Shown in pieces: positions 1 through 64,000 of a stretch of DNA of 64,000 nt (positions within the stretch are counted from its first letter, which is position 1; the number at the start of each line of letters is the position of its first letter). Position numbers and translations under genes: made by a program. The notes below the pieces were generated by a model. That model saw only the letters and a list, made by a program, of their open reading frames with translations, had not been told where the DNA came from and ran no database searches. Source of the DNA: Thermoanaerobaculia bacterium (GTDB lineage Bacteria > Acidobacteriota > Thermoanaerobaculia > UBA5066 > Gp7-AA6). The stretch is taken from positions 124,585 through 188,584 of the forward strand of contig DASXTI010000062.1 of assembly GCA_036505535.1 (NCBI GenBank). The letters run 5' to 3'.

Positions 1-1306
1 CGTTCTCGGCCTCGTCATCGGCGGGGGCATCTTTCTCACGCCGACCTCCATCGCTAAAGCTCTCCCCACCGAGGGCGCCATCCTGGCGGTCTGGGTGATC
101 GGAGGGCTTCTGACGGTGTGGGGCGGATTCGTCTACGCGGAAATGGGAGCGATGCTCCCGAAAGCCGGCGGGATGTACGTCTACTTCCGGGAGGCCTTCG
201 GCGCGCTTCCCGCGTTCCTGTATGCCTGGGTCGCGTACTGGATCATCATCACGGGCGCCGACGCCGCCGTCGCGGTGGGCGCCGCCGAGTACCTCTCGGT
301 CTTCTTCCCGGCGCTCTCGACCACACGCGTCGTTCTCGTTCTCGGTCCGTTCTCGATCTCGGCGGGGCAGTTGGTCGCCGTGGCTCTGACGCTCGTCCTC
401 TCGGCGACGCACTACGTCGGCGTGCGCCAGGGGGCGCGAATCCAGGGGGTCTTCACCTCCTTGATCGTGCTCGCCCTCCTGTGGCTCGCGGTCGGGGGAC
501 TGATCGTGCGCGCGCCGCCCGCCGTCGCGCCCGCAGCCGCGATGTCTCCGCCGGTCGGAATCGCCGGGTTCGGCACGGCGATGGTCGCCGTGTTCTGGTG
601 CTTCTACGGCTGGAACGAGATCGTCGCCGTCTCGGAAGAAGTCGCTCGTCCTGCTCGGAACCTGCCGCTGGCCCTGCTCGTCGGGACGGGGCTCGTGACG
701 CTCCTCTACGTCCTGGTCAACGTCGCATTCCTCCGGGCGATCCCGGCGACGGAAATGGTCACGGTCGCTCATCCCGCCGAGGTCGCCTCGACCCGGCTCT
801 TCGGAGGCCCGGCCGCTGTCTTCGTCTCGCTCGCCGTCACCGCCGCCGCCGTGGGGTGCACGTCCGCGGGCCTCGTTCCGGCCCCCCGCATCGCCTTCGC
901 TCTGGCCAGAGACGGGCTCTTTCCGAAGGCTTTCGCGAGAACACATCCCCGCTTCCGAACGCCTTCCTTCGCGATCGTGGTCCAGGCGATCTGGATGTCG
1001 CTGCTGTGCCTGTCGGGACGGTACGATCAGCTCTACACGTATGCGACGTTCGCCGTCGTGCTGGCATACGCCGGAACGGGGATCGCGCTCTTTCTCTTCC
1101 GCCGCCGGCGGCCGGAGCTTCCCCGGCCCTACCGCTGCTGGGGCTATCCGGTCGTCCCGTTTCTGTTCGTTGTGACGTCCATCCTGCTCGCCGTGAACAC
1201 GGTGCGCGAGCAGCCTCGCGAGACGCTGGCCGGTCTGGCGATTCTGGTGCTCGGTCTGCCGTTCTACCTCTCGATGCGGCGAAGGAATCCGGAGATGGTC
1301 CGATGA
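1..1306 (+). CDS. amino acid permease (APC superfamily), 5' end cut by window edge
   Basis: Frame is open from nt 1 upstream of the ORF-track start at 95. Multi-TM hydrophobic profile with APC-like segments (GGMYVYFREAFG, FLYAWVAYWIIITG). Stop overlaps the next start (ATGA at 1303-1306). Confidence 0.8.
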   Translation, partial: VLGLVIGGGIFLTPTSIAKALPTEGAILAVWVIGGLLTVWGGFVYAEMGAMLPKAGGMYVYFREAFGALPAFLYAWVAYWIIITGADAAVAVGAAEYLSVFFPALSTTRVVLVLGPFSISAGQLVAVALTLVLSATHYVGVRQGARIQGVFTSLIVLALLWLAVGGLIVRAPPAVAPAAAMSPPVGIAGFGTAMVAVFWCFYGWNEIVAVSEEVARPARNLPLALLVGTGLVTLLYVLVNVAFLRAIPATEMVTVAHPAEVASTRLFGGPAAVFVSLAVTAAAVGCTSAGLVPAPRIAFALARDGLFPKAFARTHPRFRTPSFAIVVQAIWMSLLCLSGRYDQLYTYATFAVVLAYAGTGIALFLFRRRRPELPRPYRCWGYPVVPFLFVVTSILLAVNTVREQPRETLAGLAILVLGLPFYLSMRRRNPEMVR

Positions 1307-3474
1307 GGGTCTTCCCGATCGCCCTTGCCCTCCTTTTCGTCGCCGGGCCACCGATCCCGGAGGCGAAGGGGCCGCTGACCGGCTTCACGCCGCAGCGCAC
1401 GGCATGGGAGAGGCAGTACGAAGAGAAGCTCCTTGCGATCCCGCAACCTCAGGAGTGCGGCGAGATCCTCCGAGAGCTGACGAAGACCCCGCACTTGGCT
1501 GGAACCGAGGGCAACGCGCGCGTCGCCGACTTCCTCGCCGAGGAGTATCGGAAGGCCGGCTTCGAGGTTCGCACACCGGCGTATGATGTCCTGCTCTCTT
1601 ATCCCCGCGCCGCCAGGATCGAGATCGTCGGCGAGCCGAACGTGCGCCTCGGCCGCGGCGAACCGCCGATCGACTCGGATCCCGATACCTCGACTCCGGA
1701 GGCCGCGATTCCCTGGAATGCCTACGCTCCGTCGGCGGAGGTCGTCGGCGAGGTCGTCTACGTCAATCGAGGGGCCGCCGAGGATTACGACCGTCTCGCG
1801 AAGATGGGGCTGGACGTCCGCGGCAAGATTGCGCTGGCGCGGTATTACGGCGGTTATCGCGGGGGCAAGTCGCTCGAGGCCGAGAAGCGAGGCGTCCTGG
1901 CCGTTCTGGTCTATTCCGATCCTATCGACGACGGATGGTTCAAGGGACGCGTCTATCCGGACGGTCCCTGGGGGCCTGCCTCCCATTTCCAGCGCGGCGC
2001 GAACGTTTACGATTTCATCGTACCGGGCGATCCGTTGACACCCGGCTGGGCCTCGACGGCGGGAGCAGAGCGGATCTCCATCGCGGACTCCGAGATTCTG
2101 CCGAAGATGCCGATGATGCCTTTGTCGGGCGCCGACGCGGCCGAGATTCTCAAGCGGCTCGGAGGCGCCGCCGTCCCGGAGGAGTCCTGGCAGGGGGTCG
2201 CATCGAGCGACACCTATCGCGTCGGGCCGGGACCCGTGCGCCTTCATCTGAAGATCGACAACAGCCGCGAGATACGCACCATCCGCAACGTCGTCGCCAC
2301 GCTGCGGGGCACCGACGAGCCCGAGAAGAAGGTCCTGCTTTCGAATCACTACGACGCCTGGGTCTACGGCGCCGTGGATCCCTCCTCGGGAACGGCGGCG
2401 ATGCTCGCGCTCGCGCGGGCGCTCGGGCGGCTGGCCCGCGAAGGATGGAGGCCGCGCCGGACCATCGTGATGGCGGCCTGGGACGCCGAGGAGTACACCC
2501 TGACCGGGTCGACGGAATGGGGGGAAGAGAACGAGACGGATCTTCGGCGAAACGCGGTCATTTGCATCAACGTCGACGAGGCGACGCACGGGCGACAGTT
2601 TTCCCCCTCCGCCTCCCCGCTGCTCTTCACGGCGATCCGGGAGGCGGCGCGAGACCTGGCCGATCCCGAAAAGGCGGGCCGGAGCCTGGCGGACGCGTGG
2701 CGAGAAAACGCCGGGTTCATCGGCGTCCAGAGCTACGCGACGGCTTCCGGCGGACACGAGGAGCTGCCCGTCGCCATCCTGGGGAGCGGCTCGGACTACA
2801 CGGTCTTCTTCAACCGCCTCGGGGTCTCATCGGCGGATCTGGTCTTCGACGGACCTTACGGCGTCTATCACTCCGCGTACGACACCTACACCTGGATGGC
2901 GACGCAGGGAGACCCCGGCTTCCGCTATCACGCGACGATGGCGCGCGTTGCTGGACTTCTCGCCCTGCGTTTCGCCAACGCCGACACGCTCCCCTTCGAT
3001 GCACCCGCATACGGCCGCGAGATCGCCCGATACGTCGAGGAGCTCCGCTCGGTGCCGGCTGCGGCGCCAACCCTGATACCGCGCTTAGAAGGTCTGGCCG
3101 CGCGCGCGCGGTCCTGGAGCACCGCCGCCGAAGCGGCGCAGGGCTCGATTTCCGCGAGAGTGAGGTCGGGCACCGCGGACGCCGCGTTCCTCGCCTCCGC
3201 CAACGGCTGGCTTCTGTCGCTGGAGCGGTCCGTCTGCGACGGCGCGGGGCTGCCGGGCCGCCCCTGGTTCCGGCACCTGATCTATGCGCCTCTCCCTTCC
3301 TATCGGGCCGAGACCCTCCCGGCGATTCGCGAGGCGCTCATGGCCGGCTCCATCCCGATCGCCGAGCGGCAGGTCGAGCGCTTGGGGGAAAGGTTGGACG
3401 CGGCAGTCGCGGCGGCGCGAAGGATCAGCGGCGTGCCCCCGCCCCGGCCACGTCCGACACCACGGCGTAGGTGA
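1303..3474 (+). CDS. M28-family zinc peptidase with PA and transferrin-receptor-like dimerisation domains (glutamate carboxypeptidase II-like), secreted
   Basis: Signal peptide MRVFPIALALLFVAG. M28 metal-ligand contexts (NHYDAW, WDAEEYTLTGSTEW, NVDE, GSGSDYTVF, YHSAYDT). C-terminal TfR-like helical domain (WFRHLIYAP). The first ~395 codons of track ORF 118..3474 are an Arg-rich out-of-frame shadow of the permease; the real gene starts at ATG 1303. Confidence 0.85.
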   Translation: MRVFPIALALLFVAGPPIPEAKGPLTGFTPQRTAWERQYEEKLLAIPQPQECGEILRELTKTPHLAGTEGNARVADFLAEEYRKAGFEVRTPAYDVLLSYPRAARIEIVGEPNVRLGRGEPPIDSDPDTSTPEAAIPWNAYAPSAEVVGEVVYVNRGAAEDYDRLAKMGLDVRGKIALARYYGGYRGGKSLEAEKRGVLAVLVYSDPIDDGWFKGRVYPDGPWGPASHFQRGANVYDFIVPGDPLTPGWASTAGAERISIADSEILPKMPMMPLSGADAAEILKRLGGAAVPEESWQGVASSDTYRVGPGPVRLHLKIDNSREIRTIRNVVATLRGTDEPEKKVLLSNHYDAWVYGAVDPSSGTAAMLALARALGRLAREGWRPRRTIVMAAWDAEEYTLTGSTEWGEENETDLRRNAVICINVDEATHGRQFSPSASPLLFTAIREAARDLADPEKAGRSLADAWRENAGFIGVQSYATASGGHEELPVAILGSGSDYTVFFNRLGVSSADLVFDGPYGVYHSAYDTYTWMATQGDPGFRYHATMARVAGLLALRFANADTLPFDAPAYGREIARYVEELRSVPAAAPTLIPRLEGLAARARSWSTAAEAAQGSISARVRSGTADAAFLASANGWLLSLERSVCDGAGLPGRPWFRHLIYAPLPSYRAETLPAIREALMAGSIPIAERQVERLGERLDAAVAAARRISGVPPPRPRPTPRRR

Positions 3475-4831
3475 CCTCGAGGCCGAAGCGGACATTCTCG
3501 AGGGAGACGCGCTCGTCGTCGCCATGGCTGCGGTCCTCTTCATCCGAGAGGTGGAACGGCTCGAAGCCGTAGACGACCATTCCGATCTGCCGCAGCCGTG
3601 TCGCGTCGGTCGACGAGGTCAGCGGCGGAGTGAGCACGGGCACTCCCGGCTCGAATTGGTCGCGTGCCTTGACGATAGCGCGGAACAGATCCGTGTCGAT
3701 CGAAGACTCGGTCGCCTTCTCGACGCTTCCCTGCAGCTCGAAATGGACCGACGGGTCGTCGACGACCCTCTGGAGTCGCGCCACGAATTCGTCGGGATCG
3801 TCGCCCGGCAATAGGCGGCAGTCGAGGGCGGCGGAGGCCTCGGCCGGGACGACGTTGATCTTGTCGCTCCCCTTCAAGCCGGTCACGGAGATCGTGGCTC
3901 GAAGGCATGCGTTGCGGAAGGGATCGTCGAGGAGAACTCGGCGTCTCTCCGGTTCTCGGAGCGCGGTGTCCGGGTCCTCCAGCGCCGTTCGGAGCGGCTC
4001 CCTCTCGGTCTTCGCGAGCTCCTGGAAGTAGTTTCGAACTGCCGGAATCAGTCGCACGGGCGTTTGGTAGTCGAGGATGCGGGAGAGGGCGCGAACCAAC
4101 CGCGGGACGGCCCCTGCCGACTCCGGAATCGAGGCATGGCCGGCTCTGCCGGTCGCAACCAGGTGGAGCCAGAGGGCCGACTTCTCCGTCACGTCGACGT
4201 CCCAGGAGACGGTTCTCCCGTTCTCGACGAAGAGCGTGTTTCCCTCGGTCAGGACGAACTCGGCGTCCCGCAAATCCCCACGGTACTGCTCGACCATGGC
4301 CTTCACGCCGTTGTCCTCCCCCTCCTCTTCGTCGGCTGTACCGAGGAAGATGACGTCGCGCTCCAACGGGACGGCGCGCCTCTTCAAGAGCAGGATCGTG
4401 ACGAGCTGGCAGATCGCCGTTCCTTTCATGTCGGTGGCGCCGCGGCCCCAGACGTATCGGTCGCGGATCTCCCCCGAAAACGGCGGCACCGTCCATCGGG
4501 CCGGCTCGGCGGGCACGACATCCATGTGGTTCAAGAGAATGAGCGGCCGTTTCGCGCCGCTACCCGGCAATCGGGCGAGAATGTTGGCGCGTCCCCTTCC
4601 GAGGTCGTAGATTCGGTTTTCGATTCCTTCCTTTTCGAAAATGTCATGAAAGAAATCGGCGGCGAGGCGCTCCCGGCCGGGAGGATTCGTCGTGTCGATG
4701 CGAAGGTAGGCCTGCAGAAGACCGATCGCCTCTCTCTCGGCGGCGTCGAAGTCGGGCTTTCGGGAGGGGGAGGCAGAAACCGTCAGCGCGATGGCCAGAA
4801 TCGGGAGAAGCCGGTGATGGCGCGTCTTCAT
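3425..4831 (-). CDS. M20-family metallopeptidase (ArgE/DapE/CPG2-like), secreted
   Basis: Signal peptide MKTRHHRLLPILAIALTVSA. M20 motifs LLNHMDVVP, GRGATDMKG, GTADEEEGE. SD GGAGGTG 6 nt upstream of ATG 4831. 3' end overlaps the convergent M28 gene by 50 nt. Confidence 0.8.
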   Translation of the reverse strand: MKTRHHRLLPILAIALTVSASPSRKPDFDAAEREAIGLLQAYLRIDTTNPPGRERLAADFFHDIFEKEGIENRIYDLGRGRANILARLPGSGAKRPLILLNHMDVVPAEPARWTVPPFSGEIRDRYVWGRGATDMKGTAICQLVTILLLKRRAVPLERDVIFLGTADEEEGEDNGVKAMVEQYRGDLRDAEFVLTEGNTLFVENGRTVSWDVDVTEKSALWLHLVATGRAGHASIPESAGAVPRLVRALSRILDYQTPVRLIPAVRNYFQELAKTEREPLRTALEDPDTALREPERRRVLLDDPFRNACLRATISVTGLKGSDKINVVPAEASAALDCRLLPGDDPDEFVARLQRVVDDPSVHFELQGSVEKATESSIDTDLFRAIVKARDQFEPGVPVLTPPLTSSTDATRLRQIGMVVYGFEPFHLSDEEDRSHGDDERVSLENVRFGLEVTYAVVSDVAGAGARR

Positions 4832-4854
4832 GGTCTCACCTCCGTCTCCCGGCC

Positions 4855-4880
4855 GATATATAAGCATTTACTTATATATC
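4855..4880. repeat. AT-rich perfect palindrome GATATATAAG-cattta-CTTATATATC (copy 1 of 3)
   Basis: 10-bp perfect inverted arms with 6-nt spacer in a 70% GC background. Lies 24-50 nt upstream of the M20 peptidase start, downstream of the SLT gene stop. Confidence 0.8.
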
Positions 4881-4925
4881 ATCGGCGGCCGGGGCCTGTC
4901 GATTCTCGCACCGTGGCAGGGAGGC

Positions 4926-5666
4926 TTACGGGCGGGCGCCGGCGGCCACCGCCGACTCGCCCACCGGCGCCGCCTTCTCGGGAGGGGACGGGCGCCACCA
5001 GGCCATGATCCGGTTCACGTAGGAAACCGTCTCCCGGTAGGGAGGGACGCCGCCGTATGCCTCGACCGCCTGCTCGCCCGCGTTGTACGCGGCGAGGACC
5101 AGCTCGGGGTGAGGGCCGAAGCGCTCGACGAGCTCGCGGAGATACTGGACGCCGCCGCGCACGTTCGACGCCGGGTCGAAGAGTCTTCGTACGGACAAGC
5201 GCCGGGCCGTCGCGGGCATCAACTGCATGAGGCCGCGGGCGCCCTTGCGGGACACGGCGTGAGTTTCATAGTTCGACTCGGCCCGGACCAGCGCCGAGAC
5301 GAGGGAGGCATCGAGGTTCTGCTTCTTCGCCTCTCGGTCGATCAAGTCGTCGTAGGGAGACCCGAAAAGGGGTCGTCGCTCGGCCTGATACGAGAGGTCG
5401 TAGGCCGTCGTGAGCCGGGCGGGATCCTCCTGCACGATCACGGCCTCCAGGACGACCTCGTCGTCCACGATACGGTCCACACGAGAAAGGTCGACCCGGT
5501 AACTGCCGCCGCCCGGGAGGCTGATCTCGAGCTCCTCCGCGAGGAGGCGGTAACCGGCGGCCTTCACGACGCGGCCGTCTTCGAAAACGATGAGCTCCGC
5601 ATGGGCCGCGCGAACGCCGAGCGCGCCGGCGACGGCGAGGCTGGCGAGGAGGGAAAAACGGCGCAT
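4926..5666 (-). CDS. lytic transglycosylase, SLT domain, secreted
   Basis: Signal peptide MRRFSLLASLAVAGALGVRAAHA. SLT catalytic region (RAESNYETHAVSRKGARGLMQLMP, AAYNAG). Start chosen at Met138 of the track ORF, because the upstream part is Arg/Pro-rich shadow. Confidence 0.75.
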   Translation of the reverse strand: MRRFSLLASLAVAGALGVRAAHAELIVFEDGRVVKAAGYRLLAEELEISLPGGGSYRVDLSRVDRIVDDEVVLEAVIVQEDPARLTTAYDLSYQAERRPLFGSPYDDLIDREAKKQNLDASLVSALVRAESNYETHAVSRKGARGLMQLMPATARRLSVRRLFDPASNVRGGVQYLRELVERFGPHPELVLAAYNAGEQAVEAYGGVPPYRETVSYVNRIMAWWRPSPPEKAAPVGESAVAAGARP

Positions 5667-5716
5667 GCGAGAGGGCAAATCTACCGTTGCCGGCGCGCAT
5701 TCCGCCGCTCGAGGGT

Positions 5717-6667
5717 TCACTTCTCTATTTTCCCACGGCCGGGCCGGCGCGCGCGGGGGTGAAATTGGTCGTAGACCTTCCGGAGCCGGGATCGGGAGAC
5801 CTGGGTATAGACCTGAGTGGTCGAGATATCGGCGTGACCGAGCATCATCTGGAGCGCTCTCAGGTCCGCCCCGTGCTCGAGCAGGTGCGTCGCGAAGGAG
5901 TGGCGTAAGGCATGCGGCGTGAGAGGCTTCCGGATGCCGGCGGCGCGGCCGTACCCCTGGATGAGCTGCCAGAAGCGCTGGCGGGTCATCGCGGCCCCCC
6001 GGACGGAGAGAAAGAGGTGAGGCGCCCGCTTCGAGTCGAACCGCGGCCGGGCGGAGTCGAGATACCGCACGAGCCACCGCGCGGCCGAAGAGCCGAACGG
6101 AACGAGACGCTCCTTTCCCCCCTTCCCCTTCACGCGCAGGATGCCGGCCTCCAGATCCACCGCGTCGCGCGGCAGACCGACGATCTCCGATACTCGCAGT
6201 CCCGAGGCGTAGAGCAACTCCAGCATCGCGCGGTCGCGCAGGCCCAGAGGTTGAGTCGTGTCGGGAGCCTCCAGCAGGGCCTCCACCTCCCGCTCGCCGA
6301 GGCTCTTCGGCAGGGAGAGCCCGACCTTGGGATTGGCGATCTCGGCGGTCGGATCCTCGGAGAAGTTGAGGTGCGCCGCCGCGAAGCCATAGAAGCCCCG
6401 AACGGCGGATAAGGCCCGCGCGGCCGATCGCGAGGACAGCCCCCGCCCTCGCAGGGTTGTCATGTAGCGTCCGAGCTCGCCACGCCCGACGCGCGCCGCG
6501 TCGAGACGTCGCTCCGCGAGAAACCGGCCGAACGCCTCGAGATCGCTCCGGTATGCCGCGACACTCGCGCGCGCGAGCCCGCGCTCGACGGCCAAGTGAT
6601 CCAGGTACGTCGGGAGCTCTCGCCGCAGGAACTCGCTGTCGGCACCGGCCTTCCTCCAGACTGTCAC
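5717..6667 (-). CDS. tyrosine site-specific recombinase XerC/XerD family
   Basis: N-terminal SAM-like domain (LPTYLDHLAVERGLARASVAAYRSDL). Catalytic R..HxxR..Y block (LRHSFATHLLEHGADLRALQMMLGHADISTTQVYTQV). Start is uncertain: GTG at 6667 chosen to avoid overlap with the divergent DUF4242 gene. Confidence 0.75.
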   Translation of the reverse strand: MTVWRKAGADSEFLRRELPTYLDHLAVERGLARASVAAYRSDLEAFGRFLAERRLDAARVGRGELGRYMTTLRGRGLSSRSAARALSAVRGFYGFAAAHLNFSEDPTAEIANPKVGLSLPKSLGEREVEALLEAPDTTQPLGLRDRAMLELLYASGLRVSEIVGLPRDAVDLEAGILRVKGKGGKERLVPFGSSAARWLVRYLDSARPRFDSKRAPHLFLSVRGAAMTRQRFWQLIQGYGRAAGIRKPLTPHALRHSFATHLLEHGADLRALQMMLGHADISTTQVYTQVSRSRLRKVYDQFHPRARRPGRGKIEK

Positions 6668-6740
6668 GTTCCGGCCCGACGACTTTTGCAATGCGCCGTC
6701 CGCTTCCGTGCTAGAGTTCTCGCCCATCGGAGGAGAGCAG

Positions 6741-7013
6741 GTGCCCCGATTCGTCATCGAGCGCGACGTCGCGAACGTCGGCGACCTTTCCAACGCAGAA
6801 TTGGAAGCGATCTCTCGAAAATCGCTCGACGTCCTCAAGGAGATGGGACCCGCAATCCAGTGGCTTCACAGTTACGTCATCGACGACAAGATTTACTGCG
6901 TGTACATGGCCCCGGACGAAAACACCCTTCGCGAACACGCTAAGCGCGCAGGCATCCCCGCCAACCGGGTGTCCGCGGTCCGCCACATGCTCGATCCGAC
7001 GAACTACCAATAA
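6741..7013 (+). CDS. DUF4242-family small protein
   Basis: Matches the DUF4242 pattern (PRFVIERDV..G.S..ELEAI..KSLDVL..MG..IQWLHSYV.DDKIYCVYMAP.E..LREHAKRAGIPANRV). GGAGGAG SD 5 nt before GTG 6741. The antisense ORF 6711..7010 is judged a shadow. Confidence 0.6.
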   Translation: MPRFVIERDVANVGDLSNAELEAISRKSLDVLKEMGPAIQWLHSYVIDDKIYCVYMAPDENTLREHAKRAGIPANRVSAVRHMLDPTNYQ

Positions 7014-7022
7014 GGCCGGCTT

Positions 7023-10000
7023 TCAGCAAGAGGAATCCTCTTCCGCTCTGAGCGCCGACTCGATCGCCCGCTCCGGGGGCATGCTCCATCCATCGAGCCA
7101 CGCCGCGGACGCCGTCTCGTGCGGGAGCGCCCGCCGCGCCGGATCGAGGCTCGTCTCGAGCCTCGCCTGTTCGGTCGGCGGGAGGGGGGCGCCGATCGCC
7201 TGGCGGAGAGCCGCCGCGGCGCCCGCCAGACGCAGAGCGCGCGCCGGCTTACCCTGGGCGGCGGCCGAGCCGGCGAATCCCTCGAGCGCTCGGGCCACGC
7301 CTCGGTTCTGGTCGAGCTCCTGGAAGAGCCGGAGGCTCTCGCTGTAGGAGTGGGCGGCACCCGCATGGTTCCCCTCGTCGCGCGCCAGGTTTCCGAGGTC
7401 GGTGAGCGTGCCCGCCTCGCCCCAGACATCTCCGATCGCCCGGAAAGCGCCGAGACTCTCCTCGTAGAGAGCGCGCGCGCCCCCGAAATCGGACCGGTCG
7501 CGGGCGACGTCTCCCAGATGGTTCAACGACGCGGCCACCCCGCGGCGGTCTCCCAACTGGCGTGAGATCTCGAGGCTTTGCCGGTGGAGGGACTCCGCCT
7601 CGGTGAGGTTGCCCTCTCCCCTCGCCACGTTCGCCAGATTGGCGTAGGCGAACGCCACGGCCTCCCTGTTTCCGAGCTCCTGCCAGACGCCCAGGCTCTC
7701 CTCCAGGAACGAGCGGGCCGCTCCGTACTCCCTTTTGCGATAAGCCTGGACGCCGAGGCTGTTCAAGCTCGTCGCGACGGCCCAACGATTCTCGAGTTCG
7801 CGGGCGATCTCGAGGTGCTCCGTAAAAAGCGAGCGCGATGCGGCCCAGTCGCTCTGATTCTCGGCCAGAACCCCCGCGCCGAAGACGACCTTGGCGCGCA
7901 GCTCCCGCAGCGAAGTGCCTGCCGCCATCCGCAGAAGGCCTTGGAGCCACTGGCGCCCTTCGGTCGAATGCTCCCGAAGCTCCCAGAAGCGCCATAGCGC
8001 ACCTCCGAGGCGCAGTCCCCAGTCGGCGTTCCCGCTCTCAATCAGCCAGTGGAGCGCGGTTCGGAAGTTGTTCTGCTCCGCCTCGAACCGTCGGATCCAG
8101 GCGTCCCGCTCTCCGGAAGCGAGCTTCGCGTCCCCCTCCTCGGCGAGAACGACGCAGTAGGCGGCATGGGCCCGCCGCGTGGATTCTTCGTCCCCGCTCT
8201 CCGCAAGCCGCTCTAAGGCGTACTCGCGGATCGTCTCCAGCATCTGGAAGCGCCATTCGTCCCCGGAGCCGTGCTGTTGGAGCAGACTCTTGTCCACGAG
8301 CGACGCGACGACGTCGAGAACGTCGAGGGGAAGATCCTCTCGCGCGTTGGCGACCGCCTCCGCAGCCTCCAGCGTGAAGCCGCCGGCGAAGACGGCGAGC
8401 CGCCGGAAGAGCGTCCGCTCGGCACTTCCGAGAAGGTTCTCGCTCCATTCGATCGCGCCGCGCAGCGTCTGCTGGCGCGCCGGGAGGTCTCGCGATCCGC
8501 CCGTCAGTAGCCGCAGACGATGCTCCAGCCGCAGAAGTATCTCCCCGGGGGGCAGCATCTTGATTCGGGCGGCGGCCAGCTCCAGTGCCAGCGGGAGGCC
8601 GTCCAGCCGCACGCAGATCTCGGCAACGGCCCTCGCGTTCTCGCGCGTCAACGCAAAATCGGGCCGGACCGCGGCCGCACGCTCCAGGAAGAGCGCGACG
8701 GACGGACACCGAGTCAGCCGTTCCGGGTCGGATGACCCGAACGCATCGGGTAGGGCAAGGGGAGGAACCGGAAACTCGTGCTCACCATAGACGTGAATGG
8801 CCGACCGGCTCGTCGCGAGCAGTTTCATGTTTTGCGTCGAGGCGAGCAGCTCCGCGAGGGCCGCCGAACCTCCGGAGAGGTGCTCCAAATTGTCGAGCAG
8901 CACGAGCAGCGGCGCCCTCACGGCGTCGGCGAAGTGCCGCCGAAGAGCTTCCAGAGGAGACTCGCCGGTGGTCTCCCGAATGCCCAGGGCCTGGGCGACG
9001 CAGCCCGGGATCTGCCTCGCGTCGCCGATCGCGGCCAGCGGGACGAAGAAGGCGCCGCCGGCAAAGTGAGCCGCCGTGTCCCGAGCGACCTGGATCGCCA
9101 GCCGGCTCTTGCCTACTCCGGCCGGCCCGGTCAAAGTCACCAGGCGCACTCCCTCGCGCAGGAGAAGCTCCCCCGCCGCCACGGCTTCGCCGGACCGCCC
9201 GATCAAGGGGGTCCGCGGCTCCGGCAGGTTCGATCGAGGCTCGACGATCGCGCGAGGCCGATCGGTCAGGCGGTCCCGAACCGCCGCGAGATCGCGCGCG
9301 AGATCGCGGCTGGAGGCATACCGCTCCCCGGGATCCTTCGCGAGGCAACGCTGGATGACCCACTGCAGAGGGGCCGGCGTTTCGGGGGCGTACTGGCCAA
9401 TCGGCTCCGGTTCGTCCCGAATGATCGCGGAAAGCGTCTCCACCGCGGTATCGCGCTGGAACGCGCGGCGCCCGGTGGCCATCTCGTAGAGGATCGCGCC
9501 GAGCGCGAATTGATCGGACCGAAAGTCTACCTCGCGTCCCGTCGCCTGCTCGGGCGACATGTAGCTGACCGTGCCGAGGATCGTTCCCGGAGTGGTCTCG
9601 CGCGTCAAGGTGACGATCTGGGAAGGACCCCCGGAGAACGGAGCGAGCTTCGCGAGTCCAAAGTCGAGAATCTTGACGGCGCCGTCCCGTGTCAGCATGA
9701 GGTTGTCGGGCTTCAAGTCCCGATGAACGATGCCGACCTCGTGGGCGCGGGCCAATCCGTCCCCGATTTGACTCGCGATCGAGAGGAGCCTGCGACCTCC
9801 CAGCGGCCCGGCGGCGAGCACCTCGGAGAGCGTCGGGCCCTCGACCAGCTCCATGGCGATGTAGCCGGGCGCTTCGCTCAACTCGACGTCATAGATGGAA
9901 ACGATGTTGGGGTGACTCAGAGAGGATGCCGCGCGCGCCTCGTTGGTGAAGCGGCGAAGCCTCTCGCTGTCGCAAGCAGGATCGCCCGCCAGCACTTTCA

Positions 10001-10151
10001 ATGCCACCGGACGCCCGAGCCGGGTGTCCCTGGCGCGATACACCTGGCCCATTCCTCCGGAGCCGAGCAGGGCAAGAACCTCGTAGGGCCCGAGCCGGAC
10101 GCCCGGCGAAAGCGTCAGGCTCTCAGGAAGTTCGCCAGCCACATTGCCCGC
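7023..10151 (-). CDS. Ser/Thr protein kinase fused to NB-ARC/AAA ATPase and TPR repeats (STAND/PknK-like regulator)
   Basis: Hanks kinase motifs (LGSGGMGQVYRA, ALKVL, HRDLKPDNLML, DFGLAK, SPEQ). Walker A GPAGVGKSRLA followed by an NB-ARC-like region. C-terminal array of TPR-like repeats (SLNSLG../NLANVA../SLNHLGDVA../TLTDLGNLA..). ATG 10331 would overlap the upstream LeuA-family gene by 170 nt, so TTG 10151 or GTG 10139 is preferred; the start is uncertain. Confidence 0.8.
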   Translation of the reverse strand, partial: AGNVAGELPESLTLSPGVRLGPYEVLALLGSGGMGQVYRARDTRLGRPVALKVLAGDPACDSERLRRFTNEARAASSLSHPNIVSIYDVELSEAPGYIAMELVEGPTLSEVLAAGPLGGRRLLSIASQIGDGLARAHEVGIVHRDLKPDNLMLTRDGAVKILDFGLAKLAPFSGGPSQIVTLTRETTPGTILGTVSYMSPEQATGREVDFRSDQFALGAILYEMATGRRAFQRDTAVETLSAIIRDEPEPIGQYAPETPAPLQWVIQRCLAKDPGERYASSRDLARDLAAVRDRLTDRPRAIVEPRSNLPEPRTPLIGRSGEAVAAGELLLREGVRLVTLTGPAGVGKSRLAIQVARDTAAHFAGGAFFVPLAAIGDARQIPGCVAQALGIRETTGESPLEALRRHFADAVRAPLLVLLDNLEHLSGGSAALAELLASTQNMKLLATSRSAIHVYGEHEFPVPPLALPDAFGSSDPERLTRCPSVALFLERAAAVRPDFALTRENARAVAEICVRLDGLPLALELAAARIKMLPPGEILLRLEHRLRLLTGGSRDLPARQQTLRGAIEWSENLLGSAERTLFRRLAVFAGGFTLEAAEAVANAREDLPLDVLDVVASLVDKSLLQQHGSGDEWRFQMLETIREYALERLAESGDEESTRRAHAAYCVVLAEEGDAKLASGERDAWIRRFEAEQNNFRTALHWLIESGNADWGLRLGGALWRFWELREHSTEGRQWLQGLLRMAAGTSLRELRAKVVFGAGVLAENQSDWAASRSLFTEHLEIARELENRWAVATSLNSLGVQAYRKREYGAARSFLEESLGVWQELGNREAVAFAYANLANVARGEGNLTEAESLHRQSLEISRQLGDRRGVAASLNHLGDVARDRSDFGGARALYEESLGAFRAIGDVWGEAGTLTDLGNLARDEGNHAGAAHSYSESLRLFQELDQNRGVARALEGFAGSAAAQGKPARALRLAGAAAALRQAIGAPLPPTEQARLETSLDPARRALPHETASAAWLDGWSMPPERAIESALRAEEDSSC

Positions 10152-10161
10152 CAAGCGAGCG

Positions 10162-11415
10162 CTATAGATGACCCGCCGTCGCCGGCGTGAAGCGCTGCAC
10201 CACCTCCAGGATTTCGGCGTCCGAGAGGACGTGGTCGCTGTCCTTTGCCCGGCGGAAGATCGTATCGACCAAATCGGGACGTGGTTCCAGCCCGTGGTTC
10301 TCGAGCCAGCACTGGACGTTGGAGAGGCCACTCATGGGCCCCACCTCGATGATCTGGTGCCGCCCGACCATGCTCGCCGGAACGCCCGAGTAGACGCGGT
10401 CGGAGAGCCACTCATCCCCCTTCTTGCGCGCCTTGATGATGGCCGCGGCGTGAACGCCCGTTCCCGTCCGAAAGGCATCCCTCCCCACGATCGGGTAATT
10501 GTCGGGGATCCGCACGCCCGTCGCGTCGGAGACCGTGGCGCAGTACTCATGGAGCTTCGTCAGATCGCGGTTTATCCAGCCGAGGAGCTGCAGGTTGACG
10601 AGCAGCTGATCCATCGGCGTATTGCCGACCCGCTCTCCGATGCCCAGAGCACAGGCGTGAACGCGATGCGCTCCGGCTTCCAGCGCCCACAGGGCATTCG
10701 TAATGCCCAGCCCGCGGTCCTGGTGGCCATGCCAGTCGACCTTCACTTCCGGGTCGACGTCGGCGACGAGATCGCAGACGAACTTGACCAGATTGCGGAC
10801 GCCGTTGGGGGTCGCGTGGCCCACCGTGTCGCACACGCAGACACGGCGGGCGCCGGCGCGAATCGCGGTCGTGTACATGCGCCGGATGTGATCGGGATGC
10901 GCGCGCGTCGTGTCTTCGGTCACGTACATGACCGGAAGACCTTCCTTGATTGCCAGCGCGACGGCGTCTTCCGACAGGCGCAGCATCCGATCGAAGTCCC
11001 AGTCTTCGGTGTACTGACGGATGGGTGAGGAGCCGATGAAGCAGGAGACCTCGATCGGAATGCCGACCTTCTGCGAGATCTCGATGATCGGAACGATGTC
11101 CGCCGCCACGGTGCGTGCGGCGCAGTTGGGTCGGATCCGCATCTTCGCGCGCACGATCTCCTGCGCGATGCGGGTCACCGTGTCGACGACGTGGGGCCCC
11201 GCGCCCGGAAGGCCGATGTCGGCGGAGTCGATTCCGAGCGCCTCCATCAGGTGAAGGATGCGGATCTTCTGCTCGGTCGAGGGACTCTTGACCGACGGAG
11301 ACTGGAGTCCGTCGCGCAGCGTCTCGTCGTCGAGCTCGACGCTGCCCCGGGCCGGAACGGCGGCCCCGCCAGCGCGGTTCCAGTCGTAGATGAGCTCGGA
11401 GTCCGGCGGGTGCAA
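10162..11415 (-). CDS. 2-isopropylmalate/homocitrate synthase-family enzyme (DRE-TIM metallolyase), catalytic domain only
   Basis: Motifs DDETLRDGLQSP, HGHQDRGLGITNALWALEAGA, GIGERVGNTPMDQLL. No LeuA C-terminal regulatory domain. Confidence 0.8.
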   Translation of the reverse strand: MHPPDSELIYDWNRAGGAAVPARGSVELDDETLRDGLQSPSVKSPSTEQKIRILHLMEALGIDSADIGLPGAGPHVVDTVTRIAQEIVRAKMRIRPNCAARTVAADIVPIIEISQKVGIPIEVSCFIGSSPIRQYTEDWDFDRMLRLSEDAVALAIKEGLPVMYVTEDTTRAHPDHIRRMYTTAIRAGARRVCVCDTVGHATPNGVRNLVKFVCDLVADVDPEVKVDWHGHQDRGLGITNALWALEAGAHRVHACALGIGERVGNTPMDQLLVNLQLLGWINRDLTKLHEYCATVSDATGVRIPDNYPIVGRDAFRTGTGVHAAAIIKARKKGDEWLSDRVYSGVPASMVGRHQIIEVGPMSGLSNVQCWLENHGLEPRPDLVDTIFRRAKDSDHVLSDAEILEVVQRFTPATAGHL

Positions 11416-11487
11416 AGCTGTCTTCTTCCAGAGAGAGTCTAATGCGGGGCGCCGGTCAGATCAACAAGGGCGGCGCCATTGCCCGCT

Positions 11488-12657
11488 TTATCGCGCCGGC
11501 GCTCCGATCGAAAAGTCGGCCCCGATGAAGAGCGTCGGCTCCGGCGAGCCGATCGAGCCGCTCAGCCCGGCGCCGAAGACCCCCCTCCGCGCCACGTCCA
11601 GGCGCCGAGAAGGGGCCACGCCCGCCGAGTCCGTCAGCGTCACGGTCTCATCCCCCCACGCCAGGCGCAGGGAGACGCGCACGCGGACCGACGGAGTGAA
11701 TGCGTGCCGGGCCTCCAGGTCCCAGAAGTATTCATGCATGCGCGAGTCCGGATCGAAACCGCTGTCGAACGCCAAGGTCTCGGTTCCCAGAACGGCGAGC
11801 GAAACGAAGGGGAGCCGCTCTGAATCGTACGTCGCTGACAGAAAAAAGTCGGTGCGAGGCCACGCGTATCCGACTCCCAGGCGCACGGCCGAAAGGCTAG
11901 CCGGCTCGCGACTGTCGCGGTTCGCAAAGGAGGGCGCGCTCTCCCGGTGAACATCGAGCGAGCCGGCCATCCGCTCGCCATGGAGCAAGAGCGTCCAGGC
12001 GCCGCGGCGAAAACGCACCTCCGCATCCCCCCCGAAGAACGCGCCGGAGACGTCGTGAAAGGCGTTGGCCGTCGCGTTGAACCCTCCGGGCTTGACCCAT
12101 CGAAGAGCCGCGGCCGCCTCCAGGTCGGTCCACCGGTGACGCCAGCCCGCCGCGGCATCGATCCGCTCCGCCGAGTAGGTTCGTTGCTCGCTGAAGACGT
12201 GGTTTTCTTCCCCGATGTTCACGAGCTGGCTCGCCTGATGGAAGCGGCGGTCGATCGCGAGCTCGACAGAGTCGCGGGCCCCGAGAGGCAAGCGTCCGAG
12301 CACGGCGAAGTTCTCGTAACGTCCGTCCCCGGTCGCCGCGACGCGCGCAAGATCCGGCGAGGCCTTGAGCTCCTGCTCGGCGTGCGGGGCCGCGAAGGCG
12401 ACTCGGATCCTCCACTCGAGCTGGGGCGTTCCCGCTCCCAGAAGCTCGGAGGCCGCGCGGGCCCCTCCGAGGCCGATCAAGACGAACTTCGGCGTCGTGT
12501 CCGACGAGTCGACCCGCTCGGGCGTGGCCTGATACCGCCTCGCCAGCGTGGCGTAGGAGAATCCGATGTCGGCGCCGAGGCCCGTCCGCGGCGGCAGGTC
12601 CATGCCCAGCAACATTCCGGCGCAGAAGACACAGGCGCTGACCAAGTCGCTGCCCAT
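11488..12657 (-). CDS. hypothetical protein, possible outer-membrane beta-barrel
   Basis: N-terminal hydrophobic signal-like segment. Alternating amphipathic pattern rich in G/A/S/R with aromatic strand ends. No recognisable catalytic motifs. Opposite-strand ORFs 11947..13578 and 11897..12838 are Arg-rich shadows. Confidence 0.45.
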   Translation of the reverse strand: MGSDLVSACVFCAGMLLGMDLPPRTGLGADIGFSYATLARRYQATPERVDSSDTTPKFVLIGLGGARAASELLGAGTPQLEWRIRVAFAAPHAEQELKASPDLARVAATGDGRYENFAVLGRLPLGARDSVELAIDRRFHQASQLVNIGEENHVFSEQRTYSAERIDAAAGWRHRWTDLEAAAALRWVKPGGFNATANAFHDVSGAFFGGDAEVRFRRGAWTLLLHGERMAGSLDVHRESAPSFANRDSREPASLSAVRLGVGYAWPRTDFFLSATYDSERLPFVSLAVLGTETLAFDSGFDPDSRMHEYFWDLEARHAFTPSVRVRVSLRLAWGDETVTLTDSAGVAPSRRLDVARRGVFGAGLSGSIGSPEPTLFIGADFSIGAPAR

Positions 12658-12672
12658 CGCCCGCCGTCCTGC

Positions 12673-13455
12673 TCAGCGGCCCGTGAACCGCGCCGACCGC
12701 TTCTCCAGGAAGGCCGCCATCCCTTCCTTCATGTCGGAAGTCGCGGCACAGAGACCGAAGAGCGTCGCTTCCAAAAGCTGACTCCCCGAGAGCGTCATCT
12801 CCAGGCCGCGGCGAATCGCCTCCATGGCGTATCGACACGCAACCGGGCCGTTGGCCGCGATTCGCTTGGCAATCTGGAGCGCGCCCGAAAGCGCCTGGCC
12901 CGCGGGAACGACGCGGTTCACCAACCCGATCCGCTCGGCATCGGCCGCGGTCAAGCCCTTCTCGGCCGTGAGCACCAGCTCGAAGGCGCGCGCCGGCCCC
13001 ACCAGTCGCGCGAGCCGTTGCGTGCCGCCATATCCCGGAATGATGCCGAGCGAGGTTTCGGGCAGCCCCATTCGGGCGTTTTCGGAGGCGACGCGAAGCG
13101 TGCAGGCCATCGCCAGCTCCAAGCCGCCGCCATAGGCGAATCCGTTGATCGCCGCGATGGTCGGGACGGGAAGACCCGAAAGGCGGTCGAGAAGCGCCTG
13201 GCCTTTGCGGGCGTGCTCGCGGCCCTGGAGCGGCGAGAGCGTCGCCAGCTCGGAGATGTCGGCCCCGGCAATGAAGGCCTTCTCCCCCATCCCCGTGACG
13301 ATCAGACCGCGAAGGCTCTCGTCCGCCTCCGCCTCCACGAGGGCTTCGGCCAGCTCCCCGAGCACTGCCGCATTCAACGCGTTCAACTTTTCCGGCCGCG
13401 TCACGGTCAGGACGCGAAGGGAGTCGGAGGTCTCGACGCGGACGAGCTCGCTCAT
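12673..13455 (-). CDS. enoyl-CoA hydratase (crotonase family)
   Basis: Crotonase fold motifs (FIAGADISE, AAINGFAYGGGLELAMACTLRVASENARMGLPE). Confidence 0.85.
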   Translation of the reverse strand: MSELVRVETSDSLRVLTVTRPEKLNALNAAVLGELAEALVEAEADESLRGLIVTGMGEKAFIAGADISELATLSPLQGREHARKGQALLDRLSGLPVPTIAAINGFAYGGGLELAMACTLRVASENARMGLPETSLGIIPGYGGTQRLARLVGPARAFELVLTAEKGLTAADAERIGLVNRVVPAGQALSGALQIAKRIAANGPVACRYAMEAIRRGLEMTLSGSQLLEATLFGLCAATSDMKEGMAAFLEKRSARFTGR

Positions 13456-13459
13456 GCGC

Positions 13460-14314
13460 CTACCCTCCGTACTCGTAGAAACCCCGCCCCGATTTCTTCC
13501 CGTAACGTCCGGCCAGCACCATCCGCTTCAGCAGAGGAGGGGGAGCGAAACGATTCTCCCGGTACTCGCCGTACATGATCTCCGCGATCGCATAGGTCGT
13601 GTCGAGGCCCACGAAATCGAGGAGCTTGAGAGGCCCCATCGGATGGCCGCAGCCGAGCTCCATCCCCTTGTCGATGTCTTCCTTGGTCCCGACGCCGGCC
13701 TCGAGAGCCCGCACGGCGTCGAGCAGATATGGGACGAGCAGCCGGTTCACGATGAAGCCGGAGTTGTCCTGCGTGCGGATCGGCTCCTTGCCGAGCGACT
13801 TCGCGAACTCGAGGACGGCCGTCGCCGTCTCCTCGGAGGTCGCGATGGTGCGGACGACCTCCACGAGCTTCATGACCGGAACGGGATTGAAGAAGTGGAG
13901 TCCCGCGAACCGGTCGGGGCGCTGCGTCACGGCCGACATCTCCATGATCGTCAGCGACGAGGTGTTCGAGCAGAAAATCGTCGACGCCTTGCAGAGTAAG
14001 TCGAGCGCTTTGTACGTCTCCTTCTTCGCGTCCAGGTTCTCGACGATCGCTTCGATGACCAGATCGCAGTCGGCGACCTCTTCGAGACGCGCCGTGGACG
14101 AGATGCGGCGCCACGCCGCGTCGCGATCCGCCGCCGTCAGTTTCCCCTTCTCCACGGCCTTGCCGAGCGAGCTCTCGATCCGACTCATCCCCTTCCGGGC
14201 CAGCTCCTCGGTGATCTCACGGACCACCGTGTCGTAACCCGCCCTGGCGCACACCTCGGCGATACCAGACCCCATGAGGCCCGCCCCCAGAATGCTCACC
14301 TTACGAATGGCCAT
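13460..14314 (-). CDS. 3-hydroxybutyryl-CoA / 3-hydroxyacyl-CoA dehydrogenase
   Basis: Rossmann motif ILGAGLMGSGIA, HFFNPVPVMKLVEV, C-terminal 3HCDH domain. Start at MAIRKV (14314). Confidence 0.85.
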   Translation of the reverse strand: MAIRKVSILGAGLMGSGIAEVCARAGYDTVVREITEELARKGMSRIESSLGKAVEKGKLTAADRDAAWRRISSTARLEEVADCDLVIEAIVENLDAKKETYKALDLLCKASTIFCSNTSSLTIMEMSAVTQRPDRFAGLHFFNPVPVMKLVEVVRTIATSEETATAVLEFAKSLGKEPIRTQDNSGFIVNRLLVPYLLDAVRALEAGVGTKEDIDKGMELGCGHPMGPLKLLDFVGLDTTYAIAEIMYGEYRENRFAPPPLLKRMVLAGRYGKKSGRGFYEYGG

Positions 14315-14642
14315 GATCTTTCGACTCCTCCGCGCCGGCCGGGTTCTCCCTGGACGCGTCCATCTCGGGGCCCGGCTCCGCCGGCGCGCCACAGAAAAGC
14401 CGCAGCGTCAGATCCCGGCGGAACCCCGGACCGGCAAGCGCTACGATCGGAGATTCGGGAGCCAGGACGATCCAGCCGTTCGCCGTCCAGTAGTCCACGG
14501 CCTCGCGGCAGAGGCCTCCCTCGTTGAGCGTCGTTAAGACCGCGTTCAAGTCGCCGGTCCCCTTCGCTTTGAGGTCGCGCAGGAAGTCATCCACTGCCGC
14601 GGCTCGCACCGGAAAGTCGAGGATCCTCTCCGTCCAGTTCAA
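14301..14642 (-). CDS. hypothetical 113-aa protein between thiolase and hbd
   Basis: Reasonable amino-acid composition for the first ~85 residues. 14-nt overlap with hbd start. No recognisable motif; could be spurious. Confidence 0.3.
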   Translation of the reverse strand: MNWTERILDFPVRAAAVDDFLRDLKAKGTGDLNAVLTTLNEGGLCREAVDYWTANGWIVLAPESPIVALAGPGFRRDLTLRLFCGAPAEPGPEMDASRENPAGAEESKDHGHS

Positions 14643-14666
14643 AGGCGGGCCGCTCTCGATCGAAGC

Positions 14667-15860
14667 CTAACCGATCGACTCGAGGACCACTGCGATGCCC
14701 TGGCCTCCGCCGATGCAGGCACCGGCCAAGCCGTAGCGGGTGCCGCGACGCCGCATCTCCTTCAGCAGGGTCAGCGTGCAGCGCGTCCCGGTCGCCGCGA
14801 GAGGATGGCCGAGCGCGATCGCGCCGCCGTTGACGTTCAACTTCTCCAAGTCGAGGTCTAGCTCCCGCACGACGCCCAGGATCTGCCCCGCGAACGCCTC
14901 GTTGATCTCCCAGAGACCGATCTCCGCCGCGCGCAGACCAGCGCGGGCGATGGCCGAGCGCGCCGCGGGCGCCGGTCCGAGTCCCATCAGCTCGGGTTCG
15001 ACGCCGACGACGGCCCACGAGACGAGACGACCGAGCGGCTTGCGGCCTTTCGCCTTCGCTTGCTCGGCCGACGTCACGACGACGGCGGCCGCTCCATCCA
15101 CGATCCCCGACGCGTTGCCCGCCGTGACGGAGCCGTCGGTTCCGAAGGAAGGGGGCAGACTCGCGAGGCCTTCGAGCGTCGAGTCGGGGCGCAAGTGGTC
15201 GTCTTTCTCGACCCGGACCGTCTTCCAACCCGTCTGCACCTCGATGGGCACGACTTCTTCGGAAAGGCGGCAGGACGTCCATGCCGCGGCCGCCCGCTGC
15301 TGCGAAGAAAGCGCGTAGGCGTCCTGCTCGGCGCGCGAGATGCCATACTTCGCGGCAACCCGGTCGGAGGTCTGGGCCATGTAGAGCCCGCAGTAAGAGT
15401 CGAGAAGGGCCACCATGAGCGAGTCCTCGAGCTGTCCTCCTCCGAGGCGAAAGCCGCGCCGCGCGCCCCGGATCACGTGCGGAGCCTGCGACAAGTTCTC
15501 CATGCCGCCGGCGAGAACCGTTCTGGCCTCGCCCAGAAGGATCCGGTGGGCCCCCTGCACGATCGACTCGAAGCCCGAACCGCACAGCCGATTGACCGTC
15601 AGAGCGGGGACCTCTTTGGGAACGCCCGCCTTCAGGGCGACGTGGCGCGCTCCATAGATCGCGTCGCCGGACGTCTGCAGGGCGTTACCGAAGATGGCGT
15701 GGTCGATCTCGGCGGGTTCCACCCCGCTGCGGAGCAACGCCTCCCGCGCCGCATGGACCCCGAGATCGATGGCCGATACCTCGGCGAAGGCGCCGTTGTA
15801 TTCGGCCATGGGGGTGCGCGCGCCCTCCAGAATGACGATGTCGGAACCGTTTGCAGCCAT
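14667..15860 (-). CDS. acetyl-CoA C-acetyltransferase (thiolase II)
   Basis: Thiolase motifs (NRLCGSGFESI, NASGIVDGAAAVVV, GGAIALGHPLAATG, GLAGACIGGGQGIA). Confidence 0.9.
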   Translation of the reverse strand: MAANGSDIVILEGARTPMAEYNGAFAEVSAIDLGVHAAREALLRSGVEPAEIDHAIFGNALQTSGDAIYGARHVALKAGVPKEVPALTVNRLCGSGFESIVQGAHRILLGEARTVLAGGMENLSQAPHVIRGARRGFRLGGGQLEDSLMVALLDSYCGLYMAQTSDRVAAKYGISRAEQDAYALSSQQRAAAAWTSCRLSEEVVPIEVQTGWKTVRVEKDDHLRPDSTLEGLASLPPSFGTDGSVTAGNASGIVDGAAAVVVTSAEQAKAKGRKPLGRLVSWAVVGVEPELMGLGPAPAARSAIARAGLRAAEIGLWEINEAFAGQILGVVRELDLDLEKLNVNGGAIALGHPLAATGTRCTLTLLKEMRRRGTRYGLAGACIGGGQGIAVVLESIG

Positions 15861-15878
15861 CGAGAGCGGGAGTCTACC

Positions 15879-16925
15879 TCAGCCAAACGCGGTGTAGACG
15901 GCCGAGTGAAAGCGCTGGCGAACCTCGTTGAACGGAACTTCTTTGACCTCCGGGTGGATCCGGTTGGTCAACAGGACCGCGATGCGGTCGCCGTCGGGGT
16001 CGATCCAGACGGAGGTTCCCGTGAAACCCGTATGCCCGAAGGAGCGGGGAGACATTTCCGGAACCGAGGAGCCGGCGCCGCGATGACCCTGCCAGGCGAG
16101 ACCGCGCGCCTCCGAGAGCCCCGGCGTCGAGTCCGCGCCGTATCCGATTCGATCCGGCGCGAGCCAGTGTCTTGCGAGAGCCCACACGTCGCGCGCCGTC
16201 CCGAAAAGGCCCGCGTTGCCCGCGACCCCTCCGCGCCGATACGCGTTGCCGTCGTGCACCTCGCCCCAGACGACGCCCGTGCGGAAGCGCGGATACGCGA
16301 GACCCCGCGCCTCCGTCATGGCGCGCTCGACCCTGTCATCCTTCTCCGTCGCCGCCGTGGTCGAGGCGAGCTTCGGGAGAAAATGTGCCCCGGAACCGGT
16401 CGGCGAAGCCACGAGGTCCGTGAAGACGCGGTCGATCGGGGCCGAGAAGAAGACCTCAAGAATATCGGTCAGAAGCAGAAAATTCAGGTCGCTGTAGATG
16501 ACGCGCTTCCCGGGCGACGCCTCGGGCTCCATCGAAGAAAGCGTTTTTCGGTAGGACGCCGCCCCCTCGCCGCGGGCGTACAGCGGATACCACGCGGCGA
16601 GTCCGGAAGTGTGCGTCAGGAGATGTTCTAAAGTAATTCCATCGAACCTCGTCTTCTTCCACTCCGGGAGAAATCGCCCTGGCTCGGCATCGATCGGCAG
16701 GCGCGTTCCCGCGGCGGCGACGAGCGCCCCCGTGCAGAGCGGTTTCGTTAAGCTAGCGAGGTCAAACAGCGTGTCGCCGGTGATCTGCCGCTTCTCCGGC
16801 TCGATGGCGGCATCGCCGGCCCACGCGATCTCGGCGATCGCCTCGGAGGAGCCCACGAGCCCCGCGGCGCCCGGAAATGACCCGGCCACGATTTCGTGGC
16901 GGAGAAAGTCCGCGACGGCCGTCAC
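15879..16925 (-). CDS. serine hydrolase, beta-lactamase/esterase (class C-like) family
   Basis: S-x-x-K (ASLTKPL), YSDLNF, and GHTGFTG (HTG) motifs. Confidence 0.8.
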   Translation of the reverse strand: MTAVADFLRHEIVAGSFPGAAGLVGSSEAIAEIAWAGDAAIEPEKRQITGDTLFDLASLTKPLCTGALVAAAGTRLPIDAEPGRFLPEWKKTRFDGITLEHLLTHTSGLAAWYPLYARGEGAASYRKTLSSMEPEASPGKRVIYSDLNFLLLTDILEVFFSAPIDRVFTDLVASPTGSGAHFLPKLASTTAATEKDDRVERAMTEARGLAYPRFRTGVVWGEVHDGNAYRRGGVAGNAGLFGTARDVWALARHWLAPDRIGYGADSTPGLSEARGLAWQGHRGAGSSVPEMSPRSFGHTGFTGTSVWIDPDGDRIAVLLTNRIHPEVKEVPFNEVRQRFHSAVYTAFG

Positions 16926-17455
16926 GGGCCGAGAGACTCGATCTCGGCGCGTCGCGGCGCCACGCGAGCGGCGTTGCGCACCATCTGCGGCGTGGGGCCC
17001 TCCCCCTTTCGGAGCGTCGAGCGTTCTCGCTCCAGACCGGCGATCTCCCCGTCGAGCCGCGCCGCCGTCTGCGCATCGCGGGCGGAGCGCCGGGCTTCGC
17101 GGACGGTCGCAATCGCTCGGGCATAGGACTCCAGTGCCGCTTCGGCGACCTGCCGGGAATCGAGCGCGACGATCGCCTCGACGATGCGTGCGCGGACCCA
17201 GACGAACTCGAACGGATCGATCCCGAGCTGCAGCGCGGTCTCCGCGTCGGAACCGCTGCCCGCCGCCCGTCTTACCCTCAGATACATATCGAGTTGCGCG
17301 TTCGTCAGCAGACCGTCGGCGGGTGGCTGAAAGCGCAGCTCGACGTGGCTGCGGATGGCGGAAACCGGATCGAGCTTGCGCGGCTCGAGCCGCTTGCAGC
17401 CGGCGGAGGCAAGAGTGGCCATCGTCAGAGCAAGAGAGAGAGCGAGCCGGACCAC
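16922..17455 (-). CDS. hypothetical lipoprotein
   Basis: Signal peptide with lipobox (LATLASAGC). ATGA overlap with downstream hydrolase gene. Confidence 0.55.
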   Translation of the reverse strand: MVRLALSLALTMATLASAGCKRLEPRKLDPVSAIRSHVELRFQPPADGLLTNAQLDMYLRVRRAAGSGSDAETALQLGIDPFEFVWVRARIVEAIVALDSRQVAEAALESYARAIATVREARRSARDAQTAARLDGEIAGLERERSTLRKGEGPTPQMVRNAARVAPRRAEIESLGP

Positions 17456-17534
17456 GACGCCAGTCTACTCATCCAAGCCGCCGAGAGTGAATGGTTTCCG
17501 ACACGTTCCCGTTCGTTTACACTTAGAGGGTTCC

Positions 17535-19400
17535 ATGGCAGGCAGGATGCTAGAAAAAATCGGCAAGTATGAGGTCTCCGAGCAGATCGGCGTCGGAGGT
17601 TTTGGCGCCGTCTACCGGGGCCGCGACCCGTTCATCAAACGTACGGTCGCCATCAAGACCTGTCAGGTCAACGACGAAGAGATCAAGCACCGGTTCTTTC
17701 GGGAGGCGGAGCTTGCGGGCAACCTCCACCATCGCAACATCACCACGATCTACGACTTCGGGGTGGAGAACGGCATTCCCTACATCGTCCAGGAGTTCTT
17801 GACCGGAGAGGATCTCGACAAGAAGATCAAGCGGGCCGAGCCCATTCCAATGGCCCGCAAGGTCGAGATTCTCATGGCCATCGCCGACGGCCTCGGATAT
17901 GCCCACAGCGCGAGCATCGTCCATCGCGACGTTAAGCCGGCCAACGTGCGCATCCTCGAGGACGGCACCGTCAAGATGATGGATTTCGGAATCGCCAAAT
18001 CGCTGCAGACCGAGTCGAACTTGACGCAGACAGGAACCACGCTCGGGACTTCCGCCTACCTCGCTCCCGAGCAGATCCGCGGCGAGCCACTCGACGGCCG
18101 GACCGACATCTTCGCCATGGGGGTCCTGGCCTACGAGCTTCTGACCCATCGCAAACCGTTTCGGGGCGAGCACCTCTCGACGGTTCTCTACAAGATCTTG
18201 AACGAGACGCCCGAGCCGATCGGCAGTCTCAGTCCGGACGCGCCGCCCGCTCTGGTCGCCGCTGTCAACCGCGCGATGGCAAAGACGCCCGCCGAGCGGT
18301 ACCCCACGATGGAGGCGTTCCGAAGGGACCTTCAGGCCGTTTACCGCGAGCTCCTCGGGAGTTCCGGCAAGTATCCGACGGCATTCGCGGACACCGGTCG
18401 AACGATCCGCACGGAGAGCTCCGAGGACCTCGAGACGACGCTGGCAACGCCGTCGAGCGGCGTCGCGCCGTCGAACATCACTCCCCCTTCGGGCGCACTG
18501 GCGCGGTCGCGCGCTCCCTCGGAGGCGACGCCGACTTCCGCCGGCATCGGGATCGGGGCTCGGCCTCCGCTCGAGCTCGTCAACTTCCGGGATCCCGGCG
18601 CGGACGCCGTCGCCGAAGAAGCGCCCCCCGGTTTGCGCCGGACCGCCGATACGCAGGTTGGAGTCAAGAAGACCCGTCTTGGGATCTTCGCCGCGATCCT
18701 GGTGCTCATCGCCGGTGCGGCGACCCTCCTGCTGAATCGTCCTCGCGAGGTCGCGCCGAAGCCGCCATCTCCGGCGCCCGTGCCCGCCGCGCCGACGGCC
18801 GCCCTGGAGTTCCCCGTGCCCAAGCTCGGTCAAGGCGAGCGGCCGGCGGCAAAGCCGCTTCCCGCCGAGGCGCCCCCGGCGACGGCACCTCTCCCGACGG
18901 CGGCCGCCGCGGCCCCCGCTCCCCCGCTCGAGAAACCGGTCGCGGTGGCCACCGCCAAGAAATACAAGGTTCAATTCAGCTCCGTGCCGATTGCGACCGT
19001 GTCGGTCGACGGGAAGCCGATCGGGCCCTCCATCCCCGCGCGCACTTTGCAGCTCGACGAGGGGGACCACAAGGTCCGCTTCGCGGCAAAAGGATTCCCC
19101 GCCTACGAGAAGGAATTTCACGTCAGCGGAAAGTCCGAGAACCGCATCCATTACCAGTTCCCCGTGACGATGCTCGTCATCGAGGCGCCGGGCTGGGCGG
19201 GCGCGCGCGTCCTCGTCGACGGTAAGTACAAAGGAATCCTCCCGGATGCTTCGCGCTTGAGACTCTCCGCCGGCTCCTACAACGTCACACTGTCGCGGGA
19301 CGGCGCCAATCCCGTCACCCAGAAGCTCACGCTATCGGAGGGAGCTCCGAAGACCTGGAATCCCCCACCGCCTTCTCCCGCGGGCCCGGGAGGCACCTGA
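17535..19400 (+). CDS. Ser/Thr protein kinase with single TM helix and C-terminal PEGA-like domain
   Basis: Hanks motifs (GVGGFGAVYRG, AIKTC, HRDVKPANV, DFGIAK, APEQ). TM segment FAAILVLIAGAATLLL. C-terminal KYKVQFSSVPIATVSVDGKPIG resembles a PEGA domain. Start at Met61 of track ORF (MAGRMLEKIGKYEV). Stop overlaps the next start (TGATG). Confidence 0.8.
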   Translation: MAGRMLEKIGKYEVSEQIGVGGFGAVYRGRDPFIKRTVAIKTCQVNDEEIKHRFFREAELAGNLHHRNITTIYDFGVENGIPYIVQEFLTGEDLDKKIKRAEPIPMARKVEILMAIADGLGYAHSASIVHRDVKPANVRILEDGTVKMMDFGIAKSLQTESNLTQTGTTLGTSAYLAPEQIRGEPLDGRTDIFAMGVLAYELLTHRKPFRGEHLSTVLYKILNETPEPIGSLSPDAPPALVAAVNRAMAKTPAERYPTMEAFRRDLQAVYRELLGSSGKYPTAFADTGRTIRTESSEDLETTLATPSSGVAPSNITPPSGALARSRAPSEATPTSAGIGIGARPPLELVNFRDPGADAVAEEAPPGLRRTADTQVGVKKTRLGIFAAILVLIAGAATLLLNRPREVAPKPPSPAPVPAAPTAALEFPVPKLGQGERPAAKPLPAEAPPATAPLPTAAAAAPAPPLEKPVAVATAKKYKVQFSSVPIATVSVDGKPIGPSIPARTLQLDEGDHKVRFAAKGFPAYEKEFHVSGKSENRIHYQFPVTMLVIEAPGWAGARVLVDGKYKGILPDASRLRLSAGSYNVTLSRDGANPVTQKLTLSEGAPKTWNPPPPSPAGPGGT

Positions 19401-21028
19401 TGAGACGAGCGCTTGCGCTCATGCTCGGTTTCATCCTCGCCGCCGCGGCGGCGAGCGCCCAGGATGTGGCAAAACTCGAGACCGAAGCTAAGCGCGCCTT
19501 CGATTCGGGCCGCTTCAGGGAAGCCGGCGAGAAGTACGCGAAGGCCGCCGAGACGACCGGATTACCCGCCGATCGGAAAGCCGATCTCCACCTGCAGAGC
19601 GCCTGGTCCTATTACATCGCGGGCAACTCGAAGAGCGCGCGCGAGGGATTGAAGTCCGCGCTGACCGCGAGGCCGGACCTGCAGGTCATTCCCGACTTCT
19701 ACAGTCCGGACTTCGCCAATCTCGCGGCGGCCGTGCGGGCCGAGGTCGCGGGAGCCAACCTGCCGTCGATCGACCTCGAGGAGCTAAAACGATCCGCGAA
19801 AGCCAAGCTCGCCGACGGCAAGACCGAGGAGGCCATCTACGATTTGAAACGGGCATCCGGCTCGACGGATCCCGAGGTGTTCCGGATCATGGCCGAGGCC
19901 AACGACCGTCTGGGCCGCGCCACGGAGGCGGACGCCGCCCGGCGGCGCGCTTCGGACCTCGAAAGGGGTCTCGTCAGCTCGGTGCCGATCGGCGTTCCTC
20001 CCGAGGGGACCGGCGCCGGTGCGCCGACAGGAGCCATCGCGGCGGTGGGTCCCCTGCTCGAGGCCGCGGAGAAGGCTCTCGCGGCCGGAGATTTTCGCGC
20101 GGCAGGCTTCTCCGCGCGACAGGCGTCAGAGGCCGAACCTCGAAATGCCGAGGCGCATCGCATTCTCGGGGACGCGGCGCTCGCCGCCGGCCAGGACGCT
20201 GACGCCGAGCGCGAGTTCACGGCGTCCATCGTGTTGGAATCGAGCAACCCAAAGGCCGAGCTGGGTCTTGCCGCCGTGGCCGAGCGTCAGAAGAAGTGGA
20301 ACACCGCGGCGAGTCATTACCGAAGGGCGTTGGACCTGAATCCCAAGAGCGTGGCCGCCGCGCGCGGCCTCGGCCGTTCCATGACCGAGCTCGGGGATCG
20401 GAGCGCCGCCCGAATCGCGTTCGGCCGCGCCATCGAGATCGATCCGGCCTCCGCCGAGGCGCGCAACGATTTCGGCGTCTTTCTGTTTCGCGCCGACGAG
20501 CCGGACCGGGCGGTCGAGGAATTGATCGAAGCCGTGCGCCTCGATCCGTCTCGACCCGTCTATCACGAGAACCTCGGCCGCGCGTTCCGCAAGAAGGCCA
20601 TGTGGAAAGAAGCCGAGCGCGAGCTCGTCGAGACGACGCGTTTGACTCCCAACGAGACGGCGGCCTGGATCGCGCTCGGACGGGTCCGCGCCGAGCAGAA
20701 GAAACTCGACGACGCGGCGACGGCGTTCTCCACGGCGCTGACGCTCGATCCTCTGAGCGAAGACGCGGCCACCGGCTTAGGCAGCGTCCTCGGGGCGGCC
20801 GGAAGGCTTCCGGAGGCCGAGACGGCGCTCACGAGGGCGATCGAGAGCAACGCGAAATCGCCCGCGCTCTGGAACAACCTCGGAGTCGTGCGGACGCAGC
20901 GCGGCGACTACGCCTCCGCCGTGGAGGCGTTTCGCAAGGCGCTCGCCCTCGACGGAGGGTTCGATGCCGCCAAGTCGAATCTGGCGCGCGCCACGGAGCT
21001 GGCGGCGCTGGATAAGGCCGCGTCCTGA
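19400..21028 (+). CDS. secreted TPR-repeat protein
   Basis: Signal peptide MRRALALMLGFILAAAAASA. Multiple TPR units (e.g. AEAHRILGDAALAAGQDADAEREFTASI, WNNLGVVRTQRGDYASAVEAFRKAL). Confidence 0.75.
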   Translation: MRRALALMLGFILAAAAASAQDVAKLETEAKRAFDSGRFREAGEKYAKAAETTGLPADRKADLHLQSAWSYYIAGNSKSAREGLKSALTARPDLQVIPDFYSPDFANLAAAVRAEVAGANLPSIDLEELKRSAKAKLADGKTEEAIYDLKRASGSTDPEVFRIMAEANDRLGRATEADAARRRASDLERGLVSSVPIGVPPEGTGAGAPTGAIAAVGPLLEAAEKALAAGDFRAAGFSARQASEAEPRNAEAHRILGDAALAAGQDADAEREFTASIVLESSNPKAELGLAAVAERQKKWNTAASHYRRALDLNPKSVAAARGLGRSMTELGDRSAARIAFGRAIEIDPASAEARNDFGVFLFRADEPDRAVEELIEAVRLDPSRPVYHENLGRAFRKKAMWKEAERELVETTRLTPNETAAWIALGRVRAEQKKLDDAATAFSTALTLDPLSEDAATGLGSVLGAAGRLPEAETALTRAIESNAKSPALWNNLGVVRTQRGDYASAVEAFRKALALDGGFDAAKSNLARATELAALDKAAS

Positions 21029-21050
21029 CAAGAGGGTCTCTCGTTTCGGG

Positions 21051-21120
21051 CCTCTGGTTCCTGGTTCTTCCTCTCATGACGACTCCTCCACCAGAAACCA
21101 GGGACCAGAAACCAGGAACC
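21051..21120. repeat. CTGGTT/AACCAG heptamer inverted array (hairpin) enclosing the DUF1684 start codon
   Basis: ggttcctggtt (21056-21066) pairs with aaccaggaacc (21110-21120). The right arm (accagaa accaggg accagaa accagga) encodes PETRDQKPGT of the downstream gene. Confidence 0.7.
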
Positions 21121-21948
21121 TCCATCTCTCGCGCATATATCGCCGAGATCGAGGCATGGCGCGCGAAACGCCTGGAGCGACTGCGCGCCGAAGACGGCTG
21201 GCCAACCGTCGTCGGTCTCTTCTGGCTGGAGGAGGGGGAAAACCCGGTCGGCAGCGCCTCCGGCAATCGAATCGTTCTGCCCGCGGGGAAGGCGCCTCCC
21301 GTCCTGGGCTCGATCGATCTCTCGCATGGTCGGGTGAGCCTTCGTGTCCGTCCCGGCGCGGACGTGCACGTAGATGGCAAGAGGGTCAAACAGGCGACGC
21401 TCTCCTCCGACGCGGACGGCCAACCGACGGTCGTGACCTATGGAACGCTTCGCTTCTATCTGATCGAGCGCGTGGGCCGTCTGGCCGTGCGCGTCAAGGA
21501 CAGCGCGAGCGAGGCGCGGCGCCGGTTCCACGGCCTCGACTCCTTTCCGATCGACCCGGCCTGGCGCCTCGAGGCGCGGTTCGAGCCCTACGATCCGCCG
21601 AATTCGATAGCTGTCCCCAACGTGCTCGGCGCCGTCGACTCGGAGAGATCGCCTGGGGCGATCGTCTTCGAGTACGGCGGCAAAGCGTACCGGCTCGACT
21701 CCGTGCTGGAGAAAGGCGAGATCGACTATTTCGTCATCTTCGGCGACCGCACGAATGGCGCGGAGACCTATGGAGCGGGACGCTTTCTCTACGTCTCCCC
21801 GCCCGCCGGCGGAAAGACCGTCATCGACTTCAACAAGGCCTACAACCCTCCCTGCGTCTTCACGCCCTATGCGACATGCCCGCTGCCGCCTCTGCAGAAC
21901 AAACTGCCGATTCGGGTCGAGGCCGGAGAGAAGGCGTATGAGCATTAG
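21076..21948 (+). CDS. DUF1684 domain protein
   Basis: Conserved DUF1684-like N-terminus (AYIAEIEAWRAKRLERLRAEDGWPTVVGLFWLEEG) and C-terminal CxF..Y..CPLPP motif. Confidence 0.75.
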   Translation: MTTPPPETRDQKPGTSISRAYIAEIEAWRAKRLERLRAEDGWPTVVGLFWLEEGENPVGSASGNRIVLPAGKAPPVLGSIDLSHGRVSLRVRPGADVHVDGKRVKQATLSSDADGQPTVVTYGTLRFYLIERVGRLAVRVKDSASEARRRFHGLDSFPIDPAWRLEARFEPYDPPNSIAVPNVLGAVDSERSPGAIVFEYGGKAYRLDSVLEKGEIDYFVIFGDRTNGAETYGAGRFLYVSPPAGGKTVIDFNKAYNPPCVFTPYATCPLPPLQNKLPIRVEAGEKAYEH

Positions 21949-22079
21949 TCGACAGTCGACAGTCGACAGTCGACAGTTGGGAGACGCAAGGCGGGCGAAA
22001 CATATAAGTAACTACTTATATGTTAGGCACCTCCGGCTATCGACTGTTGACTCTAGACTGTTGACTCTTGCCTCCCAAC
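21949..22079. repeat. composite convergent-terminator element: 4x GTCGACA tandem, AT palindrome CATATAAGTA-ac-TACTTATATG (22001-22022), inverted GTCAACAG copies
   Basis: Tandem tcgacag x4 at 21949-21977. Downstream revcomp partner cgactgttgactctagactgttgactc, with ttgggag/ctcccaa outer stem. AT palindrome copy 2 sits in the loop. Confidence 0.8.
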
Positions 22080-22661
22080 TCACTTCAGCGCGTCCAGCAG
22101 CTCTTTCAAGATCTTTGCGGTCGCTCCCCAGATGACGTAGGGGCCGTAATGGTAGAAGAGCGTCAGCTCTTCCCGATCGGGGAGGCACCGGCGCTCGAGC
22201 GCCTTTGGATCGAGCAGCGATGGAATTGGAACCTCGATCACCTCCGCAATTTCCGCCTCTGCCGGGCGGAAGGAGTACGGATGGGGGATCGCGGCCACGA
22301 AAGGCTCGACGTAAAAGTCGGTCACGGTGGTCAGCGGGGAGAGCGCTCCCAGCAACCGCACGTCGCCCGGCGTGAGGCCGAGCTCTTCTTCGGCTTCCCG
22401 CAATGCGGTCGACAGCAACGTGTCGTCCCCCTCCTCCTCGCCCCCTCCGGGGAAAGAGATCTGGCCTCTGTGGTGCTCGACCGTCTCCGTTCGGCGCGTC
22501 AGCAGGACGCGAAGGACGGTGTCGCGCACGAAGAGCGGTACGAGGACGCCGGCCCGGCGCTCCCCCTGCGCCCGCACGGGATTGCCCAAGTCCCGCGCCT
22601 CCAGTCGTGCGCGAATCTCCTCCATCCAGGAAATGGCCAGTGGTTCCGCGTCAAGAGGCAC
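22080..22661 (-). CDS. NUDIX hydrolase, CoA pyrophosphatase-like
   Basis: Nudix box [29 protein letters not shown]. NudL-like LLTRR motif. Confidence 0.8.
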
Positions 22662-23770
22662 GGGCGCGGCTTCCCTCAGCGGCGGACCGCAGAAACGCCT
22701 CGATGAAGGGGGTTAGATCCCCGTCGAGGACGCGATCGGTGTCGCCGGTCTCGAACCCCGTGCGGTGATCTTTTACCATCCGATAGGGATGGAGAACATA
22801 CGAGCGGATCTGGCTTCCCCACTCGATCGACTTCTTGTCGCCGACGCGTTTCTCCTCCTCGGCCCGCCGCTCATCGAGAGCGCGCTGGTAGAGGCGAGCT
22901 CTCAGAACGCGCATCGCCATCTCGCGGTTGCGGCCCTGACTCCGTTCGTTCTGGCACGTCACGACGATTCCGGTGGGCAGGTGCGTCAAGCGAACCGCGG
23001 AATCGGTCACATTCACGTGCTGACCGCCGGCCCCGCTGGATCGGTACGTGTCGACGCGAAGGTCCTTGTCGTCGATCTCGATCTCGATGTCCTCGTCGAT
23101 TTCGGGAGACACGAACACCGATGCGAACGAGGTATGGCGCCGCTGGGCGGAGTCGAAGGGCGATATCCGGACGAGCCGGTGGACCCCCATTTCCCCCTTC
23201 AAATACCCGTAGGCGTGGTCGCCGACGACGTGGAGAGTGGCGCTCTTCAACCCCGCTTCTTCGCCGTCCTGCCGCTCGATCAATTCGGCCTTCCAGCCGC
23301 GGGACTCCGCAAAGCGCATATACATGCGGAGCAACATCTCAGCCCAGTCCTGCGACTCCGTTCCACCGGCGCCCGCGTGAATCATCAGCCATGTGTTCTT
23401 GGCATCGTCGGGAGACCCCATCTTGACGGCGAGCTCGAGCTCGTCGGCGAAGGTTCCGGCCGCGGCCAGCGTGGCGCGGGCATCGCCTTCCGCCGGCTCC
23501 CCTTCTCGAAGAAGTTCGGAAAGAGCTTCGAGCTCGCTGAGGAGCTCGTCGACGCGACCGGCGGTCTCGAACTTCCTCTCGACGCCGCGCGTCTCGCGCA
23601 GAACCTCCTGCGCTTCCTCCGGACGGGACCAGAAATCGGCCGCGGAGGCCTTTTCCTTCAGAAGCGAGAGCGCGCTCCGCGCCGCATCCAGATCAAAGGT
23701 AGCCCCGAAGCGCGGTCAGGCGCTCCGAGGCGGCCTTCAGGGAGGCGAGAAGATCGTCGCGTTCGGTCAT
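22651..23770 (-). CDS. prfB: peptide chain release factor 2 with programmed +1 ribosomal frameshift
   Basis: ORF-1 [25 protein letters not shown] ends at in-frame TGA. The +1 frame continues [15 protein letters not shown]... into track ORF 22651..23421 ([24 protein letters not shown] motif). Internal SD-like GGGGC before CTT TGA T. Start ATG overlaps lnt stop (ATGA). Confidence 0.85.
23690..23700 (-). promoter_or_regulatory. prfB +1 frameshift site (CTT TGA T on coding strand)
   Basis: Plus strand atcaaaggtag = minus strand CTA CCT TTG AT. Codon 26 is UGA preceded by CUU, as in the canonical RF2 autoregulatory site. Confidence 0.8.
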
Positions 23771-25317
23771 GAGAAGTCTTGAGTCATGAGCCGAGATTCA
23801 TGAGTCGACTGGCGGCCGCGCCGCCAGCGGGCGAGCCCGAAGAGTAACACGGCGGCGGCGGCGAGGTCCGCCGCGCGCGGGATCCAGAACCCCCACCGGA
23901 CCCACACCGTCCGCTCGTCGCGCAACCTCACGGTGCCGGTGACCGTCGTCTTCTCGTTCGGGCGAGACTCGGACAGGATTTTCCCCCTCGAGTCGGCGAT
24001 GCCCGAGATGCCGGTGATGGCGGCGCGGAGAAGGTAGCGTCCATTCTCGACGGAGCGGAGCACCGCGCCGGCGAAGTGCTGCTTCTGAGCCCCGGCGCGG
24101 CCGTACCAGGAGTCGTTCGAGATCGTAGCCAGGAGGTTGGCGCCGTTGGATACCTCGCGCCGCGCGAGCGACGGATACAGGATCTCGTAACAGACCCCGA
24201 CGCCGACCGCTACCGGCCCCGATCGGGTGACCGCCGGTTCCGTCGCCGCGGAGAACTCGCCGATCTCCGTCGAGATCTGCCGCACGAAGAAAAAGATCCT
24301 CGGCAAGGGAACGTATTCCCCGAAGGGGACGAGGTGGACCTTTCGGTAGATCGGATCTCCCATGCCCTCGGCCGAGAGCAGCCTCGCGACGTTGTAATAA
24401 CGACCGTCGGGCTCCTCCTTGACGTCGTTGAAGAGAATCCGCGGTCCGAGACGGGCGATCTCGGCCAGGTCCCGGCGCAGCGTCTCGCTTCGTTCCCAGT
24501 AGACGGGTAACGCCGACTCGGGAATGACGATGAGCGCCGGCAACTGATTGGCCGCCTCGCGCGCCTGTCCGAGAACGACGCGGTACGCCTGCGCGGCCCC
24601 CTCGGGCGTGGCGCGCATCTCTTCGGTCAGGTTGGGCTGAAGGAGGATGACGGACAGCTCTTCCCGATACGAAGCCGGAAGGGCCAGGCATCCGGCGCCC
24701 CACGATCCGGCGGCAAGAACGACCAGGGCGGCGAAGAGAAGGGGCCGAAGCCGCCGCGCGACCGCACCCGCCGCGAGCAAGGCCGCCACGCCGGCCACGA
24801 GTGCCCCGACGCCGTGGACACCCCAGATCGAGGCGGTCTGCAGCCACATAGGGTGTCGATAGAGGGCGTGCCCGGTCAAGTTCCACGGGAACCCTCCGTA
24901 GACGAACGAGCGCGCGTGCTCGGAAGCCGTCCACAGAAGAGGAAAGACGGCCAACCGAAGAGGCGATCCGGGTTGCGCGCACGCGACGGTTCCCCACGCA
25001 ACGATCGCCGGCCATTCCGCGAGGATCGACGCCAGAATGATCAGGCTCACGACTCCCAGCGGCCCGCTTTGTCCGCCGTAGTGCGTCACGACGTAAACGA
25101 TCCATGGAATCGACGCGCACCAGTAGGCCAGGCCAAAGAGGAACCCCGAAAGGAGCGCGCGGCTGAGGCTCTTCTCCGAGCACAGGAAGACGAGCCACGG
25201 GACGAGCGCCAGCGGAAGCAGCAACACCCACTCGACGGGCGGAAAGGCGAGAGCGAGGAGAAGACCCGAGAGAACGCCCGCCGCCGGCGTGCGCCATCCC
25301 CCCGTTCCCCCTCTCAC
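23767..25317 (-). CDS. lnt: apolipoprotein N-acyltransferase
   Basis: N-terminal polytopic membrane domain plus C-terminal CN-hydrolase domain (LLQPNLTEE, VIPESALP, RKVHLVPFGEYVP, VGVCYE catalytic Cys). Confidence 0.85.
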   Translation of the reverse strand: MRGGTGGWRTPAAGVLSGLLLALAFPPVEWVLLLPLALVPWLVFLCSEKSLSRALLSGFLFGLAYWCASIPWIVYVVTHYGGQSGPLGVVSLIILASILAEWPAIVAWGTVACAQPGSPLRLAVFPLLWTASEHARSFVYGGFPWNLTGHALYRHPMWLQTASIWGVHGVGALVAGVAALLAAGAVARRLRPLLFAALVVLAAGSWGAGCLALPASYREELSVILLQPNLTEEMRATPEGAAQAYRVVLGQAREAANQLPALIVIPESALPVYWERSETLRRDLAEIARLGPRILFNDVKEEPDGRYYNVARLLSAEGMGDPIYRKVHLVPFGEYVPLPRIFFFVRQISTEIGEFSAATEPAVTRSGPVAVGVGVCYEILYPSLARREVSNGANLLATISNDSWYGRAGAQKQHFAGAVLRSVENGRYLLRAAITGISGIADSRGKILSESRPNEKTTVTGTVRLRDERTVWVRWGFWIPRAADLAAAAVLLFGLARWRRGRQSTHESRLMTQDFS

Positions 25318-25320
25318 GCC

Positions 25321-26202
25321 TTACGTCTGGCGCGCGGCCACGGCGGCGAGGGCTTCCTCCGCACGGTACGACGACCTCACGAACGGACCGGAGAAGACCT
25401 GCCGGAAGCCCAGTCTCTCCCCGTACTCCCGATGCCGATCGAACACCTCCGGCGCCACGTATTCGGAGACCGGCAGATTCTCGCGCGAGGGGCGAAGGTA
25501 CTGGCCGATCGTGACGATGTCCACCCCAGACTCCCGCAACCGACCGAGCAGCTCGCGGACCTCCTCATCGCGTTCGCCGAGTCCGAGCATGAAGCCCGAC
25601 TTCGTCGTGAGATTCGGGTCGAGAATCTTGGCCGCCGACAGTAAGCCGAGCGAGCGGTCGAGCCGGGCGCCGCGGCGCACCCGAGTGTAGAGTCGCGGCA
25701 CGGTTTCGACGTTGTGATTGAAGACGTCGGGCTTCGCCTCCACGACGACCCGCAGAGAATCGAAGCGACCCAGAAAGTCGGGTGTCAGAACCTCGATCGA
25801 GGGGGGCGGCTCGAGGGATCGAACAGCCCGCATCGTCTCCACGAAGTGGGCCGCTCCTCCGTCGGGCAGATCGTCCCTGTTGACCGACGTCAGAACGACG
25901 AACCGCAGCCCCATCTCCGCGACAGCCGCTCTGACGCGCCACGGCTCCATGGGATCCACCGGCCGGGGTACTCCGTTGGCGATGTCGCAGAATCCGCAGG
26001 CCCGCGTGCAGACGTCACCGAGTAAGAGGAACGTCGCGGTTCCGCGCGAGAAGCATTCCCCCCGATTGGGGCAGCGCGCCTCTTCGCACACGGTATGCAG
26101 CGAATGGGAGCGCATGACGCTCTTGATTACGTGAAGATCGGAGAGCCGGAGCTTGCGTTCGCGGATCCAGCCCGGTGCGCGGAGGGGCGGTGGCGCGCTC
26201 AC
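25321..26202 (-). CDS. lipA: lipoyl synthase
   Basis: Radical-SAM CxxxCxxC (CTRACGFC) and N-terminal auxiliary cluster cysteines (CEEARCPNRGEC). High overall similarity to LipA. Confidence 0.9.
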   Translation of the reverse strand: MSAPPPLRAPGWIRERKLRLSDLHVIKSVMRSHSLHTVCEEARCPNRGECFSRGTATFLLLGDVCTRACGFCDIANGVPRPVDPMEPWRVRAAVAEMGLRFVVLTSVNRDDLPDGGAAHFVETMRAVRSLEPPPSIEVLTPDFLGRFDSLRVVVEAKPDVFNHNVETVPRLYTRVRRGARLDRSLGLLSAAKILDPNLTTKSGFMLGLGERDEEVRELLGRLRESGVDIVTIGQYLRPSRENLPVSEYVAPEVFDRHREYGERLGFRQVFSGPFVRSSYRAEEALAAVAARQT

Positions 26203-26834
26203 TTGCCTTCCGGCACGACCCAGGGCTGCTTGATCTTCTCCTGCCGGGAGAGCCAGCTGGCGGCGCGGCTCGCCTCTTCTTCCGAGCGATAGGGGCCTGT
26301 GCGGATCCGGAAGAGCCTTCCCTTCGGGCCGCTCGCCGTGACGACCTGAGTGTGAAACCCATGCTTGGAGAGGCGCCGACTGATCGCGTTGGCCTCCTCG
26401 TGCGAGGCGAGTGACGCTACTTGCACCCAGTACGCCCCCCCTCCTGAGACCGGGCCCTTCCCCTTCGGCATGGGCGTTAAGGCGAGCGCCTCCTCGGTCG
26501 TCCCATCCTCGAAGGGACGAAGCGCCGACGGAATCGTCGCTTCGGTGGAGGCGGACATGGCCGGTGTTCGGCCCGCCGCGAGCTCCGTTCGGGAAGGCCC
26601 GGATGAGGCCGCCGTCGGCACGGCGGTCTCGACCGGCGGCATCCCTTCGACGGAGGACGACTTCTCGGCGACGGCGGCGACCTGCGCCGCGCGAGGCGGC
26701 CTTTCCCGCCCGGCGAATCCCGCCATCAGGCCGAAGAAGAACGCCAATCCGAGAGAGAGCAGCAGGCCGACGAAGAGACCGACCGCCTGTCGGGCGGTGA
26801 GCGAGATCTGATAATGCGTGCGCGGCTCACTCAC
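26199..26834 (-). CDS. SPOR-domain protein with N-terminal TM anchor
   Basis: GTG start giving VSEPRTHYQ + TM VGLFVGLLLSLGLAFFFGLMAGF. C-terminal SPOR domain (YWVQVASLASHEEANAISRRLSKHGFHTQVV...LFRIRTGPYRSEEEA). The upstream 300 codons of track ORF 26199..27782 were rejected as shadow. Confidence 0.6.
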   Translation of the reverse strand: MSEPRTHYQISLTARQAVGLFVGLLLSLGLAFFFGLMAGFAGRERPPRAAQVAAVAEKSSSVEGMPPVETAVPTAASSGPSRTELAAGRTPAMSASTEATIPSALRPFEDGTTEEALALTPMPKGKGPVSGGGAYWVQVASLASHEEANAISRRLSKHGFHTQVVTASGPKGRLFRIRTGPYRSEEEASRAASWLSRQEKIKQPWVVPEGK

Positions 26835-26872
26835 GGCGCAAGTGTAGCAGTCTGTCCTCTCCGCGAAGCCGA

Positions 26873-27640
26873 CTACGTCTTGCCGCGGTTCAGAAACGAG
26901 CTGATCAAGTCGATCGGCAGCGGAAAGACGATCGTCGAGTTCTTCTCGTTGGCGATCTCCGTGAGCGTCTGGAGGTATCGCAACTGAAGCGTGGCGGGTT
27001 GGCGCCCGATGATCTCCGCCGCGGCGGAAAGTTGGGTGGCGGCCTGGTACTCCCCTTCCGCATGGATGATCTTGGCTCGCTTCTCGCGCTCCGCCTCCGC
27101 CTGCTTGGCCATCGCGCGTTGCATCTCGGGGGGCAGGTCGACCTGTTTGACTTCGACGAGCGACACCTTGACTCCCCAGGGCTGCGTGTGCTCGTCGATC
27201 ACCTTCTGCAGGTCGAGATTCAGCTTCTCTCGCTCGGAGAGGAGCTCGTCGAGCAAGGCCTGTCCCAGAATGCTTCGGAGCGTCGTCTGCGCGAGCTGTG
27301 AGGTCGCGTAGAGGAAGTTCTCGACCTGAACGACGGCCTTCTCCGGCTCGACCACTCGGAAGTAGACGACCGCGTTGACCTTCACCGACACGTTGTCCCG
27401 GGTGATGATGTCCTGGGGAGGCACGTCGTGCACGACGGTCCGGAGCGACATCCGAACCATCCGCTCGAAGGGCCAGAAGATCAGCACCAGTCCGGGTCCT
27501 TTCGGCTGTTTTCCGAGCCGGCCCAGCCAGAAGGTGACCCCTCGCTCGTACTCGTTCAAGACGTTGATCCACTTGAAGAGGAAGAGCAGCAGGATGAAGC
27601 CCGCCACCAGGACACCCGGGATCGACAGCACCTCTCTCAT
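26873..27640 (-). CDS. SPFH/band-7 (stomatin-like) protein
   Basis: N-terminal TM + SPFH domain ([14 protein letters not shown]...[22 protein letters not shown]). Coiled-coil [16 protein letters not shown]. Confidence 0.8.
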
Positions 27641-28938
27641 GCGTTCCTCCGTTCGACTCGAAGGGTTCGCCCGTCCACACCGGCGATGCGAACGATCTCT
27701 CCGGAAGCAAGATCCGCGGGGCCGACGGCGTCCCAGTACTCGCCATAGACGTGAACCGTGCCCGGGCGCCCCGGCTCGCCAAACCCGCTCACCACGCGGG
27801 CCGATTCGCCCACCATCGCGTGCAGGCCGGTCCGGGCGGGGATCCGGCGCAGTTGCACCGTCTTCCACGTCAGCAGGCTCACGATGCCGAGCGTCACGAG
27901 AAGGCCGGGCACGATGATCGAGAGATCCACGCTATAGGAACCTTCTTTTCCCGATCCGGAAAAGAGCAGCAGGGATCCCGCCACGAGCGCGATCGCTCCT
28001 CCGAGCGCGAGCAGGCCGTGGCTGGCGACCTTGATCTCGGCGACGAAGAGAAGAATCGCAAAGAGAATCAGAGCGAGCCCCGCCAGGTTCACCGGGAGGA
28101 CCGAAAACGCGTAGAACGCCAGCAGCAGCGAGATCCCGCCCACCACGCCGGGCAGAATCGCTCCGGGTGTCGAGAGCTCGAAGTAGAGTCCCACCAGTCC
28201 GAGAAGGAAGAGCACGTAGGCGACGTTGGGGTGGGAGACGACGCCGAGGAGCTTTTCCATCTCCCCCATGTCGTGGTTCTCGATTCGAAACCCCTTCAGT
28301 GCGAGAGTCGATCCGGCGCCGCTCACGCGCTGGACTCGCCGACCTTCGAGCTGATTGACCAGGTCGGGCACGTCCCGGCAGATCAGCTCGATGAGCCCGC
28401 CTTCCTTCGCCTCGGTCTCGGTATAGGAGATACTCTTGGCGACCGCGGCCTCGGCCTTCTCGACATTACGCCCCCGTTGACGGGCGAGGGTCCTCACGAA
28501 GGCGCGGGCGTCCTGCTCCGCTTTCTCGTTCATCCTCTTCGGCAAGTCTTCTCCCTCGCCCCCCACCGGATGCGCCGCTCCCGTGTTCGTCCCGGGTGCC
28601 ATCGCCGCGACGTCCCCGGAGAGCAGCAGAAAGAATCCGGCCGAGGCCGCCTGAGCGCCCGCCGGCGAAACGTACGTCGCGACCGGGACTTTCGAGAGCA
28701 GGACCGCGGTGCTCATCTCGCGCGTCGATGTCAAGAGGCCTCCGGGTGTCGAGAGCGTGAGAATGACGAGCGCCGCGTTCTCCTTCTCCGCCTCGGATAA
28801 GACCCTTTTCAGGTAGTTCGCCGAAGCCGGATGAATCGGGGTATCGATCCGTCCCACGATGACGAGAGGCGTCGCCGCCACAAGGAAAGCCGCCGCCGCA
28901 AGGAGGAGTGAGGCCGCAAGCAACGCCCGCGTTCTCAT
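27637..28938 (-). CDS. NfeD-family membrane-bound serine protease (ClpP-fold) partner of stomatin
   Basis: Signal/[24 protein letters not shown]. ClpP-like region ([20 protein letters not shown]). Multi-TM middle and C-terminal OB-fold. ATGA overlap with the stomatin gene. Confidence 0.8.
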
Positions 28939-29002
28939 CGAGGTTCCGAGCATACCGCAACCGGCGCGGAGAAGCCGCTCACGGGCCGGGTTATAAAGTC
29001 CC

Positions 29003-29905
29003 GTGCGCATCCGACCGACAGAAGCGATCCATTTCGCGGCCCTGGGAGTTCTGACGACGCTGGCGGTCCTCGTGCGCGGCCGGCTCGCCGATCCCTCGGG
29101 ACTGCTCCGCCGCTATGGCGCTCTGGCCGTCTGCCTTCTGGTCATCGCAGCGCTCGCGCGCCGCATCGACCGCCTCCCCGCCGCGCTTCAGATTCTGGTC
29201 GACTTCTACCCTGCCGCGCTTCTGCCTATCCTGTTCAACACACTCGAGCCGTTGATCGAAGCGTCGCGCGGAGACGCGCGCGACCGGATACTGATTGCCG
29301 CCGACCGAGCCATCTTCGGCGTCGACGTCACCGTCTGGCTACAGCGGCTGGCACACCCGTGGTTGAGCGACCTGATGTTCGTCTTCTACGCGACCTACTA
29401 CTTCATCGCGCTCACGCTCGGCGCGATCCTCTGGGCGCGGAACCGGGCAACCGCCCGCCGCTTCATCTTCACGCTCATGGTCGTCTATTACGTCTCGTAC
29501 GCCGGTTATTTCACGATTCCCGCGCACGGGCCCCGGTCGGCGCAGTCCTCCGAGTACACCGTGTCGCTCACGACGACGCCCGTCTCGAATGCGATCTCCG
29601 AAACGATCGACAGCCTGGAGAAGACGAAGTTCGACGTCTTTCCTTCGGGTCACACGATGGTGGCCGTGGCCGTGCTCCTGGTGGCCTGGAGGCAGGCACG
29701 CCGCGCTTTCTGGCTCCTGCTGCCGGTCGCCTCCGGCCTCGTCATATCGACGGTTTACTGCCGGTATCACTATGCCGTCGACGTGATCGCCGGGACGCTG
29801 CTGGCGTTCGTGACGGTACCCATCGGAGACTGGGTCTACGACAAACTCGCGGGGAGGTTTGATTTCGTAGGGGCGGGGGTGAACGCCGGCCGTTGGCCGG
29901 CGTAG
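29003..29905 (+). CDS. PAP2-superfamily integral membrane protein (phosphatase/headgroup transferase-like)
   Basis: Six predicted TM helices. PAP2 motifs PSGHT and CRYHYAVDV (H..D). GTG start. Confidence 0.7.
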   Translation: MRIRPTEAIHFAALGVLTTLAVLVRGRLADPSGLLRRYGALAVCLLVIAALARRIDRLPAALQILVDFYPAALLPILFNTLEPLIEASRGDARDRILIAADRAIFGVDVTVWLQRLAHPWLSDLMFVFYATYYFIALTLGAILWARNRATARRFIFTLMVVYYVSYAGYFTIPAHGPRSAQSSEYTVSLTTTPVSNAISETIDSLEKTKFDVFPSGHTMVAVAVLLVAWRQARRAFWLLLPVASGLVISTVYCRYHYAVDVIAGTLLAFVTVPIGDWVYDKLAGRFDFVGAGVNAGRWPA

Positions 29906-30047
29906 CCTACTGTCGTGGGCCTGCCGCTGGTGGTCGGCTTGTCCCCGCTCGCGGGCGGCCGCGAGCCGACCGCCGGAGTTAAACCCTCAGCAGTAGGCAA
30001 CGCCGGCGTTAGCCGGCGGTCACGGCCGCCCCTCCAGCGGTAGGAGC
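29906..30047. terminator. GC-rich nested stem-loops between convergent PAP2 and GNAT genes
   Basis: gcctactg...cagtaggc outer pair, ggtcggc..gctcgcg ggcggc cgcgagc..gccgacc inner hairpin, cgccggcgttagccggcg second hairpin. No U-tract. Confidence 0.5.
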
Positions 30048-31196
30048 CTACAGCGCCTTTTCGTAGATCCGGTAGGTCTTGTAGAGCCGCCCTCCCCACA
30101 GCTTGACGGCTCCGATGACGGGTTCGTTGTCCTCCAGGAGCCATGAGACCTCGGCGCCCGTGTAGCCTTTCTTGAGCAGGAATCGGAGCGAGTCGGCCAT
30201 CATGATCGACTGGATGCCCCGCAGCCGGTAGGGGCGCTTGATCCCGAGCGTCACCACCCTCACCGTCTTGATCTTCCGGACCGCGAGGATGAACTTCAGC
30301 CAGCCGAATGGGAGGAGCCGGCCGCCGGTGGGAGCGATCGCCCGGTTGTAGTCCGGCAACATGAGCATGAAGGCGATAGGCTCGAAGGAGCCGTCGGAGC
30401 GCTTCGCCTCGGCCAACCAGAGCAATTCCTCAACGAGGAGGGGCTTCAAACGCTTAGCCATGAAATCCATCTCTTCGGAAGTCATCGGAACGAAGCCCCA
30501 GTTCTTCTCCCATGCTTCGTTGTAAACCTCCCGGATCTTGGGGAGGTCCGTCGCGAGACCTCCCTTGGAAACGTTGCGCACGAGGATCTCCGTCTCGCGC
30601 TTGCGGAATCGTTCGGCGACCCGCGATAGCCGATCGAGCGGTTTCTCCTCGAGCGGGAACCAGTAGGCGAGCAGGTCCTTGGCCTTCCGAAGGCCCTGCC
30701 CCTCGATCAAGGGGATGTAGTACCGCGGGTTGTAGGTCGTCATCAGGACGGGCGGGGAATCGAAGCCATCCACGAGCAGGCCGGCCTCGTCGTTCAAAGT
30801 CGGGTTGGTCGGCCCTCGAAGAACCTTCATCTTCCGCTCGCGCCCCCAGACCGACGCGGCGTCGAACAATTTGGCCGCGACATCGGGATCGTCGGCCGAC
30901 TCGAAGAATCCGAAAAACGCGGTCTTCTCGGCGTGAAAGGAATTGTGGCTGCGATCCAGGATCGCCGCGATACGGCCGACGTCTTTCCCGCCGCGGCGCG
31001 ACGCGAACAGTTGCATCTCACCATGCCGGAAGAACGGATTCTCGTCCTGGAAGACCTTGGCGACGTCCGATCGCAGAGGCGGGATCCAGTTCGGATCTCC
31101 CGCGTAGATGCCTTCGGCCACGTCGAAGAATCGCGAGAGGTCAGCCCGTCGGCGGCCGAGCCGCTCGATGACGACAGGCTCTCCGGCCGGGCTCAT
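30048..31196 (-). CDS. GNAT-fold N-acyltransferase of the ~380-aa FemAB/BioF2-associated (Acetyltransf_6-like) type
   Basis: Size and architecture (two tandem GNAT-like halves). Conserved YNEAWEKNWGFVPMTSEE segment. Lies directly downstream of the alpha-oxoamine synthase. Start at MSPAGEPVVIERLG (31196). Confidence 0.65.
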   Translation of the reverse strand: MSPAGEPVVIERLGRRRADLSRFFDVAEGIYAGDPNWIPPLRSDVAKVFQDENPFFRHGEMQLFASRRGGKDVGRIAAILDRSHNSFHAEKTAFFGFFESADDPDVAAKLFDAASVWGRERKMKVLRGPTNPTLNDEAGLLVDGFDSPPVLMTTYNPRYYIPLIEGQGLRKAKDLLAYWFPLEEKPLDRLSRVAERFRKRETEILVRNVSKGGLATDLPKIREVYNEAWEKNWGFVPMTSEEMDFMAKRLKPLLVEELLWLAEAKRSDGSFEPIAFMLMLPDYNRAIAPTGGRLLPFGWLKFILAVRKIKTVRVVTLGIKRPYRLRGIQSIMMADSLRFLLKKGYTGAEVSWLLEDNEPVIGAVKLWGGRLYKTYRIYEKAL

Positions 31197-31224
31197 CGCT
31201 CCTCCGCCGATTCGCCGCGGGCCT

Positions 31225-32466
31225 TTACGCCTGGCCGGTCCGGACGAGGCCGACCTCCCGGCCGACCTTCTCGAAGGCATCGAGCGCCCGCGTCAACTGC
31301 TCGCTCGTGTGCGTCGCCATCAGCGAGGTCCGGATGAGAGCCCGGCCCGGGGGCGTGGCGGGAGAAAGGACGCAGTTGACGAAGACGCCTTCTTCCTGCA
31401 GCCGATGCACCAGCCGGAGCGCCGTCAGATCTTCTCCGACGACGACAGGGACGACCGGTGTGCGCGATTCACCCGTGTCGAGCCCCAGAGAACGCAAACC
31501 CTCCGAGAAGAACCGGGTGTTCTCCCAGAGCTTCTCGCGGCGTTGCGGCTCTTTGTCCATGATCTCGATGGTGGCCAGCGCGGCGGCCGCGGACGCCGGC
31601 GGCGGCGCCGCCGAAAAGATGAGCGTTCTCGCGCGGTGTTTGATGTAGTCGATGACCGTCGAGTTGCCGGCGATGAAACCGCCGACCGAGGCCATCGATT
31701 TCGAAAACGTTCCCATGATCAGGTCGATCTCGTGCTCGAGGCCGAAGTGCTCGGCCGTCCCGCGACCCGTCCTGCCGAGGACGCCGATGCCGTGGGCGTC
31801 GTCGACCATGAGTCCGGCTGAGAACTCGCGGGCGGCGGAGAGGATTTCCGGAAGCGGTGCGACGTCTCCCTCCATCGAGAAGACGCCGTCGATGACGACG
31901 AGCCGGCCCTTGGCTTCGATATCGTTTCGCATCTGGCGGCGCAGATCCGCCGGATCGTTGTGCTTGAATTTCTTGACGACGCCGAAGGACAGCCGCGCGC
32001 CGTCGATGATGCAGGCGTGATCCTGTTTGTCCAGGTAGACGGTGTCTCCCTTGCCCGCCAGACAAGAGATCGCGCCGAGATTGACCTGGAAGCCCGTGGA
32101 AAACGTTACGGCCGCCTCCTGCCGCATGAACTCGGCCAGTCGCTCCTCCAACCTCACATGGAGGTCGAGGGTGCCGTTGAGAAAGCGGCTTCCAGCGCAG
32201 CCGGATCCATATTTCCGAATCGCCTCGATGGCCGCTTCCTTTACACGGGGATCGTTGGTCAAGCCGAGGTAGTTGTTCGATCCGAGCATGATCATCCGCC
32301 GGCCGCCGAGGATGACCTCCGGATCCTGGGCCGAATCGATGACGCGGAAGAATGAATAGAAACCGGTCTGCCGCACGCGCGTGGGTTCCTGGTACCGGTA
32401 ACATTTTTCGAAGACCGGAGGGGTTCCCACCGCCTCCGCCTTCAGCGCCCGGGCGACCTTACTCAT
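31225..32466 (-). CDS. alpha-oxoamine synthase, serine palmitoyltransferase-like (PLP-dependent)
   Basis: Block IMLGSNNYLGLTNDPRVKEAAIEAIRKYGSGCAGSRFLNGTLDLHVRLEERLAEF...FSTGFQVNLGAISCLAGKGDTVYLDKQDHACIIDG aligns closely to bacterial SPT (ILLGTYNYMGMTFDP...GSGTNGSRMLNGTFHDH...STGYMANLG...LDADSHASIYDG). PLP lysine context GTFSKS. RBS GGGAG 7 nt before ATG 32466. Confidence 0.85.
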   Translation of the reverse strand: MSKVARALKAEAVGTPPVFEKCYRYQEPTRVRQTGFYSFFRVIDSAQDPEVILGGRRMIMLGSNNYLGLTNDPRVKEAAIEAIRKYGSGCAGSRFLNGTLDLHVRLEERLAEFMRQEAAVTFSTGFQVNLGAISCLAGKGDTVYLDKQDHACIIDGARLSFGVVKKFKHNDPADLRRQMRNDIEAKGRLVVIDGVFSMEGDVAPLPEILSAAREFSAGLMVDDAHGIGVLGRTGRGTAEHFGLEHEIDLIMGTFSKSMASVGGFIAGNSTVIDYIKHRARTLIFSAAPPPASAAAALATIEIMDKEPQRREKLWENTRFFSEGLRSLGLDTGESRTPVVPVVVGEDLTALRLVHRLQEEGVFVNCVLSPATPPGRALIRTSLMATHTSEQLTRALDAFEKVGREVGLVRTGQA

Positions 32467-32512
32467 CCGTTCTCCCGCCTGTGGTGCCAAACCCGCGGGA
32501 TCTTAGCAAATT

Positions 32513-33508
32513 TTACAAAACAGCGCCGGGCAGCCATCCGGCGCGGCGGTACCAATCCCAAGTGGACCGAAGGCCCGACTCGAGTGGCGTCGAGGGAGGA
32601 AGACCCAGGGCGTCGCGGATGGGAGCGGGGTCGCACAGCCAGTCTCCCGCGAGGATCTCTCTGGCCTTGTCGGCATTGAATGGCTGGGAGCGGCGCGTGA
32701 TCGCCTCGACAGCCGTCTGGGCGAGACCAAGGAGGCGCACCGCCCCGGAAGGCACACCGATGAGACGGGCGCCGCGGGCCGGCAGCCTGGCGATCGCCTC
32801 GGCCAATTCCCTGAGGCTCACGGGCTCCGGATCGCACAGAAAGCCCGTCCTCCCCGCGAGGTCCGCCCGTGAGGCCGCCTTTGCGATGGCGCGCGCCGCC
32901 TGATCGACACCGATGACCTGGATGCGCGTGCTCCCCGCGGGAACAGGTACCCATCCCGCCGCGGCCATCCGGAAGTAAACGAAGAGGCCGCGGTCGCCGG
33001 GCCCGTAAATGACCCCCGGTCGAAGAACGATCCATGGGCCCCTCCACGCGCGCTCGACCGCCTCCTCCCCTTCCCGCTTCGAGCGGCCATACCAGGAAAC
33101 CGGCCTCGCCGGATCGCCCTCGGATACCGGTTTACCGTTCCGCGCGGGGCCCGCGGCCGCCTGACTGGAGACGAGGAGAAACAGAGAATCGGGAGCCGTC
33201 TCGCCGGCCGCGGCCAAGAGGCGCTCCGTGCCGCGCGCATTGACCTCGCGGTACTCCCGGAGCGTTCGGGCCTTGACCAAGCCGGCGGCATGAACGATCG
33301 CGTCCGCGCCGGCGACGGCAGAGGCGAGCCGACTCGCCGTGGTCAGGTCACCCTCGATCACCTCTGCCGGCAGATCCTCGAGCAACCCGGCGCGCGCACG
33401 GGCTGTATCTCGCGCCAGCAACCGCACCGTCCAGCCTTCTTCGACGAGCGCCCGCGCGACATGGCCGCCGACGAAACCCGTGCCGCCGGTCAGAAAGGCG
33501 ATCGGCAT
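32513..33508 (-). CDS. NAD(P)-dependent epimerase/dehydratase-family (extended SDR) reductase
   Basis: TGGTGFVGGHV Rossmann motif. YGRSK catalytic tetrad element. Confidence 0.85.
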   Translation of the reverse strand: MPIAFLTGGTGFVGGHVARALVEEGWTVRLLARDTARARAGLLEDLPAEVIEGDLTTASRLASAVAGADAIVHAAGLVKARTLREYREVNARGTERLLAAAGETAPDSLFLLVSSQAAAGPARNGKPVSEGDPARPVSWYGRSKREGEEAVERAWRGPWIVLRPGVIYGPGDRGLFVYFRMAAAGWVPVPAGSTRIQVIGVDQAARAIAKAASRADLAGRTGFLCDPEPVSLRELAEAIARLPARGARLIGVPSGAVRLLGLAQTAVEAITRRSQPFNADKAREILAGDWLCDPAPIRDALGLPPSTPLESGLRSTWDWYRRAGWLPGAVL

Positions 33509-33566
33509 CTCGAAGCCCGAATTCTATTGACTCCGATCCTTCCAGAAGAGAGCATTCCGCGACTTT

Positions 33567-35711
33567 ATGGCAACTTCTCCGAAACTTGCCGGGGCTCCGG
33601 CACGTTTCGCCTTCCCGCTCCTTCTTCTGGCAAGTTCGCTGACGGCCGCGAGTCCGATCTCCCCTCCGGTCGTGGACTACACGATCGAAGTCAGCCTCGA
33701 TCCGAAGGAGAAGATCCTCGACGGCCGGGAGCGTCTGATCTGGAGGAATCCCTCCGGCGATCCGGTTCGGGAGCTTCAGTTTCATCTGTACTTGAACGCA
33801 TTCAAGAACAACCGATCGACGTTCATGCGTGAATCGGGGGGCCGGCTTCGCGGCGAGCGGGCGGGCCACGAGGAGGCGGACTGGGGCTGGATCGACGTGA
33901 CGTCGCTGAAGACCGCCTCGGGGACGGAGCTGAAGGCCGGCGCCCGCTTCATTCAGCCCGACGGGAATGATTTAGACGACGAGACCGTGCTTTCCGTGCC
34001 TCTTCGCTCGCCCGTCGGGCCGCACGGAGAGATCACGCTCGAGATCGCCTTCCGATCGAAGCTGCCCAAGATCTTCGCTCGGACCGGCGTCGTCCGTGAC
34101 TACTTTCTCGTCGGCCAGTGGTTTCCGAAGATCGGCGTGTATGAGCCCGCCGGGATGCGGGAGCGAAAGACCGGCGGCTGGAACTGCCACGCCTTCCACG
34201 CTAACTCCGAGTTCTATGCCGATTACGGCAACTTCGACGTCACCCTGACGGTCCCGTCGAGGTTCATCGTCGGAGCGACCGGGAAGCGCGTCTCCGAGGA
34301 GAAGAAGGGGGATCAGACCGCCTACCGCTACGTCCAGAAGGACGTCCACGACTTCGCCTGGACCGCGGATCCGCGATGGCTCGTGACCGAGTTCCGGTTC
34401 GATCCGGCCCGAGACGTTCCGAGCGGCTGGAGCGCGAAAGCGGCGGAAGAGCTCGGAATGTCCGAGGCGGAAATCGCCTTGAGACCCGTTTCTGTCCGGC
34501 TCCTTCTTCAGCCCGGGCACGAGCGGGCGCGCGAGCGCTACATCCGCTCGACGAAGGAAGGCCTCTCGTTCTACGGGCTCTGGTTCGGCGCGTACCCGTA
34601 CGAGACGCTCACGGTCGTGGACCCGCCGGACGACGGCCTGGGGTCCGGCGGCATGGAGTACCCCACGTTCATCACCGGCGTCGCGCCGAGTTTTCTGCTG
34701 CGTTGGCCGCTCGAAGGGGTGCGCGCCGTCGAGCTCGTCACGATCCACGAGTTCGGACACCAATACTGGTACGGGATGGTCGGCTCGAACGAGTTCGAGG
34801 AGTCCTGGCTCGACGAGGGCATCAACACCGATTCGGAGTATCGCGCCATGGCGCTCGCCTACGGTCCGCAGGACGTGGCCCGGCTCCCGGGCGGTCTGGG
34901 CTGCGACGAGATCTCGCTGGCTCACCTCCAGTATGCGGGACTGCCCAATCTCGATCCCATTCGGCGCTGCGCCTGGTGCTTTGCGAGCGGAAATTCCTAC
35001 GGCGTCAACTCCTACCCGAAGGTGGGTCTGCTCTTAGCGCAGCTGAAGAACGATCTGGGTGGCCGAACCTTCACGCGGGCGCAACGTGCGTACTTTCAGC
35101 AGTGGTCCTTCCGCCATCCGACGACCTCGGACTTCTTCGATGTGTTCGAGCGCGTCTCGGGCCGGGATCTCTCGACGTACCGCCGAAACCTCGTGGATGG
35201 CACCTCCCGTCTCGACTGGCGAGTCATCTCCGCAAAGAGCGACGAGGCGGAACGCGATTCCGGCGTCTTCGATCGAGCGGAAGGGCGAACCACGTGGGAA
35301 GGAGGAAATCCGGTGAAAGCGGGCGGGAACGGCGCCCGGAGCAAGTCGAGCAACGCGAGGAAGGAGAAGAAGGCTTACGACACTCTCGTTCTCTTCGGCA
35401 ATACCGGCGAATGGGCGCATGGAGCGAACGCACGCATGGTCTTCGCCGACGGAACGGTTGTGGACCGCATGTTGCCCGCGAGCGCCCGTTGGGTCCGCTA
35501 TCGGGTCCGTTACGGATCGAAGCTGGCGTGGGCGGCCGTCGATCCTGATCGCGTCAACGCCTGGGACGGGAATCGCCTGAACGACTCGAAGGTCCTCCGC
35601 TCGGGTCCGGGCGCGGCGAAGACGTTCGGCGCGCGGGCGAGTGTGAAGTATTTCGGTTGGATCTCATACCTCATCGGAATCTCCACGCAGCTTCTGTGGA
35701 CGCTGTCTTAG
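33567..35711 (+). CDS. secreted M1-like gluzincin metallopeptidase
   Basis: Signal peptide. HEFGHQYWYG...E zinc-binding motif (HExxH-18-E). Confidence 0.75.
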   Translation: MATSPKLAGAPARFAFPLLLLASSLTAASPISPPVVDYTIEVSLDPKEKILDGRERLIWRNPSGDPVRELQFHLYLNAFKNNRSTFMRESGGRLRGERAGHEEADWGWIDVTSLKTASGTELKAGARFIQPDGNDLDDETVLSVPLRSPVGPHGEITLEIAFRSKLPKIFARTGVVRDYFLVGQWFPKIGVYEPAGMRERKTGGWNCHAFHANSEFYADYGNFDVTLTVPSRFIVGATGKRVSEEKKGDQTAYRYVQKDVHDFAWTADPRWLVTEFRFDPARDVPSGWSAKAAEELGMSEAEIALRPVSVRLLLQPGHERARERYIRSTKEGLSFYGLWFGAYPYETLTVVDPPDDGLGSGGMEYPTFITGVAPSFLLRWPLEGVRAVELVTIHEFGHQYWYGMVGSNEFEESWLDEGINTDSEYRAMALAYGPQDVARLPGGLGCDEISLAHLQYAGLPNLDPIRRCAWCFASGNSYGVNSYPKVGLLLAQLKNDLGGRTFTRAQRAYFQQWSFRHPTTSDFFDVFERVSGRDLSTYRRNLVDGTSRLDWRVISAKSDEAERDSGVFDRAEGRTTWEGGNPVKAGGNGARSKSSNARKEKKAYDTLVLFGNTGEWAHGANARMVFADGTVVDRMLPASARWVRYRVRYGSKLAWAAVDPDRVNAWDGNRLNDSKVLRSGPGAAKTFGARASVKYFGWISYLIGISTQLLWTLS

Positions 35712-35714
35712 TCG

Positions 35715-36658
35715 TGGAAGGCAGGGGCGCGCTGGCCTCCGGTTTCGCCGCGCTCTCGCACGGCAAGCTCATTCTGCTTCTGGCGGTAACGACGGCGGTC
35801 CTCGGCGTTTCGGGGGCGATGCCCCTCTCGCCCGCCCTTTCGGACTCCGTCGCGAGCACCCTCGCCGGCGACCACTTCATCCTCAACCATCCCACCTTCG
35901 CGCCCACCGATCTCTTCGACTTCCTCCACGAAAAGGCGGATGCGATCCGGGCGACCCGCCGCGCCGCGCTCTGGAGCGGTGTCCTCGGGGTCTTCCTTCA
36001 GCTTCTCTTCGCCGGCGGCATCATCGCGGTCGTCGGTCACGGTCCCTTCACGTTCGGCCAGTTCGTCGAGCCCGCGCGCCGAAACTTCTGGCACAACTTG
36101 AAGTGTTTCTTCCTGTTCGTCGTCGCCGCCGCAATCGTCCTCGGGCTCTGGTTTGGGGCGGGAGGCGCGATGACGAAGAGGCTCTTCCAGAATGTCCCAC
36201 CGGATGCGGCCGTCCGCTCGGTCGCACGGTGGGTCACGATTCTCGTGGGAGTGCTGCTGTTTGCGATTCTGTCGTTGCTCTACGATTTCGCCCGCGCGGC
36301 CCGCCGCCATTCGCCGACGATCGGTGCCTGGAGGGCCTTTCGGTTCGCCCGGCGGTCTCTCTCGGGCTCCTGGTTTCGGGCGCTCGGCCTTTTCCTCTTC
36401 TGGCTGGTCCTCGGGGGCGTGGCCGTGCTTCTCCTCTTCGCGATCGTCTGGGAGATGCCGGCCACATCGCCGATCGCGATCGCCCTGCTCATCCTGTTGC
36501 AGTTCAGTGTGCTCTGGGTTCGATCCGCCGTCCGGGTGGCCGCCTGGGGCTCCTACATCGGATTCCTCGAGCCACGCGCTCGACCGGCCCTCTCATCCAT
36601 GGCGCGCGTGACCTACACGGTCGCCCGGTCCGCCGCGGCGCCCCGAACCGCGGGCTAA
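35715..36658 (+). CDS. hypothetical polytopic membrane protein
   Basis: 6-8 hydrophobic helices. Start is uncertain: GTG 35715 just after the M1 peptidase stop, track start 35657 overlaps. Confidence 0.5.
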
Positions 36659-37845
36659 CGCGCGGCCCAGTCCGCGATGCGCCGTACGCCCTCCCGGATT
36701 CGTTCGGCGCGCGTCGCGAAGGAAAACCGCACACAGGCGTCTTCGCCGAAGGCGTCACCGGGCACCGTGGCCACATGCGCCTCGGTGAGCAGCCTCTCGG
36801 AGAACGCGGCGGATCCGGACACACGTTTGGCGTCGTAGAGCGGCGACACGTCCGCGAAGGCGTAGAAGGCCCCCTCCGGCATTGTGCAGCGTACGCCCCG
36901 AATGGCGGCGAGCCCTTCCACCATCACCTTCCGGCGAGCCTCGTAGCGAGCCAGCATCTCGGAGATCGAAGCGTTCGAGCTCTCGAGATCGGTCAATGCT
37001 TCTAGAGCCGCCGCCTGCGAGATCGAGGACGCATTGGAGGTGGTGTGACTCTGGTAGGAGGCGATCGCCGAGATCAGTTCCGCCGGACCGAGGGCCCAGC
37101 CGAGCCGCCAGCCGGTCATCGCATAGGTCTTCGACGCCGCCCCGGTGACGACGATCCGATTCGAACGGGACCGCAGCGCGGCGGCGGGGGCATGCGGGCG
37201 GCCGTCGTAGAGAAAGCGGTCGTACGTCTCGTCGGAGATGAGCCATGCTCCTCGCTCCGCGCACCAGTCCGCGATCCGCGAGAGCTCCGTCGCGTCGACG
37301 ACGGCGCCCGTGGGATTGTTGGGGGAGTTGAGAATGACGCCGCGCGTGGCCGCCGTCCCCCCCTTCTCCAGCGCCGCGGCGGTCGGATGCCAGCCCGATT
37401 CGAGCGTTGTGCGGACGAACACGGGGCGCGCTCCCGTCAAGCGCACCATCTCCGGAAAAGACACCCAGTACGGCGCGAACAGCGCCACTTCGTCTCCTTC
37501 CTCGAAGAGCGCCTGGCAGACGTTGAAGACCGCCTGCTTCGCTCCCGCCGTCACGATCACGTTTTCCCGAGCCGCCGATGCCCCCTGCTCTCGGACGTAC
37601 TTCTGGGCGATCGCGTCGCGCAGTGCCGCATCCCCCGCGACGTCGGTGTACTTGGTGCGCCCCGTTTCGATCGCTCGCACGCCGGCGCGTCCGACGAAGG
37701 CCGGGGTCGCGAAGTCGGGCTCGCCGATCGAGAAGTCGACAACGTCCGCTCCGGAGGCGGCAAGGGCCTTGGCCCTCCGGGCCATCGCCGTCGTCGAAGA
37801 GGGCGCCAGCGCGGCGATTCTCTTCGAGAGCGGCAGATCCGTCAT
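36655..37845 (-). CDS. aspartate/aromatic aminotransferase (class I PLP aminotransferase)
   Basis: NSPNNPTG and SKTYAMTGWRLG (PLP Lys) motifs. Confidence 0.85.
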   Translation of the reverse strand: MTDLPLSKRIAALAPSSTTAMARRAKALAASGADVVDFSIGEPDFATPAFVGRAGVRAIETGRTKYTDVAGDAALRDAIAQKYVREQGASAARENVIVTAGAKQAVFNVCQALFEEGDEVALFAPYWVSFPEMVRLTGARPVFVRTTLESGWHPTAAALEKGGTAATRGVILNSPNNPTGAVVDATELSRIADWCAERGAWLISDETYDRFLYDGRPHAPAAALRSRSNRIVVTGAASKTYAMTGWRLGWALGPAELISAIASYQSHTTSNASSISQAAALEALTDLESSNASISEMLARYEARRKVMVEGLAAIRGVRCTMPEGAFYAFADVSPLYDAKRVSGSAAFSERLLTEAHVATVPGDAFGEDACVRFSFATRAERIREGVRRIADWAAR

Positions 37846-39038
37846 GCCTGGGCCTTCCATGCCCGTGCGAATGCCGAAAAGACTCTGATGCGTTTCTTGC
37901 CCGCCGCCACGAGGATCAGTTCTACCGCGATCCAGACGGAGTATGCCCAGACCATGTCCTGCCGCAACGAGGGCATCATGAACTGAATCAGCCAGAGCAG
38001 GAATAGACCGACCGCCTCATAGGTCTCGAAGCTCATCGAGGCGAGGAAGATCCAGCCCAGAAAGGCCTGCAGAATCGTCAGGAGGATCTCCAGCCGCTGA
38101 AACTCATCGAAGGGAAGCGGCGAGGTATCGCCATGGCTCCAGCAGTAGATCACCGCGAGAAGCCCCGAGAGAACCCCCCACTGATTGATGTTGGAAGAGA
38201 CCATGTTCATCAACGCCACGGGCGCTCGCGTGATCCGGCGGGCCCAGGCGAAGGCCGAAGTCTTCTCGGGAAACTCGGAGATGAAGGGGGCGACCCACTG
38301 GATGAAAACGAACTGCGAGATCCCCAGGCTCACGGCGACCGACATCATGGAGTTTAAGAAGGGCTCGGCGACGACGAAGATGATCGCGCCTCCGACCAGA
38401 AAGAGACCGGCGACTGCCGCCCACCGCCGGCCGCCGTGGAAGGACAACGCCCAGCGCGAGACGGCCGGGATTTCCTCGTCCTCTTCCAGCATCTCCGGCC
38501 GCGGCGGAAGCCGCAGCAGGATCACCAGGTACACGACGTATGTCGTGGTCAAGAAGGCGGCGTCCAGAAGCGACAGGTTCCCCTTCCCCCAGACGACGAC
38601 GAAATAGGCCAGAGGCGGAAGGAGGCCGAGGACTTCAACGGCATGTTGGTCGGCGAGGGTTATGGCGCGCAACGGCCGCTTCTCCTTCCGGCGTGAGAAG
38701 AAGGCTGCCACCGCGTAGATCATCGGCCAGCCGAAGCCCGTGAGAAGCCGGAGGCTGCCCGTGAAGTTGGCGATCGCGAGGTGGACCATGTCCGGATTCT
38801 TTCCCGCCTTCCACGCGATGACGGCTTCGACCGCGAATTCCGGCATCGTCTGAATGAGAGCGAGGATGGCGAGGGCGAGGCCTTGCGAGATCAGGAATTC
38901 GGCGGCCTCCGCCCCCCAAGCGACGACGAACGCGGCGCCGATCATCGCGGGAAAGGTCCAGACCGCCGACCACGGCGAGGCCGTCGGGGCCAGCTCCACG
39001 GCAGAGGTGATGAAGCTCTCGTCGCGGAGCGTTTTCAT
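37842..39038 (-). CDS. polytopic membrane protein, possible CaCA-type cation antiporter
   Basis: ~10 TM helices. Two internally repeated segments (GAEAAEFLISQGLALAILALIQTMPEFAVE / ISQFVFIQWVAPFISEFPEKTSAF) reminiscent of CaCA alpha-repeats. Confidence 0.5.
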   Translation of the reverse strand: MKTLRDESFITSAVELAPTASPWSAVWTFPAMIGAAFVVAWGAEAAEFLISQGLALAILALIQTMPEFAVEAVIAWKAGKNPDMVHLAIANFTGSLRLLTGFGWPMIYAVAAFFSRRKEKRPLRAITLADQHAVEVLGLLPPLAYFVVVWGKGNLSLLDAAFLTTTYVVYLVILLRLPPRPEMLEEDEEIPAVSRWALSFHGGRRWAAVAGLFLVGGAIIFVVAEPFLNSMMSVAVSLGISQFVFIQWVAPFISEFPEKTSAFAWARRITRAPVALMNMVSSNINQWGVLSGLLAVIYCWSHGDTSPLPFDEFQRLEILLTILQAFLGWIFLASMSFETYEAVGLFLLWLIQFMMPSLRQDMVWAYSVWIAVELILVAAGKKRIRVFSAFARAWKAQA

Positions 39039-39064
39039 CGCGCCGGGTTATAGCATGGAGATCG

Positions 39065-39829
39065 ATGCCGGCCATCGAGTCGCCGTCCAATCCTCTGATC
39101 CGGGAGATCGTGCGCCGCCTCGAAGAGAAGACGCATCTCTTACTCGAGGGGGAGAAAACGATACTGGACGCCGTGGGGGCGGGGATCCCGCTCGATTGTG
39201 TCCTCTACGACGCGAGTATTCGCCCGGGCCGGCTCGCGGCGCTGACTTCCGCTCACCCTCGCCTCGTTTCGCGCGCGGTGCTCGAGCGCCTTGCCGACTC
39301 GCACACGCCGCAACACCTTCTGGCCGTGGCCCGCCGACGCGACGTTCCCGTCGCGGAGATCCTGGCGCGCCCCGGACCCATCGTGTTCCTCTTCGGCATT
39401 CAGGATCCCGGCAACCTCGGCGCTATCGTCCGGGTTGCGGAGGCGGCAGGCGGCGCCGGGGTCCTGGGGGCTCCCGGAACGGCCGATTTCTTTCATCCAC
39501 GCGCCATTCGCGCAAGCGCCGGCAGCGCCCTCCGCATACCCGTCTCCGGGCGCGTCTCTTTCGAGCCCTTCGCGGCGGACGCGAAGGCCGCGAGCCGTCC
39601 CATTTGCGGCGCCGTGGCGGAGGGAGGCGAAGATCCCTTCGAAGGGCCTCTCTCACCGGCTTCCGTCCTCGTCGTCGGCGCCGAGGGCTTCGGCCTTCCC
39701 GCCGGCGCGTATCGATACCTCGACCGGAAGCTGACGATCCCGATGCGAGAGCCTGTCGACTCGCTCAACGCCGCCGTGGCAGTGGCGTTGCTGCTGTACT
39801 CGCCGGCGCTGCGTAAACAGGAGAATTGA
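39065..39829 (+). CDS. SpoU/TrmH-family RNA 2'-O-methyltransferase
   Basis: SPOUT motifs (VFLFGIQDPGNLGAIVRVAEAAG, LVVGAEGFGL, DSLNAAVAVALLLY). Confidence 0.8.
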   Translation: MPAIESPSNPLIREIVRRLEEKTHLLLEGEKTILDAVGAGIPLDCVLYDASIRPGRLAALTSAHPRLVSRAVLERLADSHTPQHLLAVARRRDVPVAEILARPGPIVFLFGIQDPGNLGAIVRVAEAAGGAGVLGAPGTADFFHPRAIRASAGSALRIPVSGRVSFEPFAADAKAASRPICGAVAEGGEDPFEGPLSPASVLVVGAEGFGLPAGAYRYLDRKLTIPMREPVDSLNAAVAVALLLYSPALRKQEN

Positions 39830-39909
39830 AGATTGATGATTGAAGATTAACGATTGAAGGTCAATGGTCTCGCCCCAATCGACAATCGTCAATCGGCAAT
39901 CGTCAATTC
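39823..39909. repeat. GATTG-core heptamer inverted array (5x NGATTGA then 5x CAATCGN)
   Basis: gaattga agattga tgattga agattaa cgattga ...loop... caatcga caatcgt caatcgg caatcgt caattc. Starts within the trmH stop codon. Confidence 0.8.
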
Positions 39910-40019
39910 TTCTTCCTGCCCTTCCGTTTCTTTTCGCCCGGTCTCGTCTTGAGCCGTGGAGCCTGATAGACCCTCTTCGGCGCCACGACCTTCTTCTGCC
40001 GGTTTCCGATTCCTTTCAT
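39903..40019 (-). CDS. candidate 38-aa Lys/Arg-rich small protein (MKGIGNRQKKVVAPKRVYQAPRLKTRPGEKKRKGRKKN)
   Basis: ATG overlaps AMMECR1 stop as ATGA. GAGGTG SD 9 nt upstream. Terminator-like heptamer hairpin immediately downstream. Confidence 0.3.
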   Translation of the reverse strand: MKGIGNRQKKVVAPKRVYQAPRLKTRPGEKKRKGRKKN

Positions 40020-40573
40020 TCCGAGAACACCTCTGCGCGAAACGCCCAGAGACGCGTTTCCGGATGCGCCCACGCCCGCGGGGGGAGGCCCGCCTTTTTC
40101 GATAGCTCCTGGAGAAAACGCTCTCGATCGAAGCCCCACTCCGTGGCGACCTGGGGCAGGAGCAAGCCTCTCCGCCCGAATGCCTCGATGATCAACCCGT
40201 CGCTACCGATCTCGATCTCCCCGAGCCCTTCGATGGACCGCGGCGCCGTTAAGACCGAGATTTCGATCGAGCACTCTTCCAGCTCGCTGGCTTCGAGCGG
40301 CGCGAAGCGCGGGTCCTCGAAAGCCGCGCGCAGCGCGTATTCGGAGATGACCCGCGTCAAGTCCCCCGCGGGCGCCAGCGTCCCGATGCAGCCCCGGAGC
40401 TGGCCGCGCTTCCGAAGCGTCACGAAGAGCCCGCGAGGCGTGCCGAAGGTCTCGGCGCGGTCGGAAGACAACCGGGGCGCGGGCTGACCCCGGAAATGCG
40501 CCTCGAGCGTGCCGCGGGCCAAACGCAGCAGGTCGGCGCGAGCCTCGTCGGAGAGCGGGGCGTCCGAGCTCAC
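40016..40573 (-). CDS. AMMECR1-domain protein
   Basis: Conserved LRGCIG and LLLPQVA motifs of the AMMECR1 family. Confidence 0.85.
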   Translation of the reverse strand: MSSDAPLSDEARADLLRLARGTLEAHFRGQPAPRLSSDRAETFGTPRGLFVTLRKRGQLRGCIGTLAPAGDLTRVISEYALRAAFEDPRFAPLEASELEECSIEISVLTAPRSIEGLGEIEIGSDGLIIEAFGRRGLLLPQVATEWGFDRERFLQELSKKAGLPPRAWAHPETRLWAFRAEVFSE

Positions 40574-41202
40574 GACCCCGTCTCTTCCCGGCGGGCCGAC
40601 CGATCGGGGAGCGCTTCGAGAAATGTCGTTATCGTCGCCTCGAGAAGCTCGAGACTCCCGTCGAAGAAGTGGTCCGCGCCCGGGATGACCACCATCTTCG
40701 CCGCCGACCCCTCGAGAAAACGCTCCAGGTCTTCCGGTGGCCCGTGGACGTCTCTCTCGCCAACGGCGAAGAGCGCCGGAGCCGCAGGCCTCGGAAGCTG
40801 CCGGCCCGACTCGGTCGCGACCGGAAGGCCGAGCCCGATGAACGCTTCGATTCGCGGGTCTTTCACCGTCGCCCGAAGCGCCACCGCCGCTCCAAACGAG
40901 AAGCCTCCCGCGACCAGCGGCAGTCCCGCATGATGCTGCGCCTCCGCGAGCGCCGCGCGAAAATCGTGGGTCTCGCCTCCTCCGGCGTCGTAGCGTCCCT
41001 CCGAGAGCCCCACTCCCCGAAAATTGAAGCGCAGAGTCGTGTATCCCGACTTCGTCAAGGCTTGCGCCACGCGGTAGACGACCCTGCTGTGCATCGTTCC
41101 GCCATGCAGAGGATGCGGATGCGCAAATACCGCCGCGCCGCGCGGCCTTCCGACGGCCTCCTTCCAGAGGCCTTCCAGCGTTCCGGCTGGACCGCGGAAC
41201 AT
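40570..41202 (-). CDS. alpha/beta-hydrolase (dienelactone hydrolase-like)
   Basis: AHPHPLHGGTMHS, nucleophile elbow GGFSFGA, C-terminal GADHFF. Start at Met225 of the track ORF; the upstream part is shadow of the + gene. Confidence 0.65.
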   Translation of the reverse strand: MFRGPAGTLEGLWKEAVGRPRGAAVFAHPHPLHGGTMHSRVVYRVAQALTKSGYTTLRFNFRGVGLSEGRYDAGGGETHDFRAALAEAQHHAGLPLVAGGFSFGAAVALRATVKDPRIEAFIGLGLPVATESGRQLPRPAAPALFAVGERDVHGPPEDLERFLEGSAAKMVVIPGADHFFDGSLELLEATITTFLEALPDRSARREETGS

Positions 41203-41332
41203 CACGGACTGGAGCCTGCCTGCCACGGACTCGCGTCCTCCGGTTGGCGAAACGCCGATCTCATCGTATCCTTCCCGCCGTCTTCCTTGAGGCGAGCCCG
41301 CCCAGGCGAAGCCACAAGGACAGGAGAACACG

Positions 41333-42391
41333 ATGAAGAAGATCGTCCATGTCGTCGGTACGGGCACGATCGGCGAGCCGCTCATCGGCCTCTTCGCCGA
41401 TTTCGGAAAGCATCTCGGGATCGACGAGGTCACCTTCCACAAGCGCACGCCGATGACGACCGAGCGGGCGAAGGTCAACCATCTGCTCGCGAGAGGCGCC
41501 CGGCTCGCCGTCGATTCCGACAAGGCCGCCGACTTCGAGGCTCTCGGCCACAAGGTTTCTTTCGAGGCCGAGGAGGCCCTCGAGCGGGCCACCGTCGTCA
41601 TCGATTGCACGCCGGCCGGAAACGAGAACAAGATACAGTACGAGCGGATCTCCGGGCCGAAGGGATTTCTCGCGCAGGGCAGCGAGTTCGGCTTCGGCAA
41701 GATGTATGCGATGGGGATCAACGACGAGGCCCTCGTTCCCGGCGAAGACCGTTTCCTCCAGATCGTCTCCTGCAACACGCACAACATCGCCTGCCTGATC
41801 ACCACGCTCGGATCGGAAGACTCGGGCGCCCGAATCTTGACGAGGGGACGCTTCGTGTGTATGCGTCGGGCCAACGACGTCTCGCAGGACTCGGGCTTCG
41901 CACCGGCCCCGTCGGTCGGAAAACACGATGACGCGGAGTTCGGAACACATCATGCCCGCGACGCCTCGGCACTGCTATCGACGATCGGCTGGAAGCCGCC
42001 CATCTTCTCCTCGGCGATGAAGTTGAACACCCAGTACATGCACTCACTCTGGTTCGACATGGAGGTCTCCAAGCCGACGACGCGTGAGAAGGTCCTATCG
42101 CAGCTCCGTTGCAATCGCCGGATCGCGGTCACCGAGAGGCGCTCGGCCAACCAGATCTTCTCTTTCGGCCGTGACCACGGCTACTACGGCCGGATCCTCT
42201 CCCAAGCCGTCATCTCGGCGCCGACGATGTCGGTAAAAGGGCGCGAGATCATCGGCTTCTGTTTCACGCCGCAGGACGGCAATTCGCTCGCGTCCTCGAT
42301 CAAGGCCGCGCTATGGCTCATGGAACCGGATTCCAAAGAGCTCCGGGAGCGCATGTCGGTACTGGATCGGTTCTTCTTCCGGGAGATCTAG
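41333..42391 (+). CDS. type II (archaeal-type) glyceraldehyde-3-phosphate dehydrogenase-like NAD(P) oxidoreductase
   Basis: N-terminal Rossmann VHVVGTGTIGEPL. Catalytic-Cys block IVSCNTHNIACLITTL resembles archaeal GAPDH SCNTT motif. Confidence 0.55.
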   Translation: MKKIVHVVGTGTIGEPLIGLFADFGKHLGIDEVTFHKRTPMTTERAKVNHLLARGARLAVDSDKAADFEALGHKVSFEAEEALERATVVIDCTPAGNENKIQYERISGPKGFLAQGSEFGFGKMYAMGINDEALVPGEDRFLQIVSCNTHNIACLITTLGSEDSGARILTRGRFVCMRRANDVSQDSGFAPAPSVGKHDDAEFGTHHARDASALLSTIGWKPPIFSSAMKLNTQYMHSLWFDMEVSKPTTREKVLSQLRCNRRIAVTERRSANQIFSFGRDHGYYGRILSQAVISAPTMSVKGREIIGFCFTPQDGNSLASSIKAALWLMEPDSKELRERMSVLDRFFFREI

Positions 42392-42395
42392 AAGG

Positions 42396-42493
42396 GAATT
42401 GGCGATTGCCGATTGGTGATTGGTGATTGCCGATAGACACGGTCGATCGTCTCAATCACAAATCACAAATCACCAATCTCAAATCTCCAATCC
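42396..42493. repeat. GATTG-core heptamer inverted array (5x GATTGNN then 6x NNNAATC)
   Basis: attggc gattgcc gattggt gattggt gattgcc ...loop... ctcaatc acaaatc acaaatc accaatc tcaaatc tccaatc. Confidence 0.8.
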
Positions 42494-42520
42494 CCTAGGT
42501 GCCGGGCTCCGCCTGCTACC

Positions 42521-43438
42521 ATGGGCGTCATGTCCTGGGTCACGTGTCCTCACTGCGGATTCACGCAGATTCCGTCGGTGGAATGTCTGAAGTGCCGCAA
42601 GCGGCTCGACAGATCCCTGGAGCCGCCGCAACCTCCTGCGCGTTCGACGCCCACGCGGGCGACCTTCGGCTGGCACGGCATTCCCCGGCCGCACCGGATC
42701 GCCCTGGCGAGCCTGACCATACTCCTATTCGTCGGAGTCCTGTACTGGAGCACGCGTTCGCCGGCGGCTGCCGAAAAGGCGAACCTCACGGCGCCGCCGA
42801 CCCCCGCGCCGTGGGCGCTGGACCTGACGGGTCGCTGGGAGGGCAAGGTCGCGACCACGATCGCGGGCCCTCCCCCGCGCCCGGCGCTGCGTGAGGTGTC
42901 GCTCGAGACCGATCGGTCCGGCAACCTGGTCTCTGCCGGTGTCACGCTGACGGATCCCGGGCGCGGCGGCGCGGGTGCGGGCTATCTCACGGTTCCGGAC
43001 GGACAGCGGCGGCTGCGCGAGATCTCGGGTGCCCTTCTCGCCTCCCCGCGCGGCGCCGCGCCGAACGTCGACTTCATTCCGTTCCCCCCGTGGGTTCCCC
43101 GGCGAGACCGCCTCTGGCGAGCGCTCGAGGGACAGCGCCGCAACCCGGAAGAGACGAGGTACCTGCTCATCGAATCCCTCGAGACCGACTATCTCGTCCA
43201 GGCGGGGGTGAACGCGAGCGGTTTCCTATCCTATCTCTATCTCTCCCCACCCTATGCTTCCGGACGGGGGACCGACGTTCTGTCCAAAGTCATCCACCCC
43301 AATTCGGATAGCTCCCTGCGCGGCTTCCGCTCGATCGTTTGGGACCTCTCGGGCGCAGCAGACTTCGTCGGGCTCCAGGTCAATGCCACGATCTCGGGGC
43401 CGGCCGGAGGGCTCGACCGATTGGTACTGAGACGCTGA
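42521..43438 (+). CDS. hypothetical membrane protein with N-terminal zinc-ribbon (CPHC...CLKC)
   Basis: Zinc-ribbon cysteines, one TM helix (IALASLTILLFVGVLYW). No other recognisable domain. Confidence 0.5.
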   Translation: MGVMSWVTCPHCGFTQIPSVECLKCRKRLDRSLEPPQPPARSTPTRATFGWHGIPRPHRIALASLTILLFVGVLYWSTRSPAAAEKANLTAPPTPAPWALDLTGRWEGKVATTIAGPPPRPALREVSLETDRSGNLVSAGVTLTDPGRGGAGAGYLTVPDGQRRLREISGALLASPRGAAPNVDFIPFPPWVPRRDRLWRALEGQRRNPEETRYLLIESLETDYLVQAGVNASGFLSYLYLSPPYASGRGTDVLSKVIHPNSDSSLRGFRSIVWDLSGAADFVGLQVNATISGPAGGLDRLVLRR

Positions 43439-43448
43439 CCATACCGAA

Positions 43449-43515
43449 GGTTTCTGGTTCCTGGTCTCTGGTTACTGGTTGAAGAGAGAGAACCAGAAAC
43501 CAGAAACAAGAAACC
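43449..43515. repeat. CTGGTT-core heptamer inverted array (4x NNNCTGG then 3x AACCAGA)
   Basis: tttctgg ttcctgg tctctgg ttactgg tt ...gaagagagag... aaccaga aaccaga aacaaga aacc. Between convergent genes. Confidence 0.8.
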
Positions 43516-43519
43516 CTTT

Positions 43520-44455
43520 TCAGGCGGAGACCACGTAGCCGCCGCTCTTGGCGTCCTTCTTCATCGTGACGATGCCGTGCCGCTCGGCATCCTCGAGCAG
43601 CTCCGAAAAGGACTTGTAGCCGTAGTACGACTCGTTGAAGTAGGGCTGCTTGCGCTGCATCGTCTGTTTGATCATCGAGCCCCAGATGACATCGTAGTTC
43701 TCGCGCCGCAGAGCCTGGATGGAGTCGAGGACGAGCCGGAAGACTTCCTGCTTTTTCTTCGGCAGGTTGTCGATCGAGGGCATGGCCCGCGTCTCGCGGA
43801 CGAGATCCTCGTAGAAGATGAACTCGTCGCAGTTGGAGATGAGCAGGTTGGACGTGGAGTTCTTCACGCCGACGCCGATGACGCTCTTGTCGTTCTCCTT
43901 CAGCTTGGAGACCAGCGGCGAGAAATCCGAATCGCCCGAGCAGATCACGAACGTGGTGATGTGCCCTTTGGAGGCGACCAAGTCCATGGCGTCCACGACC
44001 ATGCGTATGTCGGCCGAGTTCTTGGCCGCATAGTTGCGCTGGGGGATGTCCACGAGCTCGATCGCGGCCTCGTGAAACTCGCGCTTGTATTCGGAGTATC
44101 GCGTCCAGTCTGCGTAGGCCTTCTTGTATACGATGCGTCCCTTCTCGATGAGTCGCTGGAGCACCAGGTGGATGTCGAACTTCTTGTACTGCGCGTCCCG
44201 AACCCCGAGGGCGATGTTCTCGAAGTCGATGAACAGAGAGAGCCGCTGGTCAACCGAGGTCCGCGCGGGAGGAACCGGCGCCACGCTCATGGGAGCCGTC
44301 GCCGAGCTCATGGGGGGGAGCACCGGCGGCGGTGCCTCCTCGGCGGGAATTGGAAATGCCTTGTGCCGCCGGGCGCCGCCTCGGCGACGTCGGGCGGGCT
44401 TCCTGTCCGTCTCCGCGGTCTCGGCCGCGGGAAACGGAACGGTATCGTCGATCAT
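43520..44455 (-). CDS. NYN-domain ribonuclease-like protein with C-terminal OST-HTH/LOTUS domain
   Basis: NYN core (LFIDFENI, DIHLVLQ, VICSGDSDFSPLV). C-terminal LOTUS-like helical domain (FRLVLDSIQALRR...YGYKSFSELLEDAERHGIV). Confidence 0.8.
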   Translation of the reverse strand: MIDDTVPFPAAETAETDRKPARRRRGGARRHKAFPIPAEEAPPPVLPPMSSATAPMSVAPVPPARTSVDQRLSLFIDFENIALGVRDAQYKKFDIHLVLQRLIEKGRIVYKKAYADWTRYSEYKREFHEAAIELVDIPQRNYAAKNSADIRMVVDAMDLVASKGHITTFVICSGDSDFSPLVSKLKENDKSVIGVGVKNSTSNLLISNCDEFIFYEDLVRETRAMPSIDNLPKKKQEVFRLVLDSIQALRRENYDVIWGSMIKQTMQRKQPYFNESYYGYKSFSELLEDAERHGIVTMKKDAKSGGYVVSA

Positions 44456-44925
44456 GGTGTCCTTTCAGGAGCGTAATCGAAGGAGGAAGTTGTCAGCACG
44501 AAGGTCGCCAGGGCCCGCGCGACTTCTCGCCCGGTACCATCGACGATCTCGACCTCTCCGACATTGACACGCTTTCCTTTCTTGAGGATTCGCGCCCGCG
44601 CCAGGACCTCCCCCTTGGCCCGGTGCAGGAAGTGGACCGTCAAGTCCGCGGTCGCGAATCCCATCTTTCCGTCGAAATTCGTGGCCAGCGCAAACGCCAC
44701 CGCGGAGTCCGCGAGGGTGGCGAGCACTCCTCCGTGCACGGTCCCCGACCCGTTGGTGGTCTCCTCCCGGTACGGCAGTCGAAGGACGCAGTGGTCGAGG
44801 GAAAGCTCCTCCAGGCTCGGGCGCAGCCAGCCCAGAGCGGGCGAGTCGGCGAGGCGTTTCCGCAGGCGCTGCAGAAGGTCGGGGGCAAGCCCGCGAGCCT
44901 CCTGCGTGGCCGTTTGAAGGCTCAC
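44452..44925 (-). CDS. PaaI-family hotdog thioesterase
   Basis: TVHGGVLATLADSA motif. ATGA overlap with NYN gene. Confidence 0.8.
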   Translation of the reverse strand: MSLQTATQEARGLAPDLLQRLRKRLADSPALGWLRPSLEELSLDHCVLRLPYREETTNGSGTVHGGVLATLADSAVAFALATNFDGKMGFATADLTVHFLHRAKGEVLARARILKKGKRVNVGEVEIVDGTGREVARALATFVLTTSSFDYAPERTP

Positions 44926-44966
44926 GAAGGCTCTATTCTAAGCGATTCGGGGCCGGCCCTGTCGGC

Positions 44967-45242
44967 TCACTCCGGCGGCTCTTCGGGCTCTTCTTCCCGG
45001 CTGTAGTAAGGGAGCTCCTCGGCCCGGCGCGTCGAGTTGTCCAGATGCTTCGGGACCTCCAGGATCGTGCGCGTCACGTTGGGATCGCAGATCTCGTTCT
45101 CGCACTCGTACGTGTAGATGTTCTTATCCCCGGCTTTCCGGAACTTCACGATCGCCTGGTAGGAGTCGCAGTTGCCACACTTGACCGACATCATGAAGAT
45201 GTCGATGACGTGCAGATCCGGACGCTCCTCGGACGACGACAT
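44967..45242 (-). CDS. small zinc-ribbon protein with acidic C-terminus
   Basis: CGNC...YECENEIC cysteine pairs. Start chosen at MSSSEERPDL; the upstream Arg-rich part was rejected. Confidence 0.4.
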   Translation of the reverse strand: MSSSEERPDLHVIDIFMMSVKCGNCDSYQAIVKFRKAGDKNIYTYECENEICDPNVTRTILEVPKHLDNSTRRAEELPYYSREEEPEEPPE

Positions 45243-45276
45243 CGCGGCAATGATACGCTTCGCACGCGAGGTGAAC

Positions 45277-45729
45277 ATGAGGAGTCGGCTTTCGCTCCTG
45301 GCGGCTCTTCTCCTCGCCGCCACCCCCCTCCTCGGGGATGACGGGCGTTTCGAGAAGACCATTGCTTTTCCCCGGAGCGGCGATCAGAAGCTGGACTGGA
45401 CCCATCAGAGGTGCACGATCCGGAGCGTTCAGGTGCGCAACTATCCGGACTCGGAGGACATCGAAAAGGCGCGCCAGAGAGACCCGAGCGACAAGTCATG
45501 GCTCTGGTGGGAGTTCCACATCGACAACCGCGGTGACAGGGACTGCAAGGTCAAACTCTGGATCGAGGTCCTGGACAAGAACGGGAAGGTCGTCAAGGCA
45601 GACGATCGGAGCGGCACAGTCGACGCCGGCAAGATCGACGACGCGATTCGAGTCTCCGGGCGCATGCGCACCATCGACGCCGCCGATTCGCCGAAGGTGC
45701 GGGTCCGTGGCGAGATCATCCCGAAGTAG
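45277..45729 (+). CDS. hypothetical secreted protein
   Basis: Signal peptide MRSRLSLLAALLLAATPLLG. Charged beta-rich mature part. Divergent from the zinc-ribbon gene. Confidence 0.45.
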   Translation: MRSRLSLLAALLLAATPLLGDDGRFEKTIAFPRSGDQKLDWTHQRCTIRSVQVRNYPDSEDIEKARQRDPSDKSWLWWEFHIDNRGDRDCKVKLWIEVLDKNGKVVKADDRSGTVDAGKIDDAIRVSGRMRTIDAADSPKVRVRGEIIPK

Positions 45730-45741
45730 CTCCGGCCCGCG

Positions 45742-46665
45742 ATGACCGTTGCGCCCGAGCAGACGTCGGACCCATTCGACTACGCCGCGGTTCTTTCGCG
45801 CCTCGCTCACCGCCACCGCGACTCCGGCGTGATCTCGCTGGAAGGCGCCGACCGAGTGGCGTTCCTCCAGGGGCAACTCACTCAGGACGTCGGCACGCTA
45901 GCGACCGGGCATTCCCGCCCCACGGCGGGCTTAACGCCGAAGGGGAAGCTCCTCTACTTCGGAAGCGTCGTCGCGCTCCCGGATCGAATGCTGCTGCTCA
46001 TTCCCGGTTCCCGCCGCGCCGCCGTCGCCGCGCACCTGTCGAAGTACGCCGTCTTTCAGAAAGTAAGCATTCGCGATGCTTCGGAGGAGTTTTTTCGCAC
46101 GGCTCTCTATGGTCCGCTGGCCGCGTCCATCGCGGCTCCCGCCGGCGGAATCCGGCTTCCCGCGGAAGGAGAGCTCGCCGGCGAGATCCTCGCTCCGGCC
46201 CCCCTGCGCGCCGAGCTCGAGGGGCGGCTCGACGAGGCGGGATCGATCGTCGTCGGGCCCCACACCGCGGAGATTCTTCGCGTCGAGGCGGGGCGGCCGC
46301 GGTTCGGGCAGGACGCGGACGAATCGAACCTTCCCGACGAGGTGGGCCTCCAGAGCGCCATCTCGACGACCAAGGGCTGCTACGTGGGGCAGGAAATCGT
46401 GGCCCGACTGCGAACCTACGGGCGCGTCAATCGGCGCCTCGTCGGCTTCCGGTTTCCGAAGAGCGCCGTGCCGGCCGGGACGGCCTTTCCCAATCCGGAA
46501 AAACCGGATCATGAGCTCGGCCGCGTCACGAGCGCCGTCATTTCTCCGCGTTTCGGCTCGATCGGCCTCGGTTTCGCGTTCCGCGAGATCCCGGAGGGGG
46601 CCGAGCTCGCGGCGGCCGGCCGACCGGACCAATGTGCCGTCGTGGCTCCTCTCCCCTTCGCGTGA
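45742..46665 (+). CDS. YgfZ-family folate-binding protein (GcvT-like)
   Basis: Conserved TKGCYVGQEIVARL motif and GcvT-fold N-domain. Confidence 0.8.
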   Translation: MTVAPEQTSDPFDYAAVLSRLAHRHRDSGVISLEGADRVAFLQGQLTQDVGTLATGHSRPTAGLTPKGKLLYFGSVVALPDRMLLLIPGSRRAAVAAHLSKYAVFQKVSIRDASEEFFRTALYGPLAASIAAPAGGIRLPAEGELAGEILAPAPLRAELEGRLDEAGSIVVGPHTAEILRVEAGRPRFGQDADESNLPDEVGLQSAISTTKGCYVGQEIVARLRTYGRVNRRLVGFRFPKSAVPAGTAFPNPEKPDHELGRVTSAVISPRFGSIGLGFAFREIPEGAELAAAGRPDQCAVVAPLPFA

Positions 46666-47573
46666 GCGCCCGCCCCGAGGCGCGCTCCTGGGAGATCCAT
46701 CTCGCGCTCATCGGGGCCCAGACGGGGTTCGCCCTCTTTCCGATCTTCGGCAAGCTCGCGCTAGCCTCGATCGGCCCCTTTCCCTTCGCCGCCTTCCGCG
46801 TCGTGGCGGCCGCGACGCTGCTCGAGGGGATCCGTCGCGTTGGCCCTCGCGAGGAGATCCGGCGTGCCGATCGGCCCCGGATATTCTTCTACGGCCTTCT
46901 CGGCGTCTCCTTCAATCAACTGCTCTTCATCTTCGGACTCTTCTTCACGACGGCGATCGCCACCAGCATCTTGACCGCGACGATTCCAGTCTTCACGCTT
47001 GCCGCGGCCGTCATGCTCGGGCGCGAACGCATGACCGGCCGCGCCGCCGCCGGTATCGTCCTGGCGGGGGGCGGAGCGCTCGCGCTCTTGAACGCGCAGC
47101 GGTTCGACCTCGGGAACACGTCCTTCCGCGGGGATCTACTGCTGCTCGCCAACGCGACCTCGTATTCGCTCTATCTTGTGCTTTCGCGACCGGTCCTCGC
47201 GCACTATCGTGTTGCCACCTTCACCGCGGCCGTCTTCCGCTACGGTGCCGTATTCATCGTGCTCGTCGCTCTGCCGGCGCTTCGGCGGTTCGAGCCCTCG
47301 CGAGTCACGTCGCTGGCCTGGGGTTCGCTCGTGGCGGTCATCCTCTTCTGCACCGTCTTCCCCTACCTCGCGAACTCGTGGGCTCTCGCCCGCACCCATG
47401 CATCGCACGTCGCCTTCTACGTCTTCCTTCAGCCCCTCATCTCGACGGTCCTCGCGATCCTCATCCTGGGCGAGGCGCTGACGAAGAGGACGTTGCTCGC
47501 GGCGATCCTGATCCTTGCTGGCCTCGGCGTGGCGGTGGCCAGGGGGCGTCTGCCGGCTCGCCCGCTGCCATGA
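46662..47573 (+). CDS. EamA/DMT-family transporter
   Basis: 10 TM helices in two EamA repeats. GTGA overlap with ygfZ stop and ATGA overlap with GT2 start. Confidence 0.75.
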   Translation: MSARPEARSWEIHLALIGAQTGFALFPIFGKLALASIGPFPFAAFRVVAAATLLEGIRRVGPREEIRRADRPRIFFYGLLGVSFNQLLFIFGLFFTTAIATSILTATIPVFTLAAAVMLGRERMTGRAAAGIVLAGGGALALLNAQRFDLGNTSFRGDLLLLANATSYSLYLVLSRPVLAHYRVATFTAAVFRYGAVFIVLVALPALRRFEPSRVTSLAWGSLVAVILFCTVFPYLANSWALARTHASHVAFYVFLQPLISTVLAILILGEALTKRTLLAAILILAGLGVAVARGRLPARPLP

Positions 47574-48280
47574 AGAACGGCCGGCCGCGCGTCGCCGTGC
47601 TCATTCCTGTCTTCAACGAGCGCGAATCCCTCCCGCTCGTCGTCGCCGCGATTCCGAAGGCGGTCGTCGACGAGATCGTCGTCGTGGACAACGGCTCGAC
47701 CGACGGCACCGACGCGATTGCCCGGGATCTTCCGGTACGCCTGGTGCGGGAGCGACGGCGGGGCTACGGCAGCGCGTGCCTCGCCGGCGTCGAGGCGTTG
47801 GGGGGGACGCCCCCGGACGTGCTGGTCTTTCTAGACGGCGATTTTTCGGATCACCCCGACGAGATGCCGCGCCTGCTCGAGGCGATCGCGGAGGGCGCGG
47901 ACCTTGTCATCGGATCCCGGACTGCCGGCCGGCGGGAACGCGGAGCGCTGGCGCCCCAGGCGCGCTTCGGAAACGTGCTCGCCTGCCTCTTGATCCGGCT
48001 CCTGTACGGCTACCGGTACACGGACCTGGGTCCCTTCCGTGCGATCCGCTGGGAGGCCTACCGGCGGCTCGGCATGGAGGACACCGATTTCGGCTGGACC
48101 TCTGAAATGCAGGTCAAGGCCGTGCGCCGCGGGTTGCGGGTTGCGGAGGTTCCCGTTTCCTATCGGCGGCGCGTGGGCGTATCGAAGATCACGGGCACGC
48201 TCGCCGGAAGCCTCCGTGCGGGCGCCAAGATCCTGTGGACGATCGTCCGATACGGCATTGGGAGGTCGCGCAATATATAA
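47570..48280 (+). CDS. family-2 glycosyltransferase (polyprenol-phosphate sugar transferase-like)
   Basis: VLIPVFNERE, VVDNGSTDGT, FLDGDFSD (DxD) motifs. N-terminal 2/3 of track ORF 46076..48280 is shadow. Confidence 0.85.
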   Translation: MKNGRPRVAVLIPVFNERESLPLVVAAIPKAVVDEIVVVDNGSTDGTDAIARDLPVRLVRERRRGYGSACLAGVEALGGTPPDVLVFLDGDFSDHPDEMPRLLEAIAEGADLVIGSRTAGRRERGALAPQARFGNVLACLLIRLLYGYRYTDLGPFRAIRWEAYRRLGMEDTDFGWTSEMQVKAVRRGLRVAEVPVSYRRRVGVSKITGTLAGSLRAGAKILWTIVRYGIGRSRNI

Positions 48281-48296
48281 GCATTCACTTATATAT
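48273..48296. repeat. AT-rich palindrome ATATATAAG-cattca-CTTATATAT (copy 3) containing both convergent stop codons
   Basis: TAA of the GT2 gene (48278-48280) and TAA of the minus-strand ABM-like gene (48289-48291) lie in opposite arms. Confidence 0.8.
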
Positions 48297-48600
48297 CAGG
48301 GCCGATGAGCACCTCGTAATGCGTCACGTTCGGCTCGAGCTCCAAAAGGAAGGCGGTATCCTCCGGATAATAGCGCGCGCGCTCGATCTCCTCGCCGGCA
48401 AACGTCCGGATCGCGTCGGCCGACTCCCAGAGCGAGACGAGCAGAAAGTGTGCGACCTCCCCCTCCCGCCGCTGGAGCACGTAGACGCCACGGTTTCCGG
48501 GCGTCGCTCGGTAGTCGGGGACCCCGGTCTTCTCCAGATAGCGAGCGTAGTCGGCGGCTTTGGCCACGGGCACCGCGCCGTGCCACAAGCGAGCGATCAT
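48289..48600 (-). CDS. small ABM-like (antibiotic biosynthesis monooxygenase fold) protein
   Basis: ~100-aa ferredoxin-like pattern (MIARLWHGAV...FLLVSLWESADAIRTFAGEE). ATGA overlap with ybgC-like gene. The upstream 100 codons were rejected. Confidence 0.5.
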   Translation of the reverse strand: MIARLWHGAVPVAKAADYARYLEKTGVPDYRATPGNRGVYVLQRREGEVAHFLLVSLWESADAIRTFAGEEIERARYYPEDTAFLLELEPNVTHYEVLIGPDI

Positions 48601-49043
48601 GGAGCCTCCCATCGGTTCACGCCTCGGAACGACTCGAGCGTCCGGAGGACGGTGGCATCCCCGCGCCGGGGTCGGCCGTCCGGATCGGTGAAGACGTGGC
48701 GGCTGGCGCCGTCGGCGAGGAGATCGCCGGCCGGATTGCGGATTTCGTAGGCGAACGTGCATCCCCGGCTCGAAAGCTCCCTCATGCGCGTGAGGATCCG
48801 GATTAAGTCGTCGTAGCTCGACGTCCGCCGGAACGCGCACTCCACACGGGTGACCGGAATCAATAGACCCGATCGCTCCATCTCCGCGTACGGCGCCCCC
48901 GCCGCCCGGCACCACTCGGTGCGCCCGATCTCGAACCAGATCAAATAGTGGGCGTGATAGACGATTCCCATCTGGTCCGTTTCGGAGTAGCGCACGCGCA
49001 GGTTCGTCTCGACGACGCGCGAGACTTCGGGCTCATGTCTCAT
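48597..49043 (-). CDS. YbgC/4HBT-family acyl-CoA thioesterase
   Basis: Hotdog fold with ETDQMGIVYHAHYLIWFE motif. Confidence 0.8.
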   Translation of the reverse strand: MRHEPEVSRVVETNLRVRYSETDQMGIVYHAHYLIWFEIGRTEWCRAAGAPYAEMERSGLLIPVTRVECAFRRTSSYDDLIRILTRMRELSSRGCTFAYEIRNPAGDLLADGASRHVFTDPDGRPRRGDATVLRTLESFRGVNRWEAP

Positions 49044-49074
49044 GTCTCAGGTCCAAGGCTCCGTCAAGCGCGAG

Positions 49075-49554
49075 TCAGAACCGGTCGGCGAGCCGCTGCC
49101 TCACCAGGTTGGGGACGAGACCCGTCATGTCGCCCCCCAGCCGGGCGAGCTCTTTGACGAGGCGGCTGGAGACATAGGAGTACTCCTCCTTGGCCATGAG
49201 AAAGACGGTCTCGATTCCCGGCGCTAATCGCCGGTTCATCAATGCCATCTGCAGCTCGTACTCGTAATCCGATACCGCCCGCAATCCCCGCACGATGATG
49301 GTGGCTCCCGACGCCTTCGCGAAATCGACGAGCAGTCCCGTAAAGGAGCTGACCGATATCGAAGCGTCGCCTCCTACGATCTCCCGGATCATCCCCAATC
49401 GCTCCTCGACGGTGAAGAGCGGCGTCTTCTGGTCCTGCTCGAGAATCGCGACGATCACGCGGTCCGCCAGGCGTCTGCCGCGCGCCAGAATGTCTAGGTG
49501 TCCGTTGGTCAGGGGATCAAAGGAGCCGGGATAGACGGCAATGCGCTCCGTCAT
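49075..49554 (-). CDS. coaD: phosphopantetheine adenylyltransferase
   Basis: AVYPGSFDPLTNGHLDI (H/T-x-GH) and ISSSLVR-like C-terminal motif. Confidence 0.9.
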   Translation of the reverse strand: MTERIAVYPGSFDPLTNGHLDILARGRRLADRVIVAILEQDQKTPLFTVEERLGMIREIVGGDASISVSSFTGLLVDFAKASGATIIVRGLRAVSDYEYELQMALMNRRLAPGIETVFLMAKEEYSYVSSRLVKELARLGGDMTGLVPNLVRQRLADRF

Positions 49555-50372
49555 GCTTTCCTTCCCCCTTCGGTTGTGGCGGCGCGAAGCCCTTCGGCCA
49601 GCAGATTATAGGCGGACACCGTCAGGAACAACGCCAGCCCCGGGAAGAGCGCTATCCACCAGGCTTCCTCGATAGAGTTGGGCGCCGCCGACAGAATCCC
49701 GCCCCAGGAGGTCGCCGGAGCCGGGAGTCCCACGCCCAGGAAGGAGAGAGAGGCCTCCGCGAGAATCGCCCAGCCCACGCCGAAGGCCGCCGACACGATC
49801 AACGGCGCGAGCGCGTTGGGAAGCAAGTGTCGAACCAGAATTCGCGGGGTCGAGGCCCCCATGACCTTGGCCGCCCGGGCGTAGTCGAGCTCGCGGATCT
49901 TTTGGATCTCAGAGCGGGCGTATCGTGCGTCGTTGGCCCACGTGGTCAGCCCGATCGCGAAAATGACCGTCCACGGCGAAGGGGGCAGCAGCGCCGCCAG
50001 CGCCAGGAGCAAGAAGAGAACCGGGAAACACAACATCACCTCGATCAGCCGCGAGAGCGCCAGATCCACCCCCCCGCCGAAATACCCGGCCGTGGCCCCG
50101 ATCGCGAATCCCACGGTGAGCGAGACGGCGGCCGCCACGAGCCCAATCGCGAGCGAGATCGGAGTCGCCGCGATGATCCGCGCCAAGAGATCGCGCCCCA
50201 GATCGTCGGTTCCGCACCAGTGGTCCGCCGATGGCGGGCGCAGACGCTCCTCGAGGCGAATCGCACGGGATCTCTCGAGAAAGAGGGGGGAGCATGCGGC
50301 GACGATCCAGAGGAGGAGGACGATGCCCAGAGCCACGCGAGCGCTCGCCGGGAGTCGCGCCACGCGAAACAC
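49551..50372 (-). CDS. peptide/nickel ABC transporter permease (DppC/OppC-like)
   Basis: EAA-loop region (ELDYARAAKVMGAS) and 6 TM helices. Confidence 0.85.
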   Translation of the reverse strand: MFRVARLPASARVALGIVLLLWIVAACSPLFLERSRAIRLEERLRPPSADHWCGTDDLGRDLLARIIAATPISLAIGLVAAAVSLTVGFAIGATAGYFGGGVDLALSRLIEVMLCFPVLFLLLALAALLPPSPWTVIFAIGLTTWANDARYARSEIQKIRELDYARAAKVMGASTPRILVRHLLPNALAPLIVSAAFGVGWAILAEASLSFLGVGLPAPATSWGGILSAAPNSIEEAWWIALFPGLALFLTVSAYNLLAEGLRAATTEGGRKA

Positions 50373-50384
50373 GCGCCACGACTC

Positions 50385-51359
50385 CTAGCTCGCCGCGCCG
50401 TCGCGGACGCGGGGATCGGCCGCCGCGGCGGCGAGGTCGGAGGCGAGTGTCGCCAGAAGAGTGACGATGGCGGAGAGCAGCGAAAGGGCCAAGATGACGG
50501 GATAGTCGCGCGAGAGGATCGAGTCGAAGTAGAGGCGCCCCAGGCCCGGCCATGCAAAGATCCTCTCGACGATCACGCTTCCGGAAAGCAGCGCCGGCAG
50601 GAGCAAACCGAACAACGTGATCAGAGGCAGCAGCGCGTTGCGGAAGGCATGCCTCCACAGGGCCTCGCGCATCGAGGCGCCCCGCGCGCGCGCGGCCAGC
50701 ATGTAATCGCTGGTGCGCGCCTCCGCGACGCCGGCGCGAATCAAGCGCGCGACGAAGGCAAGCGTGCCGTAAGTCAGGCAAGTCACGGGGAGCGCGAGAT
50801 GAGAGAGCCGGTCGAAGACGCCGGCCGGGCCGGCCGGGGCCGTGTCCGAAGCCACACCGTAGAGCGGAAGCCACCGCAGCTGCACGGCGAAGAGGGTCTG
50901 TGCGAGCAGGGCCGCCCAGAACGTCGGCAGGGAATAGAGGGCGAACAGCGCCGCGCCCGAAACGCGATCGAAGGCCCCCTCGGGGTTGCCGCCGGCGATC
51001 ACGCCGAGGGGAATGGCGAAAGCGAGCGCCAGAAGCAGGGCGACGCCGTTGAGCAGGAGGGTGTTCGGGAGGGCCTCCCGGATGCGCTCGGAGACCGGCC
51101 GGTGATCGACGAACGACTCCCCCATGTCGAATCGAACGACGCGGCCCATCCACATCAAGAATCGTTCCGGCAACGGCCGATCGAGCCCGTAGAGGCGGCG
51201 CATCTCCTCCATGCTGCGTCCGGAGGCCCTCCGCACCGAATCGGGTCCTCCGGAGATGGGGCTGCCCGGAGCCAGATGGACTAGCAGGAAGACAACCAGC
51301 GCGATTCCGAAGAGCGTGGGAACGGCGAGCAGCAATCGCCGGACGACGTAGGCGATCAC
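50385..51359 (-). CDS. peptide/nickel ABC transporter permease (DppB/OppB-like)
   Basis: GTG start VIAYVVRRLL (GTGA overlap with SBP stop). EAA loop SDYMLAARARGAS. The track ORF extends 230 codons further upstream as shadow. Confidence 0.8.
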   Translation of the reverse strand: MIAYVVRRLLLAVPTLFGIALVVFLLVHLAPGSPISGGPDSVRRASGRSMEEMRRLYGLDRPLPERFLMWMGRVVRFDMGESFVDHRPVSERIREALPNTLLLNGVALLLALAFAIPLGVIAGGNPEGAFDRVSGAALFALYSLPTFWAALLAQTLFAVQLRWLPLYGVASDTAPAGPAGVFDRLSHLALPVTCLTYGTLAFVARLIRAGVAEARTSDYMLAARARGASMREALWRHAFRNALLPLITLFGLLLPALLSGSVIVERIFAWPGLGRLYFDSILSRDYPVILALSLLSAIVTLLATLASDLAAAAADPRVRDGAAS

Positions 51360-53098
51360 GTCCCCGGCCTCCGTGCTGGGGGTTCGGGGGACCGCAAGGT
51401 CCCCCGGCTTTCTCGGGTCGGCTCCGGTGCAGCCCACCATTGCAGCGGCCCTGGCCAGATTCCATAGAGACCGAGGGGAGAAGTCACGAGTCCCCGGATG
51501 CGGCGCGAAAACGCGACCTTCTGCGAGGCATTCGCGACGAAGACTGCGGGAGCGTCGTCGCGGAAGATCCGGTGGAGCCGATGGAGCAGATCCCGACGTC
51601 GGTTCGAGTCCATTTCGCGGCGCGCCTCCTCCATGAGGCGATCCGCCTCGGGATTGCGGTAACAGCCGTCGTTCAGACCCTTCGGAGCGCACTGCGAGGA
51701 ATGCCAGTAGAAGTAGGGATCCGGGTTCGGATCGACCGCCGACCAGGCGAGCGAGGCGGCCTGGAATTCGCCGGCATCCACGCGCTCGACGAACGCCGCC
51801 CACTCCATCGTTCGCACGCGCGCCGTGATCCCCACGCGTGCGAGCTCCGCGGCGAGCATCTCGTCGATCTGCTGCCCGACCGTCGAGCCCGCCGAGACGA
51901 GCAGGTCGAACTCGAACTCGCGCCCTCCACGGTCGCGGATTCCGTTGCGGTTGGTATCCGTCCATCCCGCCTCGTCGAGGAGCTTCGCGGCGGCCGCCCG
52001 GTCGAACGGAAGCGGCGCGATGCTCGCGTCGTAGGCCGGCGAGTCGGGGGCCCACGGCCCCGAGATGATCCGGGCGGAGCCCTTGTAGAGATTGCGGATG
52101 ATCGAGGCTCGGTCGAGCAGCATCGTCAGCGCCCGCCGCACGCGGGCGTCGGCAAAGAAGGGGGAACGGTTGTTCAGCGTGATGTAGTTGTAATCGAGAT
52201 TGTAGAACTCGACGACCCGGCAGCAGACGGCGAAGGCCGGATCCTTCGCTCCCCTCTCCTTCATCGCAGAATCAATCTGGTCCTCGTCGAGCTCCCCGTT
52301 GACGAGCAGGCGATAGGCCGTAGTGTGGTCCGGAAGAATCCGAAAGACGATCCGGTCGAAGTGTCCCCGCGGCCCGGCAAAGCGCGGGTTTCGCTCGAGC
52401 TCGACGGACTCCTGCGTCCGCCACGAGACGACGCGGTAAGGACCGTCGGACAGCGGAGAGCGGTTCTCACGGGATTTCAGAAACGCCGATGCGCCCGGCT
52501 TCGGAAATCGGTGCTCCGGAAGCAACGGCAGGACGAACGCCATCGTCCGAAAGGCATAGGGCTTACGGAAGCGGACATGGAAGCGACGCGCATCGAGCGC
52601 CTCCACCGAGTCGAGGTCCTCGTACAACGGCTTGAAAACGGGGGCCGCCACGCCCGGATCTACGACCTTGCGGATCGTGAAGACCGCGTCTCGCGCCGTG
52701 ACGGGCCGGCCATCCTCCCACGTCGACTCGGCCCGGATCGTGATCGTGTAATCACGCCCGTCGGCCGACGCCTCGACCCCCTCGGCGAGGCTCGCGTTGA
52801 GGTTCAGGCTCGCGTCGAAGTCGAAGAGGTTGCGGACAACATATTGCAGCACCTGCGCTTCCGGAGCGCTCGACTGCAGAACGGCATTGAGGGTCGTCGG
52901 CTCCCCGACCAGCCGGCGATACAGAACCCCTCCCTCCACCGGCGGGCCCTCCTGCGATTCGTCGATGAAACCCAGCACGGGAGTCGGCGCGGCTGCCGAA
53001 GCGGGTGTCGTGATCCGGAGAGGAATGCGCTCTTCCCGGGCGCGGCAGGCGGCTCCGAACAACAATCCCAGGGCTCCCACGACGGCAGCGCGCTTCAT
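51356..53098 (-). CDS. ABC transporter substrate-binding protein, family 5 (peptide/nickel)
   Basis: Signal peptide with lipobox-like LLFGAAC. SBP_bac_5 architecture. Confidence 0.85.
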   Translation of the reverse strand: MKRAAVVGALGLLFGAACRAREERIPLRITTPASAAAPTPVLGFIDESQEGPPVEGGVLYRRLVGEPTTLNAVLQSSAPEAQVLQYVVRNLFDFDASLNLNASLAEGVEASADGRDYTITIRAESTWEDGRPVTARDAVFTIRKVVDPGVAAPVFKPLYEDLDSVEALDARRFHVRFRKPYAFRTMAFVLPLLPEHRFPKPGASAFLKSRENRSPLSDGPYRVVSWRTQESVELERNPRFAGPRGHFDRIVFRILPDHTTAYRLLVNGELDEDQIDSAMKERGAKDPAFAVCCRVVEFYNLDYNYITLNNRSPFFADARVRRALTMLLDRASIIRNLYKGSARIISGPWAPDSPAYDASIAPLPFDRAAAAKLLDEAGWTDTNRNGIRDRGGREFEFDLLVSAGSTVGQQIDEMLAAELARVGITARVRTMEWAAFVERVDAGEFQAASLAWSAVDPNPDPYFYWHSSQCAPKGLNDGCYRNPEADRLMEEARREMDSNRRRDLLHRLHRIFRDDAPAVFVANASQKVAFSRRIRGLVTSPLGLYGIWPGPLQWWAAPEPTRESRGTLRSPEPPARRPGT

Positions 53099-53171
53099 GT
53101 CGGCGGGATTATGACCGAGACTTGAGAGCGGGAACTCGAGACGCCAGGCGCCTTAACTCGAGGGTCGTTTG

Positions 53172-55349
53172 TTACGGCGCCGAAAAAGACGCCACTGCGA
53201 CGTTGCGCGAAGCATCGGTAACGCGGATCAGCAGATAGCCGCCGCGGACCTCCGGGGGAAGATGGATCACGTAGGATTCCTTCATGGAATCGGAGAGGCC
53301 GTCCTTCGGCTCGACGCGCGTCCACCTCTTCGCGTCGACGCTGTACTCGGCTTCCAGAAGCGGTGAGGCCGCATCCGAAGCCTCGAACTCGAAAACGCCG
53401 GGATCGCTCGAGACCTGTCGGATCGCGGGAGGCGTATTGTCGACTCGGACGGACGAAGACTCGCGCGAGGTCGTCTTCGCTTCGCCGGGATTCGCCTCGG
53501 CGTCCGAAGCCGACACGCGAAAGACGTAGTCCCCGTCCGGAACCGAGGTCGAATCGAAGGAATAAGAAGTATCGCGAAGCTCCTTCTTCAAGGAGATCCA
53601 CTTCTTGGCGCCAACCGGACGAAACTCGAGCTCGTAGGTCAGGGCATCTCCATCGGGGTCCGACGCCTTCCACGTCAGTGTCCGATACCCCTTGCGGAAG
53701 AGCTTGCGCGGCGATCCCTCCGACTTGGACTCCTCGAGGCTCGTGAAGATCCCTCGCTCGTCGGGAGCGGAGGCTTCGAAGACGTTCGATCCGCTCGAGC
53801 CCGACCGCACCAGAACCTCCGAGGGATCGAGCGCCGCCAGACTATCGACGACCGGCGCCGCGTTGTGGTTTCGATAGGCAGCTTCCGTGCGATGCACCCG
53901 CGGCGAGGCCCCTTCGTCGCTCGTCATGCGCACCTTCCACTGAAGGAACCGGCCATCCGGCGCGTCGACTTTGAGCGTTCGATCCCCTCCGGCAAGAGTC
54001 GACCACGGGCTCCAGGTCGAGTCGGGCATGGCGGACTCCCCCGAGCGGAAGGCGAATTCGACCTTCGAGCCGGATGGAGCTTCCCCCTCCCAGCGGAAGG
54101 CTCCAAAACGGCTGGTGCGTCCCGTGTCCTTCACGGGCGAGACGTACTCGCCCGTCACGGCTCCACCCTTCGGCCGATAGAAGGCGCTCGATCCGTTGGT
54201 GCCGACGTCCTCACCCACGAGAAAGGTCAGTTGTTTCTCGTCGAAGGTCCGCAGCAGGGCCGAGGAGTCGGCGGCGACGGCGTAGAGCTTCCCCTTTGGC
54301 CCGGTGGCCGCGATGACTCCGCTGCCGTCAGCGTCGCGCGCCAGATCGAACACGACTTCATCGGCGCTCGACCAGACGGGCCGCGGAGGCTCTCCCTCCT
54401 CGAACAGAACCACTTCTGAGGAATACCCCCCCCGAGAAGAACCCCGCGAGGGAGCGAGGCGGGGGGCGGAGACGCTCACCGTGACCTCGGCCTTGCCCTT
54501 GTCCTCGTCGTCGCCGGCCGCGCCGCTCCTCGACGTCTTCGTCGTCGGGTTGGCGACGGGAACCGAAACGGGCTCCCCCCCGCCGGGGGCGATGTCCGCC
54601 GCCCCCACGGCGGCCCAGACGCGGCCCAGACGGTCCGCTGCGATCGACGTCACCTCGGGCTTTCCGGAATCGTAGAGCGTGGCGACTCGTCCCGTCTTAT
54701 CGACGCGCAGCACCAGGCCCGAGCCCGAAGTCCCCGCCCAAAGGCGCCCCTTTTCGTCCGCGAAGAGAGTCCGAACGTGCGCATCCGACGTGGCATGGAC
54801 CCGCTCCCCCTGACCCGCCGACTTCACGCGATGAATCTCCCCCGGGAGGCCGGTGGCCACGTAGAGGACCGGACCGTCGAAGGCGAGCGCCCAGACGTAC
54901 TGCGCTTTCGTGTCGTAGTACAAGAAGGGTTTTCCCTTCTCGATGCGATAGATCTTGCCGCCGGGCGAGGCGCCGGCGTAGAGGGCGCCATCGGGGCCCA
55001 TCCGCAAGGCCGTCACCTCTTTTTCGGCCAGCGTCGCATAAGTCTCGACCTTGCCGGACGAAGAGATGCGCAGGACCTTTCCCGAGTCCCCCGTTCCCAC
55101 GTAGACGTCCCCCCCGCGACCCGGAGCCGCGGCGAAGAGGATCGGCTCGACGACTCCGTCGACTTTCACGAGCGCCTTTCCGGCGCGTAGGCTCCCGTCC
55201 GCCCAGACCGAGACGCCGCGCGCCTCACCCAGAGAAAAGTCGGCCGCAGAGTCCAATTTCCAGATCCGGACGGCGGCCGCGTCGAGCGCCGGGGAGCACA
55301 GAGATAGGGCGAGGCCCAGAGCCAGAAAACCGGGGCCGCCCCGCCTCAC
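53172..55349 (-). CDS. secreted beta-propeller repeat protein
   Basis: Signal peptide. Repeated G.G.LY.A / DG.LY.A blades. C-terminal fibronectin/Ig-like beta-rich domains. Confidence 0.6.
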   Translation of the reverse strand: MRRGGPGFLALGLALSLCSPALDAAAVRIWKLDSAADFSLGEARGVSVWADGSLRAGKALVKVDGVVEPILFAAAPGRGGDVYVGTGDSGKVLRISSSGKVETYATLAEKEVTALRMGPDGALYAGASPGGKIYRIEKGKPFLYYDTKAQYVWALAFDGPVLYVATGLPGEIHRVKSAGQGERVHATSDAHVRTLFADEKGRLWAGTSGSGLVLRVDKTGRVATLYDSGKPEVTSIAADRLGRVWAAVGAADIAPGGGEPVSVPVANPTTKTSRSGAAGDDEDKGKAEVTVSVSAPRLAPSRGSSRGGYSSEVVLFEEGEPPRPVWSSADEVVFDLARDADGSGVIAATGPKGKLYAVAADSSALLRTFDEKQLTFLVGEDVGTNGSSAFYRPKGGAVTGEYVSPVKDTGRTSRFGAFRWEGEAPSGSKVEFAFRSGESAMPDSTWSPWSTLAGGDRTLKVDAPDGRFLQWKVRMTSDEGASPRVHRTEAAYRNHNAAPVVDSLAALDPSEVLVRSGSSGSNVFEASAPDERGIFTSLEESKSEGSPRKLFRKGYRTLTWKASDPDGDALTYELEFRPVGAKKWISLKKELRDTSYSFDSTSVPDGDYVFRVSASDAEANPGEAKTTSRESSSVRVDNTPPAIRQVSSDPGVFEFEASDAASPLLEAEYSVDAKRWTRVEPKDGLSDSMKESYVIHLPPEVRGGYLLIRVTDASRNVAVASFSAP

Positions 55350-57190
55350 CAGAGCCTCGGGAGCACTTCCAGATTCAGCCGAGCGGAGCCCGAGACCGGA
55401 ACCGGCTGCTCGATCGAGTCGGCCTGCAGCCGGAGATAACCGAGGTCCGGTGTTCCGTCGCCGGGCCCGCGGTCGCGCAGGAGCGCCGCCCGGGTCGGCG
55501 GCAACGCGGCGAGCGGCTCTCCGTTGACGACCGCGCCCGGCGCGCTCCGGTAAACCAGAAGGTTGAGCGAGTTGGGCGGCCTTACGCGCGCCAGGAAGTC
55601 GAGCACCTGATCGAGAGAGTGCGGATCCGGGGGATAGAGGGCGAGGTCATAGGCGGTGGCCGCGTTGCCGTCGCCGACGAACACCGTCAACGGGCCCGGT
55701 GGTGCGTCCGAAGGGACACGAAGGGTCATCACGACGCGCCGCGGCCCTCCCCGGAAGTCCTCCAGATCCACCCACACGGGTACGTTTTCTCCCGGTAGGA
55801 CCTTCTCCTTCTGCGCCTCGACGTGCACGACGCGCGCGCTCTGCAGCCGGTCCGAGTGAGCGATCTCGACGTCGACCGACTGGATAGGAAGATCTCGAAA
55901 TTCGTTCGCCATGAGGTAGTTCGTCAGCAGAGCCACGGAGCTGACCGCTTCTTCGCGCGCCGATAGGCCCGAGAAGACCGAGTCCCAGCGCACCGTCCGC
56001 TCCGGAGTGCGAATCGATGATTTCCACACGATCGTGCGCTCGCCCGCGCGTTTCTCCAGGGTTGTCAAGACGTTGTCGGTCGCGACGGCGACGAGGATGG
56101 GCGTGAGCATCGAATTGTGGACGACCTCGAAGCGGAACGTCTGTGTCGGGAAGTCCTCCGAGGTCATTCGGACCGTGACCGGCACCATCGTCGGGGGCCT
56201 GCCGAAGCTGCCGAGAATGCCCGTGGAACGATCCTGGGAGACCGAGCCGAGAACCGAGCCGGTAGTGGAGAACTTGAAAGAGCGATAGAGCGACGGCAGG
56301 ACCGTCAGGACGTCGGCGCTTGCCATCGGCATATCGACCGGCCCCATGGAGAGGAAGGGATGGCCGAATGCGAGAAGCGAGTTGCCCTCGACCCAGGTAA
56401 CGGTGCCGGTCGCGGAAAGAACCATGTCTCCTGAAAGAAGGACCGCCGCGACGGCGGAGCCCGGCTCGAGACGCGATTCGTTCGGCGTGACGACTTCTGG
56501 CGCGGCCGGAGTCGAAGCGCCGGATGGGGTCACCATCCAGCCGGCCGCTTCGGCGATCCGCCCGAAGAGACGGCCGGGCTCGATCGCGCCGGAAAGAGAG
56601 ACGGGAAGAGGCAGGGGGGCCGGGCCCGACGTCGCCGGCTCGCCTCGAAACGCCTTGAGCAATTCTTCGAACGGCTCGCGAAAACGAAAGTCGCGGAAAG
56701 CCGTGGTGAAGGCGGCCGTCCGCGCCGCCGCGCCGCCCATCGGAACCGGAGGGGAGGCCGGCGCTTTCCGGATGTCGAGCATGCTCTGAATCGGCGTGAT
56801 TCCGCAGATCGCTTCGCGTGAGAAGGGCCAGCCGTAGGCCAGAGCTCCGACGAGCTTCCCGTCGACGTAGATCGGGCTTCCGCTCATGCCGGCGATGATT
56901 CCCGTGCGGTCGATGGCGTCGGCGAGGATTCGAGCGAGAATCAGGTCCTGTTTGGGCGCATAGCTCTTCAGTAGCCCGACGATCTCGACATCGAACCGCT
57001 GGACTCCTTTCCCGTCTCCGAGATCCGAGAGGCCGTAGCCTTTCATTCCCGGAGTGATCTCGCTGGCGGGAAGGATCTCGGTCGGCCGCGCGAAAGCGAT
57101 GGAGGCGGATGCGCCGAGCGCGACCGCGAGAATCAACCGGCACACGGTTCGCCTCACCTTCGGGACAACGTCTTCGGTTCGCGGCTCCAT
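55346..57190 (-). CDS. S55 (SpoIVB-like) trypsin-fold serine peptidase, secreted
   Basis: Signal peptide. Catalytic-serine context GIIAGMSGSPIYVDGKLVGALAYG. ATGA overlap with the downstream propeller gene. Confidence 0.65.
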   Translation of the reverse strand: MEPRTEDVVPKVRRTVCRLILAVALGASASIAFARPTEILPASEITPGMKGYGLSDLGDGKGVQRFDVEIVGLLKSYAPKQDLILARILADAIDRTGIIAGMSGSPIYVDGKLVGALAYGWPFSREAICGITPIQSMLDIRKAPASPPVPMGGAAARTAAFTTAFRDFRFREPFEELLKAFRGEPATSGPAPLPLPVSLSGAIEPGRLFGRIAEAAGWMVTPSGASTPAAPEVVTPNESRLEPGSAVAAVLLSGDMVLSATGTVTWVEGNSLLAFGHPFLSMGPVDMPMASADVLTVLPSLYRSFKFSTTGSVLGSVSQDRSTGILGSFGRPPTMVPVTVRMTSEDFPTQTFRFEVVHNSMLTPILVAVATDNVLTTLEKRAGERTIVWKSSIRTPERTVRWDSVFSGLSAREEAVSSVALLTNYLMANEFRDLPIQSVDVEIAHSDRLQSARVVHVEAQKEKVLPGENVPVWVDLEDFRGGPRRVVMTLRVPSDAPPGPLTVFVGDGNAATAYDLALYPPDPHSLDQVLDFLARVRPPNSLNLLVYRSAPGAVVNGEPLAALPPTRAALLRDRGPGDGTPDLGYLRLQADSIEQPVPVSGSARLNLEVLPRLW

Positions 57191-57232
57191 TCCCTTTGAC
57201 CCTCTCCGTACCCTATGTTACGGTCGAAACCA

Positions 57233-57973
57233 ATGCTGGCACTCGCCTTTCAGCCCGTCACCTCAGAAAACCTCCCCGGCCAGTCCTCGATCCTCTCCGC
57301 CTTCGGCGAGACGGGGACGACCGCGCGAGTCGTCCTGGGCATCTTGCTGCTGTTCTCTTTTATCTCCTGGGTGATCATTTTCGCCAAATTCATTCGGCTC
57401 CGGAGGGTCTCGCGCCAGTCGGCGAAGTTCGTCTCGTTCTTTCGGAAATCCAAGCGCTTCTCGGAGGTCAATACCTTCGCCGGGGATCTGGCCGACACGC
57501 CTTTGACGACCCTCTTCAAGGCGGGCTACGCAGAGCTCGACGCCCAGGTGAAGGCCAATCGCGCCGACGACGCTCCGACCACCGGCGGGGCACAGGGCAA
57601 GCTCTTGATCAAGAACATTTCTGGAATCGAGCGGGCTCTGGAGCGCGCGATCGGCGTGGAGATGTCGCGATTGACGCGACACATGACCTTCCTCGCCACG
57701 ACGGCGGCGGCCTGCCCGTTCATCGGTCTGTTCGGCACTGTCTGGGGAATTATGCAATCTTTTCGGGCAATTGGCCAGACCGGATCGACATCGATCGCGG
57801 CGGTCGCGCCCGGAATCTCGGAGGCCCTCATCAACACGGCCGCCGGCCTCGCGGCCGCGATTCCGGCGCTGATCTTCTATAACTACTTCATGGGAAAGGT
57901 CCGGGAACAGCGCGCGGGAATGGAGGACTTCTCCCTAGAGTTCATCAATCTGGCCGAGCGGAACTTTACGTAG
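57233..57973 (+). CDS. tolQ: Tol-Pal system protein TolQ
   Basis: MotA/TolQ/ExbB family with 3 TM helices. Synteny with tolR-tolA-tolB-pal-cpoB. Confidence 0.85.
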   Translation: MLALAFQPVTSENLPGQSSILSAFGETGTTARVVLGILLLFSFISWVIIFAKFIRLRRVSRQSAKFVSFFRKSKRFSEVNTFAGDLADTPLTTLFKAGYAELDAQVKANRADDAPTTGGAQGKLLIKNISGIERALERAIGVEMSRLTRHMTFLATTAAACPFIGLFGTVWGIMQSFRAIGQTGSTSIAAVAPGISEALINTAAGLAAAIPALIFYNYFMGKVREQRAGMEDFSLEFINLAERNFT

Positions 57974-57976
57974 GGC

Positions 57977-58068
57977 GCTCGTGAGTCGTAAATCATGGGT
58001 CATGGGTCATGAGGAGGTAAGCAATGAAGGACGGCTCTCGACTCACGACCCATAACTCACGACCCTCC
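57977..58068. repeat. CGTGAGT/CATGGGT heptamer inverted array between tolQ and tolR, containing SD plus 15-codon mini-ORF
   Basis: cgtgagt cgtaaat catgggt catgggt catgagg ...loop... revcomp partner ctcgactcacgacccataactcacgaccctcc. GAGGAGG (58011-58017) pairs with CCTCC (58064-58068). Mini-ORF ATG 58024..TAA 58071 encodes MKDGSRLTTHNSRPS. Confidence 0.75.
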
Positions 58069-58072
58069 TAAA

Positions 58073-58501
58073 ATGGCCTTCCAGCGTCAAACCGGCGACC
58101 CGTTCGACCACCTCGCGGACATCAACGTCACGCCTCTGGTCGATGTCATTCTCGTGCTGCTCATCATCTTCATGGTCACCGCGCCCATGCTTCACCAGGG
58201 CATCTCCGTCGCTCTTCCGAAGACCGCCACCACCAATCTCCGTTCCACCGTCGAAGACCCCATCGTCCTTTCGATCTCTCGCGACGGCCTCTACTACATC
58301 AACGAAACCCCCGTCGCCCGCGGGCTGCTCAAGGAGCGGCTGCGCGCCATTCTTCGCGGGCGCAGGGAGAAAGCCGTTCTGCTCAAGGCGGATCGGGGAC
58401 TCTCCTACGGCACTGTCATCGAGACCCTCGATCTGCTCAATCGGATGGGGATCGAAAGCCTCGGTCTGGTGACGGAGACGTCGGGGTCTTCCCGGAAGTG
58501 A
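58073..58501 (+). CDS. tolR: Tol-Pal system protein TolR
   Basis: ExbD/TolR family with single TM (VTPLVDVILVLLIIFMVT). No SD of its own; start 1 nt after mini-ORF stop (TAAAATG). Confidence 0.85.
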   Translation: MAFQRQTGDPFDHLADINVTPLVDVILVLLIIFMVTAPMLHQGISVALPKTATTNLRSTVEDPIVLSISRDGLYYINETPVARGLLKERLRAILRGRREKAVLLKADRGLSYGTVIETLDLLNRMGIESLGLVTETSGSSRK

Positions 58502-58603
58502 GGCCCGCGCGCTCGCAGGTTGTGAAAGAAGGCTGTGGGATAGCGTTACGAGCGCCGTGGGGTCAAATGCAAGAAGCCGCGACGACGGCGATGCGGCGGC
58601 ATC

Positions 58604-58650
58604 CCTCGCCGCCAAGGCGGGCTCGGGACCGAGGAGCGGCGAGGTTTTTT
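58604..58650 (+). terminator. canonical intrinsic terminator (9-bp GC stem + T6) in the tolR-tolA spacer
   Basis: cctcgccgc (58604-58612), 24-nt loop, gcggcgagg (58637-58645), then tttttt. Confidence 0.6.
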
Positions 58651-58827
58651 CAGCGGGCGCTCGACGCGCCCGACAGGAGCGGAGATGAGTAATTGGCCTA
58701 AGGGAGTCTGCAGGGCACTCGGCTCTGGCGTCAAAAACTCTCGGCCGCCGTTCGCGAAGGGAACGCCCGCGGCCGACGGCCACGCCCGCATCCATTTTTC
58801 CGCAGCCTGCTGCTAGGGTCGGGACTC

Positions 58828-59574
58828 ATGGACGTCGTCGGCAACATCCTGGCGGAACGACGCGCGGACCGATTCTCCTGGGCCCCGGCGACCCTGCTCG
58901 CCTTCCTGCTCCATGCCGGAATTCTGGCGGGCATCTTAGCGTCCGCCCTGGCGCGGCCGATGCGCTTTGCCGCGCCGCGCGCCGTTGCCGTCCGGCTGCT
59001 GCCGGCGGGCTCTCTTCGAGCCCCGGAGCCCGCCCGCTCGCAGCCCGCGCTTCCCGCCGCCGAGAAGCCGAAGATCGAAAAGCCGTCCGAAGAAGCGCCA
59101 CCTCCGTCGAAGAAGGCGGTGCTCTTACCGTCGAAGGAAGAGAAAAGGAAACCGACGCCTCCGCCCGTCAGCCGGCCCGGGCGCGCCGCGACGCCATCGG
59201 TTAGCCTCCCCTCGACAGGGGACGAGTCCTCCGGCGCGACGGCGGGGAGCGCGGCCGGCGCGGGCGGCACCGCCGGCATCGGAAGTCTGAGGCTCGACCA
59301 GGCCGACTTCAAGTATCCGGTCTACATCGAAAGGCTCGTGATGATCATTAGCCTCAACTGGTTCAAGCCCGCTCAGCAGGTCACAGTCAATCCGATCATC
59401 CACTTCCAGATTGAACGCGACGGCACCATCACCGATCCGAGAATCGTGACTTCGAGCGGTTTGCCCTTCGTGGACCGAGCGGCGTTGCGCGCCGTCCTCG
59501 CCTCCTCGCCGCTGCCTCCCCTTCCCGCCGAATACGGCGGCCCTCACCTGGGCATTCAGGTCGTGTTCGAGTGA
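58828..59574 (+). CDS. tolA: TolA (TonB-C-terminal-domain protein of the Tol system)
   Basis: N-terminal TM anchor, Pro/Ala/Lys-rich linker. C-terminal TonB_C-like domain (YPVYIERLVMIISLNW...). GTGA overlap with tolB start. Confidence 0.7.
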   Translation: MDVVGNILAERRADRFSWAPATLLAFLLHAGILAGILASALARPMRFAAPRAVAVRLLPAGSLRAPEPARSQPALPAAEKPKIEKPSEEAPPPSKKAVLLPSKEEKRKPTPPPVSRPGRAATPSVSLPSTGDESSGATAGSAAGAGGTAGIGSLRLDQADFKYPVYIERLVMIISLNWFKPAQQVTVNPIIHFQIERDGTITDPRIVTSSGLPFVDRAALRAVLASSPLPPLPAEYGGPHLGIQVVFE

Positions 59575-60905
59575 TCCGCCAGAGAAAATTGAGACGCCGA
59601 GTCCTCCAGATCGTCGCGATCGCCGTGACGTCACTGGCCGGCGTTCCCGCCGCCGCGCAGACGCCGCCGGCCCCCACACCGCGGCCCGCCGAAGACATCC
59701 AGATCGTCATCCGTGGCGGCAAGGAACGCCGCCTGGCAGTCGCGGTCCCGGCGCTCTACGCCCCGGGCTCGGCCGCGCTCCAGGCGAAGGTGGCCGATCC
59801 CTTCACGGCGACTCTGAGGTCCGATCTCGAGTACGCGGGCGCCTTCTCGGTCGCCGAGCCCGCGCACTATCCGTCGGGTTATCGCGATCCCACCACTCCC
59901 GAGGCGGCAGACCGGTGGCTCGGAACCGGTGCGGAAGTTCTCGTCGACACGCGCGGCGAGGTTGCCGGCGACCGCGTTGCCGTCGAGGCGAGGATCTGGG
60001 ACCTGAAGTCTCGTAAGCTCATCCTCGGCCGGCGCTATTCGGGCGGCGCCTCCTACGTGGATCGGATCGCCCACACGCTCGCTAACGACCTGGTGAAGTA
60101 CTTCACCGGAAAACCGGGCGCGTTTCTTTCCACGATCCTCTTCGTCACCGAGCAAGGAGGAACCAAGGAAATCTCGGCGATGGACTTCGACGGGCGCAAT
60201 ACTCGCCAGCTCACGTCGCATCGATCGATTGCAATCAACCCGACCGGCGCGGGCGGAAAGGTAGTGTACACCTCTTACGTGCGCCTGTTCCCGCAGATCT
60301 GGATCATGAGCATGGATGGCAGCGAAAAGAAGGAGATCCCAACAGGGGTCGAGCTCAATGCGTCGCCGTCCCTGTCTTCCGACGGCAGCCAGATCGTCTT
60401 TGCCGGCTCGGCGAAGGGCAACGCCGACATATACGCGATCGGTGTCAACGGCGGGTCTCTGCGCCGCTTGACCAACAGCCGCGCTCTCGAGGCCTCCCCG
60501 GCCTGGTCTCCGACGGGGCGCCAGATTCTCTACACGTCGGACTTGACCGGCACGCCTCAGATCTATGTCATGGACGCCGAAGGATCGGGCTCCCGGCGCA
60601 TCACCTTCGCCGGCAACTGGAATGACGAAGCCTCCTGGTCACCCGACGGCGCGCGGATCGCCTTTGCCTGCCGCAACGAGGGCGACTTCAACATCTGCGT
60701 CATGGACTTCGCGACCGGACAGACGGTCCAGGTGACCTCCGAGGGCTCCAATGGTCATCCTTCCTGGTCGCCCGACGGCGAAAAGATCGTTTACTCATCG
60801 CGGCGCGGCGGCTCGACTCAGATCTACTCGATGGACGCGAGCGGACAGAATAAACGGCAGTTGACCGACGGAGGCAATCACTATCAGCCCGTCTGGCTTC
60901 CTTGA
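59571..60905 (+). CDS. tolB: Tol-Pal system beta-propeller protein TolB
   Basis: N-terminal TolB_N domain plus repeated PD40 blades (SPAWSPTGRQILYTSD, EASWSPDGARIAF, HPSWSPDGEKIVYSS). Confidence 0.9.
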   Translation: MIRQRKLRRRVLQIVAIAVTSLAGVPAAAQTPPAPTPRPAEDIQIVIRGGKERRLAVAVPALYAPGSAALQAKVADPFTATLRSDLEYAGAFSVAEPAHYPSGYRDPTTPEAADRWLGTGAEVLVDTRGEVAGDRVAVEARIWDLKSRKLILGRRYSGGASYVDRIAHTLANDLVKYFTGKPGAFLSTILFVTEQGGTKEISAMDFDGRNTRQLTSHRSIAINPTGAGGKVVYTSYVRLFPQIWIMSMDGSEKKEIPTGVELNASPSLSSDGSQIVFAGSAKGNADIYAIGVNGGSLRRLTNSRALEASPAWSPTGRQILYTSDLTGTPQIYVMDAEGSGSRRITFAGNWNDEASWSPDGARIAFACRNEGDFNICVMDFATGQTVQVTSEGSNGHPSWSPDGEKIVYSSRRGGSTQIYSMDASGQNKRQLTDGGNHYQPVWLP

Positions 60906-61015
60906 CGCGCGAAATCGGATTCGGACTGGGGTTTTCGCAAACTCTTTGCTATATTGACTTTCTGAGCGGTACCCCTTGATTTGCGCGTCTCCGCTCCGCG
61001 ACGAAGGAGTACGGA

Positions 61016-61582
61016 ATGAAAAGGAACCTCATCACGCTCACGCTGCTCCCCCTCATGGCCATGACGATGCTTGTCCTGTCCGCTGCCTGCAAGAAAAAGG
61101 CACCGACGACCGCGGCCGAAGCCCGTCCTCCCGTGACGACCGCGAGGCCGGGGGAAACGACGGTGGCGCCCCCCGTCGCGCCCGGGCCCCGCACGGACAT
61201 CGAGGCGGAAGTTCTCTCGATGGACATCGATGCACTCAACAAGAAAGGATACTTGACCGACGCGTTCTTCGACTTCGACCAGTCGGATCTGCGTGAAGAC
61301 GCCCGCTCGGCGCTCTCCGCCGACGCGCAATGGCTCAAGAAGTACTCCTCCGTCCAGGTTCTGGTCGAAGGGCACTGCGACGAGCGCGGCACGGCCGCTT
61401 ACAATCTTTCTCTCGGGGATCGCCGGGCGAACGCCGTCAAGGAGTATTTGACCTCGTTGGGACTCGAGGGCTCTCGGCTGCGCACCGTCTCCTACGGCAA
61501 GGAGCGCCCGTTCTGCACGCAATCGAACGAGAGTTGCTGGCAGCAGAATCGACGGGGCCACATCGTTATCACGGCCAAGTAG
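61016..61582 (+). CDS. pal: peptidoglycan-associated lipoprotein (OmpA family)
   Basis: Lipoprotein signal LVLSAAC. OmpA-C domain (FFDFDQSDL, VEGHCDERGTAAYNLSLGDRRANAV). Confidence 0.9.
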   Translation: MKRNLITLTLLPLMAMTMLVLSAACKKKAPTTAAEARPPVTTARPGETTVAPPVAPGPRTDIEAEVLSMDIDALNKKGYLTDAFFDFDQSDLREDARSALSADAQWLKKYSSVQVLVEGHCDERGTAAYNLSLGDRRANAVKEYLTSLGLEGSRLRTVSYGKERPFCTQSNESCWQQNRRGHIVITAK

Positions 61583-61587
61583 CCTTG

Positions 61588-62418
61588 ACCGCCTCGCAGC
61601 GTCTCGGACTCGCCGGCCTCCTGGTGGCGGCGCTTGTGGCGGGCGCCGCCTGCGTTTCCTCGGACGACATCGAGGGTCTGCACCGGCAGATGAACGACAT
61701 CCAGAAGCAGATCCAGGCGGTCGAGAAGAAGTCTTCGAGCAAGGAGGAGGTCGAGAAGCTCAACCAGAACGTGGCCACGCAGACCCAGCAGTTGCTCAAG
61801 TCCAACGCCGACACGGCGGTCAAGTTGGGCGAGCTGACGACCAAGATGGAGCAGCTCGAGGCCAAGCTCGAAGACACCAACCGCCGGCTCTCTCAGCTCT
61901 CCCAGCAGATTGCGGAGACGCAGGGCGACCTGCTCCGGCTCCGCAACGCCGGTGGCGGTGGTTCCGGCTCACCCGGCCCGGCGCCCGCTTCCCCTCCCTC
62001 CGGCGGAGCGCCCCGCCCGTCTCAGAGCGCACCGTCTCCAACCGAGCTCTATGACACGGCCTACGGCGACTACGCCAAAGGGCGTTACGCGCTCGCCATC
62101 CAGGGCTTCGAGGACTATCTGGCGAGCTACCCCTCGACGGACCTCTCCGATAACGCCCAGTACTGGATCGGCGAGTCACACTTCGCGCAGAAGAAATACC
62201 AGGACGCGATCGCGGACTTCGAGAAGCTTCTCAAGCAGTGGCCCGCGAGCGACAAGGCCGCCGCCGCGTTGTTGAAGAAGGGATACGCGCTGCTCGAGCT
62301 CGGCCAGAAAGCGGAAGCCGTCGTCCAGCTCCAGTACGCCATCCACGAGTTCCCGACCTCCGAGGAAGCGCGGCTGGCTCGCGCCAAGCTGAAGTCGATC
62401 GGAGTGGAAACGAAATAA
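61588..62418 (+). CDS. cpoB: CpoB/YbgF (Tol-Pal system coiled-coil + TPR protein)
   Basis: Signal sequence, coiled-coil (QKQIQAVEKK...LEAKLEDTNRRLSQL). C-terminal TPR (YALAIQGFEDYLASYP...YWIGESHF). Start is uncertain: TTG 61588 after the pal stop; track ORF start 61330 overlaps pal. Confidence 0.7.
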   Translation, partial: TASQRLGLAGLLVAALVAGAACVSSDDIEGLHRQMNDIQKQIQAVEKKSSSKEEVEKLNQNVATQTQQLLKSNADTAVKLGELTTKMEQLEAKLEDTNRRLSQLSQQIAETQGDLLRLRNAGGGGSGSPGPAPASPPSGGAPRPSQSAPSPTELYDTAYGDYAKGRYALAIQGFEDYLASYPSTDLSDNAQYWIGESHFAQKKYQDAIADFEKLLKQWPASDKAAAALLKKGYALLELGQKAEAVVQLQYAIHEFPTSEEARLARAKLKSIGVETK

Positions 62419-62482
62419 GCGTAAGACGTGAGAGGTAAGACGTAAGACGGAGCGGGTCTCGTCTCACGTTTTGCGTCACGAC
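62419..62482. repeat. GTAAGAC-core heptamer inverted array downstream of cpoB
   Basis: gtaagac gtgagag gtaagac gtaagac gg ...agcgg... gtctcgtctcacgttttgcgtcacgac. Confidence 0.75.
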
Positions 62483-62518
62483 ACCGAGAAACGATCAACA
62501 AGGAGAAAGCTCATTCCC

Positions 62519-62773
62519 ATGGCCAACATCAAGTCCGCCGAGAAGCGGATCCGCACGTCTGGCAAGAAGCGCACACGCAACAAGGCTCGTGTCTCGCGCC
62601 TTCGGACCGCGATCAAGAAATACGGGCAGACCGATCCGGCGAGGAAGGCCGATGCCCTTGCGGGAACCCACGCGGAGATCGACCGCGCACTCCGCAAAGG
62701 CGTGATCCACCGCAACGCCGCGGCCCGGTACAAGAGCCGGCTGGCGAAGAAGGCGGCAGTCAGTAGTCAGTAG
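62519..62773 (+). CDS. rpsT: 30S ribosomal protein S20
   Basis: MANIKSAEKRIRTSGKKRTRNKA... typical bS20 N-terminus. AAGGAGAAAG SD. Confidence 0.9.
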   Translation: MANIKSAEKRIRTSGKKRTRNKARVSRLRTAIKKYGQTDPARKADALAGTHAEIDRALRKGVIHRNAAARYKSRLAKKAAVSSQ

Positions 62774-62826
62774 TCAGTCGTCGGTAGTCGTGAGCCTCTC
62801 ACGACGACTACCAACTACCAACCACC
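62761..62826. terminator. CAGTAGT-core heptamer hairpin overlapping the rpsT 3' end
   Basis: cagtagt cagtagt cagtcgt cggtagt cgtgag cc ctcacgacgactaccaactaccaaccacc. Tight stem gtcgtgag/ctcacgac with 2-nt loop. The repeat encodes the last residues (VSSQ) and the TAG stop of S20. Confidence 0.75.
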
Positions 62827-62838
62827 GAATGCCGACTC

Positions 62839-63381
62839 CTAGAACCCCTCCAACAGGCTCGTCACCAGGCTCTGAGCGAATCGTCCGGCCACCCGGTCGA
62901 TCGCTTCGTTCTCACGGTCGACGTAAGAAGCGGCGCTCGCGGCAAACTGGTAGTTGTCGCGGAAGCTGAACGAGGGGTTTTCCCAGAGCGGCTTCTCATC
63001 CGGGAGCGTCTTCAGCGAGACCCGCGCGGTCACCTGCACCTGGTAGTCGGTCGCTCGTCCCTGGGAATCGAAGGCCACGGGAAAGAGATTGAATCCGAGG
63101 ACCGCCCCCGAAAGGATGGCGTTGGCGCCGTCGGCGGTCGACTGGACCTTGAACCGCCCGCGTGACGCCAGCTCGCGCGCGATCTCTCCGGAAAGGCGCT
63201 GCTCGAGGCCGACCCGTGGCGTCAGATTTTCCAGCGTGGTGAACTGGACCACCTTGATCGACTCGGGAAGCGAGGACGCCCTGCCCACCAGCGTGTAGCC
63301 GCACGCCGACGACGAGAGGAGCACGCAGAGGAGCGCGAGAGCCCTTTTCCCCCGCTCCCCGATCCCGAGCTCCCGCCTCAC
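62839..63381 (-). CDS. lptE: LPS-assembly lipoprotein LptE-like
   Basis: GTG start (GTGA overlap with leuS stop) giving a lipoprotein signal (KRALALLCVLLSSSAC). Conserved leuS-lptE synteny. Beta-rich mature domain. Confidence 0.6.
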   Translation of the reverse strand: MRRELGIGERGKRALALLCVLLSSSACGYTLVGRASSLPESIKVVQFTTLENLTPRVGLEQRLSGEIARELASRGRFKVQSTADGANAILSGAVLGFNLFPVAFDSQGRATDYQVQVTARVSLKTLPDEKPLWENPSFSFRDNYQFAASAASYVDRENEAIDRVAGRFAQSLVTSLLEGF

Positions 63382-64000
63382 CGCACGACCAAGTTCAGGA
63401 GGCGGTCGGGCACGAAGACGGTCCGGGTGATTTGCTTCCCGTCGACCCACGGCCGGATGCGGTCGTCGGCTCGGACAAGCGCCATCGCCTCGCCTTCCGA
63501 GGCACCTCGCGCCAGCGACAACTTGCCGCGCACGCGCCCGTTGATCTGCACAACCAGCGTGACGTCGGGCGACGTCGCCAGCGCGGGATCGAAGGCGGGC
63601 CACTGCGCCTCCACCAGGAACCCCTGTTCACCGAACCGCTCCCACCACTCTTCGGTCAAGTGGGGAGCGATCGGGTGCAGCAGCTGAAGCAGTGTCTTCG
63701 TCGCCTCCCGCAGGGCGCCCGAGGCCTCGGCCCCCGTCTCCAGGGATTCGACGATTCCTCTCTGGAACTCCATCAGGGCGGCCACGGCCGTGTGGAAGTG
63801 GAATCGGGCGGCATCCTCCGTCACGCGCTCGATGGTGCGGTGCGTCAGGCGCCGCAGCGAGCTATCGCTCGTCCCTTCCCCGCCATCTTCCGAAAGCCGC
63901 TGTACTCGGGCGCACAGATCATGCACGCGGTTCAGGAATCGATGGGCGCCCGCCACACCCTCCTCCGACCATTCGGACTCCTTCTCCGGAGGGCCGACGA
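63378..64000 (-). CDS. leuS: leucyl-tRNA synthetase, C-terminal part (continues beyond window)
   Basis: C-terminal anticodon-binding/editing-adjacent region (HFHTAVAALMEF, VTLVVQINGRVRGKL, VPDRLLNLVV). ORF open to window end. Confidence 0.85.
   Translation of the reverse strand, partial: VGPPEKESEWSEEGVAGAHRFLNRVHDLCARVQRLSEDGGEGTSDSSLRRLTHRTIERVTEDAARFHFHTAVAALMEFQRGIVESLETGAEASGALREATKTLLQLLHPIAPHLTEEWWERFGEQGFLVEAQWPAFDPALATSPDVTLVVQINGRVRGKLSLARGASEGEAMALVRADDRIRPWVDGKQITRTVFVPDRLLNLVVR

Follow-up and report, generated by a model that had tools for sequence, protein, structure and literature searches.

ArsR/SmtB-family repressors use imperfect 12-2-12 inverted repeats with AT-rich outer ends as operators, which are read by a winged-helix dimer (the SmtB/CzrA/CadC layout). 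The hix and gix crossover sites of serine recombinases are also of the 12-2-12 type, and DDE insertion sequences of the IS30 type favour palindromic hot spots, one of which is 24 bp long; dyad symmetry, breakage and joining at the centre, symmetric element ends and a short central duplication are features that these systems share with the palindrome described below. In cyanobacteria, heptamer arrays (STRR) reportedly carry nested small dispersed repeats (SDR), palindromic modules of about 20-27 nt that sit in inverted arrays, form long intergenic hairpins and are present or absent between relatives. The SDR5 module is known to have inserted precisely into the HIP1 palindrome. Finally, REP/BIME sequences and REPINs are short extragenic palindromes that lie downstream of genes or between convergent ones and seldom in divergent promoters, are multi-copy and lineage-specific, and have been documented as preferred targets of insertion sequences (PMC1525189).

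The window, that is, the whole 64-kb stretch of DNA that was analysed, belongs to a GC-rich soil bacterium and contains three perfect copies of the core ATATAAG-N6-CTTATAT. An earlier note had reported three AT-rich palindromes here, and the sequence bears out the positions of all three. The spacer is 6 nt long in each copy, each copy can be extended to a 12-2-12 inverted repeat, and the palindrome measures 20-26 bp in all. Except for one G/C pair, the arms consist of A and T, and no tag accompanies them. REPs, by contrast, have G+C-rich stems with a GTAG/CGTC tag, number in the hundreds and are linked to RAYT (Y1) transposases. The background of the window was measured as 66% GC, not 70% as had been given. 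The pattern in the note's title, with its N(2-6) spacer, is slightly too strict because copy 2 reads CATATAAG rather than TATATAAG; the 2-nt spacer assigned to that copy comes from reading the same site as 9-2-9, its spacer being 6 nt as in the others.

In 100 dinucleotide shuffles of the window, TATAAG-N0-12-CTTATA was expected 0.00 times and it was observed three times, so the probability of chance occurrence is indeed negligible, as had been claimed. The half-site ATATAAG was found six times against 0.39 expected, and all six occurrences are inside the three palindromes. Since the palindrome also recurs in other contigs of the Thermoanaerobaculia lineage, and no point was found in favour of AT-rich palindromes arising by chance, we regard that explanation as already refuted for practical purposes. 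Allowing up to 3 mismatches over the 14 arm positions added no degenerate copy in the window. Copy counts for the lineage cover the 64-kb window, which is part of a 207,790-bp contig, and scattered contigs, and the motif scans of genome and metagenome collections give lower bounds (the JGI contig that bears copy 1 is not among the metagenome matches listed). When five copies were aligned with 200 nt of flank, invariant columns were confined to a core of about 24 nt; 25 of 26 positions agree between site 1 and the common allele of site 3. Because the flanks are unrelated, with no alignment beyond about 26 nt, the repeat is not part of a larger MITE, the possibility for which the note had proposed this alignment, and none of the copies shows a target-site duplication.

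The same core is found directly upstream of ArsR/SmtB-family genes at no fewer than 48 distinct sites in many phyla. In at least dozens of unrelated genomes the palindrome lies 0-30 nt upstream of the repressor gene and overlaps the -10 region. Among the matches listed, 39 of the 62 distinct sites at loci of at least 55% GC adjoin the start of a gene encoding the S/T-Q-P-A-V/I/L-S-Q-H-L helix, and at least eight more of these 62 adjoin variant or cut ArsR-type genes. At many of the 48 ArsR-adjacent sites an ATG follows soon after the palindrome, and at 25 of them a -35-like TTGAC box (by regular expression; more by eye) ends 2-3 nt before the arm. Pfam HTH_5/HTH_20 was detected in eight of eight motif-linked regulators tested, and the nearest solved structures are ArsR-family proteins. 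With the ArsR/SmtB operators the palindrome shares the inverted repeat, the AT-rich outer ends and an identical core. Because this sequence precedes ArsR/SmtB genes in dozens of unrelated genomes, the palindrome is, judged by its sequence, a dimeric winged-helix operator motif in kind. We found no paper in the ArsR literature that gives the motif. ATATAAGTA is also the yeast mitochondrial promoter nonamer, a likeness that we take as coincidence.

We then considered the three copies in their own gene context. Copy 1 (4855-4880, without strand like the other two) reads GATATATAAGCA-TT-TACTTATATATC in 12-2-12 form, with ATATAAG at 4858-4864, the spacer CATTTA at 4865-4870 and CTTATAT at 4871-4877. 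It lies between the stop codon of an SLT gene (4926) and the ATG of an M20 peptidase gene on the minus strand (4831), 45 nt downstream of the former and, in agreement with the note, just upstream of the latter (23 nt). It is intact in the conspecific contigs L001 and L002. A 480-aa M20 ORF begins inside copy 1, an example of a false start codon. On the minus strand the copy reads TGcTTATAT, an extended -10-like sequence that faces the M20 gene 26 nt before its ATG. The idea that the palindrome doubles as a -10 element or operator is thus plausible as regards an extended -10, and at copy 1 only, but a -35 box was found at none of the three window sites.

Copy 2 (21999-22024; AACATATAAGTA-AC-TACTTATATGTT, with the core at 22002-22021 and the spacer TAACTA at 22009-22014) forms, as described, the tip of a heptamer-array hairpin, on either side of which lie a DUF1684 and a NUDIX gene in convergent orientation. 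Copy 3 (48272-48297; AATATATAAGCA-TT-CACTTATATATC, with the core at 48275-48294 and the spacer CATTCA at 48282-48287) supplies the TAA stops of two convergent genes, again as described, namely of a GT2 gene on the plus strand (48278-48280) and an ABM gene on the minus strand (48289-48291). A dif/Xer site, an 11-6-11 sequence that a chromosome has once, at its replication terminus, was rejected: the palindrome occurs three times within 64 kb, cumulative GC skew runs monotonically without a switch, and a neighbouring XerD-like gene is kept in relatives that lack the palindrome.

Searched by tblastn with 14 motif-linked ArsR proteins, the window yielded no match below E = 0.08, and lineage loci totalling 152 kb yielded none at E <= 1e-3; the weak match at 40445-40558 was rejected as ArsR, being an AMMECR1-like ORF. 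The cognate regulator that the note had proposed to look for near the copies was therefore not found in these sequences. In addition, sites 2 and 3 are not in the promoter position of an ArsR operator, both lying between convergent stop codons. None of the three sites is present in relatives at 76-82% protein identity, which have no copy (up to 4 mismatches) and no half-site in about 60 kb. In relatives L206-L209 a small opposite-strand gene takes the place of the palindrome at site 1, in relative L200 the intergenic region at site 2 is 33 nt long and contains neither array nor palindrome, and relative L196 differs at site 3 by a clean indel of about 28 bp. Because no cognate regulator is present in the window, no -35 box accompanies the copies, they lie at gene 3' ends and the orthologous loci lack them, the window copies are not classical operators but orphan copies. 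Thus, the dimeric-protein operator put forward earlier holds for the kind of sequence (an ArsR box) and not for its use as a classical operator in this window.

These results bear on the possibility of a regulon acting in trans, in which a distant ArsR repressor would bind all copies, repress the M20 gene and insulate sites 2 and 3 as a roadblock. The sequence is identical to ArsR autoregulatory sites of the proven type, and related ArsR boxes are present in Acidobacteriota (L038, L047, L091). Read on the minus strand, the core of site 1 (ATATAAGTAAATGCTTATAT) matches exactly the ArsR promoters L061, L072, L089 and L109, which likewise have no -35 box and rely on TGcTTATAT. The absence of degenerate copies can be read in two ways, since it goes with perfect arms on the one hand, but degenerate sites are usual in regulons on the other. 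Given that close relatives lack all three sites at the orthologous loci, that two of the three sites lie between stop codons, where a promoter is unexpected, and that neither the window nor the 152 kb contains a regulator, we consider such a regulon rather unlikely.

All seven independent copies in the lineage follow a gene; four lie between convergent and three between tandem genes, and none between divergent ones. This bias toward gene 3' ends is a trend only, not significant by itself with seven sites (roughly P~0.1). These positions fit the 3'-end element suggested in the note, but terminator features were not found. A scan for intrinsic terminators gave 0 terminator-like sites at the three loci and Rfam gave no match for the palindromes, and an intrinsic terminator or known RNA was rejected. 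With their flanks, the palindromes fold into hairpins of -12 to -17 kcal/mol (z about -3 to -5.6 against shuffles). This folding, together with the constant location downstream of a gene, would suit an A-U hairpin that forms in the RNA and ends or stabilises transcripts arriving from either side. However, the stems are almost pure A-U and have no U-tract, both searches were empty, and ahead of ArsR genes the same sequence acts as DNA; we regard an RNA element as most improbable. The difference between arms and spacer is uninformative here because the RNA and DNA readings both predict fixed arms and a free loop, and, as no arm varies, compensatory changes cannot be scored.

Comparison with the relatives shows what appear to be recent gains of the sites as units of about 26-28 bp, although the indels could be losses instead of gains. 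Among conspecific strains, the spacer of site 3 is CATTTA in contigs L205 and L210-L212, and site 2 has SNPs at 22001, 22011 and 22014. The spacers carry 3 strain SNPs in 18 nt against a background of 0.10% (P = 8.5e-7), and the arms carry 0 in 42 nt. Purifying selection for a host function would account just as well for the strict conservation of the arms and the lack of decayed copies.

A multi-copy TIR element with the ends TAGAGACTGTGTGA interrupts site 2 exactly at its dyad in metagenome contigs of conspecific sister strains. The occupied site was seen in six contigs from four samples with both junctions covered; the ends of the element are symmetric, and the insertion is accompanied by a 2/4/6-bp duplication. 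At least two end combinations (A...B and C...A') were found at site 2 in different samples. The contigs reach 60-225 nt into the element before ending, no ORF was found in these tails, and searches of the window, other loci, viral contigs and plasmids gave no match to the ends. At sites 1 and 3 every contig has an intact palindrome. The best reading of these data is that the centre of the palindrome is an insertion hot spot, a property that it shares with REPs.

It could be proposed that the copies are primarily attB-like 12-2-12 targets with a central crossover, on which the recombinase or transposase encoded by the TAGAGACTGTGTGA element would act, the likeness to ArsR operators being secondary. 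The precise insertion at the dyad, the symmetry of the element's ends, the duplicated centre, the different end combinations, and a spacer that is fixed in length and hypervariable in sequence all point this way. A 12-2-12 site with a non-palindromic central dinucleotide also matches the layout of serine-recombinase sites, and the preference of IS30-type elements described above is a further point of likeness. Unlike in those systems, the arms of the element (..CAGTCTCTA) do not resemble those of the palindrome; moreover, only one of the three window sites was seen occupied, and the origin of the target copies themselves would be left unexplained. We hold this proposal to be quite unlikely.

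The hairpin that carries copy 2 consists of a left heptamer array (21947-21977, plus strand; AGTCGAC x4.4) and a right array (22042-22068, plus strand; GACTGTTGACTCTA x1.9), which is inverted and degenerate and pairs with the left one. Its RNA fold has -69 kcal/mol (z = -8.6), and the left array has 5 units in the sister-strain contig L199. Palindrome and heptamer array occur together, in a nested anatomy, at four independent loci (site 2, L052/L158, L124/L192 and L118), with a further element nested in the palindrome of site 2, and the same 26-mer is present in L052 and L124 at different loci. Palindromes and arrays also occur in the same sub-lineage, and the link to the heptamer hairpins that the earlier note had suspected is thereby supported. 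The arrangement may resemble the reported cyanobacterial STRR/SDR in its palindromic module within inverted heptamer arrays, its long intergenic hairpin and its presence or absence between relatives, but it differs in phylum (Acidobacteriota here), in sequence and in the operator identity of the module.

The analogy with very small cyanobacterial dispersed repeats nesting in heptamer arrays raises the possibility of a minimal non-autonomous MITE made of TIRs only, whose arms of 7-12 bp would be mobilised in trans and whose spacer would be dispensable. Nesting at four loci, near-identical 26-mers at different loci, the indel polymorphism at site 3 and a restriction to the lineage shared with the arrays are consistent with it. 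Yet the copies have no visible target-site duplication, no transposase is known for ends of 7-12 bp, and the identity with ArsR operators would have to be coincidental, which makes a TIR-only MITE improbable.

The explanation that we favour, with about even confidence, is a small REP-like dispersed palindrome for protein recognition, with an insertion-hot-spot centre and a candidate role in the host. In the module of 20-26 bp, a dimeric protein that binds DNA sequence-specifically would contact the fixed 7-bp arms (12-2-12 in extended form) as its half-sites, and the 6-bp centre would be free to vary. Because the sequence serves ArsR/SmtB repressors as autoregulatory operator and -10 region, the likeliest reader, to judge from other phyla, would be a winged-helix dimer of the ArsR type whose gene lies elsewhere in the genome. 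The orphan module is probably a recent gain, both in DNA that follows genes and on heptamer-array hairpins, where it forms the tip, and its dyad centre would be a hot spot of DNA breakage and rejoining, as seen in integration of the TAGAGACTGTGTGA element and in spacer substitutions. The copies would then behave as REP-type extragenic palindromes, largely selfish or neutral landing pads, and their effects on the host would be incidental: the two stop codons that site 3 supplies, the tip of the hairpin in the case of site 2 and, at site 1, a possible repressible extended -10 promoter for the M20 peptidase. We know of no transposase or other way of dispersing a 26-bp unit. In a bolder version, which we offer tentatively and consider unlikely, the operator of a widespread ArsR-family repressor would have escaped its promoter in one Thermoanaerobaculia sub-lineage, disperse as an autonomous-looking module of about 26 bp into gene 3' ends and heptamer-array hairpin tips, and act there both as a repressor-bound bidirectional roadblock or insulator and as the dedicated landing pad for a TIR element.

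For annotation, the palindromes are a warning, as they create stop codons and false starts such as that of the 480-aa M20 ORF. In practical terms, tests of protein roadblocks at convergent gene ends would have an exact site of 20 bp to start from, together with a candidate family of regulators. If the favoured explanation of a REP-like protein-recognition palindrome is true, perfectly conserved arms around a hypervariable centre may flag sites of recurrent breakage and rejoining, and the operator of a transcription factor could spread as a tiny repeat and come to serve mobile DNA as an address on the chromosome. REP-like biology and its link to heptamer-array hairpins, so far mainly cyanobacterial, would then extend to Acidobacteriota. 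Should the escaped-operator version be true, the palindromes would form, outside cyanobacteria and proteobacteria, a new class of REP-like micro-element that is addressed by a protein.

Three A+T-only palindromes in the window, at 4855-4880 (site 1), 21999-22024 (site 2) and 48272-48297 (site 3), share the core ATATAAG-N6-CTTATAT, located at 4858-4877 with the spacer CATTTA, at 22002-22021 with TAACTA and at 48275-48294 with CATTCA, respectively. Flanks included, all three are 12-2-12 inverted repeats: GATATATAAGCA-TT-TACTTATATATC, AACATATAAGTA-AC-TACTTATATGTT and AATATATAAGCA-TT-CACTTATATATC. The earlier note had placed the palindromes at these sites, which checked out, in a background of 70% GC, which we measured at 66% for the window. 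The motif is a non-random, statistically solid feature: its expected number in the shuffled window is 0.00, and the half-site ATATAAG occurs 6 times against 0.39 expected, each time inside one of the three palindromes. No degenerate copies with up to 3 mismatches were found in the window. Five copies (the three window sites and two from another Thermoanaerobaculia MAG) were aligned together with 200 nt of flanking sequence. All five agree at the 14 arm positions, the six central positions vary, and invariant columns are confined to a core of about 24 nt; thus, a larger repeat such as a MITE, of which the earlier note had warned, was looked for and rejected.

The same motif was found in other organisms. 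Scanning one genome per species with ATATAAGYAWYYACTTATAT gave at least 115 loci, and scanning metagenome contigs with ATATATAAGYANNYACTTATATAT gave 76; matches in A+T-rich genomes are uninformative, and the tally uses loci of at least 55% GC. Among the matches listed, a gene with the ArsR recognition helix S/T-Q-P-A-V/I/L-S-Q-H-L starts beside the motif and points away from it at 39 of 62 distinct sites; at least eight more of those listed have the same arrangement with an SQPAISQHV helix or a gene truncated at the contig end, and at two further listed sites the motif precedes an AHSA1/SRPBCC partner gene, typical of ArsR operons. All 8 motif-linked regulators tested matched Pfam HTH_5/HTH_20 (ArsR family), and the nearest solved structures were of ArsR-family proteins, 3f6v, SrnR, Rv0081, BigR, SmtB and NolR among them. 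The layout is stereotyped across the 48 distinct ArsR-adjacent sites among the matches listed: a -35-like TTGAC(A/T/G) box ends 2-3 nt before ATATAAG (25 of 48 by regular expression, several more by eye), the distal arm is the -10 (TTATAT), which a TG close before it often turns into an extended -10, TGcTTATAT, and the start codon lies 7-12 nt past the palindrome. Hosts include Bradyrhizobium, Comamonadaceae, Nisaea, Terracidiphilus, Phycisphaerales, Dehalococcoidia, Christensenellaceae and Micrarchaeota. The adjacency to ArsR genes and the stereotyped promoter layout identify the motif as a widespread ArsR/SmtB-type autoregulatory operator sequence.

At four Nitrospirales / Nitrospinae loci (L113, L084, L049 and L055) the motif lies ahead of a Gp49/HigB-like toxin gene, not an ArsR gene, suggesting that the palindrome may also serve one or more further regulator families. 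At three metagenome loci of about 52% GC (L183, L178 and L174), from an unrelated organism, the same AT palindrome tips a long perfect hairpin, AAAAAGCTTCGAAGCTTGTGAAGCT-palindrome-AGCTTCACAAGCTTCGAAGCTTTTT, with a T-run after it, a setting that resembles a terminator. Caution is called for with metagenome contigs whose ends fall at such palindromes: positions 1-85 of L136, at the contig end, form a long and perfect inverted repeat with the palindrome in its middle, probably a fold-back assembly artefact.

The earlier note had proposed a dimeric-protein operator. This stands for the sequence class, the same motif being found at ArsR promoters, but not for the role here, with no regulator nearby, no -35 and a position at gene ends. 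No ArsR-family gene was detectable by tblastn in the 64-kb window, where the best match (E = 0.08), an AMMECR1-like ORF, was rejected, and none was detected in 152 kb of loci from the window's lineage. A -35-like box was absent from all six flanks of the three sites, promoter and terminator consensus scans at the sites gave nothing except one weak internal match, and an Rfam search of the window gave no match. The window copies differ from the ArsR-operator class in promoter context and regulator adjacency and do not belong to it. In the window's lineage, the palindrome is an orphan ArsR-type operator sequence, downstream of genes.

Site 1 is flanked by two minus-strand genes, the stop of an SLT-domain gene lying 45 nt upstream of it and the M20 peptidase ATG 23 nt downstream; at site 2 the palindrome is the tip of a long inverted-heptamer-array hairpin (-69 kcal/mol, z = -8.6) between convergent DUF1684 and NUDIX genes; and site 3 supplies a TAA stop to a GT2 glycosyltransferase gene on one strand and to an ABM-fold protein gene on the other. 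The M20 start, hairpin loop and paired TAA stops described in the earlier note were thus borne out. Seven independent copies in this lineage are not beside an ArsR gene: the three window sites, L004 and L052 (= L158), which belong to MAG SMAG_U4693, L124 (= L192) and L118. Their neighbours are convergent in four cases, co-directional in three and divergent in none, so that placement at gene ends is a trend (n=7 sites), not proof.

Other observations concern annotation and neighbouring repeats. The longest M20 ORF (480 aa) begins at ATG 4867 (minus strand), within copy 1, and an SD-preceded ATG at 4831 gives a 468-aa product present in Logan and JGI contigs. The 468-aa product has no NCBI listing, suggesting that the deposited annotation may have a different start. 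In prfB (release factor 2; about 23680-23700, minus strand), a classical programmed +1 frameshift site, GGGG-cta-CCT-TTG-A, i.e. CTT TGA, causes gene callers to split off a 256-aa product. Two convergent genes, with ends at 29905 and 30048, have between them a 56-nt imperfect inverted repeat (29896-30007, 71% complementary) containing GCCTACTG...CAGTAGGC, which is neither a heptamer array nor the AT palindrome.

Intergenic hairpins made of a tandem heptamer array and then its inverted array, with a different unit at every locus, are present in the window at 21947-22068, 39825-39907, 42398-42492, 43449-43515 and 62758-62826, besides a single array at 62416-62449. Convincing hairpins also occur in L118 (1995-2059, 8173-8248), L192 (4929-4999, 6531-6615, 8669-8730) and L194 (2404-2453), and no convincing one was found in the relatives L200 and L206-L209; therefore, arrays and palindrome occur in the same sub-lineage. 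Four of the seven independent copies adjoin heptamer arrays, each with its own unit (GTCGACA at site 2, GTTGAGA in L052, GAGAACG-like in L124 and (CCGCCTA)x11 in L118), and the palindrome is associated with heptamer hairpins in the window's lineage. The unit number at site 2 varies by strain, 5 in contig L199 vs. 4 in the window. Cyanobacterial heptamer arrays carry nested small dispersed repeats, of which the palindromes and arrays here may be an anatomical echo; the insertion of SDR5 into HIP1 is the confirmed part of this comparison.

Conspecific metagenome contigs from four samples carry 100% identical DUF1684 (L197, L199) or NUDIX (L201-L204) genes. They match the window as far as the first arm, heptamer array included, and depart from it beyond that. 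The rebuilt plus strand reads ...GCGAAAT ATATAAG TAACTA {GAGACTGTGTGA ... TCACACAGTCTC} TAACTA CTTATAT GTTAGG..., where braces enclose the insert; thus, the exact centre of the site 2 palindrome (window 22009-22014) is occupied by an element whose terminal inverted repeats are TAGAGACTGTGTGA(A/G)AA. The duplication can be parsed as 6 bp (TAACTA), as 4 bp (AACT) with element ends AGAGACTG, or as 2 bp (AC) with ends TAGAGACTG. There are three end types (A, B and C), combined as A...B in sample 3300036863 and as C...A' in sample 3300036864, which suggests that site 2 was occupied independently at least twice. All occupied contigs break off after 60-225 nt of element sequence, as they should if the repeat is multi-copy (L197 3938-4016; L199 2386-2504; L201 3616-3739; L202 1705-1770; L203 1533-1687; L204 1224-1251). 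The element had no match in the window, all other loci, viral contigs or plasmids, and the recovered tails (60-225 nt) contain no ORF. Sites 1 and 3 are unbroken in all conspecific contigs.

Across 13 conspecific contigs covering 19,664 window positions, 23 SNP positions were found, three of them in the 18 spacer nt (22011, 22014 and 48286; binomial P = 8.5e-7 vs. the 0.10% background) and none in the 42 arm nt. A fourth, 22001, adjoins an arm, and in L205 the single difference across 1.9 kb is in the site 3 spacer. The palindrome centre is a place of insertion and elevated change, with the arms fixed. Elsewhere, a 9-nt repeat-unit indel (GCGGCCGCC-like) at 18900-18908 separates the window from L197/L198, within an ORF upstream of a TPR gene; its product is cut at the locus edge and has Pkinase/PEGA matches in L197.

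The closest available relatives lack all three sites at the orthologous loci. Site 3 is missing in L196, where the ABM protein is 81% identical and the ABM><GT2 arrangement is the same; the DNA alignment shows a clean indel of about 28 nt, with a 38-nt overlap of the two genes in L196. It is also missing in L195 and L194. In L200 (76% identical, with the synteny preserved) the spacer at the site 2 locus is 33 nt long and contains a plain GC hairpin, without arrays or palindrome; at the site 1 locus of L206/L207 and L208/L209 (77% identical), the place between SLT and M20 is taken by a small gene on the opposite strand. No palindrome copy (up to 4 mismatches) or half-site was present in about 60 kb of DNA from relatives. 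By these comparisons, the copies appear young or unstable in the window's lineage. Copies within a genome seem to share descent: site 1 matches the common allele of site 3 at 25 of 26 positions, and L052 and L124 have an identical 26-mer at different loci. We propose that the copies would have spread as small units.

The arms would be read by a dimeric winged-helix protein in the window's lineage too, and effects on the host, such as the site 3 stop codons and the site 2 hairpin tip, would be incidental; site 1 could be a repressible extended -10 promoter for M20. The closest functional analogy is the REP-type extragenic palindrome, a preferred IS target (PMC1525189), although the window palindromes differ from REP proper in composition and the GTAG tag and do not belong to it. 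The main rivals to this overall reading are a genuine trans-ArsR regulon or roadblock, an att-like recombination site whose reader would be the inserted element's own enzyme, and a TIR-only micro-MITE. The feature is best filed as a dispersed extragenic palindrome that resembles an ArsR box, is A+T-only and serves as an insertion hot spot.

Follow-up and report, generated by a model that had tools for sequence, protein, structure and literature searches.

Genes in a 66% G+C soil genome of the Thermoanaerobaculia (Acidobacteriota) are followed by long hairpins whose arms are tandem arrays of a seven-nucleotide unit. The question raised by the 64,000-nucleotide stretch analysed here (the window) is what such elements are, and whether they end transcripts. 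The original prediction described them as a genome-specific, terminator-like and previously uncharacterised class. In our reading they are probably STRR-like palindromic heptanucleotide simple-sequence repeats, made by slippage, intergenic in location and tolerated through self-folding.

Heptamer hairpins in the window

Direct reading confirmed one plan at all eight loci proposed: a unit of about 7 nt repeated two to six times, a spacer, and an array of the reverse-complement unit opposite. The listed cores were correct. So was the absence of a U-tract, which none of the eight hairpins has, the nearest approach being one TTTT after hairpin 5. The stated three to six units per arm need correcting in three arms: hairpin 1 has only about 2.5 units on its 5' side, and hairpins 6 and 7 are degenerate on their 3' side.

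Tandem Repeats Finder placed period-7 or period-14 arrays at 13 positions of the window: 21090-21120, 21947-21977, 22042-22068, 39825-39859, 39876-39907, 42398-42434, 42450-42492, 43449-43480, 43491-43515, 57993-58011, 62416-62449, 62758-62789 and 62807-62826. A lag-7 self-match scan (array threshold ≥16/21) found 15 period-7 arrays, against a mean of 0.36 and a maximum of 2 in second-order Markov shuffles, confirming that the architecture is non-random. Other periods from 4 to 15 gave 0-3 arrays each, save 14 (the double unit) with 9. Among non-triplet periods, 7 alone is strongly over-represented in the window. Each locus folded into a single hairpin of 58-130 nt with dG of -28 to -69 kcal/mol and z of -2.2 to -9.2, so the check on RNA-fold energetics found all eight stable. 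None of 200 shuffles folded as well for seven hairpins, and 2/200 did so for the tolQ-tolR hairpin.

All eight hairpins lie directly 3' of at least one stop codon, four of them between convergent genes. Hairpin 1 (21043..21119; dG -31.8, z -3.5) separates a TPR gene (stop 21026-21028) from a DUF1684 gene, with arms of CTGGTTC x~2.5 (5', 21053-21070) and ACCAGRA x4.4 (3', 21090-21120). Its 3' arm is coding, because the DUF1684 ATG (21076) falls in the loop. Hairpin 2 (21942..22071; dG -68.8, z -9.2) occupies the gap where the DUF1684 (+) and NUDIX (-) genes converge; its 5' arm is a perfect array of AGTCGAC x4.4 (21947-21977), its 3' arm spans 22034-22076 and its loop holds an AT-rich palindrome of its own (21999-22025). 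Hairpin 3 (39819..39913; core GATTGNN, arms 39825-39859 and 39876-39907; dG -37.5, z -4.9) is flanked convergently by a SpoU/TrmH-type methylase gene (+) and a conserved 38-codon basic ORF (39903-40019, -). Hairpin 4 (42393..42496; dG -45.6, z -6.9) has the same GATTGNN core, with arms at 42398-42434 and 42450-42492, and sits between co-directional genes (41333-42391 and 42521-43438). The second of these converges on an NYN-domain gene (43520-44455, -) across hairpin 5 (43449..43515; core CTGGTTN, arms 43449-43480 and 43491-43515; dG -29.8, z -3.6).

Hairpin 6 (57979..58062; cores GTGAGTC and CATGGGT; dG -32.3, z -2.2) occupies the gap between tolQ (stop 57971-57973) and tolR (ATG 58073) within the tol-pal operon. 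Hairpin 7 (62419..62476; dG -28.1, z -4.0) lies between a ybgF/cpoB-like gene (stop 62416-62418) and rpsT (ATG 62519); its 5' arm is GTAAGAC x5 (62416-62449) and its 3' arm (62456-62476) is shorter. Hairpin 8 (62752..62837; core CAGTAGT, arms 62758-62789 and 62807-62837; dG -33.5, z -3.4) lies between the convergent genes rpsT (+) and lptE (-). Arms had been said to begin in or near stop codons, and they do: array 2 opens with the DUF1684 stop TAG as its first triplet, both genes flanking hairpin 3 terminate as AATTGA, one within each arm, and array 8 encodes the last five rpsT codons (AVSSQ), stop codon included. Two arrays are single. One (49025-49061; CTCATGT x3.1) is unpaired and overlaps the start codon of a minus-strand gene (48597-49043); the other (48118-48147) is intragenic and probably due to chance.

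Spread and lability among relatives

The family is not specific to this genome. The same architecture was found across 78 Thermoanaerobaculia/Acidobacteriota genomes and in an independent set of 80 soil metagenome contigs (0.50 Mb). In the 1.49 Mb formed by the window and the 78 relatives, which are phylogenetically non-independent, intergenic or gene-edge arrays numbered 121 for period 7, 40 for period 14 and 20 for period 21; period 6 gave 26, period 8 gave 18 and other non-multiples of 3 at most 6. Deep within coding sequence there were only 8 period-7 arrays, despite 87% of this DNA being coding. The independent metagenome loci replicated this pattern of period and location. An inverted partner lay within 160 nt for 82/129 arrays, a number that exceeds the 95th percentile in both the reverse and the complement control, and these pairs make up 51 hairpins of 49-144 nt. 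About two thirds of arrays are thus inverted pairs and about one third single and non-palindromic.

Orthologous gaps differ widely between relatives. Between tolQ and tolR, lengths run from 3 nt (TAGGTG) up to a hairpin of about 150 nt, with cores that include GTGAGGC, GAGAGTT, AAACGTG, AGTCGAC, GACGGTA, CAGTTCT and others. Gaps of the tolQ-tolR and rpsT-lptE type measure 0-25 nt in many relatives and lack a hairpin. The rpsT-lptE and tolR-tolA gaps likewise hold a hairpin or not depending on the relative, with differing cores, and the counterparts of hairpins 3-5 are equally labile in presence and core. Across relatives, cores vary and so does presence. Judged from these comparisons, the arrays are, in behaviour, repeat insertions gained and lost.

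A slippage-type generator, as had been suggested, is supported by exact 7-nt, one-unit indels between orthologous hairpins. Locus L054 has one AACTCTC unit fewer than L058, and L082 one GTAAGGG unit more than L045, L056 and L074, in each case in one arm only. Slippage is not fast, since no unit-number polymorphism was seen in same-species contigs from five other samples (99.8-100% identical). Of the 8 polymorphic sites within the species, 2 are located in hairpin arms, pointing to weak constraint there.

Termination, coupling and selection at gene junctions

Among the 25 hairpins of the tol cluster, the median distance is 3 nt from the stop to the helix and 10 nt from the helix to the next start, which leaves a median of about 13 nt of the gap outside the helix. 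They occur at both tolQ-tolR and tolR-tolA, inside the operon. The location originally given, at gene 3' ends, thus holds with respect to the stop codon; hairpin 6, being intra-operonic, does not mark a transcript end.

Could the hairpins be factor-independent terminators of an unusual type, with a long stem, no U-tract and bidirectional action between convergent genes? As with intrinsic (Rho-independent) terminators, a very stable hairpin follows the stop directly and is at times common to convergent genes. Divergent gaps hold at most 4/51 hairpins (gene calls checked), in keeping with such a role, and canonical hairpin plus T-run terminators are not clearly enriched at 40-60 kb of the window (13 vs 11.9 expected) and only modestly so at 20-40 kb (26 vs 13.2 expected). 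We nevertheless consider termination unlikely. Besides lacking a U-tract, the stems have periodically mismatched arms of 25-45 nt, unlike the 5-14 bp of known intrinsic terminators; they stand within operons, flush with the next start, and are not conserved at orthologous sites, the stop and start being 3 nt apart in hairpin-free relatives at tol gaps. Efficient termination is not expected in the tol gaps because the hairpin fills the space from stop to start, leaving no promoter room for the essential downstream gene. On this gap geometry, from which we infer read-through, the hairpins there cannot be efficient terminators, and the label terminator-like is not supported.

That same geometry invites a role as functional RNA spacers, in which the fold joins stop to start for coupling or re-initiation over about 100 nt, and a stalled terminating ribosome tunes the upstream gene. 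In the tolQ-tolR gaps, no Shine-Dalgarno sequence separates the hairpin from the start codon, and arm polarity is conserved, the G-richer arm being the 5' arm in 42/51 hairpins and 14/16 core families. In E. coli, REP elements up to about 15 nt from the stop codon are reported to reduce translation (Liang, Rudd and Deutscher 2015). In cyanobacteria, 7-bp STRR hairpins lie between the co-transcribed genes hupS and hupL and are proposed to stabilise transcripts or couple translation (PMC2670836). We find this explanation rather improbable all the same, as the same junctions are hairpin-free in many relatives and the arms, where 2/8 of the within-species polymorphic sites fall, show no evidence that pairing in the sense RNA is selected. 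Compensatory changes were not seen, and unit position 3 is often mismatched. The antisense fold was more stable than the sense fold in 26/32 co-directional gaps. G.T and A.C mismatches numbered 30 vs 68 in plus-sense gaps and 16 vs 9 in minus-sense gaps, an asymmetry that agrees with DNA-strand composition skew in 74-80 of 80 loci; it tracks that skew and not the direction of transcription. The arm polarity, an enrichment of stop triplets in the cores (87/143 vs about 62 expected) and the abutment on stop codons do hint at some selection, as a purely neutral model predicts none of these.

Enterobacterial REP/BIME elements are imperfect extragenic palindromes found at gene 3' ends and within operons, transcribed and thought to stabilise upstream mRNA. 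Pseudomonas REPINs are also extragenic palindromes and vary in presence between relatives (PMC3116915). The acidobacterial elements resemble both in being dispersed and variably present, and sites that are not orthologous sometimes share a core (the window has two hairpins each with CTGGTT and GATTG, and AAACCTG, AAATCAC and ACTGAGG appear in several genomes), as miniature mobile palindromes of REPIN or MITE type, spread by a transposase, would. We think such an origin very unlikely. REPs, which RAYT transposases spread, belong to one conserved family of sequences about 35 nt long, whereas the present elements are internally periodic, have no common sequence (84 distinct canonical cores among 143 arrays) and change by 7-nt steps in a single arm. 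Neither the two GATTG nor the two CTGGTT hairpins of the window have loop, terminus or flank sequence in common, target-site duplications were not seen, and the single arrays are not palindromic. Most remote is the idea of DNA or RNA binding arrays for a heptad-phase-reading factor, for example a protein acting in termination or mRNA stability, also raised at the outset: the units do keep a strict 7-nt phase, with a conserved core of 5-6 nt and 1-2 variable positions, but 84 cores are too diverse for a single recognition specificity, and propagated 14- or 21-nt double or triple units account for the phase-locked variable positions.

Probable STRR-like heptanucleotide palindromes

If the elements are STRR-like repeats, single 7-nt units would be gained and lost by slipped-strand mispairing in replication, as the one-unit indels suggest. 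Since 7 is not divisible by 3, arrays would be purged from coding DNA and would accumulate between genes, typically at or a few bases past a stop codon. Slippage by itself makes no inverted partner, and mirrored unit order, a weak test, reached p≤0.05 in 8/53 hairpins; both count against this origin. The second arm may have come from an initial short inverted repeat or a fold-back duplication. Once paired, the arms would drift and slip largely independently. In the transcript, an inverted pair would form a long imperfect stem-loop, a structurally self-contained insertion that keeps the upstream stop and downstream start spatially near. This would explain tolerance even in translationally coupled operons such as tolQRA.

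Precedents exist, so the class is not new. Heptanucleotides are the commonest long simple repeat in most bacterial genomes surveyed, according to Mrazek (2007) as cited in PMC4679880 and PMC4692102. Cyanobacterial STRRs are likewise dispersed, intergenic, hairpin-capable tandem arrays of a 7-bp unit, with several cores per genome and positions between co-transcribed genes, and their proposed roles include transcript stability, coupling and pausing (PMC2670836, PMC4692102). The present set differs in its host group and base composition, in its far larger number of cores and in the dominance of the inverted hairpin form; its 5'-G-rich polarity and stop-codon abutment are documented here, and no such statement was found for STRRs. 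Xanthomonas, also of high G+C, carries mostly intergenic GGGAATC arrays, including 70-75 inverted pairs per genome, two convergent arrays on opposite strands being capable of a stem-loop or cruciform (Rehm et al. 2015, PMC4692102). From species to species, an array there usually stays single or stays an inverted pair, with variation in length and sequence (PMC4692102). That family has in essence a single G-rich core that could form G-quadruplexes; the acidobacterial cores are numerous, mostly lack G-tracts, and change between orthologous sites. The TAACTGA repeats of Beggiatoaceae and cyanobacteria are abundant intergenic heptamers with stop triplets near gene boundaries, but they have a single core, are almost all direct (1 inverted in 170 sets) and sit just 5' of start codons rather than in hairpins that follow a stop (PMC4679880).

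Any role of the acidobacterial hairpins would probably be modulatory and REP-like, with no essential function. As candidates, they may shield the upstream mRNA against 3' exonucleases, make the ribosome pause at the stop, or keep coupling intact. The polarity of the arms (5' G-rich, 3' C-rich) might hide C-rich RNA from Rho until the partner arm is made. By analogy with the heptamer-repeat hairpins already known in cyanobacteria and Xanthomonas, this set is their soil-acidobacterial counterpart.

Periodicity and distribution of the heptamer arrays

Direct reading and a repeat scan confirmed that each of the eight predicted loci comprises a tandem run of a ~7-nt unit (an array), a spacer and the reverse-complement unit. 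The paired arrays, here called hairpins 1 to 8, lie at 21043-21119, 21942-22071, 39819-39913, 42393-42496, 43449-43515, 57979-58062, 62419-62476 and 62752-62837, and at every one of these loci Tandem Repeats Finder reported arrays of period 7 or 14. When the window was compared with itself at a lag of 7 (at least 16 of 21 positions matching), 15 period-7 arrays were found, against 0.36 expected from second-order Markov shuffles (maximum 2). Other periods from 4 to 15 gave 0-3 arrays each, except the double unit of 14 (9 arrays). Two additional arrays in the window are single: CTCATGT x3 at 49025-49061, unpaired and overlapping a start codon, and one within a gene at 48118-48147 that is probably due to chance. 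Positions 1-21000 held no heptamer array despite several gaps longer than 150 nt, and all eight hairpins fall within 21-63 kb.

The family had been described as genome-specific. When the window was combined with the tol loci of 78 relatives (1.49 Mb), 129 period-7 arrays were found, against 5-22 for periods 5, 8, 10, 11 and 13. Deep coding DNA makes up 87% of this set yet held only 8 of the 129, roughly the chance expectation; the other 121 are dispersed and predominantly intergenic. In intergenic and gene-edge DNA, counts were 121 for period 7, 40 for period 14 and 20 for period 21, with 26 for period 6, 18 for period 8 and at most 6 for each remaining non-multiple of 3. Eighty metagenome loci recruited independently through the NYN protein (0.50 Mb) contained 22 period-7 arrays against 3-11 for the remaining non-triplet periods, and included clean hairpins with still different cores (canonical unit sequences). 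Since the excess recurs in relatives and in independent metagenome loci, the family is not genome-specific. TolB of the window is 85% identical to that of soil genomes labelled Thermoanaerobaculia/Acidobacteriota, and exact matches to the window came solely from short soil-metagenome contigs.

Hairpin structure and gene context

All eight window hairpins are predicted to fold as single hairpins (ΔG -28 to -69 kcal/mol, z -2.2 to -9.2), in line with the structure originally proposed. None of 200 shuffles matched the fold stability of seven of them, and 2 of 200 matched that of the tolQ-tolR hairpin. Across the comparative set, 82 of 129 arrays were paired with an inverted one no more than 160 nt away, a number that exceeds the 95th percentile of reverse and complement controls. 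These form 51 hairpins of 49-144 nt (ΔG -20 to -77), whose arms of 25-45 nt carry periodic mismatches and have a G+C content of 54% against 66% for the genome. About one third of the set are unpaired single arrays; the arrays are not uniformly hairpins, nor are they uniformly at 3' ends.

The cores named in the original prediction were correct, with six core types among the eight window hairpins and 84 canonical cores among 143 arrays. The counts across the comparative set, those that follow included, are not phylogenetically independent. The G-richer arm was the 5' arm in 42 of 51 hairpins and 14 of 16 core families, and stop triplets read inward 213 times and outward 124 times. A stop triplet was present in 87 of 143 cores (~62 expected), which is an enrichment and not a universal feature; a rule that every core contains a stop codon was dropped. 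G-quadruplex potential of the Xanthomonas kind does not apply to the window cores. A single metagenome contig among those fetched for comparison (L133) has long hairpins of GGGGGTC/GACCCCC units at 7763-7891 and 11093-11195, a G-tract core that recalls the heptamers with which Xanthomonas and Nostoc form G-quadruplexes. Rfam returned no match at gathering thresholds across the whole window, and at E ≤ 1 only a spurious mir-3914 match in 39700-43650.

Rough gene calls and Pfam matches place four of the eight window hairpins between convergent genes: hairpin 2 (DUF1684 and NUDIX), hairpin 3 (a SpoU/TrmH-type methylase and a 38-codon basic ORF), hairpin 5 (the gene at 42521-43438 and an NYN-domain gene) and hairpin 8 (rpsT and lptE). 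The others lie between co-directional genes, namely a TPR gene and the DUF1684 gene (hairpin 1), two genes with no Pfam match (hairpin 4), tolQ and tolR of one operon (hairpin 6), and a ybgF/cpoB-like gene and rpsT (hairpin 7). As predicted, arms can begin within stop or last codons: AATTGA of each hairpin 3 arm supplies the stop codon of the adjoining gene, and array 8 encodes the last five residues and the stop of rpsT. Hairpin 1 carries the sole in-frame DUF1684 start codon in its loop, and the DUF1684 N-terminus is accordingly encoded by its 3' arm.

Two small ORFs adjoin these structures. The very basic 38-codon ORF on the minus strand at 39903-40019 (MKGIGNRQKKVVAPKRVYQAPRLKTRPGEKKRKGRKKN), convergent with the SpoU/TrmH-type gene, is conserved in relatives, and its N-terminal coding sequence lies downstream of that gene in two comparison loci (L092, L094). 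It is likely to be a real small protein. At 58010-58075, in hairpin 6, a strong Shine-Dalgarno sequence (AGGAGG) is followed by an ATG at 58024 that opens a 15-codon ORF (MKDGSRLTTHNSRPS). This ORF crosses the 3' arm, and a single nucleotide separates its TAA (58069-58071) from the tolR ATG. It may be due to chance, as the orthologous loops of relatives have no consistent ORF of this kind.

Two other inverted repeats were noted. Three copies of a 24-bp AT-rich palindrome (ATATATAAG-N6-CTTATATAT) lie in the window, at 4855-4880, 21999-22025 and 48272-48297, with one copy in the hairpin 2 loop and one between divergently called genes at ~4.86 kb. Its core, TATAAG-N6-CTTATA, has an expectation of 0 in shuffles and was absent from all 170 fetched loci; it looks like a candidate regulator operator or AT-rich promoter element specific to this genome. 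At 29896-30007, between convergent genes at 29003-29905 (+) and 30048-31280 (-), lies a long non-periodic inverted repeat with 56-nt arms, 71% complementarity and no spacer, which is not built from heptamers.

Crude gene calls assigned the 51 hairpins to 32 co-directional, 12 convergent and 7 divergent gaps, although on inspection at most ~4 of the 7 divergent calls hold. Gap geometry was measured on 25 tol-cluster hairpins whose neighbouring genes on both sides were placed by homology. The median distance is 3 nt from the stop codon to the helix and 10 nt from the helix to the next start; the helix lies nearer the stop in 20 cases and nearer the start in 4. Several relatives also have unpaired arrays (e.g. 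GGAACCC/GAGACCC) shortly before a gene start, at a site that is orthologous among them (L005 3743-3785, L018 3846-3879, L021 3912-3946, L023 16235-16263).

Turnover at orthologous sites

All relatives keep the gene order tolQ-tolR-tolA-tolB-pal-ybgF-rpsT-(lptE). Within it, the tolQ-tolR gap is 3 nt long at its shortest (TAG GTG), is ~24 nt with no repeat in other cases and reaches 90-150 nt where it is made almost entirely of heptamer hairpin. Its core is CATGGGT/GTGAGTC in the window and lineage-dependent in relatives (GTGAGGC/GTAAGGC, GAGAGTT, AAACGTG, AGTCGAC, GACGGTA, CAGTTCT or GTAGTCT), with close relatives having the core and even the loop sequence in common. At rpsT-lptE the two stops overlap in some genomes and are separated by heptamer hairpins or unrelated repeats in others, several genomes have hairpins in the tolR-tolA gap, and counterparts of hairpins 3-5 are mostly absent or have other cores. 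Orthologous gaps with no hairpin or with other cores indicate that these are gained-and-lost insertions and not conserved signals.

Two sequences were observed in gaps lacking heptamer hairpins. The tolQ-tolR spacer (20-40 nt) of hairpin-less relatives has a conserved CGGTGTC(C/T) a few bases past the tolQ stop (L003-L031 and others, ~8.6-8.7 kb in locus coordinates), which also survives at the 5' border of some gaps that do have a hairpin (L005, L012, L044, L064). In the rpsT-lptE gap, several relatives have a distinct hairpin family (CCCCTCACCC..GCCCTCTCCCC ... GGGGAGAGGG), found at ~13.1-13.4 kb in locus coordinates of L023, L029, L025, L068, L077, L079, L006 and L026. It is apparently a REP-like repeat common to several genomes.

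Whole units are gained and lost, as seen in two clean 7-nt indels between orthologous hairpins of hand-picked close pairs, the only informative comparisons. One AACTCTC unit is missing from the 3' arm in L054 relative to L058, with the 5' arm unchanged, and L082 has one additional GTAAGGG unit in its 5' arm relative to L045, L056 and L074, with the 3' arm unchanged. An all-pairs survey of indel lengths in orthologous gaps gave no 7-nt peak, the alignments of divergent gaps being too noisy. Variant units are homogenised within an arm (e.g. GCCTGAC x3) even at the cost of mismatch between arms. A fold-back origin of the second arm would predict mirrored unit variants, and mirrored order showed just a weak excess (p ≤ 0.05 in 8 of 53 hairpins). 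Ten contigs of the same species from five other samples, 99.8-100% identical, showed zero indels against the window, so this is not a fast contingency locus. Their SNPs fall at 8 distinct sites, 2 of them in hairpin arms (62469 in hairpin 7 and 62829 in hairpin 8); at 62829 five other contigs match the unit consensus CGACTNC, from which the A of the window deviates. Taken together, these observations point to change by slippage of units within one arm at a time, at a pace visible between species, with weak constraint on pairing.

The mismatches themselves are asymmetric. In co-directional gaps the antisense fold was the more stable in 26 of 32 (Wilcoxon p = 0.003). Wobble-compatible transition mismatches numbered 30 sense and 68 antisense in plus-sense gaps and 16 sense and 9 antisense in minus-sense gaps, placing the excess always on the minus DNA strand. 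This agrees with the regional composition skew, the plus strand being C-rich in 74 of 80 loci and A-rich in all 80. Selection on the sense RNA through G·U pairs was ruled out since the asymmetry is opposite to its prediction and follows the DNA-strand skew. The mismatches thus look like strand-biased mutational decay.

Relation to known heptamer repeats and rival explanations

According to Mrazek 2007, as cited in PMC4679880 and PMC4692102, heptanucleotide repeats are the commonest long simple repeats in most surveyed bacterial genomes, and a polymerase-related slippage preference has been proposed for them. Xanthomonas has ~180 GGGAATC arrays, and in 70-75 cases two convergent, opposite-strand arrays are potential stem-loops; position is conserved from species to species while length varies (PMC4692102). 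Beggiatoaceae carry TAACTGA direct repeats (PMC4679880). In cyanobacteria, STRRs (short tandemly repeated repetitive sequences), usually of 7 bp, form hairpins, for example at hupS-hupL, that may raise transcript stability or give translational coupling (PMC2670836). Our literature search found no account of such repeats for Acidobacteria. The arrays described here resemble this class in their tandem head-to-tail 7-nt units, over-represented relative to other unit lengths, in their scatter over many mainly intergenic loci and in changing by whole units, and resemble the hupS-hupL STRRs and Xanthomonas pairs in being inverted, hairpin-capable and intergenic. Unlike STRR1-3 or GGGAATC, which are small genome-wide core sets, they have a far larger core repertoire. 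The observation behind the original prediction therefore stands and part of its interpretation is supported, but its proposal of an uncharacterised class of 3'-end element is not, as the arrays have the descriptive features of the STRR-type class apart from the core repertoire.

We consider it probable that these are STRR-like palindromic heptanucleotide repeats. Unit slippage would generate the arrays, and since 7 cannot be divided by 3 they would be kept out of coding DNA. They would be tolerated between genes, even in operons, because the inverted arrangement folds on itself and holds stop and start close. Any function, including effects on mRNA stability, Rho or ribosomes, would be modulatory and REP-like.

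Their location past stop codons and high fold stability would suit unusual transcription terminators, but we regard this as unlikely. An intrinsic terminator has a short G+C-rich stem (~5-14 bp) and a small loop, whereas the arms here are 25-45 nt, imperfect and 54% G+C. In agreement with the original report, no U-tract follows any of the eight window stems, with 0-5 T in the 12 nt 3' of each and a TTTT run at hairpin 5 alone. Hairpins also occur within tolQRA, in both the tolQ-tolR and tolR-tolA gaps of relatives, leave no promoter room before the next gene and are dispensable in relatives. On present evidence from sequence, the hairpins in co-directional gaps do not appear to be efficient terminators, and read-through would be expected.

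Rather improbable is a reading of the hairpins as functional folded spacers for coupling, to which the stop-to-start geometry would lend itself and which their gain and loss at orthologous gaps does not favour. A more speculative and somewhat less credible proposal adds a sequence-independent generator working in 7-nt steps, for instance the replicase itself or some dedicated activity, with the hairpins retained as such spacers. The G-rich-first polarity could then hide C-rich RNA from Rho, and the helix base could set the stop beside the start, so that ribosomes could re-initiate across a ~100-nt structure in shunt-like coupling.

A mobile-element origin is very improbable and was rejected: same-core copies have no common loops or flanks. 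There is no common sequence beyond the locus-specific heptamer, in contrast to the conserved genome-wide palindrome of REP/REPIN elements. Nor do the arrays have the terminal inverted repeats with target-site duplication of a MITE; the flanks are the neighbouring stop and start codons, and no duplicated flank was found at the compared gaps. Least credible of all is that the arrays are sites for a heptad-reading factor.

Read as slippage-derived STRR-like repeats, the arrays bring a new phylum into a poorly understood class of heptamer repeats, with an unusual wealth of cores and clean material for comparison. They bear on why many bacteria prefer heptamers as the long simple-repeat unit and on the role of STRR-type hairpins. 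Here many unrelated cores share one architecture at orthologous sites comparable across dozens of genomes, so the 7-nt period and hairpin form can be separated from any particular sequence. For annotation, heptamer hairpins should not be labelled terminators, and a stop codon, the last residues (rpsT) or the first residues (DUF1684) of a protein may come from an array. Should the arm polarity and the juxtaposition of stop and start be functional, they would be relevant to Rho avoidance and to translational coupling across structured spacers. If a 7-nt generator does operate, the Thermoanaerobaculia would be a natural system for asking why 7 nt is favoured in bacteria.

Follow-up and report, generated by a model that had tools for sequence, protein, structure and literature searches.

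A lineage-specific tandem-heptamer hairpin carrying a 15-codon open reading frame, a putative ribosome relay to tolR, fills the tolQ-tolR spacer of a Thermoanaerobaculia genome

In the 64-kb stretch of DNA analysed here (the window), a lineage-specific hairpin of tandem heptamers occupies the whole spacer between tolQ and tolR and carries a 15-codon ORF that may serve as a ribosome relay to tolR, a reading to which sequence comparison leads us to give a probability of about 0.45. In the proposed mechanism the stable hairpin right after the tolQ stop would curb direct re-initiation by ribosomes that end tolQ, and ribosomes would load at the exposed apical SD and AUG, some of them perhaps arriving by way of a second frame, ORF-A, and opening the left arm. 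Translation through the 3' arm would melt that arm of the hairpin and end 1 nt short of the tolR AUG, where a fraction of the ribosomes could re-initiate at the SD-less tolR by termination-reinitiation. The peptide would be irrelevant, and selection in the clade would keep the geometry, that is, an open spacer-wide frame closed at the tolR start. Delivery to tolR by termination-reinitiation had been suggested in an earlier note on this DNA; the idea gains comparative support in its general form, from statistics over 42 clusters of related spacers and from compensated indels, but the specific switch of SD and hairpin described there does not gain it. That the hairpin sets the TolR:TolQ ratio is speculation.

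The genes on both sides belong to a Tol-Pal operon with the canonical order tolQ-tolR-tolA-tolB-pal, and the best NCBIfam family matches agree with this order. The tolQ coding sequence (57215..57973, + strand, from the ORF list) matches TIGR02796 with 196 bits (cut-off 221) and, on an identical metagenome contig, Pfam MotA_ExbB, while the tolR coding sequence (58073..58501, + strand, also from the ORF list) matches TIGR02801 with 122 bits (cut-off 127). These two scores and that of TolB (339, cut-off 343) are slightly below the NCBIfam curated cut-offs, Pal is above (139, cut-off 125), and the tolA slot gives a TolA-like/TonB_C match. The public gene call starts tolQ at ATG 57233 and gives it 246 aa; because public calls begin 6 codons later, the exact-protein look-up for TolQ returned no record. 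With the tolQ stop at TAG 57971-73, the spacer is 99 nt long. An upstream mis-assignment of the tolR start was ruled out, as the start is the same aligned codon in 160/160 relatives and every spacer contains an in-frame stop. A promoter and terminator scan of 57000-58900 gave no match inside the spacer, and reading the sequence upstream of tolR for an SD found none. The earlier note had pointed out this missing SD, but it is not diagnostic. The host genome, from the Thermoanaerobaculia (Acidobacteriota), seldom uses SDs: an SD of at least 5 nt accompanies the first start codon in only 10 of the 53 window genes, and one of at least 6 nt is found at 2/53 first starts and at 2.1% of internal start-like codons. 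Because SDs are used so rarely, a tolR gene without one is ordinary. TolQ and TolR form a 5:2 complex, hence less TolR is required. A 1996 paper in J. Bacteriol. is said to describe how tolQ controls tolR at the level of translation in E. coli; our literature search on tolQ-tolR translational coupling gave nothing usable.

The heptamer hairpin of the earlier note is real, as judged from the MFE fold, the pair table, the inverted repeats I1-I3 and TRF. It is imperfect, has about 31 pairs and takes up the entire spacer (57971..58070, + strand). At its base the predicted fold pairs the UAGGG of the tolQ stop with the CCCUA immediately 5' of the tolR AUG, and this base helix, running from U57971-A58070 to G57975-U58066, is predicted to bring both sites within 2 nt of each other. 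The MFE of 57960-58090 is -42.1 kcal/mol (z = -1.9 against shuffles) and the stretch from stop through spacer to start has a folding energy of -38.8 kcal/mol. In the left arm, TRF and a heptamer-array scan identify tandem heptamers at 57992..58014 (+ strand), where 2.7 copies of TCATGGG (the array proper, 57993-58011) decay to CATGAGG. The right arm has the repeat ACTCACGACCC in two copies 14 nt apart (58041..58065, + strand; direct repeat D2), which MAFFT alignment shows to be homologous to the right arms of the relatives L096, L147/L068 and L008. The left-arm pattern occurs once in 64 kb with up to 3 mismatches allowed, and the apex and right-arm patterns are found, among 163 loci, only in three identical contigs. 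A dispersed repeat family of the REP or MITE kind was ruled out, the hairpin being single-copy in 64 kb.

This hairpin is one of a genome-wide class that sits just past stop codons. At least 8 tandem-heptamer hairpins in the window begin no more than about 25 nt from a stop codon, whether the junction is convergent or co-directional, and 10/10 heptamer arrays in the window lie outside gene interiors. The heptamer differs from one hairpin to the next, both in the window and in relatives, and the arms are inverted arrays. Literature searches on heptamer-armed hairpins in Acidobacteria gave nothing specific. Additionally, Rfam searched over the full window at gathering thresholds found no leader family match, and a search of 57850-58200 at E <= 10 returned only chance miRNA and snoRNA-like matches on the hairpin. 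The terminator scan found neither a U-tract nor a terminator-like site in the hairpin, and the other co-directional heptamer hairpins of the window (3-4 cases only) have no comparable ORF.

The mini-ORF of the earlier note, here called ORF-B, is MKDGSRLTTHNSRPS followed by TAA (58024..58071, + strand); it was read directly from the sequence and is identical in 3 JGI contigs. Its 15 codons begin in the apical loop and pass through the right arm, and its TAA (58069-71) is followed by a single A and then by the tolR ATG at 58073. The 1 nt between TAA and ATG is within the distance at which termination-reinitiation operates, with the stop a few nt from the start at most. The left arm ends, at the apex and 6 nt 5' of ATG 58024, with the SD-like GAGGAGG (58011..58017, + strand), of which AGGAGGT forms a 7-nt match to the canonical SD, the complement of the anti-SD. 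The positions given earlier for the SD, ATG 58024-26, the 6-nt spacing, the TAA and the tolR ATG were all confirmed by sequence reading. Another possible reading of GAGGAGG is that of a heptamer copy in decay (CATGAGG AGG). By our own count the GC3 of ORF-B is 0.67, against about 0.8 in genes. ORF-B and tolR are adjacent and both on the + strand, and a shared transcript is assumed. When the spacer is shuffled with its dinucleotides preserved, 10% of the shuffles contain an ORF that starts with ATG, has 5 codons or more and ends -4..+6 nt from the tolR ATG; this falls to 0.6% when an SD of at least 5 nt is added and to 0.13% with an SD of at least 6 nt.

Less can be said for the idea that the hairpin sequesters the SD. 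In the predicted fold only G-A-G 58011-13 is paired, in a weak 3-bp apical helix; the unpaired probability of this GAG is 0.08-0.11, whereas it is about 0.75 at 58014-15 and reaches at least 0.85 at the AUG in the loop. The CCCTCCT before tolR, which had been thought to pair with the SD in the stem, has a different partner in the MFE, where the bases around the tolQ stop (57971-75) are joined to 58064-68. The summed pair probability of the SD with CCUCCU is 1.6e-5, forcing the pairing costs +14.5 kcal/mol, and it becomes the predicted fold only with the left arm blocked; even this alternative fold would hide only the mini-ORF's own SD. Going by the pair table, the fold and the spacers of relatives, the CCTCCT near the tolR ATG in the hairpin base (58063..58068, + strand) is the window version of a pyrimidine-rich YCCTAR that precedes the tolR ATG in short-spacer relatives.

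Two further short frames are present in the spacer, neither of them mentioned in the earlier note. ORF-A, known from the ORF list and relatives' spacers, runs for 24 codons from GTG to TAA (57981..58055, + strand). Its GTG, 7 nt past the tolQ stop, is at the site of a conserved (G)GTGTC start in relatives, its TAA ends 17 nt 5' of the tolR ATG, and its frame differs from that of the mini-ORF. The other, found by sequence reading, is a 3-codon ORF, ATG AGG AGG TAA (58009..58020, + strand), which shares the mini-ORF frame and shuts it 3 nt before ATG 58024; this closure is visible as a 48-nt open run.

To judge what is kept in this spacer we compared 160 related tolQ-tolR junctions with 126 distinct spacers, including 42 clusters of long spacers that are possibly not fully independent and in which MAG tandem-repeat assemblies may hold errors. 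Spacer length in these relatives goes from 0 to 181 nt with complete turnover of sequence. ORF-B, its SD, its peptide and its hairpin were found, over the 160 junctions, only in the window and in three 100% identical metagenome contigs. The closest relatives (TolQ 94% identical) have another hairpin or none, some close relatives have spacers of just 0-26 nt, and about 45 relatives have a heptamer hairpin of unrelated sequence at this junction. Conservation of the SD is not seen: of the 71 distinct long spacers, just those of the window, L014 and L096 have an SD of at least 5 nt with an ATG and at least 10 codons. The mini-ORF peptide is likewise absent from the nearest relatives. A conserved small protein was ruled out, since L096 uses another frame on homologous bases and the shared 'SRLTTHNSR'-like endings arise because related CGACTNN/ACTCACN heptamers are read with a 7-residue period. 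A YCCTAG or YCCTAA precedes the tolR ATG even in hairpin-free spacers of 17-26 nt, and therefore the TAA-A-ATG should be older than the hairpin. In 15/42 clusters the hairpins are filled with stops and there is no terminal stop, no spacer ORF and no SD at tolR, from which it follows that tolR is translatable without any relay.

What does recur, independently of the heptamer sequence, is a short frame with its stop at the tolR start. Among the distinct long spacers, 40/71 have a stop at -4..+6 nt relative to the tolR ATG (17.8 +/- 3.6 in shuffles), as do 30/44 short spacers (10.4 +/- 2.4 in shuffles). By clusters, 27 of the 42 with long spacers have such a stop, mostly closing a spanning ORF, against the 15 without. 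The terminally stopped frame is the longest open run in 19.5/27 clusters, where 9 were expected (P ~1e-4), and frames are open across the spacer in 22/32 cases with a terminal stop as compared to 20/94 without (Fisher 2e-6). This link between open frame and terminal stop is present in the close and the deep subclade alike, and is lost when a mock anchor is placed 18-24 nt upstream or when the reverse strand is read. ORFs with 9 codons or more have stops that cluster at -4..+7, and the stop in relatives sits -1 to +6 nt from the tolR start. A general depletion of stops on the coding strand was ruled out, with 122 stop trinucleotides forward and 91 reverse; open frames occur in 27/42 clusters forward and 30/42 reverse. 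In the close subclade all 11/11 clusters have the terminal stop, and in most of these clusters the ORF begins 0-21 nt past the tolQ stop. The window is unlike this usual layout with an ORF beginning beside the tolQ stop, as the ORF-B frame is closed 3 nt before its ATG. Other arrangements are also found: L096 and L010 have chains in which GTG TCx TGA leads to a second ORF and to a stop 0-1 nt 5' of the ATG, and a spanning ORF persists throughout the L020/L093/L120/L121 family, whose spacers measure 95, 108, 116 and 117 nt. Among hairpins homologous to that of the window, MAFFT alignment shows indels of 1-3 nt that are compensated, so that the stop is kept 0-1 nt from the ATG. The window layout has arisen independently in L066, where a GGAG and an ATG in the loop are followed by an ORF that crosses the right arm and by a stop that overlaps the tolR ATG; the GGAG and the loop ATG are found in L141/L142 too, yet their stop is 7 nt from the ATG, beyond the -4..+6 range. 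Looking across relatives, then, a short ORF with its stop abutting the tolR ATG tends to be kept in a statistical sense, but the SD and the sequence of this ORF are not.

Taken further, these patterns could mean that Thermoanaerobaculia keep a ribosome hand-over from tolQ to tolR across a hypervariable, repeat-invaded spacer through relay ORFs defined by geometry alone, which begin close to or at the tolQ stop, or have an SD of their own, and end right against the tolR AUG. Inserts, whether heptamer hairpins or MITE-like, would be allowed only with one frame open and closed at the start, and the window would be a derived case in which an apical SD and AUG replace the broken 5' half of the relay. 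We regard this generalization as tentative and on the whole doubtful.

Several other explanations have to be weighed against the relay. ORF-B could be a fortuitous by-product of a fast-evolving neutral or selfish hairpin with a purine run and ATGs, in which case tolR would be initiated de novo without an SD and the stop at its ATG would be an old insulating stop against out-of-frame ribosomes and no delivery device. We consider this unlikely, though several points speak for it: SD, start and peptide are all unconserved, deep-clade relatives do without both ORF and SD, the low use of SDs in the genome makes SD-independent initiation at tolR plausible, the YCCTAG/YCCTAA motif does not depend on a hairpin, open frames are equally common on the reverse strand, and a TCATGGG heptamer brings ATGs automatically. 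It has more difficulty with the joint presence of SD, ATG and abutting stop, which is rare by chance (0.1-0.6%), and with the link between open frame and terminal stop, which together with the compensated indels shows selection on where frames end and so would imply that the spacer frames are translated. Moreover, a translated ORF ending 1 nt 5' of an AUG is physically expected to give some re-initiation (PMC10666635). A rather improbable alternative makes the hairpin itself functional and the ORF irrelevant. The hairpin might be a structure for ribosome termination, protect an RNA 3' end or be an RNA processing site, and in each case it would lower TolR relative to TolQ by uncoupling or differential mRNA decay, like REP inside operons. 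The position of the window's heptamer hairpins near stop codons and outside gene interiors, the unrelated heptamer hairpins at the same junction in some 45 relatives, the RTS-like start of the hairpin at the tolQ stop codon and the smaller need for TolR in a 5:2 complex all fit such a role. It sits less well with the missing U-tract and terminator-like site, with a folding energy only modestly better than shuffles and with close relatives that cope with spacers of 0-26 nt, and it leaves the position- and strand-specific closure of frames at the tolR ATG unexplained.

The same frame statistics are unexplained if a post-termination ribosome crosses the refolded helix base straight to the tolR AUG, a loop-out or shunt that would make the spacer ORF unnecessary and that we hold to be very improbable. 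The base helix would indeed set the two sites 2 nt apart, and in many relatives (L060, L061 and L141, for example) the hairpins or MITE-like inserts are flush with both codons, but by the time a ribosome sits at the tolQ stop it must have opened the helix base. We know of no bacterial precedent for a shunt except the bypassing in T4 gene 60, which needs matched take-off and landing codons; a bypass of this type from ACG-TAG to ACG 58059 was ruled out, as the landing is out of frame with tolR. Finally, a short ORF upstream of a gene within structured RNA brings to mind a classical regulatory leader peptide, which would sense metabolite or amino-acid supply by attenuation or ribosome arrest and switch tolR. 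This is hardly credible here given that the spacer has no terminator/anti-terminator pair, tolR has no SD to mask, codon runs are missing from the unconserved peptide and Rfam gave no match to a leader family.

If the relay reading is true, the spacer would be a natural counterpart of engineered bicistronic leaders, in which a disposable hairpin ORF supplies ribosomes to an SD-less gene for a subunit of a fixed-stoichiometry membrane motor. The broader generalization to the Thermoanaerobaculia, if true, would be natural evidence of selection on ORFs of non-coding length purely as ribosome conveyors, and embedded hairpins could then tune subunit stoichiometry as brakes. Beyond this locus, the comparison of relatives hints at a more general principle, namely that translational coupling can survive repeat insertion because selection keeps an open frame ending at the next start codon. 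If ORF-B is untranslated, the finding shrinks to a chance ORF in one heptamer hairpin of an apparently undescribed class, that of locus-specific tandem heptamers beside stop codons in Acidobacteriota.

Each of the known systems that resemble this spacer differs from it in some respect. REP/BIME and MITE-type palindromes occur within operons and Rickettsia palindromic elements are inserted in frame; both are like the present case in that palindromic inserts are tolerated when translation stays unbroken, but the window hairpin is single-copy and has no dispersed sequence family. Leader-peptide attenuators of the trpL and ermCL type share the short upstream ORF in a structured leader, whereas here there is no terminator/anti-terminator, masked downstream SD, regulatory codon or conserved peptide. 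Leader-cistron or 'bicistronic design' expression elements were reportedly described by Mutalik et al. in 2013, and natural leader cistrons are said to exist too. In these, as proposed for ORF-B, a short, efficiently initiated ORF unwinds structure and ends at the start of the target gene; there, however, the second gene's SD lies within the leader ORF, while tolR has none and the leader is placed within a hairpin of about 31 pairs. With RTS (Chemla et al. 2020, bioRxiv 10.1101/2020.02.10.941153) the spacer shares a stable stem-loop right past the stop and, at 99 nt, a junction of at least 25 nt (>25 nt in RTS). Stable structure directly past a stop insulates against re-initiation, and RTS are proposed insulators of the downstream gene (bioRxiv 10.1101/2020.02.10.941153), but RTS denotes a signal in folding statistics, some 40 nt long, and not a tandem-heptamer hairpin of about 100 nt with its own SD and ORF. 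Intergenic 7-nt tandem units are also known as the cyanobacterial STRR and the TAACTGA repeats of Beggiatoaceae (PMC4679880), which often end beside start codons and for which a role in translation was suggested. Those repeats reuse one heptamer genome-wide as direct repeats, with only 1 inverted set in 170 (PMC4679880), unlike the locus-specific heptamers and reverse-complement arms seen here. A further relation is termination-reinitiation coupling (Huber et al. 2019, PMC6728339; 2023, PMC10666635), which requires that stop and start be only a few nt apart and is almost abolished at about 20 nt. ORF-B resembles it in having its stop 1 nt before an SD-less co-directional gene, at a junction where TolQ and TolR are subunits of one heteromeric complex; it differs in that the upstream partner would not be the neighbouring gene but a tiny, unconserved hairpin ORF as the candidate relay.

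The Tol-Pal genes of the window stand in canonical order by their best NCBIfam matches (tolQ 57215-57973, tolR 58073-58501, a TolA-like gene 58828-59574, tolB 59571-60905 and pal 61016-61582), an assignment consistent with the Pfam context on identical metagenome contigs. On re-reading the sequence we found the coordinates that the earlier note gave for the 99-nt tolQ-tolR spacer to be correct throughout. The tolQ stop TAG (57971-73) is followed by an SD-like GAGGAGG (58011-17) and by the mini-ORF, here called ORF-B (MKDGSRLTTHNSRPS), which starts at ATG 58024 and stops at TAA 58069-71, leaving one A before the tolR ATG at 58073. Two frames were absent from that note: ORF-A, with 24 codons from GTG 57981 to TAA 58055, and a 3-codon ORF from ATG 58009 to TAA 58020, whose stop shuts the ORF-B frame just 5' of the ORF-B ATG. 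No promoter or terminator consensus was found in the tolQ-tolR spacer. The spacer between tolR and the TolA-like gene (58502-58827) is 326 nt, long for so compact an operon, and holds no heptamer hairpin.

SDs are little used in the window: one of 5 nt or longer stands ahead of the first candidate start in 10 of 53 genes, against 5.7% at internal start-like codons. Since tolQ, tolR and the TolA-like gene are all without one, an SD-less tolR is ordinary here and a 7-nt SD is unusual. When the spacer was dinucleotide-shuffled 20,000 times, 10% of the shuffles had an ATG ORF of five codons or more ending -4 to +6 nt from the tolR ATG; requiring an SD of at least 5 nt lowered this to 0.6%, and one of at least 6 nt to 0.13%. 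The combination of SD, ORF and abutting stop is unlikely for a single spacer, but not negligible over the roughly 50 intergenic regions scanned.

The spacer is predicted to form a single long imperfect hairpin (57971 to 58070), with tandem TCATGGG heptamers as its left arm and ACTCACGACCC, present twice, in its right arm. Its energy is only moderately better than that of shuffled sequences (z = -1.9; 8 of 200 shuffles were equally good), and it matches no Rfam family. The idea that the hairpin sequesters the SD, through pairing with the CCCTCCT upstream of tolR, is not borne out by the prediction. The SD is not buried, its pairing being limited to GAG 58011-13 in a 3-bp apical helix, and the ORF-B AUG lies in the loop with a predicted ensemble probability of at least 0.85 of being unpaired. 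CCCUC 58064-68 is predicted to pair instead with UAGGG of the tolQ stop region. Pairing of the SD with CCUCCU has an ensemble probability of 1.6e-5 at a cost of +14.5 kcal/mol, and that fold is predicted only if something, such as a ribosome, blocks the left arm.

This hairpin belongs to a genome-wide class of intergenic hairpins. At least eight of like build, each with its own heptamer, occur in the window, whose G+C is 66% (around 21050-21120, 21945-22070, 39825-39908, 42397-42497, 43449-43516, 62416-62480 and 62754-62828, besides 57971-58070). The arms are tandem arrays, one of a locus-specific heptamer and the other of its reverse complement. All the hairpins begin at most about 25 nt from a stop codon, at convergent and co-directional junctions, and none of the 10 heptamer arrays of 21 nt or more falls in a gene interior. 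None of the window hairpins has a U-tract or an Rfam match, and no published description of hairpins with such arms was found in the literature searched. One tandem heptamer, GAGACAT repeated two to three times on the minus strand (49030-49054), lies across the start codon region of ORF 48597-49043 on that strand; unlike the hairpins, it is a direct repeat with no inverted partner. Anti-SD-like or SD-like runs, CACCTCC (21990-22045) and CTCCTCC (21075-21095), lie in the apical regions of the 21947 and 21050-21120 hairpins, so GGAGG/CCTCC blocks recur in the class, which may be why the tolQ-tolR hairpin mimics an SD.

Relatives were gathered by TolQ-based searches (80 Thermoanaerobaculia/Acidobacteriota genomes and 80 metagenome contigs, TolQ 77-94% identical; their loci carry L numbers). 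The tolR start falls at one aligned codon position in all 160 usable loci, and the spacer is hypervariable, with 126 distinct versions of 0 to 181 nt. Three JGI contigs have an identical TolR and a spacer 100% identical to the window's; they alone among the 163 loci share its apex and right-arm sequences. At 94% identity, the nearest relatives show another hairpin (GGTTTCT/AGAAACC; L084, L086) or a 26-nt spacer (L085). In most of those at 88-92% the spacer measures 17-26 nt and has a conserved (G)GTGTC a few nt 3' of the tolQ stop and a pyrimidine-rich YCCTAG/TGA/TAA just 5' of the ATG. A heptamer hairpin with an unrelated heptamer is found in about 45 relatives. Conservation of SD and ORF, which the earlier note had looked to, fails: an SD of at least 5 nt, an ATG, at least 10 codons and a stop adjoining tolR are combined, besides the window, in only L014 and L096 among 71 distinct long spacers. 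The specific ORF, SD and peptide are thus not conserved.

The junction looks like an insertion hot spot. Nine deeper relatives (L050, L060, L063, L079, L144, L145, L150, L154 and L163) carry there a MITE-like element whose terminal inverted repeats are GGGGTCAGGT...ACCTGACCCC and which encloses a CCACTTCGCG/CGCGAAGTGG palindrome; in L079, L150 and L154 it is nested or duplicated. The longest spacer (L153, 181 nt) brings together four tandem copies of a 12-nt unit (CAGTTTGAGCGA), a GC-rich palindrome and an array of five AAATTCG heptamers that ends at a TGA overlapping the tolR ATG.

A looser feature does recur in relatives: a stop at -4 to +6 from the tolR ATG occurs in 27 of the 42 similarity clusters of long spacers, between which deeper shared ancestry is possible, as are errors in MAG assemblies of the tandem repeats. 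Stop trinucleotides end in this interval in 40/71 long spacers (17.8 +/- 3.6 in shuffles) and 30/44 short ones (10.4 +/- 2.4), and ORFs do so in 36/71 long spacers (8.2 +/- 2.5); for ORFs of at least nine codons the stops concentrate at -4 to +7. In 19.5 of the 27 clusters (ties shared; 9 expected, P about 1e-4) it is the terminal-stop frame whose backward open run is longest. Of the frames with a terminal stop 22/32 stay open over the remaining spacer, versus 20/94 of those without (Fisher 2e-6), and this link holds in the close and deep subclade alike. Composition or the hairpin as an artefactual source of this link is ruled out by the reverse strand, where open frames are equally common, and by mock anchors: with the core fixed at 45 nt, the real tolR ATG gives an odds ratio of 5.7 (p = 0.003) and anchors 18-24 nt upstream one of about 1. 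The reverse strand lacks a positive link: at shift 0 the association is inverse (odds ratio 0.14, p = 0.02), and at shifts 6-18 it is not significant. Judged by these comparisons, the loose property of a stop at the tolR ATG closing an open frame is strongly non-random and the pattern is real.

The close subclade has a terminal stop in 11/11 clusters, and its ORF usually starts 0-21 nt past the tolQ stop, in many cases at the GTG of the conserved GGTGTC. In spacers of L001-L035 and L084-L120 (in L007, tag GCCGCGGTGTCTCCCTAGAGC atg) the (G)GTGTC motif stands 5-8 nt 3' of the tolQ stop. Its GTG shares a frame with a stop adjoining the tolR ATG in 17 of 23 distinct short spacers, which thereby have mini-ORFs of 2-7 codons. 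Short spacers read, for example, GTG TCT CCC TAG agc atg, GTG TCC TGA... or GTG TCT CTC CGT TAA atg. About ten have the GTG mutated to GGG or GCG (GGGGTC, GGCGTC), some also without the stop, and the motif could be either a start codon or a nucleic-acid motif. Within spacer families length changes are compensated: a spanning ORF persists in the L020/L093/L120/L121 family at 95, 108, 116 and 117 nt. The right arm of the window's tolQ-tolR hairpin has homologues in L096, L147/L068 and L008, and in L096 the homologous bases are read in another frame, a 2-nt indel restoring the stop 1 nt before the ATG. L096 and L010 each have a chained pair of ORFs. A conserved terminal peptide (SRLTTHNSR...) was rejected, the likeness being a by-product of related heptamers with a 7-residue period. 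The window itself is atypical, as its terminal-TAA frame is interrupted by a stop at 58018-20 and begins anew with an SD and ATG of its own, and ORF-A, with its GTG at the ancestral position, ends 17 nt before tolR.

Re-initiation after termination is efficient only if the start overlaps the stop or is no more than a few nt from it (PMC6728339, PMC10666635), and was reported nearly abolished at a distance such as that of ORF-A (PMC10666635); a stable structure directly after a stop codon shields the next gene from re-initiation (bioRxiv 10.1101/2020.02.10.941153). Combined with the anatomy of the spacer, these results make a relay from tolQ to tolR the best supported reading, at a probability of about 0.45. 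The hairpin would block direct hand-over from tolQ, and ribosomes would load at the exposed apical SD/AUG, helped by ribosomes on ORF-A or terminating at tolQ that open the left arm. They would then translate the right arm, reach their stop 1 nt short of the tolR AUG and partially re-initiate there. The sequence features, the predicted accessibility and the clade-wide geometry are established, whereas translation of ORF-B, re-initiation and any effect on the TolQ:TolR ratio are inferred; the specific proposal of the earlier note is only half right.

Less probably, the ORF is fortuitous and its terminal stop an old insulating stop. The other co-directional heptamer hairpins of the window have no relay-type ORF, and in 15 clusters, most of them 77-82% identical in TolQ, the hairpins are full of stops and there is neither terminal stop nor SD, so tolR is expressible without any relay; on the other side stands the link between terminal stop and open frame. 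That link counts too against a purely structural hairpin, acting as an RTS or in RNA stability or processing, which agrees with the stop-proximal class but seems rather improbable. A loop-out or shunt across the helix base, where the tolQ stop region is predicted to pair, is very unlikely, and a classical regulatory leader peptide, for all the placement of ORF-B, is the least likely, its peptide varying among relatives.

The comparative pattern behind the relay is experimentally tractable, and no description of relay ORFs in tol operons was found in the literature searched. The tolQ-tolR hairpin is no copy of a dispersed REP/MITE element and no member of the single-heptamer repeat families (STRR, TAACTGA; PMC4679880). 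Nor is the system a leader-peptide attenuator, since none of the three defining features tested was found. It would operate like termination-reinitiation coupling with a leader cistron, through which it also resembles engineered bicistronic designs, and it sits within an RTS-like post-stop structure.
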